Shown: positions 1 to 64,000 of the stretch, piece after piece
How positions within the stretch are numbered: the first letter of the stretch is position 1
Layout of the letters: each line of letters opens with the position of its first letter
From: Macrostomum lignano
Lineage: Eukaryota
Assembly (NCBI GenBank): GCA_002269645.1
Contig: NIVC01001008.1
Coordinates: 1 to 64,000 of the forward strand
Reading direction: 5' to 3'
DNA length: 64,000 bases
Made by a program: the position numbers and the translations under genes
The notes under the pieces: generated by a model
What the model saw: the letters and a program-made list of their open reading frames with translations, nothing else
Database searches by the model: none
What the model was told of the DNA's origin: nothing

Positions 1-14
1 ACCGGATGGCTCAC

Positions 15-2824
15 CGGGTTATAGAAGTGCAGATAGAAGTTGTTATTCGAGTCGGTGAATGGGCAGTAGGAGATGTTTGCCAGGCTGCAAGAAGACATGC
101 CTGAGTATGCCGCACTGTCTCCAGTGAGATTCGCCCCGCACTTTGCAGCAAAGAGTAAGCCTGGTTGATTCCAGTCGAGACTCGCAGTGCGTAGTCATAG
201 GCAACCACCTGCTTCTCCGTACCTAGAAGGTAGATGACGTGTCGGATTCGAGTACTGATAACTATCAAGTCTAGTACATGTATACATGTCGAGTGTGGTG
301 TAAAATGCTTGTGTGCTGGCGAAGAAGTCGCACCAAGGGAGAGCGTAAAGTATAAGTTAGATTTTCTGTTCAGTTCTAGCTATTGGGTGTAATCTAGCCC
401 TGGTCTTAAATAGGCCAGCTGATGAAGTCTATGGATGGATTTCAAGAATGGAGAAGTCAGTGAAAAAGTTGCACACCGTGACACCGTCACCGTGACATAC
501 AATGTACTGTACTCGGGTGTGTGGATTCTATTTAAAGCGAAAAGCGGAGAAAGTACTCTGCATCTTTTATTCGATTACCCTACCAGTACGAGCGTAGTAC
601 CTAATCTCCTACATTTGGCGCCCTATTTTCCCGTTTCACTCACCAGACACTCCATCGTGATGCTGCACAACTCCCATAGCCTGACGCAACAGATCGAGCT
701 TGGCCTCCAACTGCGGCCCCGCCCGCTGCAGTCCAGCCAGACAGGACGTCTGCTTGATCGCCTGGAATTGGTTCGAGGCGGTTCGCACGTAGCGCTTGAG
801 CGCCGCCCGGCTAGTGAAGTAGCGGTCCAGAATGCGTGAGCCTGGTGCGCGTACGGAAAGAAGTCGTCGCTCTTAACTGTCCACATCAGGTTCTGATCGT
901 GCACAGACTTGGTGTAGCAGCTGGGCGTGCTGTAGTACACGGTGATGTTATGCGCGGCGGTGCGCGCATTTACCGCCTTGATCAGCTTGTCGTAGATCTT
1001 GAAGTTCTTGCGCGCGTTCTGGTATTGAAAGTCGCAGCCCATAGTCAGCATGAGATGGTCTGAGCTGTACACTTGGCGGCGACTGTTCACCATGTCGACG
1101 AACTGCTTGACCTTCTGCTCCACGTTGTAGTCGTAGAGTTGCGGATCGTCTTGTACTGGCTCATCGCCGTACTCGAAGCCGAAACCTCCCGGCTGGCAGT
1201 AACCATCGTACAGCTTGCCCGAGAACAGGTCTGCCCGGGGACTGCCGATGTCCTGGCTGGCCTGCCACACCTGATTCGTTGCGTCGAGGGGATTGGGGGG
1301 TCTGAGTCTCTGTGTCTGACTCTTAGTATCTAGTAGTGCTTGACTCTTGTGTCTAATAGTGCTTGACTCTTAGTGTCTAAGAGTGTCCTACGTGTCCTAC
1401 GAATCTCCTGGTGTCCTACGAATCTCCTGGTATCCTACGAATCTCCTGGTGTCCTACGAATCTCCTGGTGTCCTACGAATCTCCTGGTGTCCTACGAATC
1501 TCCTGGTGTCCTACGAATCTCCTGGTGTCCTACGAATCTCCTGGTGTCCTACGAATCTCCCGGTGTCCTACGAATCTCCCGGCGTCCTATGAATCTCTCA
1601 GCGTCCCAGCCTCGTTGCCGACATACCATCTCCATACGCCGCGTTTTCCGCCTTAACGCCTGGTCCTGATAGTCGATGCGGCCATAGTACAGTCCGTCGA
1701 AGCCCATCTGCGCCAGCATTGCCGTGTGCTCCTTGCTGTGTCCGAACGGGTCCACTTGCCAGGCAACCCGAGGCCGGCCGCAGTCGCCGAACGTGTCGTT
1801 GAGAAACCTGAGGCCCTGCGTGTGCTGGTCGATGATGTCCACGTAGTGGGTGGTCGCCTCGTCATCCATGCACCAGCCGCCCAGTGCGAACTGCAGCTGG
1901 CCGTTCTTCACCAGCTGCTTCACCTGCGGGAGTTGTGGGGGAACTGGGAGAATTAGTCTCAGAAGAATTTTGTGGAATTCTGTTGCATCCCGATAAGCCA
2001 TGTGTTTGTTAATTTCTGAGCGGATTAACTGGTGCCGCTGACAATTAAGACTCTTGGACAACTGACTCTCTGGTATCTGACTTTCTGGTATCTGACTTTC
2101 TGGTATCTGACTCTCTGGTATCTGACTCTCTGGTATCTGACTCTCTGGTATCTGACTCTCTGGTATCTGACTCTCTGGTATCTGACTCTCTGGTATCTGA
2201 CTCTCTGGTATCTGACTCTCTGGTATCTGACTCTCTGGTATCTGACTCTCTGGTATCTGACTCTCTGGTATCTGACTCTCTGGTATCTGACTCTCTGGTA
2301 TCTGACTCTCTGGTATCTGACTCTCTGGTATCTGACTCTCTGGTATCTGACTCTCTGGTATCTGACTCTCTGGTATCTGACTCTCTGGTATCTGACTCTC
2401 TGGTATCTGACTTTCTGATATCTGACTCTGGTATCTGACTCTCTGGTATCTGACTCTCTGGTATCTGACTCTCTAGTAGCTGACATCTTAATTTTTTACT
2501 CACCTTTGCCTGTTTATCGGCACTCTGCTCTCGCCACCACCTGAAGAAGTAGGCCATCTCAACGTACGTGAATTTTCTCTCCGGATTATCCAGCAGCTCC
2601 TCAATGACTGTGTCAATAATGAACTGCACTTCATAGTAGTAGTACTGATCGACTGTCCTCAGCCAGCCAACGTCGTCGTGCGTGTGCGGCACCAGGTGCA
2701 CATTGTACCTGCCGGGCACCGGTTTCGGGCATGCATTGTAGCCGCATGAGGCGGCCTCCCGCTGAGCGGCTGAGCAACTGCAAAGCAGCAGAGTCGCCAC
2801 CGCAGCTAGCAAGAGATTTCTCAT
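15..2824 (-). CDS. MAN2B1: Lysosomal alpha-mannosidase (GH38), 5' part; continues off the left edge
   Basis: Exons 2824-2504, 1923-1627, 1270-644 and 222-15 have GT-AG boundaries and compatible phases (0,0,1, then a phase-0 donor at 14). Signal peptide; GH38 motifs [53 protein letters not shown] and [12 protein letters not shown]. Two 1-nt deletions are needed to keep the homologous frame (about 823 and 134-137). Confidence 0.93.
1383..1587. repeat. 19-bp minisatellite in MAN2B1 intron 2
   Basis: Tandem GTGTCCTACGAATCTCCTG, about 10 copies. Confidence 0.95.
2061..2473. repeat. 15-bp minisatellite in MAN2B1 intron 1
   Basis: Tandem TCTGGTATCTGACTC, about 27 copies. Confidence 0.95.
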
Positions 2825-3290
2825 TTCCCAATAGCAGAACGGAGAGTGTTGTTAGTGCAAGTTGGTGAAATTCGCGTTAGAACTGCGCCAGCCTGCATGC
2901 AGCGCAAGTTTTTGCTGCGAAACTTTCTCAAGGTAAAACTTGTGTTTATTAAGAAATAAGCAGAGCCCGTATCCAGAGCTAATCTTTTCCAGCTGTAAGA
3001 GTTGCAGCGATAGAAAGTGACCCCTGGGCGTCGGTCAGAGTCTGCAGTTCAAGCCTGCTGCAACCAGATTTAATCTCCCTCCCTCCGCGGCTGCAACTGA
3101 TAAACTGAGAATTATTATCATTTCAGCTGGACAAAACTGCGCAATTTGTTTGAGCGAGGCGAGCCATTTTTGAAGTTCAGCCTGCGCCTGTGTGCCTTAA
3201 AACTGACGGCAAGCTGATGGCATACAAATTTCTAATGGAGTCCATGGCTGCAGATAAAACTGCAGTTTAAATACCCGTTCACCTTGCCTT

Positions 3291-3767
3291 ATTGACTCAG
3301 CTGCAGGGGGCTCGGTGCATCCGGATGCAGCGAGGAGGCGTTGCCGCCCATTTCGCTAACCCTGGCGACCACGGGCAGCTAGTGCTGCGGTAGCCCTTAG
3401 GTAGCGGACGAGCTGACAGAGATTCTCGGGCCTGAAATCGTCGGAGAGGTCCGGGTTTGGGCCGAGGTAGATGAGCCTGTCCTGAGTAAAGGTGGGGCAT
3501 TCACAGATGAAGTCTCGACACCGGAGAGGCAGAATGGGCATTCCTCACTGCGGATTTTTCTCTGGAGGTGACGATGCCTGGCAAAACAACCAAATACCCG
3601 AGAGGGCCATGGTCACCGCCCTGATGTCCCTGCGGTTGAGTCCAAGCAGGTCCCTGCGCAGGGCGGAGGAAGGACAGGGGATAGCCGCGCGGGATTGCCG
3701 GCAGTCGGGGCGTTTATCCCACCTCTCCCTGTGCTTTGAAGCCACCCACTGGTTGATCCGAGTGGTG
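3291..3767 (-). mobile_element. 5'-truncated non-LTR retrotransposon, LOA/R1-group-like ORF2 C-terminus
   Basis: Frameshifted translation [64 protein letters not shown] (C-terminal CCHC finger). Flanked by an 18-bp direct repeat, 17/18 identical (3273-3290 ACCCGTTCACCTTGCCTT; 3768-3785 ACCCTTTCACCTTGCCTT), read as the TSD. Confidence 0.75.
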
Positions 3768-4502
3768 ACCCTTTCACCTTGCCTTTAGGTGTAAGTCCGC
3801 ATACCGTATTGAGAAGAATTTCAATAAGTTGCGATCTTAAACAGCTCGTAGTTTTGCTATCTATGATGAGTGTGTCGATAAAATCAGAAGAACTTAAGAG
3901 ACCGAGCCGCAGCCAGTTCCTTCAAATATATTTACTCGTGGATATTTGACTCACGTAGGAGAGCGCGACTAGGTCCTCTGGGGACTCCGGACCTTGCTCC
4001 GATGAAGAATGTGTCGACAAATAGGAACCTTTGTTCTTTGGAGGCAAAGCTGGGGAGAGGAGTAACTCCCTCACTAATGCGTCTACTTACACTAGTGCGC
4101 TGAGGTATTTGATAGAGTTCCTCCTTCAGGCACGACTAGGAATTAATCTATGTACGAGCGTAGGTACGCATTGAGATAATGCCTTCAGATATCGAAGCTG
4201 CATGTACTTCGGTAGAACTAACTGTCTTCCCAAAAGAGTCTTCAGACCCTCTATGAGAAGAGTGAATTATAATCGCTTGTACTTTTAGACAAATTATGGC
4301 TCACGATCAGATAGTCACGTGCACGACATGGTCATAAGGTCAGCGCTAGGTTTTTTAAAGTATGACTGGCGGTTTGAATCGTCTAGTGTAGGCGTTTTAT
4401 GTTGAATAGTTACAAGTTAGAAATGGATTTCTTTTATAGAATGATCGATGGATAACATTTTAGTGATGTAGGTAGCCAATAATAGATAGAGTACATAGAT
4501 TG

Positions 4503-5098
4503 AGGAGGCACTCTCAACTGAGAGTAGAAGGCACTCCCAACTGAGAGTAGAAGGCACTCCCAACTGAGAGTAGAAGGCACTCCCAACTGAGAGTAGGAGG
4601 CACTCCCAACTGAGAGTAGAAGGCGTCCCAACTGAGAGTAGAAGGCGTCCCAACTGAGAGTAGAAGGCACTCCCAACTGAGAGTAGGAGGCGTCCCAAAT
4701 GAGAGTAGGAGGCGTCCCAAATGAGAGTAGGAGGCGTCCCAACTGAGAGTAGGAGGCGTCCCAACTGAGAGTAGGAGGCGTCCCAACTGAGAGTAGGAGG
4801 CGTCCCAACTGAGAGTAGGAGGCGTCCCAAATGAGAGTAGGAGGCGTCCCAAATGAGAGTAGGAGGCGTCCCAAATGAGAGTAGGAGGCGTCCCAAATGA
4901 GAGTAGGAGGCGTCCCAAATGAGAGTAGGAGGCGTCCCAAATGAGAGTAGGAGGCGTCCCAAATGAGAGTAGGAGGCGTCCCAAATGAGAGTAGGAGGCG
5001 TCCCAAATGAGAGTAGGAGGCGTCCCAAATGAGAGTAGGAGGCGTCCCAAATGAGAGTAGGAGGCGTCCCAAATGAGAGTAGGAGGCGTCCCAAATGA
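4503..5098. repeat. 22-bp minisatellite
   Basis: Tandem GGAGGCGTCCCAAATGAGAGTA and variants, about 27 copies. Confidence 0.95.
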
Positions 5099-5920
5099 AA
5101 GAAAGGCTTGAACAAATCAATTAACCTATCTAGATAAGCCCGCGGGTTGTCAAAAGATTCGCATTTCATCAGACTGGAATATAACACGGTATATGGTACA
5201 TATATACGGTACATATATACGGTACATATATACCGGTATACGGTACAACTATTTGGATAATATATTATCCAATAAAATTAGCGGTCCCTGCTCGGGGCAC
5301 ATTTAGAAAATTGGATTCCGCTACTCAGTCAGTTCATACGAGCGCAGTTAGCTGACATTATATGCAACTTTCCAACCTGTGCTCTTAAATAGGCATATGA
5401 GTAGCTAATTGAAATAAAACACAGAACCTTGCGGTAACACACGAAGGTCGAATGTTTTATTATAGCCATAGCTACATCTATATGCTACACGCACAATACC
5501 AGACAGATTAGCTCCCTCGGCCGACAGTGCTACTCGTTAAAATGTCCTAAAGACCTTAATTTGTCACTAGTTCACTCGTCACTGTCTAATCCCTGGGCGG
5601 CCCTGGTCGCTCTCTTGTCTCTCACCCCTCTACGTACTTTCTCTCTCTCTCTCTCTGTCCAAGAAGAGAAGAAAACCAATAGTAAGGGTAGTGGAGAGGG
5701 TTAGGTTCATTTGAAAATACTTGCCCGTGTACACGCAACATTGCTGATAGTTCTAGCGCAGCGCGTATTAAATGTACACCACATTTAGTGGCGCGACTAC
5801 CTCTGAACAGCTTGTGAAAAAACAGTACTAAGTCCCGCGTACTGAAAAATTGCGCATTTTTTTGAGTTTTTCTATCTAACTAATTACTGGCACTAAGACT
5901 AAGAGCTCCTACTTTTCCCA

Positions 5921-7376
<1,456 letters not shown>

Positions 7377-8989
7377 AAATATAATTCTGCCAGGCATTCC
7401 ATTGTTAATCTTCACACGCAATTGAACCTACGCTCGCACAGGAAGCCTGACTGAAATGATCCAAATTGAAGGTTTTGCAGCTATGGAGCAGAGAAGAACT
7501 AACTTTGGCAACCGTTGTAGACTTTGATGCGAGCCAATTAATTCCATTGTTGTGATTGATCATCACAGAAATTTTCTCGATTTCGCAATTTCTAATACTT
7601 CTCATTCGAATGAAGAAGTTCATGCCATAAAAGTATTGCTTCTCTTTCTTTACTTGTCTGAAAAAATAGGGATTAAAAATACTTTTTCTTGCAGTACTGT
7701 ACATCCGACTAAATACGCTCGTAGCTAAAATAGAATTTTATTTATTCAACGGTTCGTATTAGCTATTTTCAACTTGTGCTTAGCTGAGGAACATAGACTT
7801 GAGAAAACATAGGTGTTCATTTTCTTCTACACTGCAGATGTACACTCGCCAACATGTTACGTAAAATTTCAACCCCGAAAACAGTGGTCAACTGTTCTCA
7901 GATCTCAGTCCCGAGTGACACAATTCACACCAACACCCGCGGTTCTTGTCTCAACTGTGGGCGATTCAAAATTTGCGTCAACAAGGCGCTGGCGTAGGCT
8001 GGTGAGGGGAGAGTGGAGGGTTCTGGCTACAGTTTGATTAAAGCTGCCACTGTTACTTCTCAGTCCTCATGAACTGGTTTGCTCAATTAAATGCACAGCC
8101 TTGTTAAAATTGTTAACCAAATGACAAATGCACCTTACTACTGAAAGCAGTAGAGGTCGCATATGTCACAGAGGGTTTTGCTTCTGTCTTTGCAAAATAT
8201 CCTAAAAAGCTGTCACCAAGTTGTGAAAGGGCTAAATCTGTACTTTCTTAGAATTAGTCTGAGTATTAGTCTGAGTAATGGTCAAAGTATACGTCTGAGT
8301 ATTAGTCTGAGAATTATTCTTAGTATAAGTCTGAGTATTTATCTGAGTATTTTGAGTAATATTCTGAGTATTTTTCTGAGCACTGGTTATCCCTTATATC
8401 GGTAGCGTTTCTACTCTATACTGGTAGCGTTCTCACTGTTATTCTGGTAGAGTTATATGCAAATTTGGCCTGAGCGGTATATTACTATTATTACTACTGG
8501 TATGTACGTTGCGTGTATATTCTTTATAGTTCTAGGCGTTTCTGAGATCAGAGGGTCACGGCCTCGATATTCTATAAGTCTGCTTCGAGATCTACTTCGT
8601 CTTCCTCCCTTCTGGTTCTCTATTTCTCAGTAGCATATACGGTATATCGTCCTTCTACTTCACTTCGTTATAAAATGAATTAACTTGGAAAAACAATCTT
8701 AAATTACAACTTCCTTCTTTCTTATCGAATCACGGTGGGCGAGGTTGTCTCTTCCTCCGCTGAATTCGCGTCTATTTATACTATTTTTCTTGACTATTTA
8801 AAACAAAAATTAAATCGGGAAAATATTTTTAGAAAATACGAGTAGTTAAACAAAAAGTTTTTCTTAGATTCGCGAGGATTTAAAATGCGATAAATTTTTA
8901 TAATTTTCGAGTAAAATAAAAACAAGAAAGAGAGAGGCCTTCCACACATACGAGTTGTAATTACGAAATTTACGCTAACGCAATACAAC

Positions 8990-9680
8990 TACGCGAGGGT
9001 CAGGCCGCCCGGACTCAGTGACAATTTTTTAACAGTGTGACAGTTCGCCCTTGGCCAGTCGGCCGATGCAGGAGAGTCAGCACCAGCGGGTTCTGATCGC
9101 TGCACTCGTGGCTCCTCAGGCAGTGGCCCAGCAACATCTGGCGTCTCTGGCTTTGGGTGACACTGAAGCAGGGCTGGAACGCGAGCCCGCCTCATCGGGT
9201 CTCTGGACGACAGTATCTCGGGATTACGCACATCCAGAGCGTACCGCAGCAGCTAAGGACCTGTAGAGTGCGTCCATTGATTGCTCTCTCGCTCTGGTCA
9301 TTAGCACGGCCTTTAATGCCGTACGTTCAGAAGTTCCCTCCTGGCGGAGTTGAAGAAGCTCCTGAGCTGGTGCGCTGCTCGCCAGGCCTGGGACCTCCTG
9401 GATTCAGCACCATGGAGCCGAAGTAGCTGAAGTCCTCTCGCACTCAGAGATAACACCTCGGTTCGGCAGGTCAGTGTAGGCGCATTGTCAAAGCCGAGGC
9501 GCTCTCCTCGCAGAAGTCTAGGCAGGGCGCGCTGAGCAGTCAGGAGCCGCGACACAGGAGCGATAATATCATCGGCGTACGCGAGAGCAGGCAGCGTCAC
9601 TTCAGGGTGCCGGAAGCTTCGACGCGGAACCAGAACGCAGCTGTCGTCACAGAGCAGATAATGTCGCAGTCGTATAGCTG
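8990..9680 (-). mobile_element. Degenerate RTE-like LINE reverse transcriptase fragment
   Basis: LAYADDI (RT YADD motif), followed by EDFSYFGSMV (cf. FKYLGS) and RQMLLGHCLR (cf. RLRWFGHV.R); multiple frameshifts. Confidence 0.8.
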
Positions 9681-9987
9681 CATCTACACTAGATTTGTTA
9701 CAAAAAACTTGGAAAAAATGAGAAAAATCCGATATCGCGAAACTGCATTCAGTCAAGCCAACGAGTTCCACGGGAAATTTTCAAACTTTTTGCCTCCTGC
9801 TGTAACAAAAAGCTGCATTGATACGAGCGTACAGGTACAAATTCTGAGTTAAGAAACCAAAATGCTGCTTTGAGCCAACTGAAAAGTAGTTGCAGCATGC
9901 ACTGCAGTTTTGGCTGTTTTAAAACTGCAATTCCTAACAGCTCTGCCTTTTGCTATTCCAAAGGCTTGCTGCTTTCGTTTTCTTTTG

Positions 9988-9991
9988 GGCA

Positions 9992-10081
<90 letters not shown>

Positions 10082-10085
10082 CGGG

Positions 10086-10129
<44 letters not shown>

Positions 10130-10430
10130 CCGGCAGAAAGACACGAAGACACTAAGACACTAAGACACTAAGACACTAAGACACTAAGACACTAAGACAC
10201 TAAGACACTAAGACAGACAGCCACTAAGACAGACAGACACTAAGACAGACAGACACTAAGACAGACAGACACTAAGACAGACAGACACTAAGACAGACAG
10301 ACAGACAGACAGACACTAAGACAGACAGACAGAAAATAAGACAGACAGACAGACACTAAGACAGACAGACACTAAGACAGACAGACAGAAAATAAGACAG
10401 ACAGACAGATACTAAGACAGACAGACACTA

Positions 10431-10469
<39 letters not shown>

Positions 10470-10494
10470 TCCTAAGACAGACAGACAGAAAATA

Positions 10495-10546
<52 letters not shown>

Positions 10547-10636
10547 CCTAAGACAGACAGACAGAAAATAAGACAGACAGACAGAAAATAAGACAGACAG
10601 ACAGACACTAAGACAGACAGACAGACAGACAGACAG
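9988..10636. repeat. Compound microsatellite (GCAG)n, (ACTAAGAC)n, (AGAC)n
   Basis: Direct reading of the sequence. Confidence 0.95.
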
Positions 10637-11238
10637 AGTACGGGTGAAAACAAATTTAGTAGCCCCTGACTGGAAATTCTTAGAACTTTTTTCTAACGGT
10701 CCCCATTTTTGCAATCGAAAGAGTCAACTGTCAATCCAGAGTGAGCATGATCGGGATGGACGGCTATATATAGTCAGCAACAATGGCCGAATATTAGCTC
10801 TTAAAGTTCAATGCTGCTGTTCCACCTTTTATATAAACTGCTTTTGTAGTGGAATGCTGCTGCAACAGTAGCCTCCTGATGCTTGGTGTGCACTTTTTAA
10901 AGTCAATACCTTCTTATCTACTTTATCTACTCTTCCATCTCCCTATGCTACTAAGATCCTCTGTTTGCAACCCCCCCCTTGTTGCAATACCGTAGTTTCT
11001 TCCCCAAAGAGCGGAGCTTCCCAGCTTCCCAGTCTCTCCGCACTCCCCATTTACATCTTTCGCATCTTTCGTAGACATTTCTCTGTTCCAGCTTTCTTCT
11101 ACGTAGAAGCAGGAGAATTGCAAAATCAATGAAAGCCGACAGGCTGGCCCGGGCTGAGTGGCAGGCGGTGGCGTCAAACAGAGCGTGAAACTGGCGTGGA
11201 ATTCCGGGCAAACAGAGGCCTACAAGCACCGGTGCCTC

Positions 11239-11474
11239 CTTTGCTGCGGCTGGCAGAGCTGCTCACTACAATTTTGGCCAAGGAGCCTCAGGCCTAGAAT
11301 CCGGATTGGAGACTAAGGTCTTTGCTGCGGCTGGCAGATCTGCTGGCTACAATTTTGGCCAAGGAGCCTCAGGCCTAGAATCCGGATTGGAGACTAAGGT
11401 CTTTGCTGCGGCTGGCAGATCTGCTGGCTACAATTTTGGCCAAGGAGCCTCAGGCCTAGAATCCGGATTGGAGA
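11239..11474. repeat. 81-bp tandem repeat, about 2.9 copies
   Basis: Units start at 11239, 11320 and 11401 (CTTTGCTGCGGCTGGCAGA...GGAGACTAAGGT). Confidence 0.9.
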
Positions 11475-12000
11475 CTTTTCAATGACTATTGCTATGAACT
11501 TTACTGATGGAGTTCTAGGCATAGCATCTGGATAAGACTTGTTAAGGCATGGGTTTCTAAACCTGGCATCTGCAAAATAAAGGGTGACTATATAGCCGTA
11601 GTTAAACAGGGAAGTGAGAAAGAGGAGAAGGTTGGCAAACATTTCCACTGGGTTTTCTTTCGGCTTCTAAAAAATGGCAGCCTAAAAAACACAGCCAACA
11701 AAAAAGCACAGTAGGGTTAGGGTTATGAACTGAAGTAACTCCTTCTCAGGCATTGGTTCTGGAGTAGGTTGTGAGCACACCAACTCTCTTATTCACCATC
11801 TTACTCAATCGCTGGATGCAGCATCAACTCAGTCGCCAAACATTTAGACAGATTTATAAAAGTTATCCAAATTTTATGAACTATAATTTTGTGCTCAAAC
11901 AAGGAATTACATTTCGCGGAAAGTTTTAGCGACACATCGAGCAAAACTCCATGTCTGAAATTAGCCGAAGAAATTGAACTTCACTGAGAAAGTCAGCATT

Positions 12001-12810
12001 CATGAGTCAGGGGAGATGGAAGAGTTGGGAGAAGTCAGGAAAATTTAGAGCAAATCGGGGGAAGTTAGTGGACTCACGGAACTCCGGGGAGGCATGAGTC
12101 AGGGGAGTCATGAGTCAGGGGAGTCATGAGTCAGGGGAGTCATGAGTCAGGGGAGTCATGAGTCAGGGGAGTCATGAGTCAGGGGAGTCATGAGTCAGGG
12201 GAGTCATGAGTCAGGGGAGTCATGAGTCGGGGGAGTCATGAGTCGGGGGAGTCATGAGTCGGGGACTCAAGGGACTCAGGGAGACGTGAGTCAGGAAAGT
12301 CATGAGTCAGAGGACTCAAGGAACTCAGGGAAGTCATGAGTCAGGGAAGTCATGAGTCAGGGGAGTCATGAGTCAGAGGAGTCATGAGTCAGGGGAGTCA
12401 TGAGTCAGAGGAGTCATGAGTCAGGGGAGTCATGAGTCAGAGGAGTCATGAGTCAGGGGAGTCATGAGTCAGAGGAGTCATGAGTCAGGGGAGTCATGAA
12501 TCAGGGGAGTCATGAGTCGGGGAAGTCATGAGTCAGGGGAGTCATGAGTCAGAGGAGTCATGAGTCAGAGGAGTCATGAGTCGGGGACTCAAGGGACTCA
12601 GGGAGACGTGAGTCAGGGAAGTCATGAGTCAGAGGACTCAAGAAACTCAGGGAAGTCATGAGTCAGGGAAGTCATGAGTCAGGGAAGTCATGAGTCAGGG
12701 AAGTCATGAGTCAGGGAATTCATGAGACAGAGGACTCAAGGAACTCAGGGGAGTCATGAGTCAGGGGAGGCATGACTCAGGGATCATGAGTCAGAGGAGT
12801 CATGAGTCAG
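12001..12810. repeat. 16-bp minisatellite containing TGAGTCA
   Basis: Tandem GAGTCATGAGTCAGGG with variants; the right end overlaps the GT32 stop codon. Confidence 0.93.
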
Positions 12811-15800
12811 AGCCGCCAAAAGCCAGCTGGGCGATCCGGCGAGCATCTTTGGAGTAGCGCAGCACCCTGCCGATGCCAGTCACCGACTGCAGTGGGACCC
12901 GGGCTCCGCGCCTATCGCTCTGGTAGCCGAGGTGCAGGAAGCGGTGCACCCCGTAGGTACTGGGCAGCAGGACCTGCGGCCGAAGACTCGGATCATCGGC
13001 GAAGTCACCGGAGCTCAGCGAATCGCAGGCTTTCAACTTCAGGGAGAGTTCCTGAAGATCGGCGGGACCGAGGCTGGGCAGCAGGCTACGGTAGCGACCT
13101 GCGCAAGGCGGGGTCCGGTGGAACTCTAGCGGTAGCTGCTCCAGTCATAAACCATATGAGGCGGGGTCCGGTGGCACTCTAGCGGTAGCTACTCCAGTCA
13201 TAAACCATATGAGGCGGGGTCCGGTGGAACTCTAGCGGTAGCTACTCCAGTCATAAACCATATGAGTCGGAGTCCGGTGGAACTGTAGCGGTAGCTACTC
13301 CAGTCATAAACCATTTGAGGCGGGGTTCGGTGGAACTCTAGCGGTAGCTACTCCAATTATAAACTGCGTGACTGCCTTCAGAGAAGCATTAACGCTGCTG
13401 CCACTACTGTAGTTCTCACCTGTCTTTGTTTCCTCTCTCATTACCTTTCCTGGGAGCCGTGCTCCTGCATTACTAATTGATTCCCTACTAGTTAATTGAG
13501 TTTGCTAAGCCATTATAATGCAGTCCTTAATAGTCCAGCAATGAGCACTGGGGAGAAGGAAGTGTGGCACAAGACTATGAGGCCTGAGTGGACCCACACA
13601 GGCCTAAAAAGTTTCCATCCAACGCGCTGCTAGAAATGGACTCACCGCAGTGATTGCGGAACCTGGCCAGGTTGTCAATGAATGGCGAAAATGCCTCGGA
13701 TGGCAGGATGACAGGAGCCGAAGTCGGGCCCTGGTTAGCAACAAATTTCTGCAGGATTTCCGTGAGCGCCAGCGGTCCAGTGGATCTGACGATTTCGGAG
13801 TACTGGCCTGAGTTGTCGGTTATGAATTGTTGGGAAATCCACGATGATAATTGGCTTGATTTGAACTGGGAGATTCAGTGGAAGGTGATCCCGGGAGCAT
13901 TTAACATCGGACCTATCAGATCTAGCATTTCACCTAGGAAATCGACTACTTAACCTAGGAAATCTACCATTTTACTTAAGGAAAACTACTATTTTACCAA
14001 GGAAATCTACTGTTTCACCTAGGAAACCTATCAATTCACATAGGAAATCTACCAGTTCACTTAGAAAATCTACCGTTTCACCTAGGAAATCTACCATTTC
14101 ACCTAGGAGATCTGCTATTTAACCTGGGAAATATGCTACTTAACCTAAAAAATCTACCGTTTGACCTAGTAAATCTAACATTTCATCTAGGAAAGTCGCC
14201 ATCTTACCTCGGAAATCTACCAGTGTTACGAGAATCTATCAGTAGGTTTTGGAAAAATCTCAGTTGACTTAGGAGACCTAGGAAATCGACCATTTGACTT
14301 CAAATCCTACCAATAGGCTTAGGAAATTATCAAGCGTCGCTCACCTGTCCTGCGCGGAAAATATCGCAACGTCTCCACTAGGTGGACAAAGAAGGGATGG
14401 CCGGGTGTGCAGCCCATCACTGAGTTCATAGCGGCCAGCGGTATGTTGTACAGAATGGCCGTCTGCTCCCAGCGCTCCCTATCTAGAAAGCAGCCTTTGG
14501 CGGTCTGCACCAGCTGGTCTACCGGCCGGATGCATTCCACATCCATGTCCATGTACAGGCCTGTTGAGCCAAGGGGATTTCATTAGGACCGAAATTTCAT
14601 GTCGTGAAACTTAAGCTACGTAAAGTTTAAGCGATGTGAAGCTTAAGCGATGTAAAGCTTAAGCTACGTGAAGTTTAAGCGATGTGAAGCTTAAGCTACG
14701 TGAAGTTTAAGCGATGTGAAGCTTAAGCTACGTGAAGTTTAAGCGATGTGAAGCTTAAGCTACGTGACTTTCAGTCGAAGTGAGATTGAATGCATAAATA
14801 TTAGGTCTGTTTCAAGGGTATCCTCAAAACGATCTTTCAAAACGTTAAGCACCGAAATGATGACGCTCAGGTGAAATCTAGCTCGTTTGTTTTATGTTTT
14901 ACCTCTGAAAAAAGCTACAAGCTAAATTTCTGTGTTCTCTAAACAATTGTTTCCAAATTTTTATGATTCTACCGGAGCAATAAAGAAAAAATGGGGCTTT
15001 TTACACGTGAAAATCTCGTTTTGGAACTAGTCAGTCTAGTAAAATAAATGAATGTGAAAGAGTAGTCAGGGTTCTCTTGTAGTTCAAGAACCACGGCATA
15101 GGACTACAGAACTGGAACTTAAGGAGTCCTTGGTAGAATTTCGCTTGACTTTCGATGTTTGATAGCATTTTGTAGTCCTTAAAGGGACTTCCTCATTATC
15201 TACTGAGGCGTATTACGGACAGACAGTTTACTTTAGCTATGTAATATCGCCTGAAGGTTAAGCTGCTTGCGTCACTACTTTAGGGACCGTTTGAAGTTAA
15301 GCTTGTGTCATGACGTAACAATGGTGTACTACTATACTATCTACAAGTATTTAAAGACACAATTAGCAAGATGGGAAATCTACATTTTGAAGCTGGGATG
15401 TATTTGGTCTGATGGGGCTTCATCAGTTTATCGACAATTATCCTTTAACACCATCTTAGTTTATTGAACCGTGTCCAACAGAAGGCTGCCAGAATCATTG
15501 GCGACTCCTTCAAAGTTACATATAGCCTTAGCACTCACAGAACTGTTGGTGGACTGGCTTTTGTCCATGGACTTCTGCGCGGTCAAGGCTCTAGTGGCTT
15601 CTCCCTCTGTTTGCTCCACAGTCGCACTAATGGTCTTCGCTCGAACAGCAAACAGCACAGCTTCTCCTTTAATCTTCCTTGCTCTAGAGCAGAGCATACT
15701 GTAAATTATGGAAGCACTAGCTAATCCTTGGATCAAGCCATCTATTTTCAAGAGCCAGGTGTCTCAATGACCACCTTGATGAGTTTGTTAGACTTCTCTT

Positions 15801-18122
15801 TTCCTTGTCTTGTTCTCCTTCCATTCTCTCCTTTTGTCTTCTTTCGCTTCCTTTCCGCTTTACCTCTTCGTAGCCATGGGGCACCATTGGTGCCATTGGT
15901 CCTTGACCACTGCTATGGTGAGTGCAGCCTAAGCCAGAGAGTCTTGTAATGCAAATTGCATCGCCCACAGTTGAGACGAGAACCGCTGGTGTTATGATGT
16001 GATTTGCGTCACTTAGGGCTGAGATCAGAGAAAACTTGATCACTGCTGTTTTCGGGATGGAAACTTAAACGTGTTCTGGAGTTTAAAAAAGTTTAACCAC
16101 AACGGGAGCAAGAGATTTGCTCGCCGAGATTTGCCCGCCGAGATTTTCCCGCCGAGGTTTGCCCGCAAGGCTTTTTTACTGCAGTGCATTTTTCCCGCTA
16201 GATTCTGTCTGCATTGCCTCCCCAATGCTGAGTACCGCGTAAGTCTTAATAAAGAGATTTGGGGGATAAAGCGACAAGGCATATGCATGAACTATAATAG
16301 CTCACCGATGTACCCCTGGGGCCCTGCATTTATACAGAACTGAATACCGACAAGAAAAATATGAATTTGATATGCAGTTACTATCAAAACTGTTGATCGG
16401 GTAAATCTCTTTATTAAGACTTACTAAGCATTGGAGGGCAATGCAGACAGAATCTGCCGCATGGCAAAATGCGCTGCAGTAAAAAAGCCTTGCAAGCGAA
16501 CCTCGGCGGGAAAAGCTCGGCGGGCAAACCTCGGCGGGAAAAGCTCGGCGAGAAAAGCTCGGCGGGTAAACCTCGGCGGGAAAAGCTCGGCGGGAAAAGC
16601 TCGGCGGGAAAAGCTCGGCGGGAAAAGCTCGGCGGGAAAAGCTCGGCGGGAAAAGCTCGGCGGGTAAACCTCGGCGGGAAAAGCTCGGCGGGCAAACCTC
16701 GGCGGGAAAAGCTCGGCGGGCAAACCTCAGCGGGTAAACCTCGGCGGGAAAAGCTCGGCGGGTAAACCTCGGCGGGAAAAGCTCGGCGGGAAAAGCTCGG
16801 CGGGAAAAGCTCGGCGGGCAAACCTCAGCGGGTAAACCTCGGCGGGAAAAGCTCGGCGGGTAAACCTCGGCGGGAAAAGCTCGGCGGGCAAACCTCGGCG
16901 GGAAAAGCTCGGCGGGCAAACCTCAGCGGATAAACCTCGGCGGGAAAAGCTCGGCGGGAAAAGCTCGGCGGGAAAAGCTCGGCGGGAAAAGCTCGGCGGG
17001 CAAACCTCAGCGGGTAAACCTCGGCGGGAAAAGCTCGGCGGGCAAACCTCGGCGGGAAAAGCTCGGCGGGCAAACCTCAGCGGATAAACCTCGGCGGGAA
17101 AAGCTCGGCGGGAAAAGCTCGGCGGGAAAAGCTCGGCGGGAAAAGCTCGGCGGGCAAACCTCAGCGGGTAAACCTCGGCGGGAAAAGCTCGGCGGGTAAA
17201 CCTCGGCGGGAAAAGCTCGGCGGGCAAACCTCGGCGGGAAAAGCTCGGCGGGCAAACCTCAGCGGGTAAACCTCGGCGGGAAAAGCTCGGCGGGTAAACC
17301 TCGGCGGGAAAAGCTCGGCGGGCAAGCCTCGGCGGGAAAAGCTCGGCGGGCAAACCTCAGCGGATAAACCTCGGCGGGAAAAGCTCGGCGGGAAAAGCTC
17401 GGCGGGCAAACCTCGGCGGGAAAAGCTCGGCGGGCAATTCGTCTGCGGGCATTTCTCATGGACCCAAATACAACACTTAAATTCCAAGCATCCGGAATCC
17501 AAATTCAGGATGCCAAAAAAGAAATTTGATGCATCATGACACACGTTCTGACACAAAGGCCTAGCCTGAAATGCATAATCTAGCTTATCTCAGCATCAAT
17601 GCGGAAAATAAAAAGAGAAATGTTGGCCTTCATTAACCCGGGCGGCAAACATTGTTGCTAACCTCCAAAGTGTCGAATCACCAAGTAGCGACCAAAGTCG
17701 GCCCGCTGCAACGGCTGTCGGTAGCTCATGTAGGTGCTGTTCAACTGGGGATAATGATCCTCAATCAGTTTAATCACGTCCTTGTCTGTCCAAAGCGCGT
17801 ACGAATGATTCAGAACGATAGAACAGGATTTGATGTACTTTATGTAGACAGTTGGAACTTGGTCTGTTTCGTAGAATTGATGCAGGATTCTAGGAAAACT
17901 CGCCGCGGCGCGAGTCTGGGATCGCACGGTGGAGGGGGCGGGTGCAGCGGTCTCTGTAGGCCAGGTTACTGGAGCAGCCAAGGGTGGAAACCGGAGTTCG
18001 GCCGGTACAGACGCACCGGTGGACTGCAGCAGCATCAGAAGGGCGCCGGCTGACAGCGCCAGACTCGCCACCAGGCAGCAGATGAGGCTGCGCTGGCGCC
18101 ATCGTCTTCGCTGGCAGGGCAT
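12800..18122 (-). CDS. GT32-family (DXD, Gly_transf_sug) type II glycosyltransferase, SUR1/CSH1-like (378 aa)
   Basis: Exons 18122-17663, 14560-14345, 13807-13646 and 13098-12800; all three introns are phase 1, GT-AG; 1137 nt in total. N-terminal TM helix, then FPRILHQ, LWTD, QRADFGRY..HFGGLYMDMDVEC, NSVMGCTPGHPFF, STGPLALT and TYGVH. Confidence 0.9.
13105..13355. repeat. 53-bp tandem repeat abutting the GT32 last-exon acceptor
   Basis: GGTAGCTACTCCAGTCATAAACCATATGAGGCGGGGTCCGGTGGAACTCTAGC, about 4.5 copies. Confidence 0.9.
13931..14295. repeat. Degenerate ~21-bp tandem repeat
   Basis: Recurrent CCTAGGAAATCTACCATTT-like units. Confidence 0.75.
14608..14765. repeat. 16/32-bp minisatellite
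   Basis: AAGCTTAAGCTACGTG alternating with AAGTTTAAGCGATGTG. Confidence 0.85.
15330..15950 (+). mobile_element. 3' fragment of a CR1/L2/Jockey-type LINE
   Basis: Translation ..IWSDGAS..LNRVQQKAARIIGD..YSLSTHRTVGGLAFV resembles the post-RT LDRVQRRA.R.I..L..RR.VA.L motif; followed by UTR-like sequence. Confidence 0.65.
16115..17436. repeat. Asymmetric inverted repeat; the right arm is expanded by a 14-16-bp GC-rich minisatellite
   Basis: 16115-16260 is the reverse complement (~85% by eye) of 16403-16545; CTCGGCGGGAAAAG/CTCGGCGGGTAAAC units continue to 17436. Confidence 0.9.
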
Positions 18123-19003
18123 CGCCAAAATTTAAACTCATCGATTGATGCAGAGTCGTGGAATTTTAACTGGATACTCTCTTACTCTCTCTGCTTAGAA
18201 GCTATGCAAACATGGGCAGCCCAGGCAGAAAGTTTCTGACTGGTTGAACCTTCTGTCTCCATGCACCCTGGGCTCTGCTCCCCTCCCTCCCTTTGACCGA
18301 AAAACTCAGGAATCTCCCAATCTTCCTCCTGTTCAGATTCCTGCGGCAAATGGCGGGACAGCCACTTCACCAATTGGAGGTCGGGTGCGTTGTCAAGGAG
18401 GCTTAGAACCAGAACCTGGCGTCGCCACCCCCCCCGCCTTGTTTTCCGACAACTGTAGTAGGCTCAGTCTCAGTTCACTCACGCAACATACGGGCTGTAC
18501 TAAAAATGAGCTGCCTCTATCTAGGTATCTATACGATTGATTTTAAAAAACGCCTCAACTGATCTTCATCAAATTTGCACCGTTCGATCAAAAATCTTCC
18601 AGTGACGGTGCATGTGTCGTGGCTAAGAAATTTCTGAAAAAACAGACATTTTCAAAGGCCAAGCAGAATTTTCGACTTGAAATTCATTGTAAGAGTTGTG
18701 CTTCTGATTCGTCAGTTGACTGACTGAATTGTGACTCCGACTTGAATTGCGTCACAATGTGGAAAACACAATTTAAAAGCAAATCACAAGATTGCATTGC
18801 AACTTGGACTTGGTTTTAGCTGAAGATGGATATTGACTGACTGAGAGATCGATTACGTCATAACTGCTTCTTATCAGACTTAATGTAAGTCTTAAGAATA
18901 TGTGATACAAATTTATGTCATCAATTCAAATTAATGAGCTAGCCTAGATGGCGACAGATTGAAGCGACCTGGCTTCGAAGTTACTACAATAGAAATGCAT
19001 ACT

Positions 19004-19316
19004 TAATAATAATAATAATAATTGATTACACCTGCCCTAATGGCCAGATGTGCAACCGACAGCTCAGCCGCAGCTATGGCGCGGCGCATCTGAGGCTGCG
19101 TACGGCTGTTCAGTCCAAGGACTGGGGGTCGCCACACACCCTCAATCACCCCAGCTAATGCTGGCACCCATTCTACGACCTACAGCTGGGTGAACTGAAG
19201 CAATGCAGAGTTAAGTGTCTCGCTCTCAAGGACACAAATTGTTCCAGTGAAGAGAATCGAACCCCCGACCTTCAAGTTGTGAGTCCGGCGCTCAAACCAC
19301 TGGGCTACAGCCCGCC
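19004..19316 (-). mobile_element. tRNA-derived CORE-like SINE, full length
   Basis: A box TAGCCCAGTGG, B box GGTTCGATTC, central TGTGTCCTTGAG..ACTTAACTCTGCATTGCTTCAGTT resembling the CORE domain, (ATT)n tail; homologous to 40621-40890 and 46621-46762. Confidence 0.85.
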
Positions 19317-19754
19317 TGTAGGCTCTCGAAAGCAGTGGCCTCATCCCGTCATTATCCTCTTCAATCTCGCCAACTTGATTAAAAAATATCAACTTGGTTT
19401 CCCCTATGCGGAACAAACTGCGCGCGTGAGCAGCACAATGGGAGATTAGCTGGGCGTTGTGAAAGCCTTCATTCATTTCCATTTCCCCGAGGAGCGGGAA
19501 TCTGCTTCCGGAAGAAACACCGCTATTGGTTACGGCGATTATTGACGGCGAAGGGAAACACAGAAGGGCAGTTGGAACTACGAGTATTTGCCAGTAATAA
19601 TACTAGAGTAAATAAAAGTACATTGATTACTAAGAGTATTAACAAGACAGTTATATCAACTTTAAAAAGCTCATGTGATTTTGCTAATTCAATTAAACAG
19701 AACAAATATAGTACTTAGATTATACATACGTAGTAGATCTAAGGCTACCTAAGG

Positions 19755-20261
19755 TTATTTCTGTAGTTATTAGAAGGTATCGGCATATTTCTCAAATGAC
19801 ATTTAGAATGATCTCGAGGGAATCGGGAGCGATCTCTAGAGGGAATCGGGAGCGATCTCTAGAGGGAATCGGGAGCGATCTCTAGAGGGAATCGGGAGCG
19901 ATCTCTAGAGGGAATCGGGAGCGATCTCTAGAGGGAATCGGGAAGAGATCTTTAGAGAGAATCGGGAAGAGATCTCTAGAGGGAATCAGGAAGAGATCTC
20001 TAGAGGGAATCGGGAAGAGATCTCTAGAGGGAATCGGGAAGATATCTCTAGAGGGAATCGGGAAGATATCTCTAGAGGGAATCAGGAAGAGATCTCTAGA
20101 GGGAATCGGGAAGATCTCTAGAGGGAATCGGGAAGAGATCTCTAGAGGGAATCGGGAAGAGATCTCTAGAGGGAATCAGGAAGAGATCTCTAGAGGGAAT
20201 CGGGAAGATCTCTAGAGGGAATCGGGAAGATCTCTAGAGGGAATCGGGAGCGATCTTTAGA
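19755..20261. repeat. 22-24-bp minisatellite
   Basis: AGGGAATCGGGAGCGATCTCTAG and AGGGAATCGGGAAGAGATCTCTAG units. Confidence 0.93.
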
Positions 20262-21039
20262 GTTAATTAAAAAAACCAAGGCCAAAAGACAAGTCCAACT
20301 GCATGCATATGAACTGGCGCAGACAGTGCCAGACGAACACACAACCGATTTGCAATGCGCATTATATTGTAGCTTATTTAACGTTCACGATAGCCTACTA
20401 TTAGTAGGAAACAAAGCAAATAAAGAGTATGTTCATATTTCTGTGTACGACGGGTGAAAAAGACGGATAAAAACCAACGATGAATACAAAATAGCTGCGT
20501 ATAAAATATATTCTAGTTAATGAAAACTGTAGGGCTTTTGAGATTCATTTAATTTTTACCGTAAAAACAGTTTTGAAAAGTTTATATATTTATAATATTA
20601 AACATCAACAATAGCTAAATAGCCGTTTTAATTTCTTACTGAACACTGAGTATTTCGCCAAGTAGTGAGTCACTGCAAGCCAGTAAAATGGCTTATTCAG
20701 AATACTGGATAGGCATGGCATGGCATGCAGTTACGTCATCGAGATTTTCAGTTTTTAAAAAGTGAAAAATAACTTTTGTACAGATAAAATACCGCTTGAA
20801 TAAAAATACTTCTTTGTTTTTGCAAGAATAAGTTTAAATTAGTTATTAATGACGATTAGATATGCGACAAAAAAATCCTTGGGTAACATTAACTTAGATA
20901 CTGGTTAATTGAATCATTGCTGTGGTACGAACCAAAAGAGGTCTGAATAATGTCAAGCTTAAAAATTCAAGGAAGTTCCCGCTATGACATACGGCGGTTA
21001 CAAAAAATCCCCGCAGTGAGAATGTTAGGGTAATTCCTG

Positions 21040-21765
21040 ATATATAACAGTTAGGGAGATCCCTGCCATATAACAGCTAGGGGAATCCCAGCAATGAAAC
21101 AGCTGGTGGAATCCATGCAATAAAACAGCTAGGGGAATCCCAGCAATGAAACAGCTAGGGGAATCCTAGTAGTGAAACGGCTAGGGGAATCCCATCAATA
21201 AAACAGCTAGGGGACTCCTAGAAGTGAAACGGCTAGGGGAATCCCATCAATAAAACAGCTAGGGGAATCCTAGAAGTGAAACGGCTAGGGGAATCCCATC
21301 AATAAAACAGCTAGGGGACTCCCAGAAATGAAATGGCTAGGGGAATCCCATCAATAAAACGGCTAGGGGACTCCCAGCAATGAAACAGCTGGTGGAATCC
21401 CTGCCATAAAACAGTTAGGGGAATCCCAGAAATTGAAACGGCTAGGGGAATCCCAGAAATGAAACGGCTAGGGGACTCCCAGGAATGAAACGGCTAGGGG
21501 ACTCCCAGCAATGAAACAGCTGGTGGAATCCCTGCCATAAAACAGTTAGGGGAATCCCAGAAATTGAAACGGCTAGGGGACTCCCAGAAATGAAACGGCT
21601 AGGGGACTCCCAGGAATGAAACGGCTAGGGGACTCCCAGCAATGAAACAGCTGGTGGATTCCCTGCGATAAAACAGCTAGGGGAATCCCAGCAATGAAAC
21701 TGCTGGTGGAATCCCTGCCATAAAACAGCTAGGGGAATCCCAGAAATGAAACGGCTAGGGGAATC
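21040..21765. repeat. ~26-bp degenerate minisatellite
   Basis: AAACGGCTAGGGGAATCCCAGAAATG-like units. Confidence 0.9.
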
Positions 21766-22070
21766 CTTGTTGAATGGATAAGAAAATCCTCGTAAATATT
21801 TTAAATATTTCGAAGTCATTGCTGTAAAAATAAGAGAAATCCCCACTACAAATCGTTTTGAGTAATTCCAAATGTAAAAACACCAGGGAAATCCCAAGCA
21901 TAAATAATTAGAGTAATCAATTTACGCAACAGCCTCACAATGCAATACGTTAACGGAAAACACGAAAAAATGTTTCTATTAGGCGTGATTCTCGCGTTAA
22001 TGCTCATGCGTCGATTGCTCATGATTAAAATGATAATAATTATTGATAAACCAGCAGCAATCAAACAGCT

Positions 22071-24429
22071 TCACAAAGCATCAGGATGCGCAGTCTCGGC
22101 ATTGAGCCGGTGCACCAAATCTAAAGTGTACTGAAGAAACTCGGGCCTGTGCAGGATCTTCAGGTGCTCGGCGCCAGGTATGGTGAAGTTAAACACCGGC
22201 TGGGCCTGCGCCCCGCCGCCCCACAGATCGGCGCAGGCGGCCAGACTCCGGCTGTTCACCGTGCCGTCGCCGTCGTCCCAGTCGACGTCCGGCTGAGCGT
22301 CCGGCCAGTCGGCGTTGCTGCGCCAGATTAACCGGCCGGGCGTCTTCAATCCGTAGCCGTAGACGCAGTGCACCTGGACAGTAATTCATTGATATTCAAG
22401 CATTTCAGATTTCTTTTATTTTTGCCTACTAATAGTAGGCATCAACGAAAACTAAGGGAAAACCGATTCGCAAATTACAGTGGCGAATTACAGAGTAGCA
22501 CTAAAGAACTGAATCAAGACCGAACAAAGACTTCAAGACCCCGCCAATAGTTTAGGGAACAAATAACCTCATCAATAGGGTAGGTAACAAAGACCCCAAC
22601 CAATAGATGATTAAACAAAGACCCTAACCAAGACCCTAACCAATAGATTAAACAAAGACCCCAACCAATAAAGGATGAAACAAAGACCCCAACCAATAGA
22701 TGATTAAACAAAGACCTTATCAATAAGTAGCAATTACAGAGCCCACCGTAATGACAACCAAGACAAACAAAAAACGACTGCACAAAGATTAGTTGAGACA
22801 ATTAAAACAAACAAACCTCAACACCGGGCGGCAGGTCGGGCCGGTAGCCGGCCACAGCGGCGGCGCGCATGCGGCTGCCCAGCTGATAGCCAATATCGAC
22901 AAAAAACTGATCGTACTCAGCGGTCGAATAGTTCCTACCCGGCCGGCTGATCAGGGTCTCTCCGGCTGGCCAGAATTGCGGATGCGGCATCAGCAGCGCC
23001 GTAGACGTCAGCGAGCGTTGCAGCGGTCGCATGGCCAGCGGCCGCTCCAGCGGTATGTCCAAGCTGTCGCCGCTAGACATCAACCGGAGAGCTTTAACGG
23101 CGCCGCCTAGCGGAGCGGCGACGGCTAGCAAAGCGCGCACGTGACGCCGTTTCCAATCTGGCGTCTGCTGTTGCAGCATGGCCAGCGTCACTGTGTTGCC
23201 GTAGCTGTGCGCCACCAGCAAGCAGGGCCGGCCGGCGTTGGCAGCCGTGGTGGCTTCAATTAGCGACTTCAGGTCGGACTGCGGGCAGCCGATTGTTGAG
23301 CAATAGCTTCTTTTTAGTGAGTGGGATTCATTGTTAATACATGTACAGCTTAAAAGTATTTCTTAGATTTGTGAAATTGGTATTTCTATGGCTTCTTGAA
23401 ACGGGTATTTCTACAGGTCTTGAAATGGGTGTTTCTACAGGTCTTGAATTGGATATTTCTACAGGTCTTGAAACGGGTATTTCTACAGGTCTTGAAATGG
23501 GTATTTCTACAGGTCTTGAAATGGTTATTTCTACAGGTCTTGAAATTGGTATTTCTACAGGTCTTGAAATTGGTATTTCTACAGGTCTTGAAATGGGTAT
23601 TCCTACTGATCTTGAAATGGGTATTCCTACAGGTCTGGAAATGGGTATTTCTACAGGTCTTGAAGTTGGTACTTCTACGGGTCTTGAAATGGGTATTCTT
23701 ACAGGTCTTGAAATTGGTATTTCTACGGGTCTTGAAATGGGTATTCTTACAGGTCTTGAAATGGGTATTCTTACAGGTCTTGAAATTGGTATTTCTACGG
23801 GTCTTGAAATGGGTATTCTTACAGGTCTTGAAATGGGTATTCTTACAGGTCTTGAAATTGGTATTTCTACGGGTCTTGAAATGGGTATTTCTACACACCT
23901 GAAACTGGGGATTATCATGCACGCCTCGCCTAAAATCGAAGGGAGCTCCGCGCAGCGTAACATTCCTCCGATAGCCGTAGGCTACCAGCTTGATCGCCAG
24001 ATCGTTAAAATAGGCGCTCGCAGAGATTTTCGAATCGTCAAAGTATTCAACCGTGGCCGTGTCGCCGAATCCAGGCACTCTGGTGACCACTTTCGGCGAA
24101 TTCGATGTCAGGTTAGTAGCCGGATCGAACACTAGGCGGAAATCGTCCACCAGACAATCCACAGTGCCGGCATTCAGCAGCTCCAGGTTGAGCCAGATCG
24201 GATAGAAGTCCGCCGTCCGCTTCGAGCACCAGAAATGAGGCACCGACGGTTTGCCGTCCAGCCGAGCCTGAATCTGGCTGCCGCCGTCGCCGGGGATCAG
24301 GACTATAGGAGTTTTCGGCTGGGACTGATCGGCGTAGCGCAACACGCTGGCGTCTGCTACTGGAGGCACCAGTAGAAGATGCAACAGCAGCAGCAGCGGC
24401 AGCAACGGCGGATGCTGGTGCGTGAGCAT
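22071..24429 (-). CDS. PLA2G15: Lysosomal phospholipase A2 / LCAT-family acyltransferase (431 aa)
   Basis: Exons 24429-23899, 23278-22817 and 22373-22071, both introns phase 0. Signal peptide, PIVLIPGDGGSQIQARL, IWLNLELL, LRGAPFDFRR; catalytic triad in AHSYG (Ser), DGDGTV (Asp) and AEHL (His). Confidence 0.92.
22550..22720. repeat. Degenerate tandem repeat in PLA2G15 intron 2
   Basis: Recurrent AACAAAGACCCCAACCAATA. Confidence 0.7.
23393..23895. repeat. 24-bp minisatellite filling PLA2G15 intron 1
   Basis: ATGGGTATTTCTACAGGTCTTGAA, about 21 copies, starting at the splice donor. Confidence 0.95.
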
Positions 24430-25736
24430 TGCTAAGCTAAATTTTCACTCGGCTTGCTGAAAAAATAGAATTTACAGTTTACAGTACAATAAAAATGCGC
24501 CACATAAACTACTTACTAAGTAGCTTTTGAGCTGTTTTAACTATAGTCTGATAATATAGGAGACTATAAGAAAATTTTCCATTGCTGAACTTGAAGATTA
24601 ATTTGTGCACAAGCTATATGAGATGCTATTTTTAACTATGAACTGATACACAAAGTCAGTGATAAAAGCACAGAAGAAAAATATCTAATGAAATCCCCGT
24701 TAAAAGCAGACTCATAAGTGCTACACAACTGGGATAGAGTTGAGACAAAGCTTTAAAGCTAAGGTCGGCAAAGTATTTTTACCTTAAGGGCCAGATAAAA
24801 GAACCTTAAGGGTTGAGAGAGAGAAGAGGAAAGGAGAGATGAAAGAAGAGAGGAGATGAGAGAGAAGGGGAGAGGAGAGGAGAAAATAGGATAGGAGAGA
24901 AGAGAAGACGCTGAAAAGAGACACTGTGACACAGAAGACGCTGTGAAGTTTCAAAGGACCCGATGGCTGGATAGAGAGGCTTCGCAGGCCGGAGTTTTCC
25001 GACCCCAGGAAAGCCAAGAATTAAGAAACTAGGTCTTGTCCTTCCATCTCACATTAAACAAAACAGGCATAAACTTCACTTGCACACACACTATCAGCAA
25101 TCTAAACGCAGCTAATTTGTAACAAAAGTACTACATTTCTGCATTCGAATAGCTAACCACGTGACAGCAACGAATCTGGCGCTAAAGTATGTATGTAAAC
25201 AAGCTACAATCTTTAAGCAGCAGAAGTTTAAGCAGCCACCTACCTTATCGAAAATCCGACTTGTTTAACGTAGTTGAAAATAACATTAAATGCAACTAAT
25301 GCAATTCATTCCTCTAAGCTTTTTATAGACAGTCAATAATGCCACCGATTTTCACTTGTGCGTCAATTTGCACAGACAGATCTGGGCAGAGGGTGACGGG
25401 CATGAGTGACGCCTCAGGTGTATTAAGCTAGAGGGTGGGCATCTGCTTGTTGCTGTCCTGTTATGCCACAGGTGGGTCAAGATAACAACAGTTGTTGATT
25501 TAGTAGGCCTAATAGGCACAGCAATGCCTAGACGCTTTTCTCCAGACAGGGCATCTTAAGCATAGTAGAAATTGCCAAATGGGGAATCAAGCTATATTTC
25601 TAGTGAATAAATAGTCGAATGGATTTCAAGGTAGCAGACAATGTATAATATGCAGTACAATGTAATGCAGTGATAGTTTCAGTATATTATCATCATATCC
25701 AAAGCTAAAATATAAAATGAATAATTTAAAAAAAAC

Positions 25737-26522
25737 TAGAGTTCTGCCATAGCTATGGATATGGCAACAGGAAGTTATTGATATGGATGTTTTTAGACAG
25801 AACATACAGATGTGGATAGGGTTATAGAACACATATTTCCTATATTTAGTTCCCATATCCAGGCCATTCAATAAATTAGATGAGACTTGAAAGACTGTTA
25901 GAGTCATTGTTTTGATGAGTGGGGGTAGAGCAAGGTGAGCTCTTAAGCCCCTTGGGGTTAGGGACTCAAGCAACAGAGATTTTTGACACCATATGCATGT
26001 TGCAGTTGGAATGGTGGGGAACTAAATTTAAGATGAAAATTTCCACTTTCTCTTAAGTTCCTAGAATTGGGGACTCAAGCAACAAAGAAAGAAATGCTTG
26101 ATACTATAAGCGCATTGGGGTTGGGATAGTAGGGCCAAAGTTAAGATAAATGTTTTCACTTTCAAGGCTCTTAAGTCCTTGGGTTTTGGGGACTCAAACA
26201 AATTTGTGACACTACAGGAAGAAAGAAAAGGGAAGAGAGGAGAGAAGAGAGAGAATAGACAAAAAGGCAATTACATTGATAGGAATTGAGCACCATAGAT
26301 ACATTCTATAGAAATTTATTCATAACTGCATGCTTGTAGCTATGGCACACTTCAACCACAGCAAGAAAGTTATAGAAAATTTACTAGCTATGGATACAGA
26401 TATGGATATAGTTAGGCTATGGAAAATATTAAATAAAAATATAATAAAATAAAAAGAAAAGGAATATGAAATATGGCCATGGATATAGGTACATAAAAAA
26501 ATTTGATTATGGCAGAACTCTA
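25737..26522. mobile_element. Non-autonomous TIR element (MITE)
   Basis: Perfect 15-bp TIR TAGAGTTCTGCCATA (25737-25751) / TATGGCAGAACTCTA (26508-26522); AAAAC on both flanks (possible 5-bp TSD) or, alternatively, a TA TSD. Confidence 0.7.
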
Positions 26523-26740
26523 AAAACTTTAATAACTAGTATAATATTAAACTTCTATTTTATCTAATAGTCATAAAACAAGTTCAATTAATGTCAAATA
26601 GTTTAGTCATTATATAAACTATTTCTTGTAATTTATTATTCTACCTAGGTTTTTTTAATATTAGTTACTATTTTATTATCAACACAGGCTTATATCTATT
26701 GTTAGTTGGTAGGCAAAAAATTAGCCAATTCACTGTAGAC

Positions 26741-27429
26741 CAGGGGTCAGCAACCTCTGGCCCGCAAAGACTTTCTATGTGGCCTATGAACTTCTTTTAT
26801 CTTTATTATTTATAATCTGGCCTGCACCTTCATGGTAACTTTATTATTTGGCCTACAAAATGTTTGTTCCCTGACAATTTGGAATTCCTCCCTTCAATTG
26901 TGAATTTTAATGACAAATGAGTAATGAGACACGAACTGAGAGTGAGTGGCTGTTTACAAAGTCTAGAGTCTAGACAGACAGCACATCATCAGTTGAAACT
27001 TTGAATGGAATAGAAATAGGGGAACTGCCAGCAAAGGAAAGTGGTATGGTGGAGCTAGCCAACAACAGGAATACCAATGTACATTGATAGGGCTAACTGT
27101 ACAGTGGAATTGGACTTTCTTAGAATGCATCCAAGTGTATTAACTTTTTTATATCTAGTTCTTCAGTATCAAATATTTTAGCCTATTAGTAGTGCAACTA
27201 GAAATTTGTTGAGGGGCAGATTCTGGAGGGTAAAGACCCCAGGGGATGGAAAGAGTAGCTCCTATATGTTAGCAAAAATGTGCTTGGCCCCCCTTGATTT
27301 TCTTTAGGTCTCTGCCTAAGGGGAGGGGGCAACTGCTCCCTACCCCCCTTGGGGTGTATCCCTATGGCCTATGGTCTTAGACTAAAAACCTTATCTAGCC
27401 CTTGAGTGGAAAAAGGTTGCCGACCCTTG
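26741..27429. mobile_element. hAT (Charlie/Buster-type) MITE
   Basis: TIR CAGGGGTCAGCAACC / GGTTGCCGACCCTTG; perfect 8-bp TSD CTGTAGAC at 26733-26740 and 27430-27437. Confidence 0.92.
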
Positions 27430-29307
27430 CTGTAGACTATTTTAGCCAATAGCTAATCATAAGCAAAATAGTTAGTTTTATTAGCAAATGAGCATACAAA
27501 GGTAAATACCAACTGTTCATCTAGGCAAAACTGAGTCATGTTTGCAATTGAAGGAGAATAGATACAAAAACAGAACTATACCAAAGTGATGAAAGTGTTT
27601 ATTTGACTTCATAACATAAAACCATGTATATCAATAGACAAATTCCCTCTCATTAGCAGGGGGTTAAAACCACACTGGCAAGCAGAAATGTACAAATGGG
27701 TAAAGGTAAAGTAATAGCATGCAAGAATGATTAATCCCGGGAGAGAGAGAGAGAAAGAGAGATATATAGAAATAAAAAGACAATAAAGCAACATAAAAAC
27801 CAAAGTTTACATTTATTATTTTGCCAACAACTTCATTAGTTATAGTTTAAGAATATTATGAATAAATAACACAATATATTTAGATGCAAAGGATAGAATC
27901 TCTTTTTAAGAGATTTAGAAAACTTATAATAGAGAACTAAACAATTTTGCCAAAATTTGAGCTACTAACTAACCTTTTTTGAGTTTTAACCTATTTAGTC
28001 CCTACTTTATATCTTAAATTTTTTTATTAAACCATAAAAAATGTTAAGGCATATGATAAGAAAATAGCCTAATGATTCAGATGAACTTAGGCTACTTTAA
28101 TTAAGTATAGTTTGCTAGAATAAAAAATTATTTTGATAATTCTTTTTATATGAATATAATAACAAATTAATAATAGATATAATTTTATATATACCTATTT
28201 TTATACTAGGCTTGCAATAGACAAGAAAATATATTAGCTATTTGTAGAGGAGGCTATTAATCTAAGGCAGTTGTTATTTGTCTGGTGACCAGACAAATGG
28301 CGACATGGTTATTCGTCTGGTTACCGGACAAATAGCCATTTCACTATTTGTCCGGTTATTTTACCGGACAAATAGCCATTTTGTTATTTGTCCGGTTAAA
28401 TATATATTACTAGTACTATCTACTTGTTGTAGGGAATATGTCTGGTTTTTAATGGCTTCTTTACTCATATCTTGATCAATATATTGTTATACTAGTGTAC
28501 GACTACACGCGCAATTAGTTTCACTTAAAATTTAGCTTGCAAGCACGTTTGTCTTTGCACGATTGTTGAAACCGCTCAATGCTTATCTAGCATTTAGATT
28601 AGATAGTAATATCTATCTCAAAGGTATATGCATATCTCATCTATATTGCATACTGTATCGATGCAGATGCCACAATAGTACTCTAATGGCGGTAGCTTTA
28701 TGGTGTATCGTAGAAGATATGATTATGATTATTCTACTATTAATTATATATATAATAGTAGAAAATTAAAGTATAAATAAGTATAATTAGGCGCGTAGCC
28801 AGGATTCACGTCTCGGGGGGGGGGGGCAGAGACATAAATCCAATTTACATTTTCTACAATTCCATTTTACTTATTCCAATAATTTCCATTAAAATGTTTA
28901 ACAACCTTTCTACTTACAGCTGAAGTCGACTTAGTACTTACTTATTAAGTCCGACTTATCTGAATTTTGCAGCAAATGTTTGCCTGCCTGTATGAACTAG
29001 TTAATTAATAGCCAAACAAACAATTTCGATTTAGTTTTGCGCGGTGTCTATGAAAAACAGTGCTAAAAATTATCGCAGTTAAAATTAAACAAAAAACCTT
29101 AATAAAAGCAATATTAATATTTTAAGAAAGTATTATTAACAGTTATTTTTATTTATAAATTATAGAAAAACTGCATTAAAAGCGATCACCTTATTTCTCC
29201 TTTGTTTGATTACGAGCAAGTCTGAGACTGCTGAATATGGACAAGAAGAAAGTTCTAGTAATGTTGAATGTTCTGGAGCTGTTAGCCAGTCTACCCCAAA
29301 TCACTAC

Positions 29308-30189
29308 CAGTGTTGGGCACCGTTAATGAAAATCTTAACTTCCGTTAATAGCAAAAGCGTTAGCGTTAAAACAAAAAAATCTTAACTTTTTTACTCCTAA
29401 TTTCGTTAAGTTAACTGAAAGTTAACTGATAATCGTTAATAAGCGTTAATCCGTTAAAGTTAACACAGAAAATACGGAAATCCTGCACGTTTTTTCCAAA
29501 ACAGACTTTGTAATGCACGTCTTTGCTATTCCATCTTTTTAGCGAAACACAGAGGTCATCTAAGCGATTTGAAAGCTAAAAAAGTAATAAATAATCATTT
29601 TAAAAACTTGCATGCATTTATTATACTATTAAAAGTAAAGCATATGGTAAAAAAGTAACTTATTTTATTTGAAACTTAAAAGCTAATAGCGAGAAATTCA
29701 TAATTAAATACGCATAGGAAGGTTGTTTCAGTACCATTAGCAGGCGCAGCAGAAAGTTGCGAAAGATTGGGACAGAAGTGAATCAAAGCGATCGATGCTC
29801 ACGCGCAAGAAATAAAGTTTCACACTATTTTAATTCATTATTTTAAAGTTTATTTGTAAGAAGTTGTTAATTACATGTACGTCTGTATGATTATCGTCAT
29901 AAATAAAGAGATTATATTTAGGCATATAGGTAAGCTCAAATACGTTCGTAATGTTTAAACTTCTTGTAAGACTTCTATTTTTCGTTTCTTTGCGTCTTTG
30001 GTCATTGACATAGACACTACCGTTAACGATGAATTTATCGTTAATTCACAAAATTTTTAACGCAAATTCATTAATCCATTAGTTCAAAAAAATCTTAACG
30101 ACAGTCCGTTAACGTTAATGAAAAATCTTAACGCTTATTAACGCTTATTAACGGATTAACGCTTATTAACGGACTGGTGCCCAACACTG
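29308..30189. mobile_element. hAT MITE with subterminal CGTTAA repeats
   Basis: TIR CAGTGTTGGGCACC / GGTGCCCAACACTG; perfect 8-bp TSD ATCACTAC at 29300-29307 and 30190-30197. Confidence 0.93.
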
Positions 30190-31579
30190 ATCACTACTGT
30201 ACACACCCGTAACCCAGATCGAAGCATACCTTTGTAAAGGTAAAGCGCAGCGTCTACTGAATGCGCTATAAATAGACGTCAGTTGAGGACTTCTATGTAT
30301 CGAATTATACTCGACAACAGTCAAAAGTTGCACCCCTAGCGAGAAGCAACTTTTGTGAGACTCGCGACTGGAGTAGGCCTAAAGAGAAATTAAACTCATT
30401 AAAGTAAATGCTCATTATAAGGGGTGTTTATTTTAACTGTTGCTACATAATCTATTGTGCGAATGACAAAGTGTTGTGTAATGAATAGGCTATATGTACA
30501 CAGTCCCTTTATTTAATTTATGAATTGGCAGCTGAGCTCTAAGATCCCTTAGCCTTGGCTGCCTTAACTTAAAATAGAGGGAAACAATAAGTATTTAAAG
30601 TAAATGACTCAATTTCCTAATCTTTAATAATGCAAGAAGTGTAAATTATATCCAATTTAGTAAACTTAGTTTCAGATCATTGAAAGTAATAGTAGCAATA
30701 ATCAATGCTATATTATATAAAGTTCTAATATTTTGTATAACATTTTATTTAATTTATATTTTTATGAGTAAACAATTATTATAGTCAATCAAATTTACCT
30801 AATATTTGCATTAAAGCTCTTGTTTTATAAAATATAAATGAAACATTCAGTATTTTTTGTTTATCTATGAAGTAGATAAGCCTTTGTTATTTATTTAAGG
30901 TTGGCATGAGTTAGAATGGCTCCTGGACACTTTGTCATCTAACCACTTTGTCATCTCAATGACGAAGTGACCTTGGTTTTTGGATGCTTTGTCATATCAA
31001 AAAAACTGTTAATAAATCTAGAGGCTCATTCCATATAAGCATGGTCGTAACATGACAGGTTATTTTTACTTATAAAATGAAATCTAATAATAGAATATAC
31101 TAAACCAATATTTTAAATGAAAGATTATTTTGTCTAGAATATATTTATAGAGTTTCATATAGATATCATCATTAGTATAGATGCTATTAAACCTTAAATG
31201 ACACTTATGGTTGTAACAACAGGATTTTTAACATATAGAAACTAAAACTAAAAGGTAAAAGTCTTATAACATTTTTCATATTGATATTTTGCAATACATT
31301 TTTAAAATTTGACTAAGAACATCTTTAGAAATCATACTCTTTTATTAGAATATATAAACTCAAAAGGCAACAAAGATACAAAAGAAAAGGCAGCCTTATG
31401 GTCGTAACATATTTTTTTCTGTCAATTCAGTAACTTTGAGGTACTAATACATTAAAAATATAATAGATTATTTGGTCACCAATGCTTTAATCTGATGATG
31501 CAAGTACTATACTTTTATCTATAGTTTGTTTCAACCTTCAAAAGCTTTCTATTTGTTTTTAAAAGGTACAAAATCTTAA

Positions 31580-32249
31580 GGTCCGCGGTCATTTCGTCTG
31601 CCGCCTTTTCGTCTGCCAAAGAATTTTAGCAGACGAAACGACTTTTTTATTTATGTTTATTTTGGTTCACTTATTTCGTAATTTTTATGTAGGGAATTAA
31701 AATAAATTAGTATAAGCAAGTTTTAAGTATGTTTTCTTATTTATATTGATACATTTTGTTTTTCTTCATTTTCTACGAAACCTAACTTACCTTTTTTAAC
31801 ACTTTGTGCATTTAAGCTACTTAGTATTCGTGAATAAATTGCATGAGTTTACATTTTCTGTGCCTACAATTTCGATTGCTCCTTACATTTTACACTTTGT
31901 GCATTTAAGCTACTTGTATTCGTGAATAAATTGCATATGAGTTTACATACACGAAAAAAAAGGAAGTTGGAAGGAAACTAAACGGTTGGAACTTGGAGAT
32001 ATTTGCTTCTGGCTTTGTGTATTTATATATATGCAACATATTAGCTCCGAAACTTGCAGAAAAATCCTAGCATTATAATAAATTAGAATTAATAAGACAT
32101 TTACATTACACTTCCATGCGAAGCTTGATGACATAATTAGTTATTCCGATTTATATATTATATATATTGGCAGACGAAACGACTATATCGTATATTGGCA
32201 GACGAAAAGGCGGCAGACGAAAAGGCGGCAGACGAAATGACCGTCAACC
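31580..32249. mobile_element. Nested MITE with GG termini (MULE/Merlin-like)
   Basis: Inverted GGTCATTTCGTCTGCCGCCTTTTCGTCTGCC; 8-bp TSD AATCTTAA at 31572-31579 and 32250-32257. Confidence 0.85.
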
Positions 32250-33294
32250 AATCTTAATGATGTCTTTTGCTTCGAAAAATGTCCAAATTTTTACAAAAAT
32301 GACTTTTTGCCAATTGATAACATACTAATCCAACATTTTACCATTCCTTTATTCTTAGATTGTATATATTGCACAATATAAACATTTGGTAAAAAATAGG
32401 CTAATTAGGCAATGGCAAGCAAAAATATTGACTTTTTTCTATTTTCCAAATATGTCTATCTTATATGGAATAAGCCTAGATGACAAAGTGACCAAATTTT
32501 GAGGACACTTTGTCATCCCAAAATTTAGTAAGGCTATAAATTGTTATTTGATTGTTATTGTTATAAATTGTTACTCAATTAATTTAGTCTATAAAATATA
32601 GGATTAAATACACACTTAGAGATTCAACTTGTTGCTATAATTGGCATCCAATGTATACAATATAGCCTATATGCAGTTTGCATATGCATGCTTTAATGTA
32701 CAAGTATATACATGTAGATACTAGTGCTCATTGTAATTTTATTCTATGTTCAAACTTGCCAAGCTCTAATAATTATATTTGCTTCCTTGCTAAAGCCTAA
32801 AATTGGCATTATCACTTCTATAACCTAGGGAAAGCAATAAAGTAAATGGCCATGGATTTCTCCTTGCTCCACCTGCAGGGACTTAAACCAACCCCTGAAT
32901 CACAACCCCATATAATCTGAGCTAAAGTGATGTTACGTAATGGATTTCTCCTTGTTCTACCTGCAGGGACTTAACCAACCCTTCACACATATACAGTCTA
33001 AGCTAGAGCATTTTCACCCCCTAAATAAATATGCTAAGCCATATATGCATTTGTGTCTATGAGTGCAATATGCCAATTCTCCAACCAACTAACCACAGTA
33101 GTGGATCCAAGAGGGGTGCAGGTGCAAAGATGGTCACTTTACCCCAAGACTGAAGTGGCCAGCCTACTCCCACCCTGAATTTTATTATAGAATAGAATTT
33201 TATATATTCTATTTTATATTTTATATAGAATTTTATATAGAATATTGAGAGCTGTCTAGCCAAGGGAACTTTCCATGGAGCTGCACATGCTGTC

Positions 33295-33799
33295 AAGGTG
33301 AGCCGTCAGCTGTCCAGCCATAGGTAGAGCCACCAGCCGTCCAGCCGCAGGTAGAGCTGCCAGCCACCTAGCTGGAGGTAGAGCCACCAGCTGTCTAGCT
33401 GCAAGTAGAGCCGCCAGCCGTCCAGCTGCAGGTAGAGCCCCTAGCTGCAGGTAGAGCCACCAGCCATCCAGCTGCCAGCCGCCTAGCTACAGGTAGAGCC
33501 ACTAGCCATCTAGCCGCAGGTAGAGCCACCAGCCATCCAGCTGTAGGTAGAGCCACCAGCTGTCTAGCCACCAGCTGTCCAGCCACAGGTAAAGCTGCCA
33601 GCTATCTAGCAGCAGGTAGAGCTGCCAGCTATCTAGCAGCAGGTAGAGCTGCCAGCCATCCAGCAGCAGGTAGAGCTGCTAGCTGTCTAGTAGCAGGTAG
33701 AGCTGCCAGCCATCCAGCAGCAGGTAGAGCTGCCAGCCATCCAGCAGCAGGTAGAGCCGCCAGCTATCCAGCAGCAGTAGAGCCGCCAGCCATCCAGCC
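33295..33799. repeat. 27-bp minisatellite with C>T/G>A decay
   Basis: Variants of CCGCCAGCCGTCCAGCCGCAGGTAGAG. Confidence 0.88.
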
Positions 33800-33814
33800 A
33801 ATTATCAATTAATT

Positions 33815-33925
33815 TTCAGTTAACTTTAATAAAATTAAGAGTTAATAAGTTAGGATTTTTTGTTTTAATGCTAATGCTTTTGCCATAATGGAAGTTAAGA
33901 TTTTCATTAATAGTGCTCAACACTG
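33815..33925 (-). mobile_element. Solo degenerate end of the hAT MITE family at 29308
   Basis: The reverse complement aligns with 29308-29420. Confidence 0.85.
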
Positions 33926-35060
33926 GAAGCAGATTAAAGAGATTTTAATTGTCTTCTTTGCAGATAATTTTGAATCTTTTGGCAAAGACGGGATAAAAAT
34001 TGGTGAAGAATTGCGAGCTCTAGAGCATTATGGACATACAAACAAACAAACAAACAAATATTAGAGATTTAAATAGATTTAGAAGGAAAGGATCGAATTA
34101 ATTCTGCAGTACTTTAAATGTATAGGTCTTAATGCTTTGTGAACTTTTTTTTATCTTTGTGCCTACATGTAGCTACAAATTATAGTATTTAATGACAATC
34201 TTTGTGGGTCGTGACTTTGCCATTGTCTGGTCCCAAGCCCAGAATGTGAAAAGAGGAGGGCGACTATATGTAGATACATATACATGTATAATGTTTAATC
34301 TTTATCTTTATATAGTTATATAGTTATATAGTTGCATATATGAGTATACATGTTACATATAGCAAAGTTTTTCATGCAAAAAGTGGATGACAGTGTCCAG
34401 GGAGTAGATGACAAAGTGTCATATTAGTAATGTGGATGACAAAGTGGTAAGATGACAAAGTGTCCAACAATAAGAGTGGATGATGAAGTCAAGTGGTAAG
34501 ATGACAAAGTGTCCAGGAACCAGTTAGAATAGGCCTAAATGATTATGATCATATTACAATAGAATACAATTATAAGAAAAATACTGTCTTCCTTAGCATG
34601 ATTGGTTGAGGATTTTTAAAATTGAAAGACTATATAATAAATATTTCATGTTTGAATTGAGTAATTATATTTCATTGAAATATATCATTATATGACAACT
34701 TTTTGACCCTTGATTCTAATTTAGAAAAATATAGGTTAGCATTAGCCATTCTTTAACAATGCTCTAATAATTTACTATTTATATTTTTACCCAAGTACCT
34801 TTGAATGCAATAGTAGAACTAACAGTTTGGCTTTGTTATAATTATAATAGGCTTTTTAATTTTCAAGAATAAATTCTACTACTTGTGCTTGCTGGTTACT
34901 AAATAGGCCTAGCAAAAATATTTTGCAATGGAAGTCATTCATTTAGCATATTTTAACTCAATATATCGATTGATTGCAGTTGACAACATCTACTTTTCTC
35001 CTAATCAAATCTTCCCCAATAACACGTAATTGCATGCCTTCCCATACCAGAGACTCAGCC

Positions 35061-36681
35061 ATGAGTGGCATGCGCCTCGACTGCAAAATCTATGTTGGCG
35101 AACTGCCTAGAGATGCTGAGGAACGAGAAATTCAACGCACCTTCAAATCCTTTGGCCGCATTCGCAATGTTTGGGTTGCGCGCAATCCTCCAGGGTTCGC
35201 ATTTGTAGAGATGGAAGATCCCAGGGATGCAGAAAAGGTAACCAATATTTTCCAGAATCTCGTGTTGTTCCACTACTGCTTCAGATTCTTTAAGTCTAAC
35301 TATATTGTAGCTAATAGAAATTCGCCCCGCCATTACATTTTTGTCAATCCATTTGAGAAAAAATAAAACGCAATAGATACTACTTAAAACAAAATGCAGA
35401 AAGCTAAAATACTAGTGTTTTACATGTTTAATTAAATTAAAGGCGGCCAGATCGCTAGACGGCTCTGTAATTTGCGGCGTTCGAGCCCGTGTAGAAATGT
35501 CAAGCGGCCGGTCGCGGCCAAAATCTCGTCGCGGCTTCGATCCGGACGATCGCTGCTATGACTGCGGCGCTCGCGGCCACTACGCTTATAACTGTCCGAA
35601 AACTGGGCGTGGCAGAGGCGCCGCCGCCAACGGGCGCGATGGCAGTCGAGAGAGACGGCGCGGCAGGTGAGCAGAAATGCAAACTGCAAGCTATAATTTA
35701 CGCAGGAACCGGTCTTATAGTATTTTTGCAGTTAAACTTGTTGCTGTTACTAGTTAAGTGGCGATATTTCTATCTGAGACATACAGGTTTAGGAATTGTA
35801 TTAGGAATAGGCGTTGTACATTGACAGTTTTTTTCACATGCCTGATTCAAGCGTGTGAAGTTTTAGTGCGTGTTTCCTGTAGCCAGTATAAAAGTGACTC
35901 TAATCGCCTTTCGAATACGTTTCTAGCTGATCTGCACTAAGTCATCGCGCCCGATACGTTAATAGCTTGGAGTTCACCTCTCGAGCTCTCGGCAACCTAT
36001 ATGCCATTTGCCGTTCGATTCTGACCTTCTCTGTATGCCCATCGCATCTTGGCCACTGCATACTGCAGTCAGCTTGTCGAGACGGCAGCCAACTGATCCG
36101 ACCGGCTGCCCGATCCGCGGCTGTCTTCTCTCTTCCTTTTCTGCAGCTGCGTGCCTAGCTACAACTGGCCTGGTCTTCCGTTTCCATTCTCCCTCTGCTG
36201 CTCTTCGACTCGACTGCATACGCAACGGAAGTTGAGAGTCGCGTTGCAAGCTCACCTCTCGCTGCATGACCCAACTGCACAGTCTCCGACGGAGCCAAGG
36301 AGAAGAGGAGACAAATTAAGGGAATTTCTCGGGATCTGAGGGAGTTTGGAGCCGCGGCAGTTATCATTGTTTGCTTCGTTGCAGCAATCAGCAGTTAATC
36401 TTCTCTACACTCATCAAATCTGAGTATCAAGTGTAAAAATTGTGCATTAATATTTTATTACAATTTGCTGCTATTGCGTGATGCCTTATCCAGCATAATT
36501 ATACTTCTGGGTGATTCGTAATTTGATTTATATATATTCTTATTAATGAAGTCGCCAGCTAGCTATAAGGAAGCAGCCTGTTCGTTAATTTTTTTCCAGA
36601 CGCAGCCCATCCAATTCGGATCGCAGCGATAGTCGCAGCCGCAGTCGCAGCCGCTCGCCGCCGCCGCGTAGGAAGCGTTGA
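35061..36681 (+). CDS. SRSF7: Serine/arginine-rich splicing factor 7 (9G8/RBP1 family), 160 aa
   Basis: Exons 35061-35237, 35443-35666 and 36600-36681 (phases 0 and 2). [48 protein letters not shown]; CCHC knuckle [14 protein letters not shown], which distinguishes SRSF7 from SRSF3; short RS tail. Confidence 0.93.
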
Positions 36682-37064
36682 AGAATTTCGTTGTCGGCAG
36701 AGAACTGCAGCGTGAACTTGGTGAGTACAGAGAACGACATAATTAGCTTGACTTCATTTTCAACTTAGTAGTGATTGCCTTTTGAGTTTAAAAAGTTTAC
36801 ACCAAACACGTATTTGCTTTCAGAATTTGTCGTCATTTGTAAGGAACTACAATTGCGGTTCCAGTGCAACTGCAGAATAAGTGTTAAACAATGTATAGCC
36901 CATATACTCTACATAATTGAGCATTGATGTTGAGCAATTCGCAACAATATTACTGTTGATTTTCACTCATTCTCTTTAGTCACGTTGAACCACAGATACT
37001 AAAATGACTAGACTCAGGCATATAGGGTACGTTAGGGTTAGGGTTAGGGTAGTAAAACAGCTTT

Positions 37065-37441
37065 CTACTTTCAGTTCAGTAGCAAAGAAGAATACATAAG
37101 CTATTTTATAGAAATAAAGGCAGCTGAAATGACTTGAATAAGCTTGAATAAGAAATTACTTTGATAAGCTTAGAAGCCAAGCTTGCAGGCGCAAACAACT
37201 TGCTAATTGGTTCAGCAATAATGTACATTGGCCAGTCCACTGAAATGTACATGGCAGTTTTAGGCTGGAATTCCGATAAAGGCAATAAAAATTGGGGCGG
37301 GGCGGGGGTAGCGTGGAAAGGCGCGTTTGGAGGGTTTAGAAGTTGGAAGTTAGAAGTTGAGGGTAAGAGCCAATAAATGAGCCTTAGCTTTAAAAATACA
37401 TTAAAATGCTTCAGTTTAACTTACTACTGAACTGAAAGTAG
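37065..37441. mobile_element. Putative MITE bounded by an 18-bp inverted repeat
   Basis: CTACTTTCAGTTCAGTAG (37065-37082) / CTACTGAACTGAAAGTAG (37424-37441); no clear TSD. Confidence 0.5.
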
Positions 37442-39761
37442 CTTACATGCAAATGTGCTGAGTAGCTCATCTGGTTATTCTAGTATCTGTGCGTTGAACC
37501 AGTAGATTTCGGTCTCTGAAAACAGTATATAAAATTAAGGATTTATTACACACCACTTTACACCCATTTGTCCCATTGTTTTATGCTGCTTTATCACTTT
37601 CTCGCAGCCAATGCCCAAGTTATCCTGCATAAAGCCTAAAAATAATGAAAAAAACAAATACCATCACGTCCTTTTAATTATTAGATGTCTGTGCTTTAAA
37701 ATTATTTGAAAAGGCTTTGTTATACGAATTGAAATCATTAATAAATGTATAATCAGTATTCTTTTACGAGTATCGAGGAACTGAGTAATACATGTAGAGA
37801 CTCATTCACCGAGCATAGCACAGCACAACAGTCTGCTTGCTTAGAAATAATAGAATATACGAGCGCAGGATGCCAAATAGCTGTGATTCTGATGCTTCAA
37901 AAACGCAGCTGGTATAGTGCTGGGTGTAGTTTTTCTGCAAGGCTCCAGAAACAGACTTTACTGGGCATAGGAAATCGATCTTTAGCTGTCTTTAACGTTA
38001 GCAAATAAATAATCCAATGCAGGCCTACGTGTACTTACGTCTGATAGAAAGGCGGGCCGTTGATAAAATAAAGCCTCCTATTCTGACTCACGACTCCGAC
38101 CCAATAGGGCTGGTAATGGCTGGCCTGCAGCAAGTTATACATGTACATGTGGCACAGAAGGGCCGTTTGGTAAAAGTTAACGTTGCAATTTTTCATGAAA
38201 CGCCGTAGCGGACCGAGCAAAACAGTTCGTCACGGCTGCAGCGGTCACTGTCAAATTGGCGGGTTGGAGCCAGCCGGTTGGATCGCTAGACGAAGCGGTC
38301 AGCTAAATAAGACTACTGGAGTAGGAGTCGTCCAGACTAAGGAGTATTGTCTACTGCACGGTGTCGTCTGTTGAAGGTGCCGACGGCGTCGGGGTGATGA
38401 CGGGGAATGCTTGAGATGTGCAGCAGTTGAGGTTTTGCCCACTGTCGAGGCTTGATCAAAGAAAATCTAGAAATTCACACCAGGGGTTATCTATATAGTC
38501 ACCTGCTGCCTCCTGTTAAAGGTCCAGAAGCTAGCTACCTGCCTGGGTGAAGACCAGTGACCAACGAATTCAGAGCTGATGCAGACACCTGGTCGACGTG
38601 CTGATGGAATTTGGAGGCTTGGCAAGGTTGCACTGAGGCAGTGTTGATTGGCTGAATACACTGGCGCTTATGGGAAAAATCCGCCCTGGCAGAATCGTCG
38701 AATACACTATATCTGGATCGTCCTGGGGGGCGTTTGAGAAGGTGCGCAACAAAAATTTGGCCCGTGTTCTTAAATTTCGTGTGCCTGCGTTGCTCCGTTC
38801 CGGCGCAGCAAAACAATTGTCAGGGCGGAAAATGCTTGGGACTCCTACTGTTAATGAAAGTATTAGCTACATGCATAGCATTGAAGCAGCATGCAGGTAT
38901 CCGGCTGTCACATTGATTGAAAGTTTCATATCGGTTCGGTTGCGCTGACGTTATCAGCGCATAATTACGTACAATATGTGTACTAAAAAAGTTTTTTGAC
39001 GATGCCCTGCGAAATATTTAAAAATTTTCTTGTATTTAAAATTTGCTGACATACTCCACAAATTCTACTAATAGTACTCGTAGCAGTACAATTGAAAAAA
39101 TCAACACAGAAAGAAAATTACCATTTGGGTTGAAAATAATATATTTGTTCTCTGGGAATGTTTTTAGAATTGTAGCTGTGTAAAAAAAACGTGAGAAAAC
39201 AAGACAGTTAGGCTCTTTGGATTAAGAGATACTACTAGGAGTAATACATGCTTGGTACGAGACCTGATAAACATGATATATCTATGAGCTGTTATAGAAA
39301 ATCTGCATTTAATAAAAAATAGTTCAATAAGTTCATTAGAGAAAACACAACACCATGATAAGGCGCCTTCTGTCATCTACGTAACTACCATGCTATTAAT
39401 AATGCCCGAATAAAATTGGGCTTAATCCAAATAATTACATGTTTACATTATATAATATTATTTGCAGTTAATAATTACATAATATTATTTGCAGTTGTAA
39501 AAATACCACTTATCCAGTTAATAATAAGCCATTTATGACGCCATTCTTATGGTGAAAACAAGCTTAGAATGCTTAAAACTATCGTGAGTTTTTTTGTAAA
39601 AAATTGAAAATTTTCTTATTAAAGTGCAAAATACCCGAGCGGACAAAGACGTTGATGCTAGAACACAAACATCGATTCAAAATCTATCATAATGTTCAAT
39701 CTCAGTAAAAGTACAGTTTAACCGTGTCAATATAAGCTCGGAAATAGTTTTCAAATAATTT

Positions 39762-42700
39762 TCATTTTTTGATCTCGCTTGGAGCATTGGCAGAGTCTGG
39801 CTGGTAGCCGGAGTTGTTGAAGTACTCGTAGTTGTACGGAGGCGGCTGCGGCTCCAACGGCTGCTGCTGCGGCACCGAGCTCGGGTTTGAGACTTGAGGA
39901 GGAGGCGGCTGTATCGAATTCGGGTAGGCGGCTGGAGCCTGCATCGGATTCGGGTAGGCGGCTGGAGCCTGCATCGGATTCGGGTAGGCGGCTGGAGCCT
40001 GCATCGGGTACGAGCCCGGAGGCGGTGGCGGATTGGCCGCGGACGCAACGGCAGCAACGGGCAATCCGCCCGCCATTTGGTTTCGGCGGGCCATCAGTCT
40101 GGAAGTTCGTTGTCGATAGATTCGATAGCCTAGAATGGAGCCGCCCACGACAAAGATTAAGGCTAGGAAAGCTGGCCAGTAGCGCCTAAAAATCAGCGTC
40201 ATTTCAGAGGGATTGGCCTCGGACCACTCTTTGATGTAGAATGATAGTCTATTTGGATTGTAAAACTTGTTGGCCGGTGTGCCGCCTTTTGGAGCGGAGC
40301 ACAGCTGGGCAAAGTTCGAGTAGCAGTCGGCTCGATATAGCGAGCCGGTCTGGTAAAAAACGCACGGACAGTCGCTTGTTCCTGAGCAGTACGATGGAGT
40401 CTTCGGCACGTCGTACAGCCTGTGGTGGGGTTGGTGCGATTTGCTCTGTAACTGATTTCTTTTTATTTATAGCGAGTTGTCTTAGTGACAAGCTGAGAAA
40501 ATTCGTAAGAAATAGCAAAGTGCATGGGCTTTCGGACTAAGCACACGATCAATAAAAAATTAAAGCTTTAGTTTCGGAAAAAAATTTAGAAGTGCCCCGA
40601 GACAGCTTATTTTGGAGATTGTAGCAGTGGTTCGAGCGTCGGACTCACGACTGAAAGGTCGGGGGTTCGATTCTCGTCCCAGTTGGAACAATTTGTGTCC
40701 TTGAGCAAGATCCTTAACTCTGTATTGCTTCAGTTCACCAAGCTGTAAAATGAGTGCCAGCATTAGCTGGGGTAATTGAGGGTGTATGTGGCGACCCCCC
40801 AGTCCTTGGACTGAACAGCCGTACGCAGCCTTCAGATGTGCCGTGCAATAGCTGCGGCTGAGCTGTCGGTTGCACATCTGGCCATTAGGGCCGCGCAGGA
40901 AATCGAACCGCAGTCCGCGGGGGTCGCGACACGAGAGTCGGGCGCGTTTACCGATAAGCTGCCCTACCCCGCTTTTTTACCCTCTGGTAAATAAACCAGA
41001 TAACACCACAAGATAACATTCGCTCAAACAAGATAACATGCCCCATTCCGGTTATGCAAAATGTTATCTTGTATGAATCCTGTTTGCGTGACGAAATCTT
41101 ACGTTTCCTTGTTTCAAACAAGATTAAAATAGGATTCATTGACCAGGTAACAGTCGGGTAATTCATGCGAATCCTGCAGGGAAACATCGTGTTATCCTGT
41201 TTGTTATCTTGTTTGTTATCCTGTCTGGCAAACAGGATTCGCTGACCAGGTAACAGTCGGGTAATTCATGCGAAAAAATCCGGAAGGCATTGACATCAAA
41301 TTTCGCAGCAAAGAAGCGTATAAAAAGTTGGTGCTTCAAGATTTTATGAGTAGCATCTATTTAACAGCGGGGTGTCATTTGTAAGCGCCTTATACAAACT
41401 AAACGTAGCTCAACAGGAACGAAAACTTCTGGAGAACAGCGTGGCATACGTCTGAGTTGCGGGAGTCCAGTTATAAGTAGACCTACTACTTATACTGTGG
41501 ATACCAATTGATATGTAGTGTGAGCATCTTTGCGTATATTTTGTTGTAAATTGACTGCATTAGTTTCTATATTGTTATTGAATTGTTATTTTGCTTTAGT
41601 TTAGTCATGCGTTTTTTGTGTACTTTTTCTAGTTGGTTGAAATCTAAAATTGTAAACAGGTTAGAGTTAGACGCCATCTGTGACTCAGCGGAGGGTTGAG
41701 TTTTGTCTGCGAACCCCAGCTTTGCGCGGTCAGCCAATCAGAACCGGCCTGGACCCTGGCACGCGGCAAGTTTCAATTCTACCCGGCGCCGCGGGCACAG
41801 TGCAATTCGGCTTAAGCGAGCGGCCGGCCAGACGACCACCACCCGGCTTGAGGGGGTTTTGCGAGGGTTTGACTCTGACTATATATGAAAGTGTGTTTTG
41901 GCAATCGGATCTCGCTTCTCTCTCCTTTCCCCGGTTTTGTCTTGTCCAGTTCCCGGCCGGTGGCCCGACTTTTCCTCCCCTTGTTGGTTCGCGCTTTGAG
42001 GCGTTTTGATTTCATCACCCCCGGTCCATATCTTTGTTCCCGCCCAACCGCAGTAGTCTTGTGGCGTAACGTCTACGGCAAATTCCTGTCTGAAGTCGTC
42101 GCTATCAAGCGCGGTTAGATAGAGACTGTCGGATCTGATCAAGTACGCGGCCTCGACCCCGAGGGCCCCAGTGTTACACTGAAGGGCAGTGCCGATAGAA
42201 CTTAGTCGGTACTCCGTTGAACGGTCGGTTCGGCAGGGCTCTCGTTTGAGAGTAGGTTCTGGCTTAGGCCAGGGGTTAGGAGTCTTCTCCGTGGTCCTGT
42301 GTTCGGTGCCTTTTTCTTCTTCAAGCTAAGATCCGCTTGTCAGTGCGTATATAATCATTATTTATTAACCGTTATTGTCGTTTTGTCAACTCTAGTTATC
42401 TGCGTCGTTTGTCTAAATCTTGTAACTCAGCTAATCAAATTAAACCGTCAATCAAGTTAGTTATTCTGAAATAGGATTATCACTCTCTAAATCTTTCGGT
42501 TTGTGTTCCCTCGTGTTCTTTATTTTCTTGTACTGTACCTGCGGCTATTGGAGAAAGACTGGTAGGACTCGCCGACCGGCGATAGGCGATTAGGATTAAT
42601 AGCTTTAAAATCTCCAAACGCTCCAAGTAGGTTTGTCTAGGGCCTAAATAATTGCTTACCGTGCATGCTATTATCTAATTGCCTATTTATCACAGATACT

Positions 42701-45700
42701 ACTGAATTGGTGATCTGCTGCGAGCTGGTGCTGAGTCGCAGGTCGGACCTGCTGTACTCGGACGCGACTCTGATGGCAGTTGACGCGTGAGCCCGACGTT
42801 TGAAAGATCGGGTCGCGCGCACGGAAGGCGATTAATGAGACCACTGACGGGGGCTTGCATTATATGCCGGCGCAATGGAACGACTCTGCATTATTAAAGT
42901 TAAATTAAATGGCGATGGAAGGCAGTTTCTCCAAAATATACACAGTTATAAAGAAACAGTAATGTACATACACACTCGATCGTCTAGCTCTAACAGACAG
43001 CGACGGTTCGCCGACAATCATTGCCAGATTGTACGACTGTTCACTAGTAATGTCAGCTGCGTCGATAGAATTGTCATTCGTAGCATAGTCGTCATCCGGA
43101 ATCAACTGGCTTTCGTTGATCGGCTGCTCGTAGACCGGAGACAAAGTGAATGGTGTATCATCTGATGCGCCGGCTCGCGCGGCGCTGGATTCGTTGCGTC
43201 CACGAAATGCCGACTACGCTGGAAACTCTTACATGATTGTCTTCGCAATCCTGTTTGCCAGCGGTAATATCCAACCGACTTGACGTTGCAGATGTCGCTA
43301 GTGCGATGGACGATCGTCCAACGGCGTCATCAACTGCGTCGTTCGAAGCAGTGACACCCTCCGAAAAAAGTGGCTGACAAGATTACCGACACTCGTAGTC
43401 TGTAACGACTACTCTTTTGACTTGTTCGAGGATTTATTAAATCTCGACAAGATTACCGACACTCGTAGTCTGTAACGAATACTCTTTTGACTTGTTCGAG
43501 GATTTATTAAATCTCGACAAGATTACCGACACTCGTAGTCTGTAACGACTACTATCTTCACTTGATCTGCTTACGGCTGGTGCAACTGCAAACGCCTTAG
43601 ACAAACCAATGGAGCATGCACCGAAAAAAAATCGGATTAGCGTCTATCTTAATAGGAAAGCTGCTTTGAATACTGGGCCAGTTAGAGCTATTTGGAACCA
43701 TGCCACAGTCTCCGTCTAGACACCCAGCTGTGCCAAACAATATGGTTGGCTGACTCATGCTTCTAAGCGTCAAATATGACGATAGAATCATTCAGCCCGT
43801 TGACACACTAAGCAGCTGTGATAGACTACATGCCAGTGGTAGTCAAACCTCTCGCACACAATCAGGGCGCAACAATTTTTCAATTGTCACCTGTACGGAG
43901 GATGGGCACAGCCTCACATTACGGACGCTACAGTGCCTCCGAAAAGCAGATCAATTCTCCTTGCGATTTCAAGGCTTTATTACCCCTCGGATTAAAGATT
44001 GACCCGCGTAGTCAAATAAAAGTGACTACACTTAGCAGCTGCCTTGAGCCACAACAGACGCGAGGATTGATTACCCCTCGTAGGTCAGCATTTTCAGTCA
44101 ACTGCTCAACTCTGATTCATCGGTTGAAGCGGGGTTCCATTATCCCTCACTGGTGGCCATACACCAACACTGCAGACGCTTTAGACAACCCAATGGAGCA
44201 TGCTCTAGCAAGAGCTAGAATAACGTCTGTCTTAAAAAAGGTTACCTTAGAACTGGGCCAGTAGGAGCTTTTGGAACCATGCCACAGCTCCATCTAGACA
44301 CCCAGCTGCACCAGATAATAGGGTAAACTGATATACTAAGTAACCGCGACAGACTACATGCCATTGGGAGTCAAACCTCTCCAGCACAATAAGAATGCAA
44401 TAGTTTGTCTGAGAGCCAACAAAGCTATCACCTGCAGGGAGGGTGGGCACGGCCTCACATTACGAGCGCTAGCGTTTGCTGATATATGACACTTTACCCC
44501 TCGCAGGTCAGCTTAGCAGCTGCCTTGAGCCACAACAGAAGCGAGGATTGATTATCCATCGCAGGTCAGCTTAGGAGCTGCCTTGAGCCACAACAGAAGC
44601 GAGGATTGATTATCCATCGCAGGTCAGCTTAGGAGCTGCCTTGAGCCACAACAGAAGCGAGGATTGATTATCCATCGCAGGTCAGCTTAGGAGCTGCCTT
44701 GAGCCACAACAGAAGCGAGGATTGATTATCCATCGCAGGTCAGCATAGCAGCTGCCTTAAGCCACAACAGACGGAAGACCAGTCTTATCCGTAACTTCAT
44801 TGAGATTTCGGTCAATGGGAGCTGATCCCTGTGGATTTTCCGGATCACTTGGTCTAGATCGCTGAGGAATTCCGACTGAACTCCCAAAATCTCATCCAGA
44901 AAATTTTCATTTGGAAAACTTGAAATTTAGGTCTGCAATCAGAATTCAGCAGCTGTTCCAGGTTAAAAATTTCGGAAAATCCAGCCGGAACAGCTTTTCC
45001 TTTTTCCCGAACTTTTGCAGGATCACATTTTCGGGAAAAGAGGGGCTATTCCGGGCCAAAAATTCTGATCCAAGCCTTCACTTGGAAATCAATTAATACA
45101 TCAGGCCCAGATCACGAAATTCTGGAAAAAAATTCTGGGTGAAAAGTACAATGGGTTCTTACAGACCGGATAACACAAAGGCATCTTGATTGAAATCTTA
45201 TTCCATTATCTGCTTTGCAAACCAGATTCGCATCATGTTATCCGACAAATTTCAGATTCACACAGGTTTCATACAAACCAGATAACACATAGTTATCTTG
45301 ATTAAAATCTTGTACTGTTATCTGTTTTTCAAACAAGATTCGCGCCATGTTATCCTGTGAAATTCCGATTCAAACAAGATTCGATCAACCAAGATAACAG
45401 AGAATTATCTGGTGGCGAATCTTGTACTGTTATCTGTTTTTCAAACACGCACTATGTTATCTTGTGAAATTCAGATAACTCACCAGATAACAGTCAAACA
45501 AGAAAACAAAAAATTATCTGATGGCGAATCTTGTCATGTAATCTGATTTCTAAGCAAGATTCGGGCCATGTTATCTGGTGAAATTCAGATAACTCACCAG
45601 ATAACACTAAAATTACCTTTTCACCTCAAACAAGTAAATCGGTAGTGAATCTGACAAGATTCGCAAATTATCTTGTGGTGTTATCTGGTTTATTTACCAG

Positions 45701-46550
45701 AGGGATAGGAAGGCTTCAGTGCGATTGCCTACTAAACCTAATGTACATGCAACTTATGAGTAATCGCAAACTTCAGATCGATCTTAACTTAGGCCGGTTT
45801 TTAAGTGCTCTTAGTGAGCCGCCACCTGCAAGATCAATCGGACACTCACGACATGTGGAAGGGCTCGCCAGTGAGGAAGTACAACTTAGGATTCTTGCCA
45901 CGGTACTTCATAACGCCGACCCAGTAGGGCCTGCTATCGGCAACCAGAGCCTCCAGGGTGCCTGTGCTTGTAAAGTCGATGGCGAGGTTCGCCTGCAGCA
46001 TGCGGCACAGCTCAAACGCCTGGTCGAAGGTGACCAAATCGTTCTTTGCCGGGTTTCCGTAGCAGACGGAGCCGCTGCTGCGCCATCCGTACGGGCAGTC
46101 GCCGCTAAAGATTGGCGCCACGGACAGCAGCACCGAAGACTCCATCGAAGGCGGAGCATCGGAGACCAGACGAGCCTCGAACCAGCTGCCGGACCCAACA
46201 ATAAGATGCCGACAGCCAACTGTTGACGTAGAAAAATTTTTCACCTTTAAAATCTGCGAATGGGTGGCGTTCCTGATGGTTAGCGAGTTCGATTCGTACA
46301 GCTGAAGGCTGTCAATAGCGACTGAGAAGCCGGTGCTGCTGCGGGCGGCGCTGAAGTTCAATGCGTGAACGAAGCTGGAGCAGCCGCTTGTGACATTGAC
46401 AGTCAGCTGGGCTGATGTGTGAGAGGAGATTCTCAGCTGTTGATAGCTCTGGCAGTGGCCAGCAACCGCCGTGGCAACGATGCTGAGCGCCGTTGCCAGT
46501 AGCAACGGGAACGCGACCGGTGAAAATCGAGGATTCTGAAATGCGGCCAT
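39762..46550 (-). CDS. CUB-like + C-type-lectin-like single-pass receptor with PPxY tail, copy 1 (452 aa)
   Basis: Exons 46550-45850 (donor TC|GTGAGT) and 40419-39762 (acceptor CCACCACAG|G), phase 2. Signal peptide; CTLD marks CPYGW..CY, C, YWVG, C.CV..C..C; TM; tail with (QAPAAYPNPM)-like repeats x3 and PPPY. Confidence 0.85.
40621..40890 (+). mobile_element. tRNA-derived CORE-like SINE
   Basis: Same family as 19004-19316; B box GGTTCGATTC. Confidence 0.85.
40891..40972 (-). mobile_element. tRNA-like head fragment of a second SINE type
   Basis: Minus strand GCGGGGTAGGGCAGCTTATCGGTAAA..GGTTCGATTTCC has A/B-box-like motifs but no convincing cloverleaf. Confidence 0.45.
41651..42600 (+). mobile_element. 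Possible solo LTR or other non-coding TE segment
   Basis: Starts TGTA, contains a TATATA and an ATTAAA, has no long ORF; no TSD or terminal CA identified. Confidence 0.25.
43376..43552. repeat. 70-bp tandem repeat, about 2.6 copies
   Basis: Units at 43376, 43446 and 43516. Confidence 0.9.
44503..44771. repeat. 58-bp tandem repeat, about 4.6 copies
   Basis: Units at 44503, 44561, 44619, 44677 and 44735. Confidence 0.9.
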
Positions 46551-46620
46551 TTCTAAGTGTATAAATTTAATGCTAACTCGAATCTATTTGAATAAACAGG
46601 AAATATAGTATACTGCTACT

Positions 46621-46762
46621 GCCTGATGGCTTAGTCGTTAGAGCGTCGGACTCAAGACTGAAAGGTCGGGGATTCGATTCTTGACTACTCACTCGGAACA
46701 ATTTGTGTCCTTGAGCAAGAAAGTTAACTCTGCATTGCTTCAGTTCATCCAGCTGTAAAATG
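46621..46762 (+). mobile_element. 3'-truncated CORE-like SINE
   Basis: Head and core homologous to 40621-40750. Confidence 0.8.
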
Positions 46763-47445
46763 CTAGCAAAGGGGTAAAATGTCAGACTGATTTAATAGTA
46801 TTTTGGTTAACTAACTTATTTAAGACTATATATAAATAATAGACGTACTCCACGTAGTCAATAGCCTAATAATGAAAAATTATTGCAACAAAAACTTCTT
46901 TTAATGGAGAAAAAATCGATTCATATTGAATTTTATTGCCTCGGAATGCTTAGTGTTCAGGTTATAAACTGTTGCAGATAAACGCATCCGTAAAAAATAT
47001 TTTTGGGTTATAAATGACTAGAAAAAACATATTGGGTTGCAAGCCACGAACCAGTGTTGAATAATAAAGTTAAGATTTACCACACAGATTTTTAAGGCAA
47101 ATGAGCCTTAAAAATAAAACTGATAGGTTATAAAAAGCAATACCAATTAGGCGCTCATACAGTCCTATAAAATACGATCTTTGAAGTCAATAGCTTCTTC
47201 GGATAAAACGGCTGGTTGTTGCAAAAAAGCGGCATTTTTAAGCTGGTGCAGGCGAGTGAAAAACGCATAAGCCAAACTAGAAATCTAAAAAGTAACCATG
47301 CAAGGTGCTGAAAATTTGAATAGGAAAATATGATTTATTGTGTATTGATCAGAATAAGAGCTCAGTTGCTTGTAAATAGAAACTTATCATATGTTATTTA
47401 TGACACAAAATTATGAAAAATATAGATTTTCATATTCATGAGATT

Positions 47446-49098
47446 GGTCACTCCTGATCCGCCCTACGAGAATCACTCCTGATCCGCCCTACTAGAATTA
47501 ATCCTGATCCGCCCTACGAGAATCACTCCTGATCCGCCCTACGAGAATCACTCCTGATCCGCCCTACGAGAATCACTCGTGATCCACCCTATGAGAATCA
47601 CTCCCTGATCCACTCTATGAGAATCACTCGTGATCCACCCTATGAGAATCACTCCTGATCCACTCTATGAGAATCACTCCTGATCCACCCTATGAGAATC
47701 ACTCCTGATCCACTCTATGAGAATCACTCCTGATCCACTCTATGAGAATCACTCCTGATCCACCCTATGAGAATCACTCCTGATCCACTCTATGAGAATC
47801 ACTCCTGATCCACTCTATGAGAATCACTCCTGATCCACTCTATGAGAATCACTCCTGATCCACCCTATGAGAATCACTCCCTGATCCACTCTATGAGAAT
47901 CACTCCTAATCCGCACATGAGAATCACTCCCTGATCCGCACAATGAGAATCACTCCTGATCCGCCCTACGAGAATCACTCCTGATCCGCACATGAGAATC
48001 ACTCCTGATCCGCACATGAGAATCACTCCTGATCCGCACCATGAGAATCACTCCTGATCCGCACATGAGAATCACTCCTGATCCGCACATGAGAATCACT
48101 CCTGATCCGCACAATGAGAATCACTCCTGATCCGCACATGAGAATCACTCCTGATCCGCACAATGAGAATCACTCCTGATCCGCACAATGAGAATCACTC
48201 CTGATCTACCCTATGAGAATCACTCCTGATCCGCACAATGAGAATCACTCCTGATCCGCCCTACGAGAATCACTCCTGATCCGCCCTACGAGAATCACTC
48301 CTGATCCGCACCATGAGAATCACTCCTGATCCGCACAATGAGAATCACTCCTGATCCGCCCTACGAGAATCACTCCTGATCCGAAGATGAGAATCACTCC
48401 TGATCCGCACAATGAGAATCACTCCTGATCCACCCTACGAGAATCACTCCTGATCCGCACATGAGAATCACTCCTGATCCGCACATGAGAATCACTCCTG
48501 ATCCGCACCATGAGAATCACTCCTGATCCGCACATGAGAATCACTCCTGATCCGCACAATGAGAATCACTCCTGATCCGCACAATGAGAATCACTCCTGA
48601 TCCACCCTATGAGAATCACTTCTAATTCGCACATGAGAATCACTCCTGATCTACCCTATGAGAATCACTCCTGATCCACCCTATGAGAATCACTTCTAAT
48701 CCGCACATGAGAATCACTCCTGATCCACCCTATAAGAATCACTCCTGATCCGCACATGAGAATCACTCCTGATCCGCACCATGAGAATCACTCCTGATCC
48801 GCACATGAGAATCACTCCTGATCCGCACAATGAGAATCACTCCTGATCCGCACCATGAGAATCACTCCTGATCCGCACAATGAGAATCACTCCTGATCCG
48901 CCCTACGAGAATCACTCCTGATCCGCACAATGAGAATCACTCCGGATCCGCCCTACGAGAATCACTCCTGATCCGCACATGAGAATCACTCCTGATCCGC
49001 ACAATGAGAATCACTCCTAATCCGCACATGAGAATCACTCCCTGATCCACCCTATGAGAATCACTCCTGATCCGCACAATGAGAATTACTCCTAATCC
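47446..49098. repeat. 24-25-bp minisatellite, 1.65 kb, between copies 1 and 2
   Basis: GAGAATCACTCCTGATCC + GCCCTAC/ACCCTAT/GCACAAT variants. Confidence 0.95.
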
Positions 49099-49319
49099 GT
49101 CGGTGAGAATTGTTTTGTCCACAATGGCCTGTTCTTTTTCACAAAGCTCCACCTTGTTTCGAAGCTGAAACAACTAAATAAAAAAGAATGATAAACCAAA
49201 TACCAGATAAACATCAACAGAGGTAAATTATAGAAACAGCCATCACGGCAACAATTGTAAAGCGCTCCAATTCCGATAAAACGGTTCTGACTATTAACAT
49301 TCTCGTATGTCGATGAGTT

Positions 49320-52300
49320 TCACTTCTTGTTGTCGCTCGGTTCAGCGTCACCAGCAGCCGCCGAGTCAGGCTGGTAGCCGGAGTTGTTGAAGTAGCTGTA
49401 CGGAGGCGGCTGAGGCTCCGGCGCCTGCGGCTGTGGCGGCACGGAGTTCGGGTAGGAGACTGGAGGAGGCGGCGGCTGCATCGGGTACGAGCCCGAAGGC
49501 GGAGGTGGTGGCGAAGTAGCCTGCGTCGGATACGAGCCCGGAGGCGGCGGCGGATTGACTGCGACGGTCGACACGCCGACAGGCATCTGACGCCGGCGCT
49601 CCATCATTCGAACGGCGCGCATTCGAAAAAATACGCGAAAACCGATGGCCGAGCCGGCCACCACAAGGCCGAAAACGAAGAAAGCCGGCCAGAAGCTGCT
49701 GAACCGAAGTATCCATGCGGTTGGGTTGTCGCTCGTCCGCTGTCCGATATAGACTGAGATTAGCTGGGGATTGTAATACTTGGCCGGTTGGCCGACTTTT
49801 GGAGCGGAGCACAGCTGGGCAAAGCGGGAGTCGCAGCTGGCTCGATAAAACGAGCCGCTGCGGTAGAAGACGCATTCGCAGCTGCTGGACCACGAGCAGT
49901 ACGATGATGACTTCGATACCTTGGACAGCCTGTGGTGGGGTTTGGTGCGATCTCCCAGTTTGAATGTGACTATTACAGTTGCACTGATTCATATGGTGAG
50001 CTTACATGTATGCCTGTTTGCACTAAAATACAGATGGCTAAAATAACAAATCTTTGCAGGAACGGCTGTGGGCTTCCTGGCGCAATGGGCGCCCATTCAA
50101 TTGAATCCTGGGTACATATGAGCGTAATAGCAGCAATTAGTAACATTGGTAGCTTGCTATCTGGGGGGGGGGGGGGGCAGCTATCTAGGGATTCTTCTAT
50201 CCAGGGATGCTTGCTGTCTGAGGGACGCTTTCTATCTAGGGATTCTTCTATCCAGGGATGCTTGCTGTCTGAGGGATGCTTTCTATCTAGGGATTCTTTC
50301 TATCCAGGGATGCTTGCCGTCTGAGGGACGCTTTCTATCTAGGGATTCTTTCTATCCAGGGATGCTTGCTTATTTATGGATGCTTGCTGTCTGGGGGACG
50401 CTTTCTATCTAGGGATTCTATCTATCCAGGGATGCTTGCCGTCTGAGGGACGCTTTCTATCTAGGGATTCTATTTATCCAGGGATGCTTGCCGTCTGAGG
50501 GACGCTTTCTATCTAGGGATTCTTTCTATCCAGGGATGCTTGCTGTCTGAGGGACGCTTTCTATCTAGGGATTCTATCTATCCAGGGATGCTTGCCGTCT
50601 GAGGGACGCTTTCTATCTAGGGATTCTATCTATCCAGGGATGCTTGCCGTCTGAGGGACGCTTTCTATCTAGGGATTCTATCTATCCAGGGATGCTTGCC
50701 GTCTGAGGGACGCTTTCTATCTAGGGATTCGTTCTATCCAGGGATGCTTGCCGTCTGAGGGACGCTTTCTATCTAGGGATTCTTTCTATCCAGGGATGCT
50801 TGCTGTCTGAGGGACGCTTTCTATCTAGGGATTCTTTCTATCCAGGGATGCTTGCTGTCTGAGGGACGCTTTCTATCTAGGGATTCTTTCTATCCAGGGA
50901 TGCTTGCTGTCTGAGGGACGCTTTCTATCTAGGGATTCTATCTATCCAGGGATGCTTGCTGTCTGAGGGACGCTTTCTATCTAGGGATTCTTTCTATCCA
51001 GGGATGCTTGCTGTCTAAGGGACGCTTTCTATCTAGGGATTCTTTCTATCCAGGGATGCTTGCTGTCTAAGGGACGCTTTCTATGTAGGGATTCTTTCTA
51101 TCCAGGGATGCTTGCCGTCTGAGGGACGCTTTCTATCTAGGGATTCTTTCTATCCAGGGATGCTTGCTGTCTGAGGGACGCTTTCTATCTAGGGATTCTT
51201 GCTTTCTGGGGGTGTTTGCTATTTGGGAGGAATGCCTGCTATCTTTGCAAAGGCTTTATTTTGTTGTTTCGTTTTGTTGCTTTTAGAAAAAAAGAGATTC
51301 ATAGCAAACAACTTTGTCCGGGACAATTTTACTCCAATAAGGCGTTTTTTAAAACTGAAAACTGAAGGACTTGGTTCTTAAGAATGCTGTGTGCTCAGGA
51401 GTTTTGGAACGATGGCGCCGAATAGGCCTGTTGGCAACAGGGTGCCCGCAGACCTCCTTCAATAGCTCAGCTTCTCATCCTCTTTACCATTTCATCTTAG
51501 TCTGATTCTATCTCTGTCATGTCCTACGAGTATTTAAGGTATGCACATTAATAAGCACTACGAGCGTATATAAATTGGACTCCACACACATAAAAGACTT
51601 CCCTGTACCCGGCCATTTAAAACAATAACAGATCGAGACATTTGATGTAGTTTCCGTCACAGGGAAGCAGTGGCATATAAAGAAACGAAACTTCTACTTA
51701 TGTTTGACAGAGGTGGCTGGAGAGAAAAAAACACCTACGGCATATAGAAGGACTCGCCATTGAGAAAGTACAACTTGGTATTTTTGGAGCTGTACTCCAT
51801 GACGCCGACCCAGTAGGGCCTGCTGTCGGCAACCAGAGCCTCCAGGGTGCCTGTGCTTGTAAAGTCGATGGCGAGGTTCGCCTGCAGCATGCGGCACAGC
51901 TCAAACGCCTGGTCGAAGGTGACCAAATCGTTCTTTGCCGGGTTTCCGTAGCAGACGGAGCCGCTGCTGCGCCATCCGTACGGGCAGTCGCCGCTAAAGA
52001 TTGGCGCCACGGACAGCAGCGCCGAAGACTCCATCGAAGGCGGAGCATCGGAGACCAGACGAGCCTCGAACCAGCTGCCGGATCCAACAATAAGATGCCG
52101 ACAGCCAACTGTTGACGTAGAAAAATTTGTCACCTTCAAAATCTGCGAATGGGTGGCGTTCCTGATGGTTAGCGAGTTCGATCCGTACAGCTGAAGGCTG
52201 TCAATAGCGACTGAGAAGCCGGTGCTGCTGCGGGCGGCGCTGAAGTTCAATGCGTGAACGAAGCTGGAGCAGCCGCTTGTGGCATTGACAGTCAGCTGGG

Positions 52301-52442
52301 CTGATGTGTGAGAGGAGATTCTCAGCTGTTGATAGCTCTGGCAGCCGGTGGCAGTCGCCGTGGCAACGATGCTGAGCGCCGTTGCCAGTAGCAACGGGAA
52401 CGCGACCGGCCCGAGTAAAGAGGGTGACAGAAAATGAAGCAT
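49320..52442 (-). CDS. CUB-like + CTLD single-pass PPxY receptor, copy 2 (437 aa)
   Basis: Exons 52442-51739 (CC|GTAGGT) and 49929-49320 (CCACCACAG|G), phase 2; the join is in frame, giving ..YCSWSSSCECVFYRSGSFYRASCDSRFAQLC, a TM and a tail with PPPY. Confidence 0.85.
50171..51200. repeat. 51-52-bp minisatellite in copy 2 intron
   Basis: CTATCTAGGGATTCTTTCTATCCAGGGATGCTTGCTGTCTGAGGGACGCTTT, about 20 copies. Confidence 0.95.
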
Positions 52443-53049
52443 TGAAAGCAAATGAAAATATAAAAACCGAATTCATTGATTATTGGGCAGCCATATATCT
52501 AAGCTATGCCGAGACACATCTACTCTCGATCACCTAACTGTATCCCTGACGAAGCAAAGTCGGAAGGCATAAAAAATTATCAAAATTAACTGTCACAAAT
52601 ATATTTGGCTTCACACAGTGTTAGACGCAAATAGTTTTGAGAAATAGAAAAACAAACCATAAATATTGTTTGAAAAAATTTGTCAGGTAGAAAGATTTGA
52701 TTAAACAAAAATACGCTTACACAATAAGTGCGGTGAAAATGGCAATTTAATATCACAGTTTGCGGAAGAATTCGCTGTACGTGTGTAAATGTTTTTTAAA
52801 AATTAATTTTTTTTATAAAAATGCCTGCTATCTATATATACTACTGGCCAGGCTATCTAACATATTTAAAGAGAAATAAGGCATTTTCGCACAAAAGTAG
52901 AAAAAATACGTTGCATAAAAGGCTGTTAGACACACTCTAAATAGGACCGTTAATATGAGGCAATACGTGCGTTGCAAAAAAATCTTTTTTTTCAGCGTAT
53001 AAAGTAAAAGTTCATAATATTTCATTGTTATACAATTATTTCAAAAAAA

Positions 53050-53636
53050 CCTTCGGACTACAAGACTGACCACTTCGGACACTGCAAGACTGACCCCTTC
53101 GGACACTACAAGACTGACCCCTTCGGACACTACAAGACTGACCATTTCGGACACTACAAGACTGACCATTTCGGACACTACAAGACTGACCATTTCGGAC
53201 ACTGCAAGACTGACATATTCTGACACTACAAGACTGACCCATTCGGACACTACAAGACTGATCCATTCGGACACTACAAGACTGATCCATTCGGACACTA
53301 CAAGACTGATCCATTCGGACACTACAAGACTGACCCATTCGGACACTACAAGACTGATCTATTCGGACACTACAAGACTGATCCATTCGGACACTACAAG
53401 ACTGATCCATTCGGACACTACAAGACTGACCCCTTCGGACACTACAAGACTGACCCCTTCGGACACTACAAGACTGACCATTTCGGACACTACAAGACTG
53501 ACCATTTCGGACACTACAAGACTGACCCCTTCGGACACTACAAGACTGACCATTTCGGACACTACAAGACTGACCATTTCGGACACTACAAGACTGACCC
53601 CTTCGGACACTACAAGACTGACCATTTCGGACACCC
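53050..53636. repeat. 24-bp minisatellite
   Basis: TTCGGACACTACAAGACTGACCAT, about 24 copies. Confidence 0.95.
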
Positions 53637-53751
53637 GACACTGACCTTTTCAGGCATTCAGAATAACAATAATTTTAAGAACACAGCCAATCACATCTAA
53701 ACCGCAGAAAGCCATCCAAAGATCGATGAGCACTCAACAACCGACCAAATT

Positions 53752-55812
53752 CTAAGCTTTGTCGTAGGCTGGCGGTGGATCCGAAGGCATCCTGTTGTAG
53801 GCGGGCGGTTTCGGCTCCATAGAAACGGCGCCCGGCTCGTTAGCGCCAATGCCAGGGCTGTAGGCGCCGAGGCCGTAGGATCCGGCTGGCTGGGTCGGAT
53901 AGCTGCCGGGCGGCGCCGTGCAATGCGAGTTGGCTGGCGCCGGCGCCACCGGCTGAGCGGCGCCGTCAGCGGTCATGGCGTAGTTGGCGGCAACAGGGGC
54001 ACCAGACCGGGAATTGGCAACGGCTCGGCGGTACCAGAGGTATCGAATGCCAAAGCCGATCCCAGTTAAAGCGGCTGCAACAGCCAGCCCAATAATCCAG
54101 TAGTAGTTGAACGTGAAGCTGGCATCGCCGATTCCCAGGCTTTTGTCCAGCGTGCTCAAATTGTAGAATTTCGCATCCCCGCCGGGCCGGCTGCTGCACA
54201 GGTAGCGCAGCATCTGAGCGCAATAATTCCGATAGAACGAGCCCGCGCTAAAGTACACACAGCGGCAGTTCCCGCCAAAGCAGGTGTACGTACTCGAACC
54301 CTTGAACGTTATGGAGCTGCTGGATCTGAAATTATTGGGTTTGCAGGATGGTGTGAGCTGCAATATGGAAGATTATTCGCTGCGGGCCACCCTGGTGCAA
54401 CGCCTTCCTTCGGAGACATCGTCTTATCAGCCAGCGCTGACGGCGATTCTGCCCGTTCCGCTGACTCCTGAGCACAAAACAAGCGCACCAATACTGAACG
54501 CAGCCACGCACTCACACACGCGCTTCCACAGGGTGTACAATAGCCCTGACTTCCCAATCGTCAGGCATGAACACTCTCTGTGCCTTGGGGATTGAACCTC
54601 ATGACTGTGAATCGTATTTTCACGCACAAGCACTTGCAACACAAAACGCCCAGTAGACGTCACTAAACTCCGGATAAAAACCTGCTGGTTTGTAGCACAG
54701 AAGCTGAAGCAACCCATCCATTGTAGAAGCTGTCACTATCCAGGAAAAACAGAAGCTGAAGCAACCCACCCATTGTAGAAGCTGTCACTATCCAGGAAAA
54801 ACAGAAGCTGAAGCAACCCACCCATAGTAGAAGCTGTCACTATCCAGGAAAAACAGAAGCTGAAGCAACCCACCCATAGTAGAAGCTGTCACTATCCAGG
54901 AAAAACAGAAGCTGAAGCAACCCACCCATAGTAGAAGCTGTCACTATCCAGGAAAAACAGAAGCTGAAGCAACCCACCCATAGTAGAAGCTGTCACTATC
55001 CAGGAAAAACAGAAGCTGAAGCAACCCACCCATAGTAGAAGCTGTCACTATCCAGGAAAAACAGAAGCTGAAGCAACCCACCCATAGTAGAAGCTGTCAC
55101 TATCCAGGAAAAACACGCCTTTGGAGGTGTCGGCCACACCAACCCAGGTATCTTGACCTGTCGGCCAGGTCGTCGTGCTGGCCAGACCCAGTACGTCGGC
55201 TGTTGAAGAGACAAAGCCCAGCGCCAAATTGGCGCGCACGTAACGGCAACCAACGGCAGCGTTGGTGAAAGTGGCCCGCGAGTTATTTGGATGCGCGGCG
55301 CCGTAGCAGAGACCGTCTCTGTACAACCAGCCAGCCGGACAGGCGCCAGTCTTGACCAGTTCAACGTCCAGCACGATGCTGTCGGGGTAATAAGAAAACG
55401 AAGAAGATAACGCACGGGTGAAAAGCTTAACGTAAAATTTGTTGCTAGGGGTGGCAAATGCCCGATAGTCAGTTTGATTATCCGTGGTAACCAAGGCCAA
55501 CGGAGCCGAGCCGAACTCGGGCCCGATGCTGAATACGGACAAGCGTTTAGACAGGCTGCTGCTGAGGCGCACGTAAAAGTACATCCCGCCGACGCCGTGG
55601 AACTCGGCGTGGCAATAGCTAATGTTGACCAGGTTCAGCTCCACGCTAAATCTGGTGGTGCCGTTGTAGGCTGAAGAGTTGATGCTCACTATGGCCGGTC
55701 TGCCTGTTCTGTGGGTGCAGCCGTAGCGGTCAACAGCCTGGCTGAGCAATGGAACGGCTAGGAGCAGCGAGGACAAAACAAAAATAAGAAACTGCAGCTG
55801 CCGGTGACACAT
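53752..55812 (-). CDS. CUB-like + CTLD single-pass PPxY receptor, copy 3 (434 aa)
   Basis: Exons 55812-55082 (GG|GTGGGT) and 54325-53752 (AATTTCAG|A), phase 2. CPAGW..CYG, WVGV, CRCVY..C..YLC, TM, PPAY x2. Confidence 0.83.
54505..54613 (-). mobile_element. Short SINE-like dispersed repeat; second copy at 55870-55982
   Basis: Shared CAATCGTCAGGCATG..ACTCTCTGTGCCTTGG..TTGAACCTCATGACTG; the minus strand has a B-box-like GGTTCAA. Confidence 0.55.
54698..55113. repeat. 52-bp x8 tandem repeat made of the copy 3 exon-1 end plus its splice donor
   Basis: Units every 52 nt from 54698; the minus-strand unit is GTTTTTCCTGGATAGTGACAGCTTCTACTATGG|GTGGGTTGCTTCAGCTTCT. Confidence 0.93.
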
Positions 55813-56241
55813 CGCGCTGTTCAGGCATGCATCGAATGAGTTGGTTGGCTTGGGGTTTCAGAAATCCATCACACACTCAAACACACGCTCACACAGGGTG
55901 CACACAGTGGCCCGGACTTTCTAATCGTCAGGCATGTGCACTCTCTGTGCCTTGGAGGTTGAACCTCATGACTGGGAATCCCACAATCCTATATATCCTA
56001 GTATCAGCAAAGTATAAAAATAGCAAATAGACAAGTTGTAATGCAAAAGCATTAAGTTATTTTTCCCATTTTATTGATAGACGATAAATATGCCTTTGTA
56101 GAAATGATATTCAGGATATCAGCAGTGCAGGCTCTCATCAAAATGCTATTGAGAAAAAAAGCAAAGCGATTGACGAGGCCTAATTATTAAAATTTAACGG
56201 ATTGTATAAAGCATATAAACTGTGTCATGTGAGAAGGTGCA

Positions 56242-57186
56242 AACAGGTGAGAGGATATAACAGGTGAGAGGATAGAACAGGTGAGAGGATATAACAGGTG
56301 AGAGGATAGAACAGGTGAGAGGATAGAACAGGTGAGATGATAGAACAGGTGAGAGGATAGAACAGGTGAGATGATAGAACAGGTGAGATGATAGGATAGG
56401 TGAGATGATAGAACAGGTGAGATGATAGAACAGGTGAGATGATAGAACAGGTGAGATGATAGGACAGGTGAGATGATAGGATAGGTGAGATGATAGGATA
56501 GGTGAGATGATAGAACAGGTGAGATGATAGAACAGGTGAGATGGTAGAACAGGTGAGAGGGTAGAACAGGTGAGATGATAGAACAGGTGAGATGGTAGAA
56601 CAGGTGAGATGATAGGATAGGTGAGATGATAGAACAGGTGAGATGATAGAACAGGTGAGATGGTAGAACAGGTGAGAGGGTAGAACAGGTGAGATGATAG
56701 AACAGGTGAGATGGTAGAACAGGTGAGAGGGTAGAACAGGTGAGATGGTAGAACAGGTGAGAGGGTAGAACAGGTGAGAGGATATAACAGGTGAGAGGAT
56801 ATAACAGGTGAGATGATAGAACAGGTGAGATGGTAGAACAGGTGAGATGATAGAACAGGTGAGATGGTAGAACAGGTGAGAGGGTAGAACAGGTGAGATG
56901 ATAGAACAGGTGAGATGGTAGAACAGGTGAGAGGGTAGAACAGGTGAGATGATAGAACAGGTGAGATGATAGGACAGGTGAGAGGGTAGGACAGGTGAGA
57001 GGGTAGATCAGGTGAGAGGGTAGAACAGATGAGATGATAGGACAGGTGAGAGGGTAGGACAGGTGAGAGGGTAGAACAGATGAGATGATAGGACAGGTGA
57101 GAGGGTAGAACAGATGAGATGATAGGACAGGTGAGATGGTAGAACAGATGAGATGATAGGACAGATGAGATGATAGAATAGGTGAG
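56242..57186. repeat. 17-bp purine-rich minisatellite
   Basis: ACAGGTGAGATGATAGA and variants, about 55 copies. Confidence 0.95.
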
Positions 57187-57744
57187 ATGCAGGAGTGAGA
57201 GAAATACCCGGGCTACGTAATAAGAGAGAACCAGAGGTCACTGCATAAAAATTATACAAATCAACAATTAATATGAAAAAACTGCAAATATTTTTGTAGA
57301 CGAAAATAAAAACAAGAATGGCGGCTAACTAAGATATAAAAGGCACAAGACAAAGGGTTAAGATTTTTGTTTGCCAGAAAAATACACAATGGAATACTTA
57401 AAACATTTGATCAAGTTCAGTTAAATATAAAAGCTACTTCCAGATCGAAGACAGCAGAGAAAGTTGACACGGGTGTTAATGCTATGAAGCAATAAATCAT
57501 AGCAGAGCTGTTGGCTATCTACTGTCTTAAGAATGAGCATTGAGGGATTAAAAATAAATAGAAAAATAAAGATTTCGTATTTGATTAGGGAAAATATAAC
57601 AATGCAATGCTTGATAATCTACACGTGTCCAGCCTCATGGACTGATTAGTTACAGCATGTTAATCTACCATCTACCTAACTTTATCGACTTGCTTTGTTG
57701 TATTATACACGTCGTACCTATCAATATCATCTAGCCTCTTTTTC

Positions 57745-58665
57745 TGTCTACCAATCTGTCTACCGATCTATCAATCTGTCTACCTGTCTGTCTAACTAGC
57801 TGTCTACCTGTCTACCAACCTGTCTACTTATCTGTCTACCTATCTGTCTACTAATATGTCTACCAATATGTCTACCTACATGTCTACCTGTCTACTAATC
57901 TGTCTACCTGTCTACTAATCTGTCTACCTAACTGTCTACCAATCTGTCTACCTACCTGTCTACCTGTCTACTTATCGGTCTACCTATCTGTCTACCTATC
58001 TGTCTACCTGTCTACTTATCGGTCTACTTATCTGTCTAACTATCTACCAATCTCCTATCTACCAATCTCCTATCTACCAATCTCCTATCTACCAATCTTC
58101 TATCTACCAATCTTCTATCTATCTCCTATCTACCAATCTCCTATCTACCAATCTCCTATCTACCAATCTTCTATCTATCTCCTATCTACCAATCTCCTAT
58201 CTACCAATCTTCTATCTATCTCCTATCTACCAATCTCCTATCTACCAATCTCCTATCTACCAATCTTCTATCTATCTCCTATCTACCAATCTCCTATCTA
58301 CCAATCTCCTATCTACCAATCTTCTATCTATCTCCTATCTACCAATCTCCTATCTACCAATCTTCTATCTATCTCCTATCTACCAATCTCCTATCTACCA
58401 ATCTCCTATCTACCAATCTCCTATCTACCAATCTCCTATCTACCAATCTCCTATCTACCAATCTTCTATCTACCAATCTCCTATCTACCAATCTCCTATC
58501 TACCAATCTTCTATCTATCTCCTATCTACCAATCTCCTATCTACCAATCTCCTATCTACCAATCTTCTATCTATCTCCTATCTACCAATCTCCTATCTAC
58601 CAATCTCCTATCTACCAATCTCCTATCTACCAATCTCCTATCTACCAATCTTCTATCTACCAACT
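57745..58665. repeat. Degenerate TCTACC repeats grading into an 11/15-bp minisatellite
   Basis: CTATCTACCAATCTC units at 58030-58665. Confidence 0.92.
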
Positions 58666-58721
58666 TCCTACCTGCCCAACTGGCTATCATAGGCAGAGGC
58701 AGTGCATTCAGGCCAGCCAAG

Positions 58722-60844
58722 TCAGTCGAATTTCTGCACTCCTTTCCAATTAGCTGCCTGCTGGAAGTGCCCAGCGCCGTAAATCTCCTCAGGGGTTGGA
58801 GCCGAAGGAACGGCAGCCCGGTGGACACAGCTTCGTTGTAGCTCGGCGGTTGCTCGTCGCAGTTGCCACCGTAATTGTATGACGGCGGCGCCAGCGGCTC
58901 CGGGTACAAGTTGTTGGAAATGACATCCGTTGTCGAGAAGCGTGGGCCATTGGCGGCGGAAATGGACCGCCGGATGGTCAGTTTCTGCTTGATCTTCGTG
59001 CCGACAGCCACCGACATAACGAAAACAAAAATGACTGCAAACACGACACCGACAATCCAGGCCCGACTGGTCTTGTCCTCATCCTCAGAGAACAGCGAAT
59101 AGAATTTGGAATCTCCGCCAACGGCGCAGCTGCATAGGTAGCTTTGCTTAGTTGAGCAGCTCTGCCGGTGGAATAAAGCAGTGCTCAGCTCTGTGTAGTG
59201 CACGCAACGACACTTGGACGAGTCACTGGTGCAGGACTTCTTAACGCTGGAGCTGCAAAGGTTAGAACGGATTTTGTTAGAATAGGGCTCCAGGTGGCTA
59301 TCAGAGGTTTACGGTGGATATCAGCATGTCACACCGGTTGGATATCAGCATGTCACACCGGTTGGATATCAGCATGACACACCGGTTGGATATCAGCATG
59401 TCACACCGGTTGGATATCAGCATGGCACACAAGTGTACATCAGCATGGCACACAAGTGTACATCAGCATGGCACACAAGTGTACATCAGCATGGCACACA
59501 AGTGTACATCAGCATGGCATACAAGTGTACATCAGCATGACACACAAGTGTACATCAGCATGACACACTAGTGTACATCAGCATGGCACACAAGTGTACA
59601 TCAGCATGGCACACAAGTGTACATCAGCATGGCACACAAGTGTACATCAGCATGACACACTAGTGTACATCAGCATGGCACACAAGTGTACACAGCATGG
59701 CACACAAGTGTACATCAGCATGGCACACAAGTGTACATCAGCATGGCACACAAGTGTACATCAGCATGGCATACTAGCGTACATCAGCATGGCATACTAG
59801 TGTACATCAGCATGGCATACTAGTGTACATCAGCATGGCATACTAGCGTACATCAGCATGGCATACTAGTGTACATCAGCATGGCATACTAGTGTACATC
59901 AGCATGGCATACTAGTGTACATCAGCATGGCATACTAGCGTACATCAGCATGGCATACTAGTGTACATCAGCATGGCATACTAGTGTACATCAGCATGGC
60001 ACACTAGCGTACATCAGCATGACATACTAGTGTACATCAGCATGGCATACTAGTGTACATCAGCATGGCACACTAGTGTACATCAGCATGTCACACTAGT
60101 GTACCTCAGCATGGCAGTGAAGCCACCAGCTTACCTGATAAATATGGTATTGTTCAAGAAGTACACAGCCTCGGGTTTGCTCTTCCAGGCGGCGCCAACC
60201 CAGACAGGCCGGCCGTCAGTCCAGCCGGCGAGTTGCAGAGCAGCGCCCAGAGTCCTGGTGACGTCAGCGAATCCCATAGCCAGATTGGCTTGCACGTAAC
60301 GACACGCGATAATGGCGGTGGAAAAGCTAGCAACTGTGCTTTTCAATGACGCGGGGCCGTAGCACCTGCCCGAGTGGAGAACCCATCCGTCCGGGCACGC
60401 GGTGACCAGGTGCACATTCAGCAGGACGCTGTCAACGGTGGACCGGCTGGAGAACAGTCTGCTCAGCGAGGCGTACAGCCGGTTGGACTTTGTTGCGAAC
60501 GATTGGTAACGAGACTGACTGCTGGAGGAAATCGTGGCGACCCTGGATCCCGGATAGTCGGATTGGATCCTTAGTCGAGAGTAGCGAGACTCCATGGTGC
60601 TGGCTAGGCTAACGTAGAAATAGCCGCTAGAACTGGCGGAGCTCACAAGCAGAATGTGGCACAGACTGTCCGTGCTGTCTATACTAAGTCTGACGCTAAA
60701 CCGCGAAGAGTTCACTGCCACAACAGTCGGTGTGGAGTTGGTCGTGCAGTTAAATGTCTGGCCCGACGCGACGGCGGCGGCAGCCAGAATTGAAGCCGCT
60801 GCTAAAAGTGCAGGCACAGCTTTGATGGCGGAGTTCGGCGACAT
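58722..60844 (-). CDS. CUB-like + CTLD single-pass PPxY receptor, copy 4
   Basis: Exons 60844-60135 (AG|GTAAGC) and from 59252 (TTTGCAG|C), phase 2. CPDGW..CYG, WVGA, CRCVHY..C..YLC, TM, PPSY x2. As written the ORF runs into the minisatellite (stop at 58571); adding one G at ~58818 gives ..AAVPSAPTPEEIY..KFD* ending at 58722. Confidence 0.8.
59315..60112. repeat. 23-24-bp minisatellite filling copy 4 intron
   Basis: ATCAGCATGGCACACAAGTGTAC with blocks of variant units. Confidence 0.95.
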
Positions 60845-60961
60845 TGCGCATTAGTCAGGCTGAAATTGAGAAACCGGTTGCAGGTAGATTCAGTAATTAC
60901 TGAAATTAGGCAGTATCGACAGCTTCTGACCGAAAACTCTAGCTAGGTTACAGGGTGACCG

Positions 60962-61748
60962 CAACTGGGTCTGTAGCTGGGTCTGCAACTGGGTCTGCAA
61001 CTGGGTCTGCAATTCTGGGTCTGCAATTCTGGGTCTGCAACTGGGTCTGCAACTAGGTCTGCAACTGGGTCTGTAGCTGGGTCTGCAACTGGGTCTGCAA
61101 GTGGGTCTGCAACTGGGTCTGTAGCTGGGTCTGCAACTGGGTCTGCAACTGGGTCTGTAGCTGGGTCTGCAACTGGGTCTGTAGCTGGGTCTGCAACTGG
61201 GTCTGCAACTGGGTCTGTAGCTGGGTCTGCAACTGGGACTGCAACTGGGTCTGTAGCTGGGTCTGTAGCTGGGTCTGCAACTGGGTCTGCAATTCTGGGT
61301 CTGCAATTCTGGGTCTGCAATTCTGGGTCTGTAGCTGGGTCTGCAATTCTGGGTCTGCAACTGGGTCTGCAACTGGGTCTGTAGCTGGGTCTGCAACTGG
61401 GACTGCAACTGGGTCTGCAACTGGGTCTGTAGCTGGGTCTGCAACTGGGTCTGCAACTGGGTCTGCAACTGGGTCTGCAACTGTGTCTGCAACTGGGTCT
61501 GCAACTGGGTCTGTAGCTGGGTCTGTAGCTGGGTCTGCAACTGGGTCTGCAATTCTGGGTCTGCAATTCTGGGTCTGCAATTCTGGGTCTGTAGCTGGGT
61601 CTGCAATTCTGGGTCTGCAACTGGGTCTGCAACTGGGTCTGTAGCTGGGTCTGCAACTGGGACTGCAACTGGGTCTGCAACTGGGTCTGTAGCTGGGTCT
61701 GCAACTGGGACTGCAACTGGGTCTGCAACTGGGTCTGCAACTGGGTCT
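60962..61748. repeat. 12-14-bp minisatellite
   Basis: CTGGGTCTGCAA / CTGGGTCTGTAG / TTCTGGGTCTGCAA. Confidence 0.95.
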
Positions 61749-62230
61749 TTGCTCCCTGGTTTAAATATGAAACAAAGCTGCACTGAAAAAAATCACAGCG
61801 TTATATTTTTTATCACAAAATATGAGCTAAGAAAGGAGTTTTTAAATGAAGACGGTAAATGATAGTGGATACATAAATTGTATAATAGTTTACAGACACA
61901 AAATGGTGTAAGATTCCTGGATAAATGTTCAGATGCAGTGGATATATAGGATAAAATTTACTATAATAATGTGCACCAATAATCGTTAATTAATTTTTTC
62001 CCATCTTAAACAACAGCGTAAAAGTTAAAATTAATCAAAAAATAGTTTACGAATATTCAGTTTGCTGTTTCTTGGAAAAATTTCCGACAAAATAGTAATG
62101 CAAATAAGCCACATTATCAGCAACAACATACCTGACATTAGGAGGACATTATAAAAAACCACTTGCATGTACAAAAAGCAATACAAAAGCAAAGGATATT
62201 GTGCCTTTTATCTGCTTTCGGGTGTACGTA

Positions 62231-62648
62231 ATCCATCCTGTTCTTTCACTTGGGAAATAGATTAGCAATCCATCCTGTTCTTTCACTTGGGAAATAGATT
62301 AGCAATCCATCCTGTTCTTTCACTTGGGAAATAGATTAGCAATCCATCCCGTTCTGTCACTTGGGAAATAGATTAGCAATCCATCCTGTTCTGTCACTTG
62401 GGAAATAGATTAGCAATCCATCCCGTTCTGTCACTTGGGAAATAGATTAGCAATCCATTCTGTTCTGTCACTTGGAAAATAGATTAGCAATCCATCCCGT
62501 TCTGTCACTTGGGAAATATATTAGCAATCCATCCCGTTCTGTCACTTGGGAAATAGATTAGCAATCCATCCTGTTCTGTCACTTGGAAAATAGATTAGCA
62601 ATCCATCCCGTTCTGTCACTTGGGAAATATATTAGCAATCCATCCTGT
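62231..62648. repeat. 37-bp minisatellite
   Basis: ATCCATCCTGTTCTTTCACTTGGGAAATAGATTAGCA, about 11 copies. Confidence 0.95.
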
Positions 62649-62790
62649 GTCTTCCTCATGGAGATCAAGCTTCATCGCTTTTTAGTTTGCATCAAAGAAT
62701 TAGACAAATATGAATTGTGAGTCCTGTCAATGATTGTTGTGAATTTTTACACTCATTCAGTTAAACGGGTTCATACTTCAAAAGTGCCGC

Positions 62791-63445
62791 CTAGTTGTTG
62801 CCTTCGGGCGGCGGCATCGGCTGGCTTGGCATCCCAGCGGCAGCTTCATACGGCGGCGGCTTGTCGCCAAGGTCGGCATCGGTTGGAGCGCTGGCGGCAG
62901 TGCCGGGCGGCGGCATGTAGCAGGCATTGTAGGCCGGCGGCATCGGCGCCCCCGCGGCGGCGGTATTGGGATAGTTAAAAGACGAATTGTCGTAGGCGGC
63001 CGGTTGCTGCAGCGGCGGTGGCGGCGGGTGCTGCTGCTGCACCGGGTAGCTGCCGGGCGGTGCCGGCGGCAGGTCGCTACGAGTTCCAGCGCCAGTTCCG
63101 GCCGTTTCGCGCCGTCGCTGAGCTGCCACAGCCCGATGGTAGAACGCCATCCGGGTGCCGAACACGGCGAGCACGGTGAGGCCGCCGATGATCAGGCCGA
63201 TGGACCAGTAGGGAAACGAGAAAAAACTGCTCGAAGACTTTTTGCTACTCAGAGTCCGGTCAAGCGTAGTGAGGTTGTGGAATTCGCTCTCTCCGCCGAT
63301 GCTGCTGCTGCACAAGTAGCGAAGATCCTTCCAGCAGTTCTCGCGGTAGTACGAGTTGAATCTGTAGATCACGCAGCGGCAGCTGCCAGTTGAACAGCCG
63401 GAGCTACTGGAGCTTGAGCTGTAGAACTTGAGACTACCGCTAGAG
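62791..63445 (-). CDS. CTLD-TM-PPxY receptor copy 5, last exon only; exon 1 presumably beyond the right edge
   Basis: Acceptor TTTTTCAG|C (phase 2), CSTGSCRCVIY..C..YLC, GGESEFHNL, TM, PPAY and PPPY. Confidence 0.82.
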
Positions 63446-63566
63446 CTGAAAAATCGGGAGCAGAGGGAGGGAGTGAGTAATAAATGTTCAGTATAGGAGC
63501 TTGGGCATTAACTACGATGCAACTAGCAATAGAGTCAATTGGTAACAAATTGAGACAAGTAGCTTG

Positions 63567-63950
63567 ATGTTAATTAGTTCACCTGATAAGAGAGTAAGAC
63601 ACTGTAGAGATACTGTAATTGATGTTAATTAGTTCACCTGATAAGAGAGTAAGACACTGAGAAGATAATTGATGTTAATTAGTTCACCTGATAAGAGAGT
63701 AAGACACTGTAGAGATAATTGATGTTAATTAGTTCACCTGATAAGAACGTAAGACACTGAGAAGATAATTGATGTTAATTAGTTCACCTGATAAGAGAGT
63801 AAGACACTGTAGAGATAATTGATGTTAATTAGTTCACCTGATAAGAACGTAAGACACTGAGAAGATAATTGATGTTAATTAGTTCACCTGATAAGAGAGT
63901 AAGACACTGTAGAGATAATTGATGCTAATTAGTTCACCTGGTAAAAGCGT
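63567..63950. repeat. ~50-bp minisatellite in copy 5 intron
   Basis: GATGTTAATTAGTTCACCTGATAAGAGAGTAAGACACTGTAGAGATAATT variants. Confidence 0.92.
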
Positions 63951-64000
63951 AAGACAGGAAGCTGTTGTGCTCTGCTTACCTGACGAGAAACTTATTAGCG

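Follow-up and report, generated by a model that had tools for sequence, protein, structure and literature searches.

What do the similar, same-strand genes in this stretch of the Macrostomum lignano genome encode, and do they represent a diversifying recognition family coupled to ubiquitin-dependent endocytosis, as the initial annotation proposed? The window (the whole stretch of DNA analyzed, NIVC01001008.1:1-64000, 64,000 nucleotides) contains four complete genes of the family on the minus strand, denoted c1-c4, together with the 3′ exon and the last 21 nt of exon 1 of a fifth gene, c5, also on the minus strand. The features on which the argument draws are the following.

38035..38220, minus strand: decayed family fragment, ...YWVGVVSQNRRLYFINGPPFYQT*, equivalent to the final part of exon 1
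39762..40419, minus strand: c1 exon 2, with the end of the C-type-lectin-like domain (CTLD), the GGTPANKFY stalk motif, the transmembrane (TM) helix and the Pro/Tyr-rich tail, stop codon included
39909..40007, unstranded: c1 tail repeat, in-frame, 30-bp x 3.3, PMQAPAAYPN units
45850..46550, minus strand: c1 exon 1, with the signal peptide, the CUB-like domain and the N-terminal half to two thirds of the CTLD
49320..49929, minus strand: c2 exon 2, with the CTLD end, the TM helix and a tail with PPGSYPTQ and PPPY
51739..52442, minus strand: c2 exon 1, with the ATG at 52442
53752..54325, minus strand: c3 exon 2, with the CTLD end, GGDAKFY, the TM helix and a tail with PPGSYPTQ and two PPAY motifs
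54697..55115, unstranded: 52-bp x 8 minisatellite, which straddles the junction of c3 exon 1 and the intron
55082..55812, minus strand: c3 exon 1, its 3′ end and the donor both falling within unit 1 of the 52-bp minisatellite
58571..59252, minus strand: c4 exon 2, with the CTLD end, GGDSKFY, the TM helix and a tail with two PPSY motifs
60135..60844, minus strand: c4 exon 1
62791..63445, minus strand: c5 exon 2, with the CTLD end, GGESEFH, the TM helix and a tail with PPGSYPVQ, PPAY and PPPY
64698-63980, minus strand: c5 exon 1, of which only 63980..64000 (the last 21 nt) is inside the window

The span 39762-63445 that the initial annotation had assigned to the array is accurate at both ends: the c1 stop codon finishes at 39762, and c5 exon 2 opens at 63445. 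The peptides quoted there, ATPSNKFYVKL and ATKSNRLYASL, are present in c3 and c4, respectively. The array itself is longer and comprises six same-strand genes, so the window covers only part of it, in accord with the earlier expectation that it continues: outside the window lie, in order, c5 exon 1, a sixth gene (c6, record 67864-66233) and a TANGO6/RTP1_C1 gene, and with this unrelated, TANGO6-like gene the array stops beyond c6. The decayed fragment at 38035-38220 aligns with residues 169-234 of c1 and c2 at 38-42% identity (E about 1e-5, tblastn), and a search for an exon 2 matching it found none. A second contig carries a near-identical, collinear copy of the array (the homeologue, 92-99% identity). 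Scans of the 36-64 kb region for tRNAs and Rfam families gave no match.

Each gene consists of two coding exons, separated by a phase-2 intron that lies at the same codon in c1-c6, which extends to every gene the shared intron position noted previously. The GT donor follows the second base of the codon after F-x-x (GTGAGT in c1, after codon position 2), and the AG acceptor is in phase 2 in every gene. The encoded proteins have 452 (c1), 437 (c2) and 434 (c3) aa; that of c2 is identical to GenBank BOX15_Mlig019758g1. The c4 protein has 463 aa as modelled, with an uncertain C-terminus because its reading frame enters a 15-bp minisatellite, (RRLVD)n, in this assembly. The 52-bp minisatellite at c3 repeats the last 32 nt of exon 1 together with the donor site eight times, and has about 13 units in the homeologue; the c3 splice junction is nonetheless confirmed, because the model is identical to P0119, the RNA-seq-derived GenBank protein of the homeologue. 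The c1 tail contains PPGSYPMQ, three PMQAPAAYPN repeats and PPPY, and the homeologue protein P0001 has two of the PMQAPAAYPN units.

The initial annotation had read the second ectodomain module as a CTLD with conserved cysteines and a WVG motif that lacks EPN, QPD and WND, and this reading holds in all members checked. A first structure prediction, made from the five window sequences alone, yielded a poor CTLD (pLDDT 47), and the prediction was therefore repeated with 14 family members; the final AlphaFold2 model, of c3 with the 14-sequence family alignment, has a pLDDT of 75.8. In Foldseek searches the c3 model shows the CTLD fold, matching many solved CTLDs with TM 0.6-0.75 and E about 1e-5, including ASGPR, dectin-1, DC-SIGNR and LOX-1, with NKR-P1 and CD69 also among the best matches. 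A profile search of PDB sequences retrieved CTLDs only (best, REG4, E about 2e-4), and Pfam Lectin_C matched three of the five members below threshold (best 20.5 bits against a cut-off of 22.6, E=8.6e-4). The four canonical CTLD cysteines are kept in the family; C133, C144, C164, C241, C254 and C262 (c3 ectodomain numbering) are invariant in all 14 aligned members, as is the WIGL-type motif in the form W-[VIL]-G. EPN, QPD and WND, looked for in the ectodomains of the same 14 members, are absent from all of them, and the position of WND reads F-Y-R or similar. As judged from the alignment and the model, fold, canonical cysteines and WIGL-type core persist in the family CTLD, and the Ca2+/carbohydrate site is predicted to have been lost.

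The N-terminal domain had been described as CUB-like, a description that the structural comparisons bear out in a qualified form. In the second model this domain has a pLDDT of about 87-91 over most of its length, and its jelly roll is matched by the spermadhesin 1spp_B (Foldseek, TM 0.71, E=6.7e-5). With the first model the CUB matches were MAp19, enteropeptidase, Neto2 (including Neto2-GluK2 structures), MASP2, Kremen and C1s, and generic jelly rolls (PliG, cupins) score like these CUBs. An hhalign comparison with seven real CUB domains gave P=1.8e-4 but a probability of 48%, a weak match in which 76 columns are in register and the Y..g..C and l.v.F motifs align. Pfam CUB does not match the N-domain, one member matches CUB_M02D8_5_3rd (E=0.017), and the N-domain by itself, used as a profile against PDB sequences, retrieved nothing. 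Only two cysteines are conserved, one of them invariant and the other present in at least 90% of the 14 members; they lie about 30-35 residues apart and align with C1-C2 of CUB, and no conserved pair corresponding to C3-C4 was found in the 14 members. One disulfide is missing in some accepted CUB domains too. The N-domain is, on the predicted fold and the weak profile match, a highly divergent CUB-type jelly roll in which the first CUB disulfide alone is kept.

The remainder of the shared design that had been proposed, with a signal peptide and a TM helix, is likewise recovered: each protein has one hydrophobic segment of ~19 residues near residue 300-320, which is a helix in the model, and the short stalk carries a family-specific motif, GG(T/D/E)xx(F/Y)(Y/F/H). 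One to three PPxY motifs, always C-terminal to the TM helix, are present in c1-c6 and in P0010, P0026, P0030 and P0037, distant paralogues whose ectodomain identity is only about 20% and which yet have kept PPxY. The five tails noted at the outset all contain it, P-P-x-Y is invariant in c1-c5, and the tails conform to the group-I WW-ligand motif [LP]PxY. The number of PPxY motifs exceeds that in shuffled tails in c3, c4, c6, P0010 and P0026 (fraction of shuffles reaching it <=0.02); the tails of c1, c2, P0030 and P0037 are very proline-rich, and there a single PPxY is no surprise on composition alone (shuffle fraction 0.2-0.4). P0028, P0071, P0094 and P0113 have a short tail or none and no PPxY, and so any function of the PPxY tail is not family-wide. 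In Pfam scans of single exons, UL45 and NPCBM matches were at noise level and were discarded.

How widely this design occurs was addressed by profile search. Among 1.84 billion proteins, the CUB-like plus CTLD design was found only in M. lignano hypothetical proteins and in two transcripts of one RNA-seq sample; these two non-GenBank relatives come from runs SRR30276804 and SRR30276812, and their 5′ ends show no spliced leader. When the family profile was run in a word-indexed homology search, only six M. lignano proteins were retrieved, so that this search is not a census; at least 12 paralogue lineages with mutual identity below 50% are present in this one genome. The family proteins span about 430-520 aa and are labelled in public records only as 'hypothetical protein' or 'C-type lectin domain-containing protein'. 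Protein and profile searches for a characterized relative or orthologue found none, in agreement with the initial annotation, which had recognized no named family, and the family is apparently lineage-restricted and so far unnamed. The GenBank annotation of M. lignano was built only from RNA-seq transcript assemblies (PMC5730564); because the GenBank models derive from RNA-seq, the array genes are transcribed. Furthermore, P0010 and P0037 are intron-free, transcript-sized contigs in RNA-seq runs. Of the three observations that the initial annotation had set against itself (orthology to a characterized family, a missing CUB/CTLD fold and lack of expression), all were checked and none was made. 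Ten BOX15 gene numbers searched for in the searchable literature, and four in the supplements of the genome paper, gave no mention. Mlig-tuf2 (PMC12732829), which contains a CLECT domain, is enriched in the M. lignano intestine and gives a fasting phenotype on RNAi, was considered as a possible member of the family and ruled out: the transcript codes for a secreted protein with a CTLD at the N-terminus and Ig domains after it.

Several known systems share parts of this architecture. Like the vertebrate group V receptors (NK receptors, LOX-1, dectin-1), the M. lignano proteins have one CTLD in a single-pass protein, which keeps the fold, the disulfides and the WIGL-type core and lacks the EPN/QPD and WND calcium/sugar residues; the group V receptors have type II topology and rely on ITAM, ITIM or hemITAM motifs for signaling. 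Layilin, chondrolectin and CD302 are single-CTLD proteins of type I, as here, but without a CUB domain or a PPxY tail. No orthology to non-calcium CTLD receptors was detectable, Pfam Lectin_C being sub-threshold. Attractin/Mahogany (CTLD group XI) is a type I protein that has both CUB and CTLD in its ectodomain and a tail functionally linked to the ubiquitin ligase MGRN1; it differs, however, in its size (about 1,400 aa), its EGF, kelch, PSI and laminin-EGF modules, its non-PPxY tail motif and its animal-wide distribution, and the profile search found no match of attractin to the family. The PY-motif adaptors (CYYR1, WBP1/VOPP1 and TMEM92 of the Shisa-like superfamily, together with PRRG1-4, LDLRAD3 and Commissureless) resemble the family in being small type I proteins whose TM helix precedes a Pro-rich tail with PPxY motifs, one to three in number, which in these adaptors recruit NEDD4-family WW domains, but have tiny cysteine-rich, Gla or LDLa ectodomains in place of CUB plus CTLD. 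The nematode CLEC proteins also combine CUB and CTLD in one polypeptide and form large lineage-specific tandem expansions; they are mostly secreted, often contain multiple CTLDs and are not known to pair a TM helix with a PPxY tail. The distant matches to the family include CTLD proteins of Steinernema, which align through the CTLD only. Finally, NETO1/2, the neuropilins, Kremen, LRP3/LRP12 and DCBLD2 are type I proteins with a membrane-distal CUB, as in this family, but the CUB is paired with LDLa, FA58C or kringle/WSC rather than with CTLD and matches Pfam CUB clearly, whereas the M. lignano N-domain does not. The CUB, the CTLD, the TM helix and the PPxY tail are each textbook modules, and it is their combination that is without a named counterpart.

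The reading that we favor, and to which, taken together with its mechanism, we give about an even chance, is that the array encodes lineage-restricted type I membrane receptors that consist of a signal peptide, a CUB-like domain, a CTLD, a stalk, a TM helix and a PPxY tail. Under the mechanism that we infer, the CUB-CTLD ectodomain would recognize either a protein or some non-canonical ligand that it binds without calcium, the PPxY motifs would dock the WW domains of NEDD4-family HECT ubiquitin ligases, and the occupancy or abundance of the receptor, along with bound cargo, would be controlled via ubiquitin-dependent endocytosis and lysosomal sorting. The PPxY tails of single-pass proteins such as Shisa-like/CYYR1, PRRG, LDLRAD3 and Commissureless work in this manner. 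Ubiquitin-dependent endocytosis, as well as the roles in immunity or gamete recognition that the initial annotation had put forward, is suggested here by motifs.

The same tails could also be read as those of trafficking adaptors acting in cis, on the model of Shisa, NDFIP and Commissureless, which would bind a membrane partner through the ectodomain or the TM helix and bring a NEDD4-type ligase to it through PPxY, such that the surface level of the partner falls. We consider this unlikely. Lysines are scarce in the tails, which would suit an adaptor no less than a cargo protein and would fit ubiquitin going onto the partner, and the CUB domains of NETO and neuropilin belong to auxiliary subunits of other membrane proteins, Neto2-GluK2 being among the Foldseek matches. 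The TM-plus-PY-tail half of c4 matches the Shisa-like PY adaptor family Pfam CYYR1, but this match, in c4 exon 2, is sub-threshold (22.3 bits against a cut-off of 31, E=1.9e-4), is confined to one of nine exon translations and is plausibly compositional; moreover, the family lacks the juxtamembrane six-cysteine module that defines Shisa-like proteins, its ectodomain being CUB-like plus CTLD. It appears distinctly unlikely that the tails signal instead via non-ligase WW proteins (Yorkie/YAP, MAGI, Kibra-type), with the family serving as adhesion or contact receptors for growth or polarity pathways. PPxY is a generic group-I WW ligand, the vertebrate PRRG proteins, whose tails are similar, bind YAP, MAGI and NEDD4, and the additional motif PPGSYPxQ, conserved in the tails of c1, c2, c3, c5, P0030 and P0037, hints at the docking of more than a single partner, but the sequence does not discriminate between WW partners.

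Those readings concern the output of the receptors; the initial annotation had in addition regarded the array as diversifying, which in its strong form, a rapidly diversifying recognition family (immune, microbial or gamete) under positive selection, now seems improbable. Its appeal lies in the tandem expansion, the many divergent paralogue lineages and the lineage restriction, in the CUB-like domain being the most divergent ordered domain between paralogues (14-38% identity), and in the infection-induced CUB plus CTLD 'clec' genes of nematodes; the strong divergence of c3-c5 is indeed as described (14-45% identity per domain to c1/c2). However, the synonymous sites of the paralogues are saturated (pS about 0.65-0.8), which indicates that the duplicates are ancient and reflect no recent burst. 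Pairwise dN/dS between paralogues is 0.2-0.5 where estimable (omega 0.37 for c1-c2 exon 2) and below 1 in each estimable domain, save for three segments of only 18-32 codons; these values point to purifying selection on the paralogues, the pairwise averages being compatible with positive selection at a few sites. Furthermore, c1 and c2 share 95.4% nucleotide identity in exon 1 against 67% in exon 2, a pattern by which exon 1, encoding the CUB-like domain and the first part of the CTLD, is taken to be homogenized by gene conversion, the opposite of diversification. Between the array and its homeologue there are 0-42 substitutions with omega 0.56-0.75 and no excess of replacement changes, very few changes that give this comparison almost no power, and it is confounded by the c1/c2 gene conversion. 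A further view, that the array consists of pseudogenes or is an annotation or assembly artefact, is very improbable indeed: the decayed fragment, the c4 frame that enters a minisatellite, the c3 donor that sits in one and the redundancy of the M. lignano assembly (PMC5730564) would fit it, but in all the complete copies the frames are open, the splice sites canonical and the cysteines conserved, dN/dS is below 1, the models match RNA-seq-derived GenBank proteins exactly and the second contig repeats the array collinearly.

If the receptor mechanism outlined above is true, the array would provide a compact lectin-fold surface receptor with recruitment of WW domains or ubiquitin ligases as its output, and given that transgenesis and RNAi are available in M. 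lignano, the mechanism is directly testable. In a broader and quite unlikely extension, these proteins might constitute a receptor class of Macrostomum's own, in which a lectin-fold/CUB ectodomain is wired via PPxY to the ubiquitin system or WW scaffolds, not to a kinase, ITAM or TIR module, with the lineages, at least 12 in number and arranged in tandem arrays, serving the recognition of microbes, food or mates. The finding stands at the level of annotation, where it would bring Platyhelminthes another instance of a receptor family expanded within one lineage. This locus also offers a clean candidate example of gene conversion confined to one exon, and it shows minisatellites that have invaded coding sequence and a splice junction with the gene not destroyed.

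Six tandem genes encode proteins of type I topology, in which an ectodomain composed of a CUB-type domain and a C-type-lectin-like domain (CTLD) lacking a sugar or calcium site is followed by a cytoplasmic tail with PPxY motifs. The observation made in the initial annotation is real and was accurately described; what is new is the domain architecture, the parts of which are all known already, and GenBank already lists the array proteins, unnamed, as hypothetical. The window is eukaryotic DNA with a very high minisatellite content, and its coordinates are those of NIVC01001008.1, 1-64000 (assembly Mlig_3_7, GCA_002269645.1). Pairing of long minus-strand ORFs yielded two exons for each family gene, and a tblastn scan downstream of c1 added a decayed family fragment:

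46550-45850 and 40419-39762, minus strand: c1, 452 aa
52442-51739 and 49929-49320, minus strand: c2, 437 aa
55812-55082 and 54325-53752, minus strand: c3, 434 aa
60844-60135 and 59252-58571, minus strand: c4, two exons
63445-62791, minus strand: c5 exon 2, a long ORF
64698-63980, minus strand: c5 exon 1, from the fetched flank, with 21 nt within the window
record 67864-66233, beyond the window: c6, 518 aa, with three PPSY motifs and a phase-2 intron of only ~75 nt
38035-38220, minus strand: decayed end of a family exon 1, …CHMYMYNLLQASHYQPYWVGVVSQNRRLYFINGPPFYQT*

The limits originally given for the array proved exact (the c1 stop codon ends at 39762 and c5 exon 2 begins at 63445), and its suspected continuation past the window is borne out by c5 exon 1 and c6 in the flank, beyond which a TANGO6/RTP1_C1 gene marks the array terminus. 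Each copy has its donor (GTGAGT, GTAGGT, GTGGGT, or GTAAGC) behind base 2 of the codon that follows F-x-x, and the acceptor restores the frame; the intron is thus of phase 2 throughout and its position is homologous, as had been noted; the common design likewise holds in the alignment, with invariant CTLD cysteines, W-V/I-G, and P-P-x-Y near the C-terminus. The spliced c2 product is identical to GenBank BOX15_Mlig019758g1 of the free-living flatworm M. lignano, and the c3 model agrees residue for residue with P0119, a transcript-derived GenBank protein encoded by the homeologue, a collinear array copy on NIVC01000350.1 with 92-99% nucleotide identity. Such a second copy is expected, since extra large chromosomes are known to make the M. 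lignano assembly redundant (PMC5730564). The tblastn scan downstream of c1 detected no partner exon for the 38035-38220 fragment; this relic sits in AT-richer DNA, and its flanks are also present on the second contig. Unrelated neighbours in the window encode a GH38 alpha-mannosidase, a sulfide:quinone-oxidoreductase-like flavoprotein, a DXD glycosyltransferase, an LCAT-like lipase, and an RRM protein.

With respect to the ectodomain, a family profile searched against PDB sequences retrieved C-type lectin-like domains only (REG4 at E=1.8e-4, then DEC-205, L-SIGN, and LOX-1). An AlphaFold2 model of the c3 ectodomain and transmembrane helix, built from an alignment of 14 family members, was usable (pLDDT 75.8, pTM 0.71), and Foldseek comparison with PDB matched it to CTLDs at TM 0.6-0.75 (ASGPR, dectin-1, DC-SIGNR, langerin, LOX-1, and NKR-P1), upholding the initial CTLD assignment. 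The fold, the cysteines, and the WIGL motif of the superfamily are all present; the calcium site is lacking, and Pfam Lectin_C matched three of five members at scores slightly below the gathering score. As first noticed, the EPN, QPD, and WND motifs are absent from all 14 members searched, which argues for a CTLD and against a calcium-dependent lectin. On this balance the second domain belongs with the CTLDs and not among true C-type lectins.

In the same Foldseek search, the N-terminal ~120 residues matched a spermadhesin CUB domain (TM 0.71, E=6.7e-5), and a first, poorer model, in which the N-domain alone was confident, gave CUB matches to MAp19, enteropeptidase, Neto2, MASP2, Kremen, and C1s together with other small jelly rolls. 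At the sequence level, Pfam CUB did not match the N-domain and a PDB sequence search gave zero matches; profile-profile comparison of 13 members with seven genuine PDB CUB domains yielded a weak match (P=1.8e-4), in the expected register over 76 columns (Y..g..C on YP....C.W.I; l.v.F on l.l.F.tD). The first CUB disulphide is conserved and the second is absent. Given the weak sequence match and the retention of only the first disulphide, we class the N-domain as CUB-type but divergent and do not regard it as a canonical CUB; the original 'CUB-like' description stands for the predicted fold, has mixed sequence evidence, and does not extend to the second disulphide.

Each protein contains one strongly hydrophobic 19-residue segment, a helix in the AlphaFold2 model of c3, in agreement with the membrane helix proposed originally; the tail that follows is 8-29% proline. 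As had been claimed for the window copies, PPxY occurs one to three times C-terminal to this helix in all six array genes, and also in the distant paralogues P0010, P0026, P0030, and P0037. The counts in c3, c4, c6, P0010, and P0026 are reached by at most 2% of composition-preserving tail shuffles; the single PPxY of c1, c2, P0030, and P0037 is unsurprising from tail composition alone. Four further family members (P0028, P0071, P0094, and P0113), whose tails are very short or missing, are without PPxY. What speaks for a function of the motif is that it is kept across paralogues with ~20% ectodomain identity. Two other motifs are family-specific. One, GG(T/D/E)xx(F/Y)(Y/F/H), comes right behind the final cysteine of the CTLD and occurs in 10 of 14 members; the other, PPGSYPxQ, is found in the tails of c1 (at about 40090-40113), c2, c3, c5, P0030, and P0037; neither was matched with confidence to a named motif.

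Recognition of PPxY by WW domains is the established basis for reading such a tail. By this analogy, the tail would recruit a NEDD4-family HECT ligase, which could link either the receptor itself or a cis-bound partner to ubiquitin-dependent endocytosis. Alternatively, the tail might dock non-ligase WW proteins such as Yorkie or MAGI, or the proteins might act as adaptors in the manner of Shisa, NDFIP, or Commissureless; PY-tail single-pass adaptors are among the closest functional analogies but do not share the whole architecture, and the array proteins fall outside the Shisa-like/CYYR1 family. The same holds for non-calcium CTLD receptors, for the nematode CUB/CTLD 'clec' expansions, and for attractin, a type I protein with CUB plus CTLD and a link to an E3 ligase: each offers a parallel, but none has the complete arrangement.

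A further alternative, immune or gamete recognition, came with the initial reading of the array as a diversifying family, the structural part of which was largely right and the functional part plausible. The reported divergence of copies 3-5 from 1-2 is confirmed: identity between c1/c2 and c3-c6 is 14-26% in the CUB-like domain, 32-40% in the CTLD, and 18-42% in the tail, and among c3-c6 both ectodomain modules are 29-45% identical. Synonymous differences among the c1/c2 and c3-c6 paralogues are saturated (pS 0.65-0.8), and dN/dS is 0.2-0.5 wherever dS is estimable; these copies arose long ago and have, on average, been subject to purifying selection. Moreover, exon 1 of c1 and c2 is 95.4% identical in nucleotide sequence over exactly 45842-46520 and 51731-52409, versus 67% in exon 2 (dS 0.77, omega 0.37), which demonstrates exon-limited gene conversion, whereby the CUB-like domain and the first CTLD half evolve in concert; c2 exon 1 is closer still to the homeologous c1 exon 1 (98.5%). 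Thus, the available tests do not support the 'diversifying' label, beside which site-specific positive selection may nonetheless operate. The two array copies differ too little to inform on selection.

When 5.8 billion proteins were searched by word index for relatives of c1, three matches were obtained, all from M. lignano. Exhaustive HMMER comparison of the ectodomain profile with 1.84 billion representatives retrieved 102 proteins at E<=1e-3, ~15 of which cover both domains. Among ten two-domain matches checked, every named one is a 'hypothetical' or 'C-type lectin domain-containing' M. lignano protein, consistent with the initial failure to recognise a named family. P0010 and P0037 derive from RNA-seq runs SRR30276804 and SRR30276812, where their contigs are of transcript size and lack introns; along its entire length P0037 shares 42% identity with M. 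lignano P0030, and both carry PPxY. Ten other matches were checked by name and proved to be CTLD proteins of a generic kind, for the most part with several CTLDs and similar to mannose receptors; they belong to molluscs, nematodes, echinoderms, crustaceans, hemichordates, corals, and frogs; the database therefore samples animals broadly. As far as can be seen from these searches, the architecture appears limited to M. lignano and one RNA-seq sample. Among the matches, at least 12 M. lignano paralogue lineages (clusters below 50% identity) can be told apart, including another adjacent pair, P0028 and P0094, on two contigs. Mlig-tuf2, an intestine-enriched CLECT gene with an RNAi fasting phenotype, was rejected as a member, being a secreted CTLD-Ig protein.

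Expression, on which the initial reading had been made to depend, is evident: GenBank models exist for c1-c6, and because the annotation of this assembly derives solely from RNA-seq-based transcript assemblies (PMC5730564), these genes are transcribed in whole animals. Ten family gene numbers did not occur in the literature searched, nor four of them in the genome paper's supplements, and nothing on tissue of expression was found in that literature. Several UniProt models from the older assembly (P0003, P0004, P0005, P0008, P0009, and P0013) are chimeric, joining c5-c4-c3, c3-c2-c1, the TANGO6 neighbour and c6, or a family member and retrotransposon gag/pol, and their names DDE Tnp4, LCCL, and RTP1_C1 are misleading for this family.

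Several copies show sequence peculiarities. No in-frame ATG occurs at the c6 start (record about 67864-67900, beyond the window); a TTTCAG acceptor lies immediately 5' of TCA CAA GCC AAT CTG, whose frame is that of the signal peptide. Since ATG closes the spliced leader of M. lignano, trans-splicing may supply the c6 start codon. In c4 (58571-58830), the frame continues into a minisatellite of 15-bp units, where it closes as (RRLVD)n; a one-base shift after ...NEAVSTG gives ...AAVPSAPTPEEIYGAGHFQQAANWKGVQKFD*, agreeing with the older gene model P0007, which suggests that assemblies or alleles differ by a 1-nt indel and renders the C-terminus uncertain; two PPSY motifs upstream are unaffected. 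A 52-bp minisatellite (54697-55115; 8 units versus ~13 in the second array) lies across the boundary between c3 exon 1 and the intron, with the exon's last 32 nt and the GTGGGT donor present in every unit. An in-frame TAG in the later units leaves the first donor as the only one that preserves the frame, and RNA-seq-derived P0119 shows that this donor is used. In the c1 tail, an in-frame 30-bp repeat (39909-40007, 3.3 copies) encodes PMQAPAAYPN three times, with two units in homeologue-encoded P0001; even once its later start is allowed for, the GenBank c1 product is 10 aa shorter than our model, perhaps because of this difference in unit number. The c1 intron measures ~5.4 kb versus ~0.8 kb in the second array, from which ~5 kb with three minisatellites (40738-45706) is missing; a tRNA-like stretch near 40600-40700 lies next to this block in the direction of exon 2, and ARAGORN and Rfam made no call there.

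The genome contains 15% simple and tandem repeats (PMC5730564). Nearly all array introns and spacers hold long minisatellites (units of 12-52 bp, 8-67 copies), which create long spurious ORFs on both strands:

47448-49099, minisatellite
50195-51200, minisatellite
53057-53634, minisatellite
56242-57189, minisatellite
58040-58667, minisatellite
59320-60116, minisatellite
60961-61748, minisatellite
62230-62648, minisatellite
63564-63956, minisatellite

Minisatellites at 2025-2824 and 23334-24429 similarly lie against or inside the alpha-mannosidase and LCAT-like exons, where repeat peptide lengthens the ORFs.

Follow-up and report, generated by a model that had tools for sequence, protein, structure and literature searches.

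Two adjacent genes of the flatworm Macrostomum lignano, called here c1 and c2, are almost identical over most of their first exon and strongly diverged elsewhere. The change occurs within the sequence coding for a divergent C-type lectin-like domain (CTLD), close to its long loop. Which process keeps one part of these genes alike, and what sets its limits? A preliminary description of the locus proposed that gene conversion homogenizes a shared scaffold and leaves variable binding regions protected, as in some immune-receptor families.

Organization of the locus

The window analysed comprises 64,000 nucleotides, positions 1 to 64,000 of contig NIVC01001008.1 (C1008) in the M. lignano assembly Mlig_3_7 (GCA_002269645.1). 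Genes c1 and c2 form a head-to-tail tandem pair of paralogues on the minus strand, 5.9 kb apart. Exon 1 of c1 (45850-46550), delimited from its open reading frame and splice sites, codes for the signal peptide, followed by an N-terminal beta-rich domain and, as far as the long loop, the first half of the CTLD. Its donor GTGAGT (45849-45844) is in phase 2 and yields a junction that agrees with NCBI models P0012 and P0001. Exon 2 (39762-40419, matching P0012) codes for the remaining long loop, CTLD strands beta3-beta5, a stalk, a transmembrane (TM) segment and a Pro-rich PPPY tail ending at the stop codon. The c2 exons, at 51739-52442 (donor GTAGGT) and 49320-49929 (preceded by the acceptor ...CCACCACAG/G), match P0002. 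The exon junctions first read from the DNA thus agree with the NCBI gene models. Two distant paralogues lie on the same strand: c3, with exon 1 at 55075-55812, exon 2 at ~53755-54300 and a protein ~30% identical to c1, and c4, with exon 1 at 60140-60844, exon 2 at ~58850-59254 and ~32-40% identity.

The c1/c2 family is an uncharacterized, lineage-restricted group of type-I membrane proteins with a signal peptide, an N-terminal beta-rich domain, a divergent CTLD, a TM segment and a Pro-rich tail with a PPxY motif. It is confined to Macrostomum, with only 10 detectable relatives. The additional N-terminal domain of ~120 amino acids has no Pfam match. Inspection of the translations by eye showed uncharged TM segments in both proteins, Pro-rich tails with PPPY and GSYP motifs, and no ITIM-like motif in either tail.

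The entire gene cluster is present on three contigs, C1008, C350 and C125, which correspond to the three known subgenomes and provide six copies of c1/c2. This number is explained by the M. lignano genome, whose three subgenomes have an SNP divergence of 1.9-2.4% (PMC10733133). Scaffold chimerism affects 36% of the assembly length (PMC10733133), and contig-to-contig relationships shift along the locus, showing that homeologue recombination or scaffold chimerism does occur. The c1 intron of C1008 has ~5 kb of extra sequence (40738-45706) exclusive to this contig, which is minisatellite-rich and lacks a transposase-like ORF; the same intron is ~0.8 kb long on C350 and C125.

The homogenized core and its borders

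Ungapped comparison of the two first exons, at an offset of 5889, gives 6 differences in 519 nt between 45937-46455 and 51826-52344, four replacement (V/A, K/T, E/G and V/A) and two silent, exactly as initially reported. They lie at window positions 46132, 46194, 46240, 46248, 46294 and 46393. The further stretch of about 50 identical signal-peptide nucleotides is also found, measuring 54 nt (46467-46520). Between the two, a minus-strand patch at the predicted signal-peptide end (46456-46466) has 7 clustered differences, coding for AVAGH versus ATATG. At the exon-1 3' end (45842-45936) 18 of 95 positions differ (81% identity), and past 46520 and under 45842 identity drops to the random level of 23-27%. 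Blastn with word size 7 detects just two homologous c1/c2 blocks on each of the three contigs, an exon-1 block of 679 nt with 95.4-97.2% identity and a gapped exon-2 block with 67-70%; the 5' flank and the intron give no match. Introns and flanks, described at first as largely unrelated, are indeed not alignable, and the ~65% identity given for the first 55 amino acids of exon 2 corresponds to 36/55.

The homogenized core spans 584 nt on the minus strand, at 45937-46520 in c1 (nt 31-614 of its coding sequence) and at 51826-52409 in c2, as defined by its lack of fixed paralogue differences, its shared polymorphisms, silent divergence and phylogeny (see below). It has 13 differences in 584 nt versus 209 in the 706 nt of the remaining coding sequence, a contrast far beyond chance (Fisher p = 1.7e-45).

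The 5' border of the core is knife-sharp: the first 10 codons of c1 (46521-46550) cannot be aligned to the 11 opening codons of c2 (52410-52442), and synonymous divergence (dS) is saturated there. The 3' border is graded and varies among contigs. In C1008 a c1 segment coding for KYRGKNP (45888-45912, minus strand) carries 8 substitutions in a 25-nt span that are private to this copy; all five other copies read EYSSK(N/S)T, and no other donor was found in the 764-Mb assembly. This patch most likely represents ancestral c1 sequence that escaped conversion. The preliminary description placed the fall of identity right after YWVGVM, which is correct for C1008 because of the KYRGKNP patch. It does not apply to C350 and C125, where c1 has EYSSKNTKLYFL as c2 does and the tract extends 8-12 codons further, reaching about 12 residues into the loop. 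For coding-sequence nt 639-663 on these two contigs the transfer probably went from c2 to c1, among the six copies compared, all from M. lignano. All 6 fixed paralogue differences of exon 1 fall in the final 27 nt of the c1 exon (45850-45876; TGEPFHMS versus NGESFYMP), even though homology of ~80% extends as far as the exon end.

Evidence for repeated gene conversion

Between the paralogues, dS drops ~30-60-fold in the core, to 0.01-0.02. It amounts to 0.29-0.60 at the exon-1 3' end and to 0.55-0.69 in the ectodomain part of exon 2, and reaches 0.77-0.92 over the TM segment and tail. This collapse of silent-site divergence, to 0.01-0.02 against 0.55-0.92 elsewhere, is incompatible with exon 1 having been kept alike, in the absence of exchange, by very strong purifying selection or nucleotide-level constraint. 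As constraint would predict, the stretch of exon 1 that codes for the CTLD (nt 451-614) is nearly invariant, the six copies varying at 1 of its 164 nt, but variation in the core is mostly replacement (nonsynonymous to synonymous ratio, N:S, 23:5; dN/dS about 1), and constraint cannot produce shared polymorphisms or tree incongruence. Synonymous sites and shared polymorphisms together effectively refute constraint as the sole explanation, and its probability is negligible.

The six core copies have no fixed paralogue difference and 12 shared polymorphisms, with a minimum of five recombination events (Rmin = 5) in 584 nt. Haplotypes of the signal-peptide-end patch cross paralogues: c1 of C1008 equals c2 of C350, and the other four copies are of the second type. 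The same two sequences, different paralogues on different contigs, form a clade in the core tree (support 99/98), and for the core an AU test rejects monophyly of the paralogues (p = 0.0015); the exon-2 tree recovers the two paralogue clades with support 100/100. A GENECONV-type analysis, carried out as a Sawyer-type permutation with our own implementation on 250 polymorphic sites, was significant both globally (p <= 2e-4) and per pair (p from 2e-4 to 0.02). Low core dS, shared polymorphisms, Rmin, the cross-paralogue clade and the rejected monophyly therefore strongly support repeated interlocus gene conversion between c1 and c2 exon 1, the process originally suggested.

Two other features bear on this conclusion. 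Older diverged sequence is found on both sides of the tract in all three contigs, unalignable in the 5' flank, first 10 codons and intron and 67-70% identical in exon 2, which identifies the tract as a patch and not as a young whole-gene duplicate or the outcome of a single crossover. Divergence among subgenome copies amounts to 1.0-4.1% in c1/c2 exon 1 versus 0-1.4% in neighbouring paralogues, as expected if conversion imports variants. Raised GC3 is common, not obligatory, in converted tracts. No sign of GC-biased conversion was detected in the core, whose GC3 is 0.72 compared to 0.63-0.83 in the other gene parts and 0.68-0.76 in unconverted paralogues.

Part of the pattern would also result from a single replacement of exon 1, by conversion or patch repair, before subgenome separation, if the copies afterwards only diverged in the ordinary way and recombined between homeologues, and the paralogues no longer exchanged sequence. 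One event already yields a low dS and a sharp 5' edge, and the shifting contig relationships attest that homeologue recombination or scaffold chimerism takes place. Homeologous exchange alone is, however, unable to carry variants between c1 and c2. It leaves unexplained the 12 sites with the same two alleles in both paralogues, their at least 5 incompatible patterns, the contig-dependent 3' end and the well-supported clade uniting c1 of C1008 with c2 of C350. Such a history is unlikely. Some variants common to both paralogues could be older than subgenome isolation.

It is very improbable that consensus bleed-through during assembly or polishing made or inflated the identity and the shared variants. 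The same pattern emerged independently in the assembly of three contigs whose flanks are unique, and the tract edges are inside the exon instead of at exon boundaries, although the homogenized block is exonic. Mlig_3_7 was polished by Pilon with Illumina genomic and RNA-seq reads, short sequences that six near-identical exon copies invite to mis-map, and single SNPs among these copies could be distorted. Polishing cannot turn ~25-30% divergence into 2%, and a majority vote would remove mosaic shared polymorphisms, not make them. Furthermore, UniRef proteins that presumably derive from the older ML2 assembly match all three c1 haplotypes, including the KYRGKNP patch (P0016), and the c2 sequence of C350 is matched by P0003; ML2 and Mlig_3_7 were built on the same PacBio data and are thus not fully independent.

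The CTLD and its long loop

Both c1 and c2 score 20.5 bits with Pfam Lectin_C (PF00059; E = 8e-4), under the gathering cut-off of 22.6, with coverage of profile positions 3-106 of 107. The family relative P0005 passes the cut-off at 23.5 bits. A weak phmmer match to CLEC-2 (3WSR_A; query residues 12-138, E = 0.038) puts the CPxGW, CY, alpha1-Cys, WVG, beta3 Cys and terminal Cys positions in register. Of the Ca2+/carbohydrate-binding motifs, direct reading of the sequences showed no EPN/QPD in the c1/c2 loop and YRAD or YRAS at the WND position. The AlphaFold2 model, computed from a 9-row alignment, is unusable (mean pLDDT 47, and under 50 over residues 151-302, which contain the CTLD); a deep alignment is not possible because the family has only the 10 relatives mentioned above.

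At sequence level the fall of identity does map to the CTLD long-loop region, as the preliminary description held: YWVGV aligns, within the weak CLEC-2 match, with the WIGL strand, the fall-off starts directly past it, and the next ~37 residues appear to correspond to the CLEC-2 long loop. A functional model built on this supposes that selection removes conversion tracts entering this loop, which would keep the binding regions paralogue-specific. Such protection is weakly supported and we consider it doubtful. In its favour, the 6 differences in the last 9 codons of exon 1 are fixed in all three subgenomes in spite of ~80% homology up to the exon end. The exon-2 ectodomain is also conserved among subgenomes in each paralogue (N:S 6:6, pairwise dN/dS roughly 0.15-0.3), which implies that c1 and c2 each have a functional, distinct half of their own. 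Against it, the tract end is not fixed, since the sequence shared on C350 and C125 passes into the loop, and divergence is not loop-confined but goes on through the beta3-beta5 core strands, stalk, TM segment and cytoplasmic tail with equal or higher dS. No sign of diversifying selection was found in the diverged loop and ectodomain, where paralogue dN/dS is 0.23-0.53, under 1. The supposed scaffold is the gene's most replacement-polymorphic part: 27 of the 28 variable core sites are in the homogenized N-terminal domain, and within-paralogue N:S is 33:7 in the core versus 13:14 in exon 2 (p = 0.006). The unrelated intron alone suffices to account for the stop of the tracts, and a "ligand-binding loop" is an assumption in proteins without EPN/QPD and WND motifs.

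A model for the c1/c2 locus

The silent-site contrast, shared polymorphisms, phylogenetic incongruence and haplotype-specific tract ends are direct observations; the recombination mechanism and the role of homology in limiting the tracts are what we infer from them. The probable explanation is an old tandem duplication in which a ~0.58-0.64-kb block of exon 1 was repeatedly overwritten by interlocus conversion, with tract limits set by the end of usable homology. The age of the duplication is deduced from the exon-2 dS of 0.55-0.92 and the unalignable introns and flanks. Non-allelic conversion would overwrite the exon-1 block time and again, making the six copies on three subgenomes a single pool of near-identical mosaic sequences. 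On the 5' side, tracts would stop at codon 10/11, the two genes being unrelated further upstream. On the 3' side they would stop within the final 10-30 codons of exon 1, shortly before a phase-2 intron that is unrelated in the two genes and interrupts the coding sequence of the CTLD long loop. Sequence escaping conversion might gather mismatches and become refractory to more conversion, while exon 2, cut off by 0.8-5.4 kb of heterologous intron, would diverge freely. The model does not fully account for the asymmetry between the 5' and 3' edges.

Comparison with known systems

The c1/c2 pair is a clear-cut example of partial concerted evolution, and an ordinary one: a familiar process acts here in an uncharacterized, lineage-restricted family, with little support for a specially protected binding loop. 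Its proteins share with canonical CTLDs (PF00059; best solved match CLEC-2, PDB 3WSR/2C6U) the long-form cysteine framework (CPxGW...CY, alpha1 Cys, beta3 Cys and the beta4/beta5 Cys pair) and a WIGL-like YWVGV strand. They depart from them in the sub-threshold Pfam score, the lack of EPN/QPD and WND, and the extra N-terminal domain.

Partial interlocus gene conversion between tandem duplicates is classically illustrated by the human fetal globin genes HBG1 and HBG2. Both loci feature an old tandem duplication, a near-identical sub-genic block with sharp boundaries, the true age of the duplicates outside the block, and haplotype-dependent tract ends. Gene family and organism differ, three neopolyploid subgenome copies serve as the haplotype sample for c1/c2, and the c1/c2 boundary has no identified recombination hotspot motif.

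The NK-cell receptor genes KLRC/NKG2, KLRA/Ly49, KLRB and KLRI undergo "merohomogenization" (Fossum et al. 2011, PMC3210942). KLR proteins are type II, whereas the flatworm-specific c1/c2 family is type I. KLR partners have opposite signalling tails, one an ITIM tail and the other going with a charged residue in the TM segment, while c1 and c2 have uncharged TM segments and Pro-rich PPPY tails of the same type. The homogenized part in KLR is the ligand-binding CTLD; in c1/c2 it is the N-terminal non-CTLD domain and the first half of the CTLD, without the long loop and beta3-beta5. The two systems have in common that clustered paralogues coding for CTLD membrane receptors experience conversion in only a part of the gene, and that the remainder, TM segment and cytoplasmic tail included, stays paralogue-specific.

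Organization of the c1 and c2 genes

The tandem genes c1 and c2, both on the minus strand, have two exons each and code for C-type-lectin-like membrane proteins of 452 and 437 amino acids, respectively. Exon 1 of c1 (46550..45850) ends with a GTGAGT donor and is joined to exon 2 (40419..39762). Exon 1 of c2 (52442..51739) ends with a GTAGGT donor and precedes an exon 2 at 49929..49320. The introns are in phase 2, with a ...CCACCACAG acceptor, the splice sites being read directly from the sequence. The junctions are those of the NCBI gene models of c1 (P0012, P0001) and c2 (P0002, P0017), and the best protein matches of the window are M. lignano gene models.

P0001 and P0012 begin at NPRFS, immediately 3' of a consensus TTTCAG acceptor on the minus strand (window 46536-46537, c1 nt 14-15). 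In M. lignano the last three nucleotides of the spliced leader are ATG (PMC8629364). This codon would be in frame with c1 after the acceptor, so the leader may supply the c1 start codon. No AG is found at the equivalent position of c2. The c1 tail (~39850-40000) carries three PMQAPAAYPN units in the contig of the window (C1008) and two in C350 and C125, the two other contigs that carry the cluster. In this repeat region P0012 has AYPNPMQPPPP in place of the longer genomic AYPNPMQAPAAYPNSIQPPPP.

Both proteins are composed of a signal peptide, a beta-rich N-terminal domain of ~120 amino acids that has no Pfam match, a divergent C-type-lectin-like domain (CTLD), one transmembrane segment and a proline-rich tail with PPPY. 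The CTLD matches Pfam Lectin_C with E = 8e-4 and 20.5 bits, just below the 22.6 cut-off. Among solved structures it is closest to CLEC-2 (E = 0.038), with which its cysteine framework and its YWVGV, a WIGL-like motif, align in register. The domain of c1 and c2 lacks the Ca2+/sugar motifs, both EPN/QPD and WND. An AlphaFold2 model of P0002, built from a 9-row alignment of paralogues in the window, reached a pLDDT of 47 and stayed below 50 over the CTLD, which is too low for placing sites. The small size of the family precludes a deep alignment and makes this model unusable; the CTLD was mapped by sequence, using the Pfam hit and a phmmer alignment to CLEC-2.

The family is lineage-restricted: of 1.8 billion representative proteins searched exhaustively with HMMER, 10 were detected as relatives. 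Three word-index searches, in which the proline-rich tail swamps the index, returned M. lignano proteins only. Other members in the window, all on the minus strand and with ~30-40% protein identity, are c3 (exon 1, 55075-55812), c4 (exon 1, 60140-60844), c5 (exon 2, 62794-63402) and a fragment at 38038-38229. Judged from the exon-1 ORFs, the intron position within the CTLD long loop is common to all paralogues. The fragment, an isolated 64-aa ORF downstream of c1 that reads NFYQTALLCHMY...YQPYWVGVV...LYFINGPPFYQT, is similar to exon 1 in the CTLD part alone and probably represents a pseudogene or a truncated member of the family.

Introns and spacers of the cluster are unusually dense in long minisatellite arrays with periods of 12-58 nt (47343-49152, 50093-51346, 52937-53776, 54593-55216, 56089-57500, 57700-58600, 59296-60220, 60969-61800, 62119-62722 and 63566-63965). 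Two 52-nt minisatellites, one in the c2 intron and the other downstream of c3 exon 1, are unrelated (23/52 matches). The c1 intron holds ~5 kb of extra minisatellite-rich sequence on C1008 only (40738-45706), the intron being ~0.8 kb long on C350 and C125; no long TE-like ORF that could code for a transposase was found in this insertion. Copies of a dispersed SINE-like repeat, 84-86% identical, lie upstream of c1 exon 1 (46629-46747) and in the c1 intron adjoining the insertion edge (40626-40737). The tRNA-like stretch near 46640 is part of this repeat, ARAGORN calling no tRNA gene there. Elsewhere the window codes for unrelated housekeeping-type genes (623-2851, 5903-6844 and 22802-24444). 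These comprise glycosyl hydrolase family 38 (alpha-mannosidase-like) exons, a pyridine-nucleotide-disulphide oxidoreductase (sulfide:quinone-reductase-like) and an LCAT-family lipase, and some of their introns have minisatellites that are open in frame.

Three subgenome copies of the cluster

A search of the Mlig_3_7 genome (764 Mb in 5,269 contigs) found the whole cluster, including both c1 and c2, assembled on each of C1008, C350 and C125. This fits the published structure of the assembly, which holds three homeologous subgenomes (S, L1 and L2) with a SNP divergence of 1.9-2.4% (PMC10733133). The ORFs of all six c1 and c2 copies are intact, and the three contigs are thus usable as a small haplotype panel. 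The closest contig pair shifts along the locus, from C1008 and C350 upstream of c1 (0.4%) to C1008 and C125 upstream of c2 (0.8%) and to C350 and C125 upstream of c3 (0.2%). Such changes point to homeologous recombination or to chimeric scaffolds, which account for 36% of the assembly length (PMC10733133).

Probable gene conversion between c1 and c2

The preliminary description had reported a nearly identical exon 1 in the two genes, and its counts were reproduced. A comparison of 45937-46455 with the sequence 5889 nt further on (51826-52344) shows 6 differences in 519 nt (4 replacement, 2 silent). Then come 7 differences clustered at 46456-46466 and, where ~50 further identical nt had been noticed, 54 such nt at 46467-46520. 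The last 95 aligned exon nt (45842-45936) are 81% identical, and outside both ends of the aligned exon identity is at random level. Exon 2 is indeed ~65% identical in its first 55 amino acids (36/55). Introns and flanks, which had been called largely unrelated, show no homology in a sensitive blastn, whose matches between the two genes are confined to 679 nt of exon 1 and to exon 2, at 67-70% identity.

Synonymous divergence (dS, Nei-Gojobori, per region) between c1 and c2 is 0.01-0.02 in the 584-nt core of exon 1 (c1 nt 31-614). It amounts to 0.29-0.60 at the 3' end of the exon, 0.55-0.69 in the exon-2 ectodomain and 0.77-0.92 in the transmembrane segment and tail, and is saturated in the first 10 codons. 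This distribution rules out protein-level constraint as the cause of the exon-1 identity. Among the six copies the core has no fixed paralogue difference, 12 sites with the same two alleles in both paralogues and 16 private sites, while the last 27 nt of exon 1 have 6 fixed differences. The 21 informative exon-1 sites form 128 incompatible pairs (Rmin = 5). In the core tree c1 of C1008 joins c2 of C350 (support 99/98), and grouping the c1 copies together is rejected (delta lnL 20.2, AU p = 0.0015); the exon-2 tree has paralogue clades supported 100/100 and ~0.53 substitutions per site apart. A Sawyer-type permutation runs test on 250 polymorphic sites gave a global p <= 2e-4. Exchange of some kind between the two loci is thus very probable, and the gene conversion proposed in the preliminary description is strongly supported by the dS collapse, the shared polymorphisms, Rmin, the trees and the runs test.

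The subgenome copies of c1 and c2 are 1.0-4.1% apart in exon 1 versus 0-1.4% in that of the neighbouring paralogues, as expected if conversion carries variants between loci. No signature of GC-biased conversion was found in the tract. In exon 2 the proportion of synonymous differences is 0.16-0.27 at alignment codons 256-300 and 406-450 versus 0.5-0.85 around them (roughly 40200-40360 and 39762-39900 in c1, ~20 silent sites per window). These dips may be older small conversion patches or reflect nucleotide-level constraint.

Identity and shared variants could in principle be created or exaggerated by assembly or polishing, a very improbable reading here. Mlig_3_7 is a Canu PacBio assembly polished by Pilon with Illumina and RNA-seq reads (PMC5730564), and the use of short reads calls for caution on single SNPs among six near-identical exon copies. 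Against such an artefact, the pattern was assembled three times, each with unique flanks, its edges fall inside the exon, and a divergence of ~25-30% is not removable by polishing. Moreover, over 300 amino acids the UniRef proteins P0014, P0015 and P0016 depart from the three c1 haplotypes at 0, 1 and 0 positions and have the shared variants and the KYRGKNP patch discussed below, and the protein model P0003 matches c2 of C350. P0014-P0016 presumably derive from the older ML2 assembly; as ML2 and Mlig_3_7 were built on common PacBio data, the two are not fully independent.

Ends of the homogenised tract

The identity drop that had been placed right after YWVGVM is found on C1008. It does not hold for C350 and C125, as it depends on a patch private to c1 of C1008, where 8 substitutions in a 25-nt span (45888-45912) distinguish KYRGKNP from EYSSKNT. 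On the other two contigs c1 reads EYSSKNTKLYFL, identical to c2, and only the last ~9 codons are paralogue-specific (TGEPFHMS versus NGESFYMP). Eight changes in 25 nt are not plausible as point mutations against a 2% background, and a whole-genome DNA search for another donor matched just the six known copies. The simplest reading of these sequences is that C1008 keeps the ancestral c1 patch, the c2-to-c1 tract having presumably extended to nt 663-674 in the lineage of C350 and C125. Tract ends thus vary between haplotypes, and the boundary in a single window is not to be taken as functional.

The 5' edge (nt 30/31) is sharp in all copies and coincides with the onset of unalignable sequence; the 3' edge sits just before the unrelated intron. 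The boundaries would be set mainly by the end of usable homology, and a segment that once escaped conversion would build up mismatches that reinforce its boundary. Gene conversion with such homology-limited ends is a likely account of the complete pattern. Homology does not fully explain the last 27 nt of exon 1, which are distinct although homology of ~80% extends to where the exon stops; weak selection may act against tracts that enter them.

Proposed ligand-binding loop and N-terminal domain

The preliminary description read the pattern as a shared scaffold with a protected variable binding loop. The segment after YWVGV aligns with the long-loop region of CLEC-2, which agrees with a fall-off at the predicted long loop. 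Divergence is not confined to that loop, equal or higher dS continuing across beta3-beta5, the stalk, the transmembrane segment and the tail. A paralogue dN/dS of 0.23-0.53 in the divergent part gives no sign of diversifying selection. Nor is the homogenised block a conserved scaffold. It varies most among copies, 27 of the 28 variable core sites lying in the N-terminal domain (27 sites/420 nt versus 1/164 nt in the CTLD part of the core, p = 0.002), and the part in which the paralogues differ is better conserved within each of them. The protected-loop interpretation is consequently weakly supported and unlikely.

The N-terminal domain rather than the CTLD loop might be the true recognition surface, with conversion shuffling its replacement variants under diversifying selection. 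Variants of six expressed copies from three subgenomes would then be recombined into mosaic receptor alleles, an invertebrate immune-type diversification system if true. Consistent with this are the location of the variable sites, the ratio of replacement to silent variants (N:S) of 23:5 in the core overall, the within-paralogue ratios of 33:7 in the core versus 13:14 in exon 2 (p = 0.006), and a divergence among subgenome copies 2-4 times that of neighbouring paralogues. Relaxed constraint explains the same numbers, dN/dS being about 1 and not significantly above it; for the six copies of the core, N:S is not significantly above the neutral 3:1 (binomial p = 0.26-0.36). This diversification reading is improbable. 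The excess of replacement variants in the N-terminal domain is a lead worth a population sample.

Significance and relation to known systems

Partial concerted evolution is textbook biology and the value of the c1/c2 case is mainly local: it records post-duplication exchange in a neopolyploid flatworm whose three subgenomes provide a built-in haplotype panel. In practice, exon-1 reads, RNAi triggers, in situ probes and CRISPR guides will match all six copies, paralogue-specific targets being confined to exon 2 and to the ~30 nt with which exon 1 ends.

For Macrostomum, a literature search turned up no work on either C-type lectins or gene conversion. As a process, the c1/c2 case is an ordinary one, partial interlocus gene conversion between tandem duplicates. 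Its nearest described counterpart is the "merohomogenization" seen in KLRC, KLRA, KLRB and KLRI, genes for CTLD receptors of NK cells, a concerted evolution restricted to one region of the gene (PMC3210942). Both systems feature clustered CTLD membrane receptors, conversion of part of the gene, and transmembrane segments and tails that are paralogue-specific. KLR partners signal oppositely, while the c1 and c2 tails are both of the same PPxY type, and inspection of the translations by eye found no charged transmembrane residue and no ITIM. The homogenised part also differs: it is the ligand-binding CTLD in the KLRs and the N-terminal domain with half the CTLD in c1 and c2.
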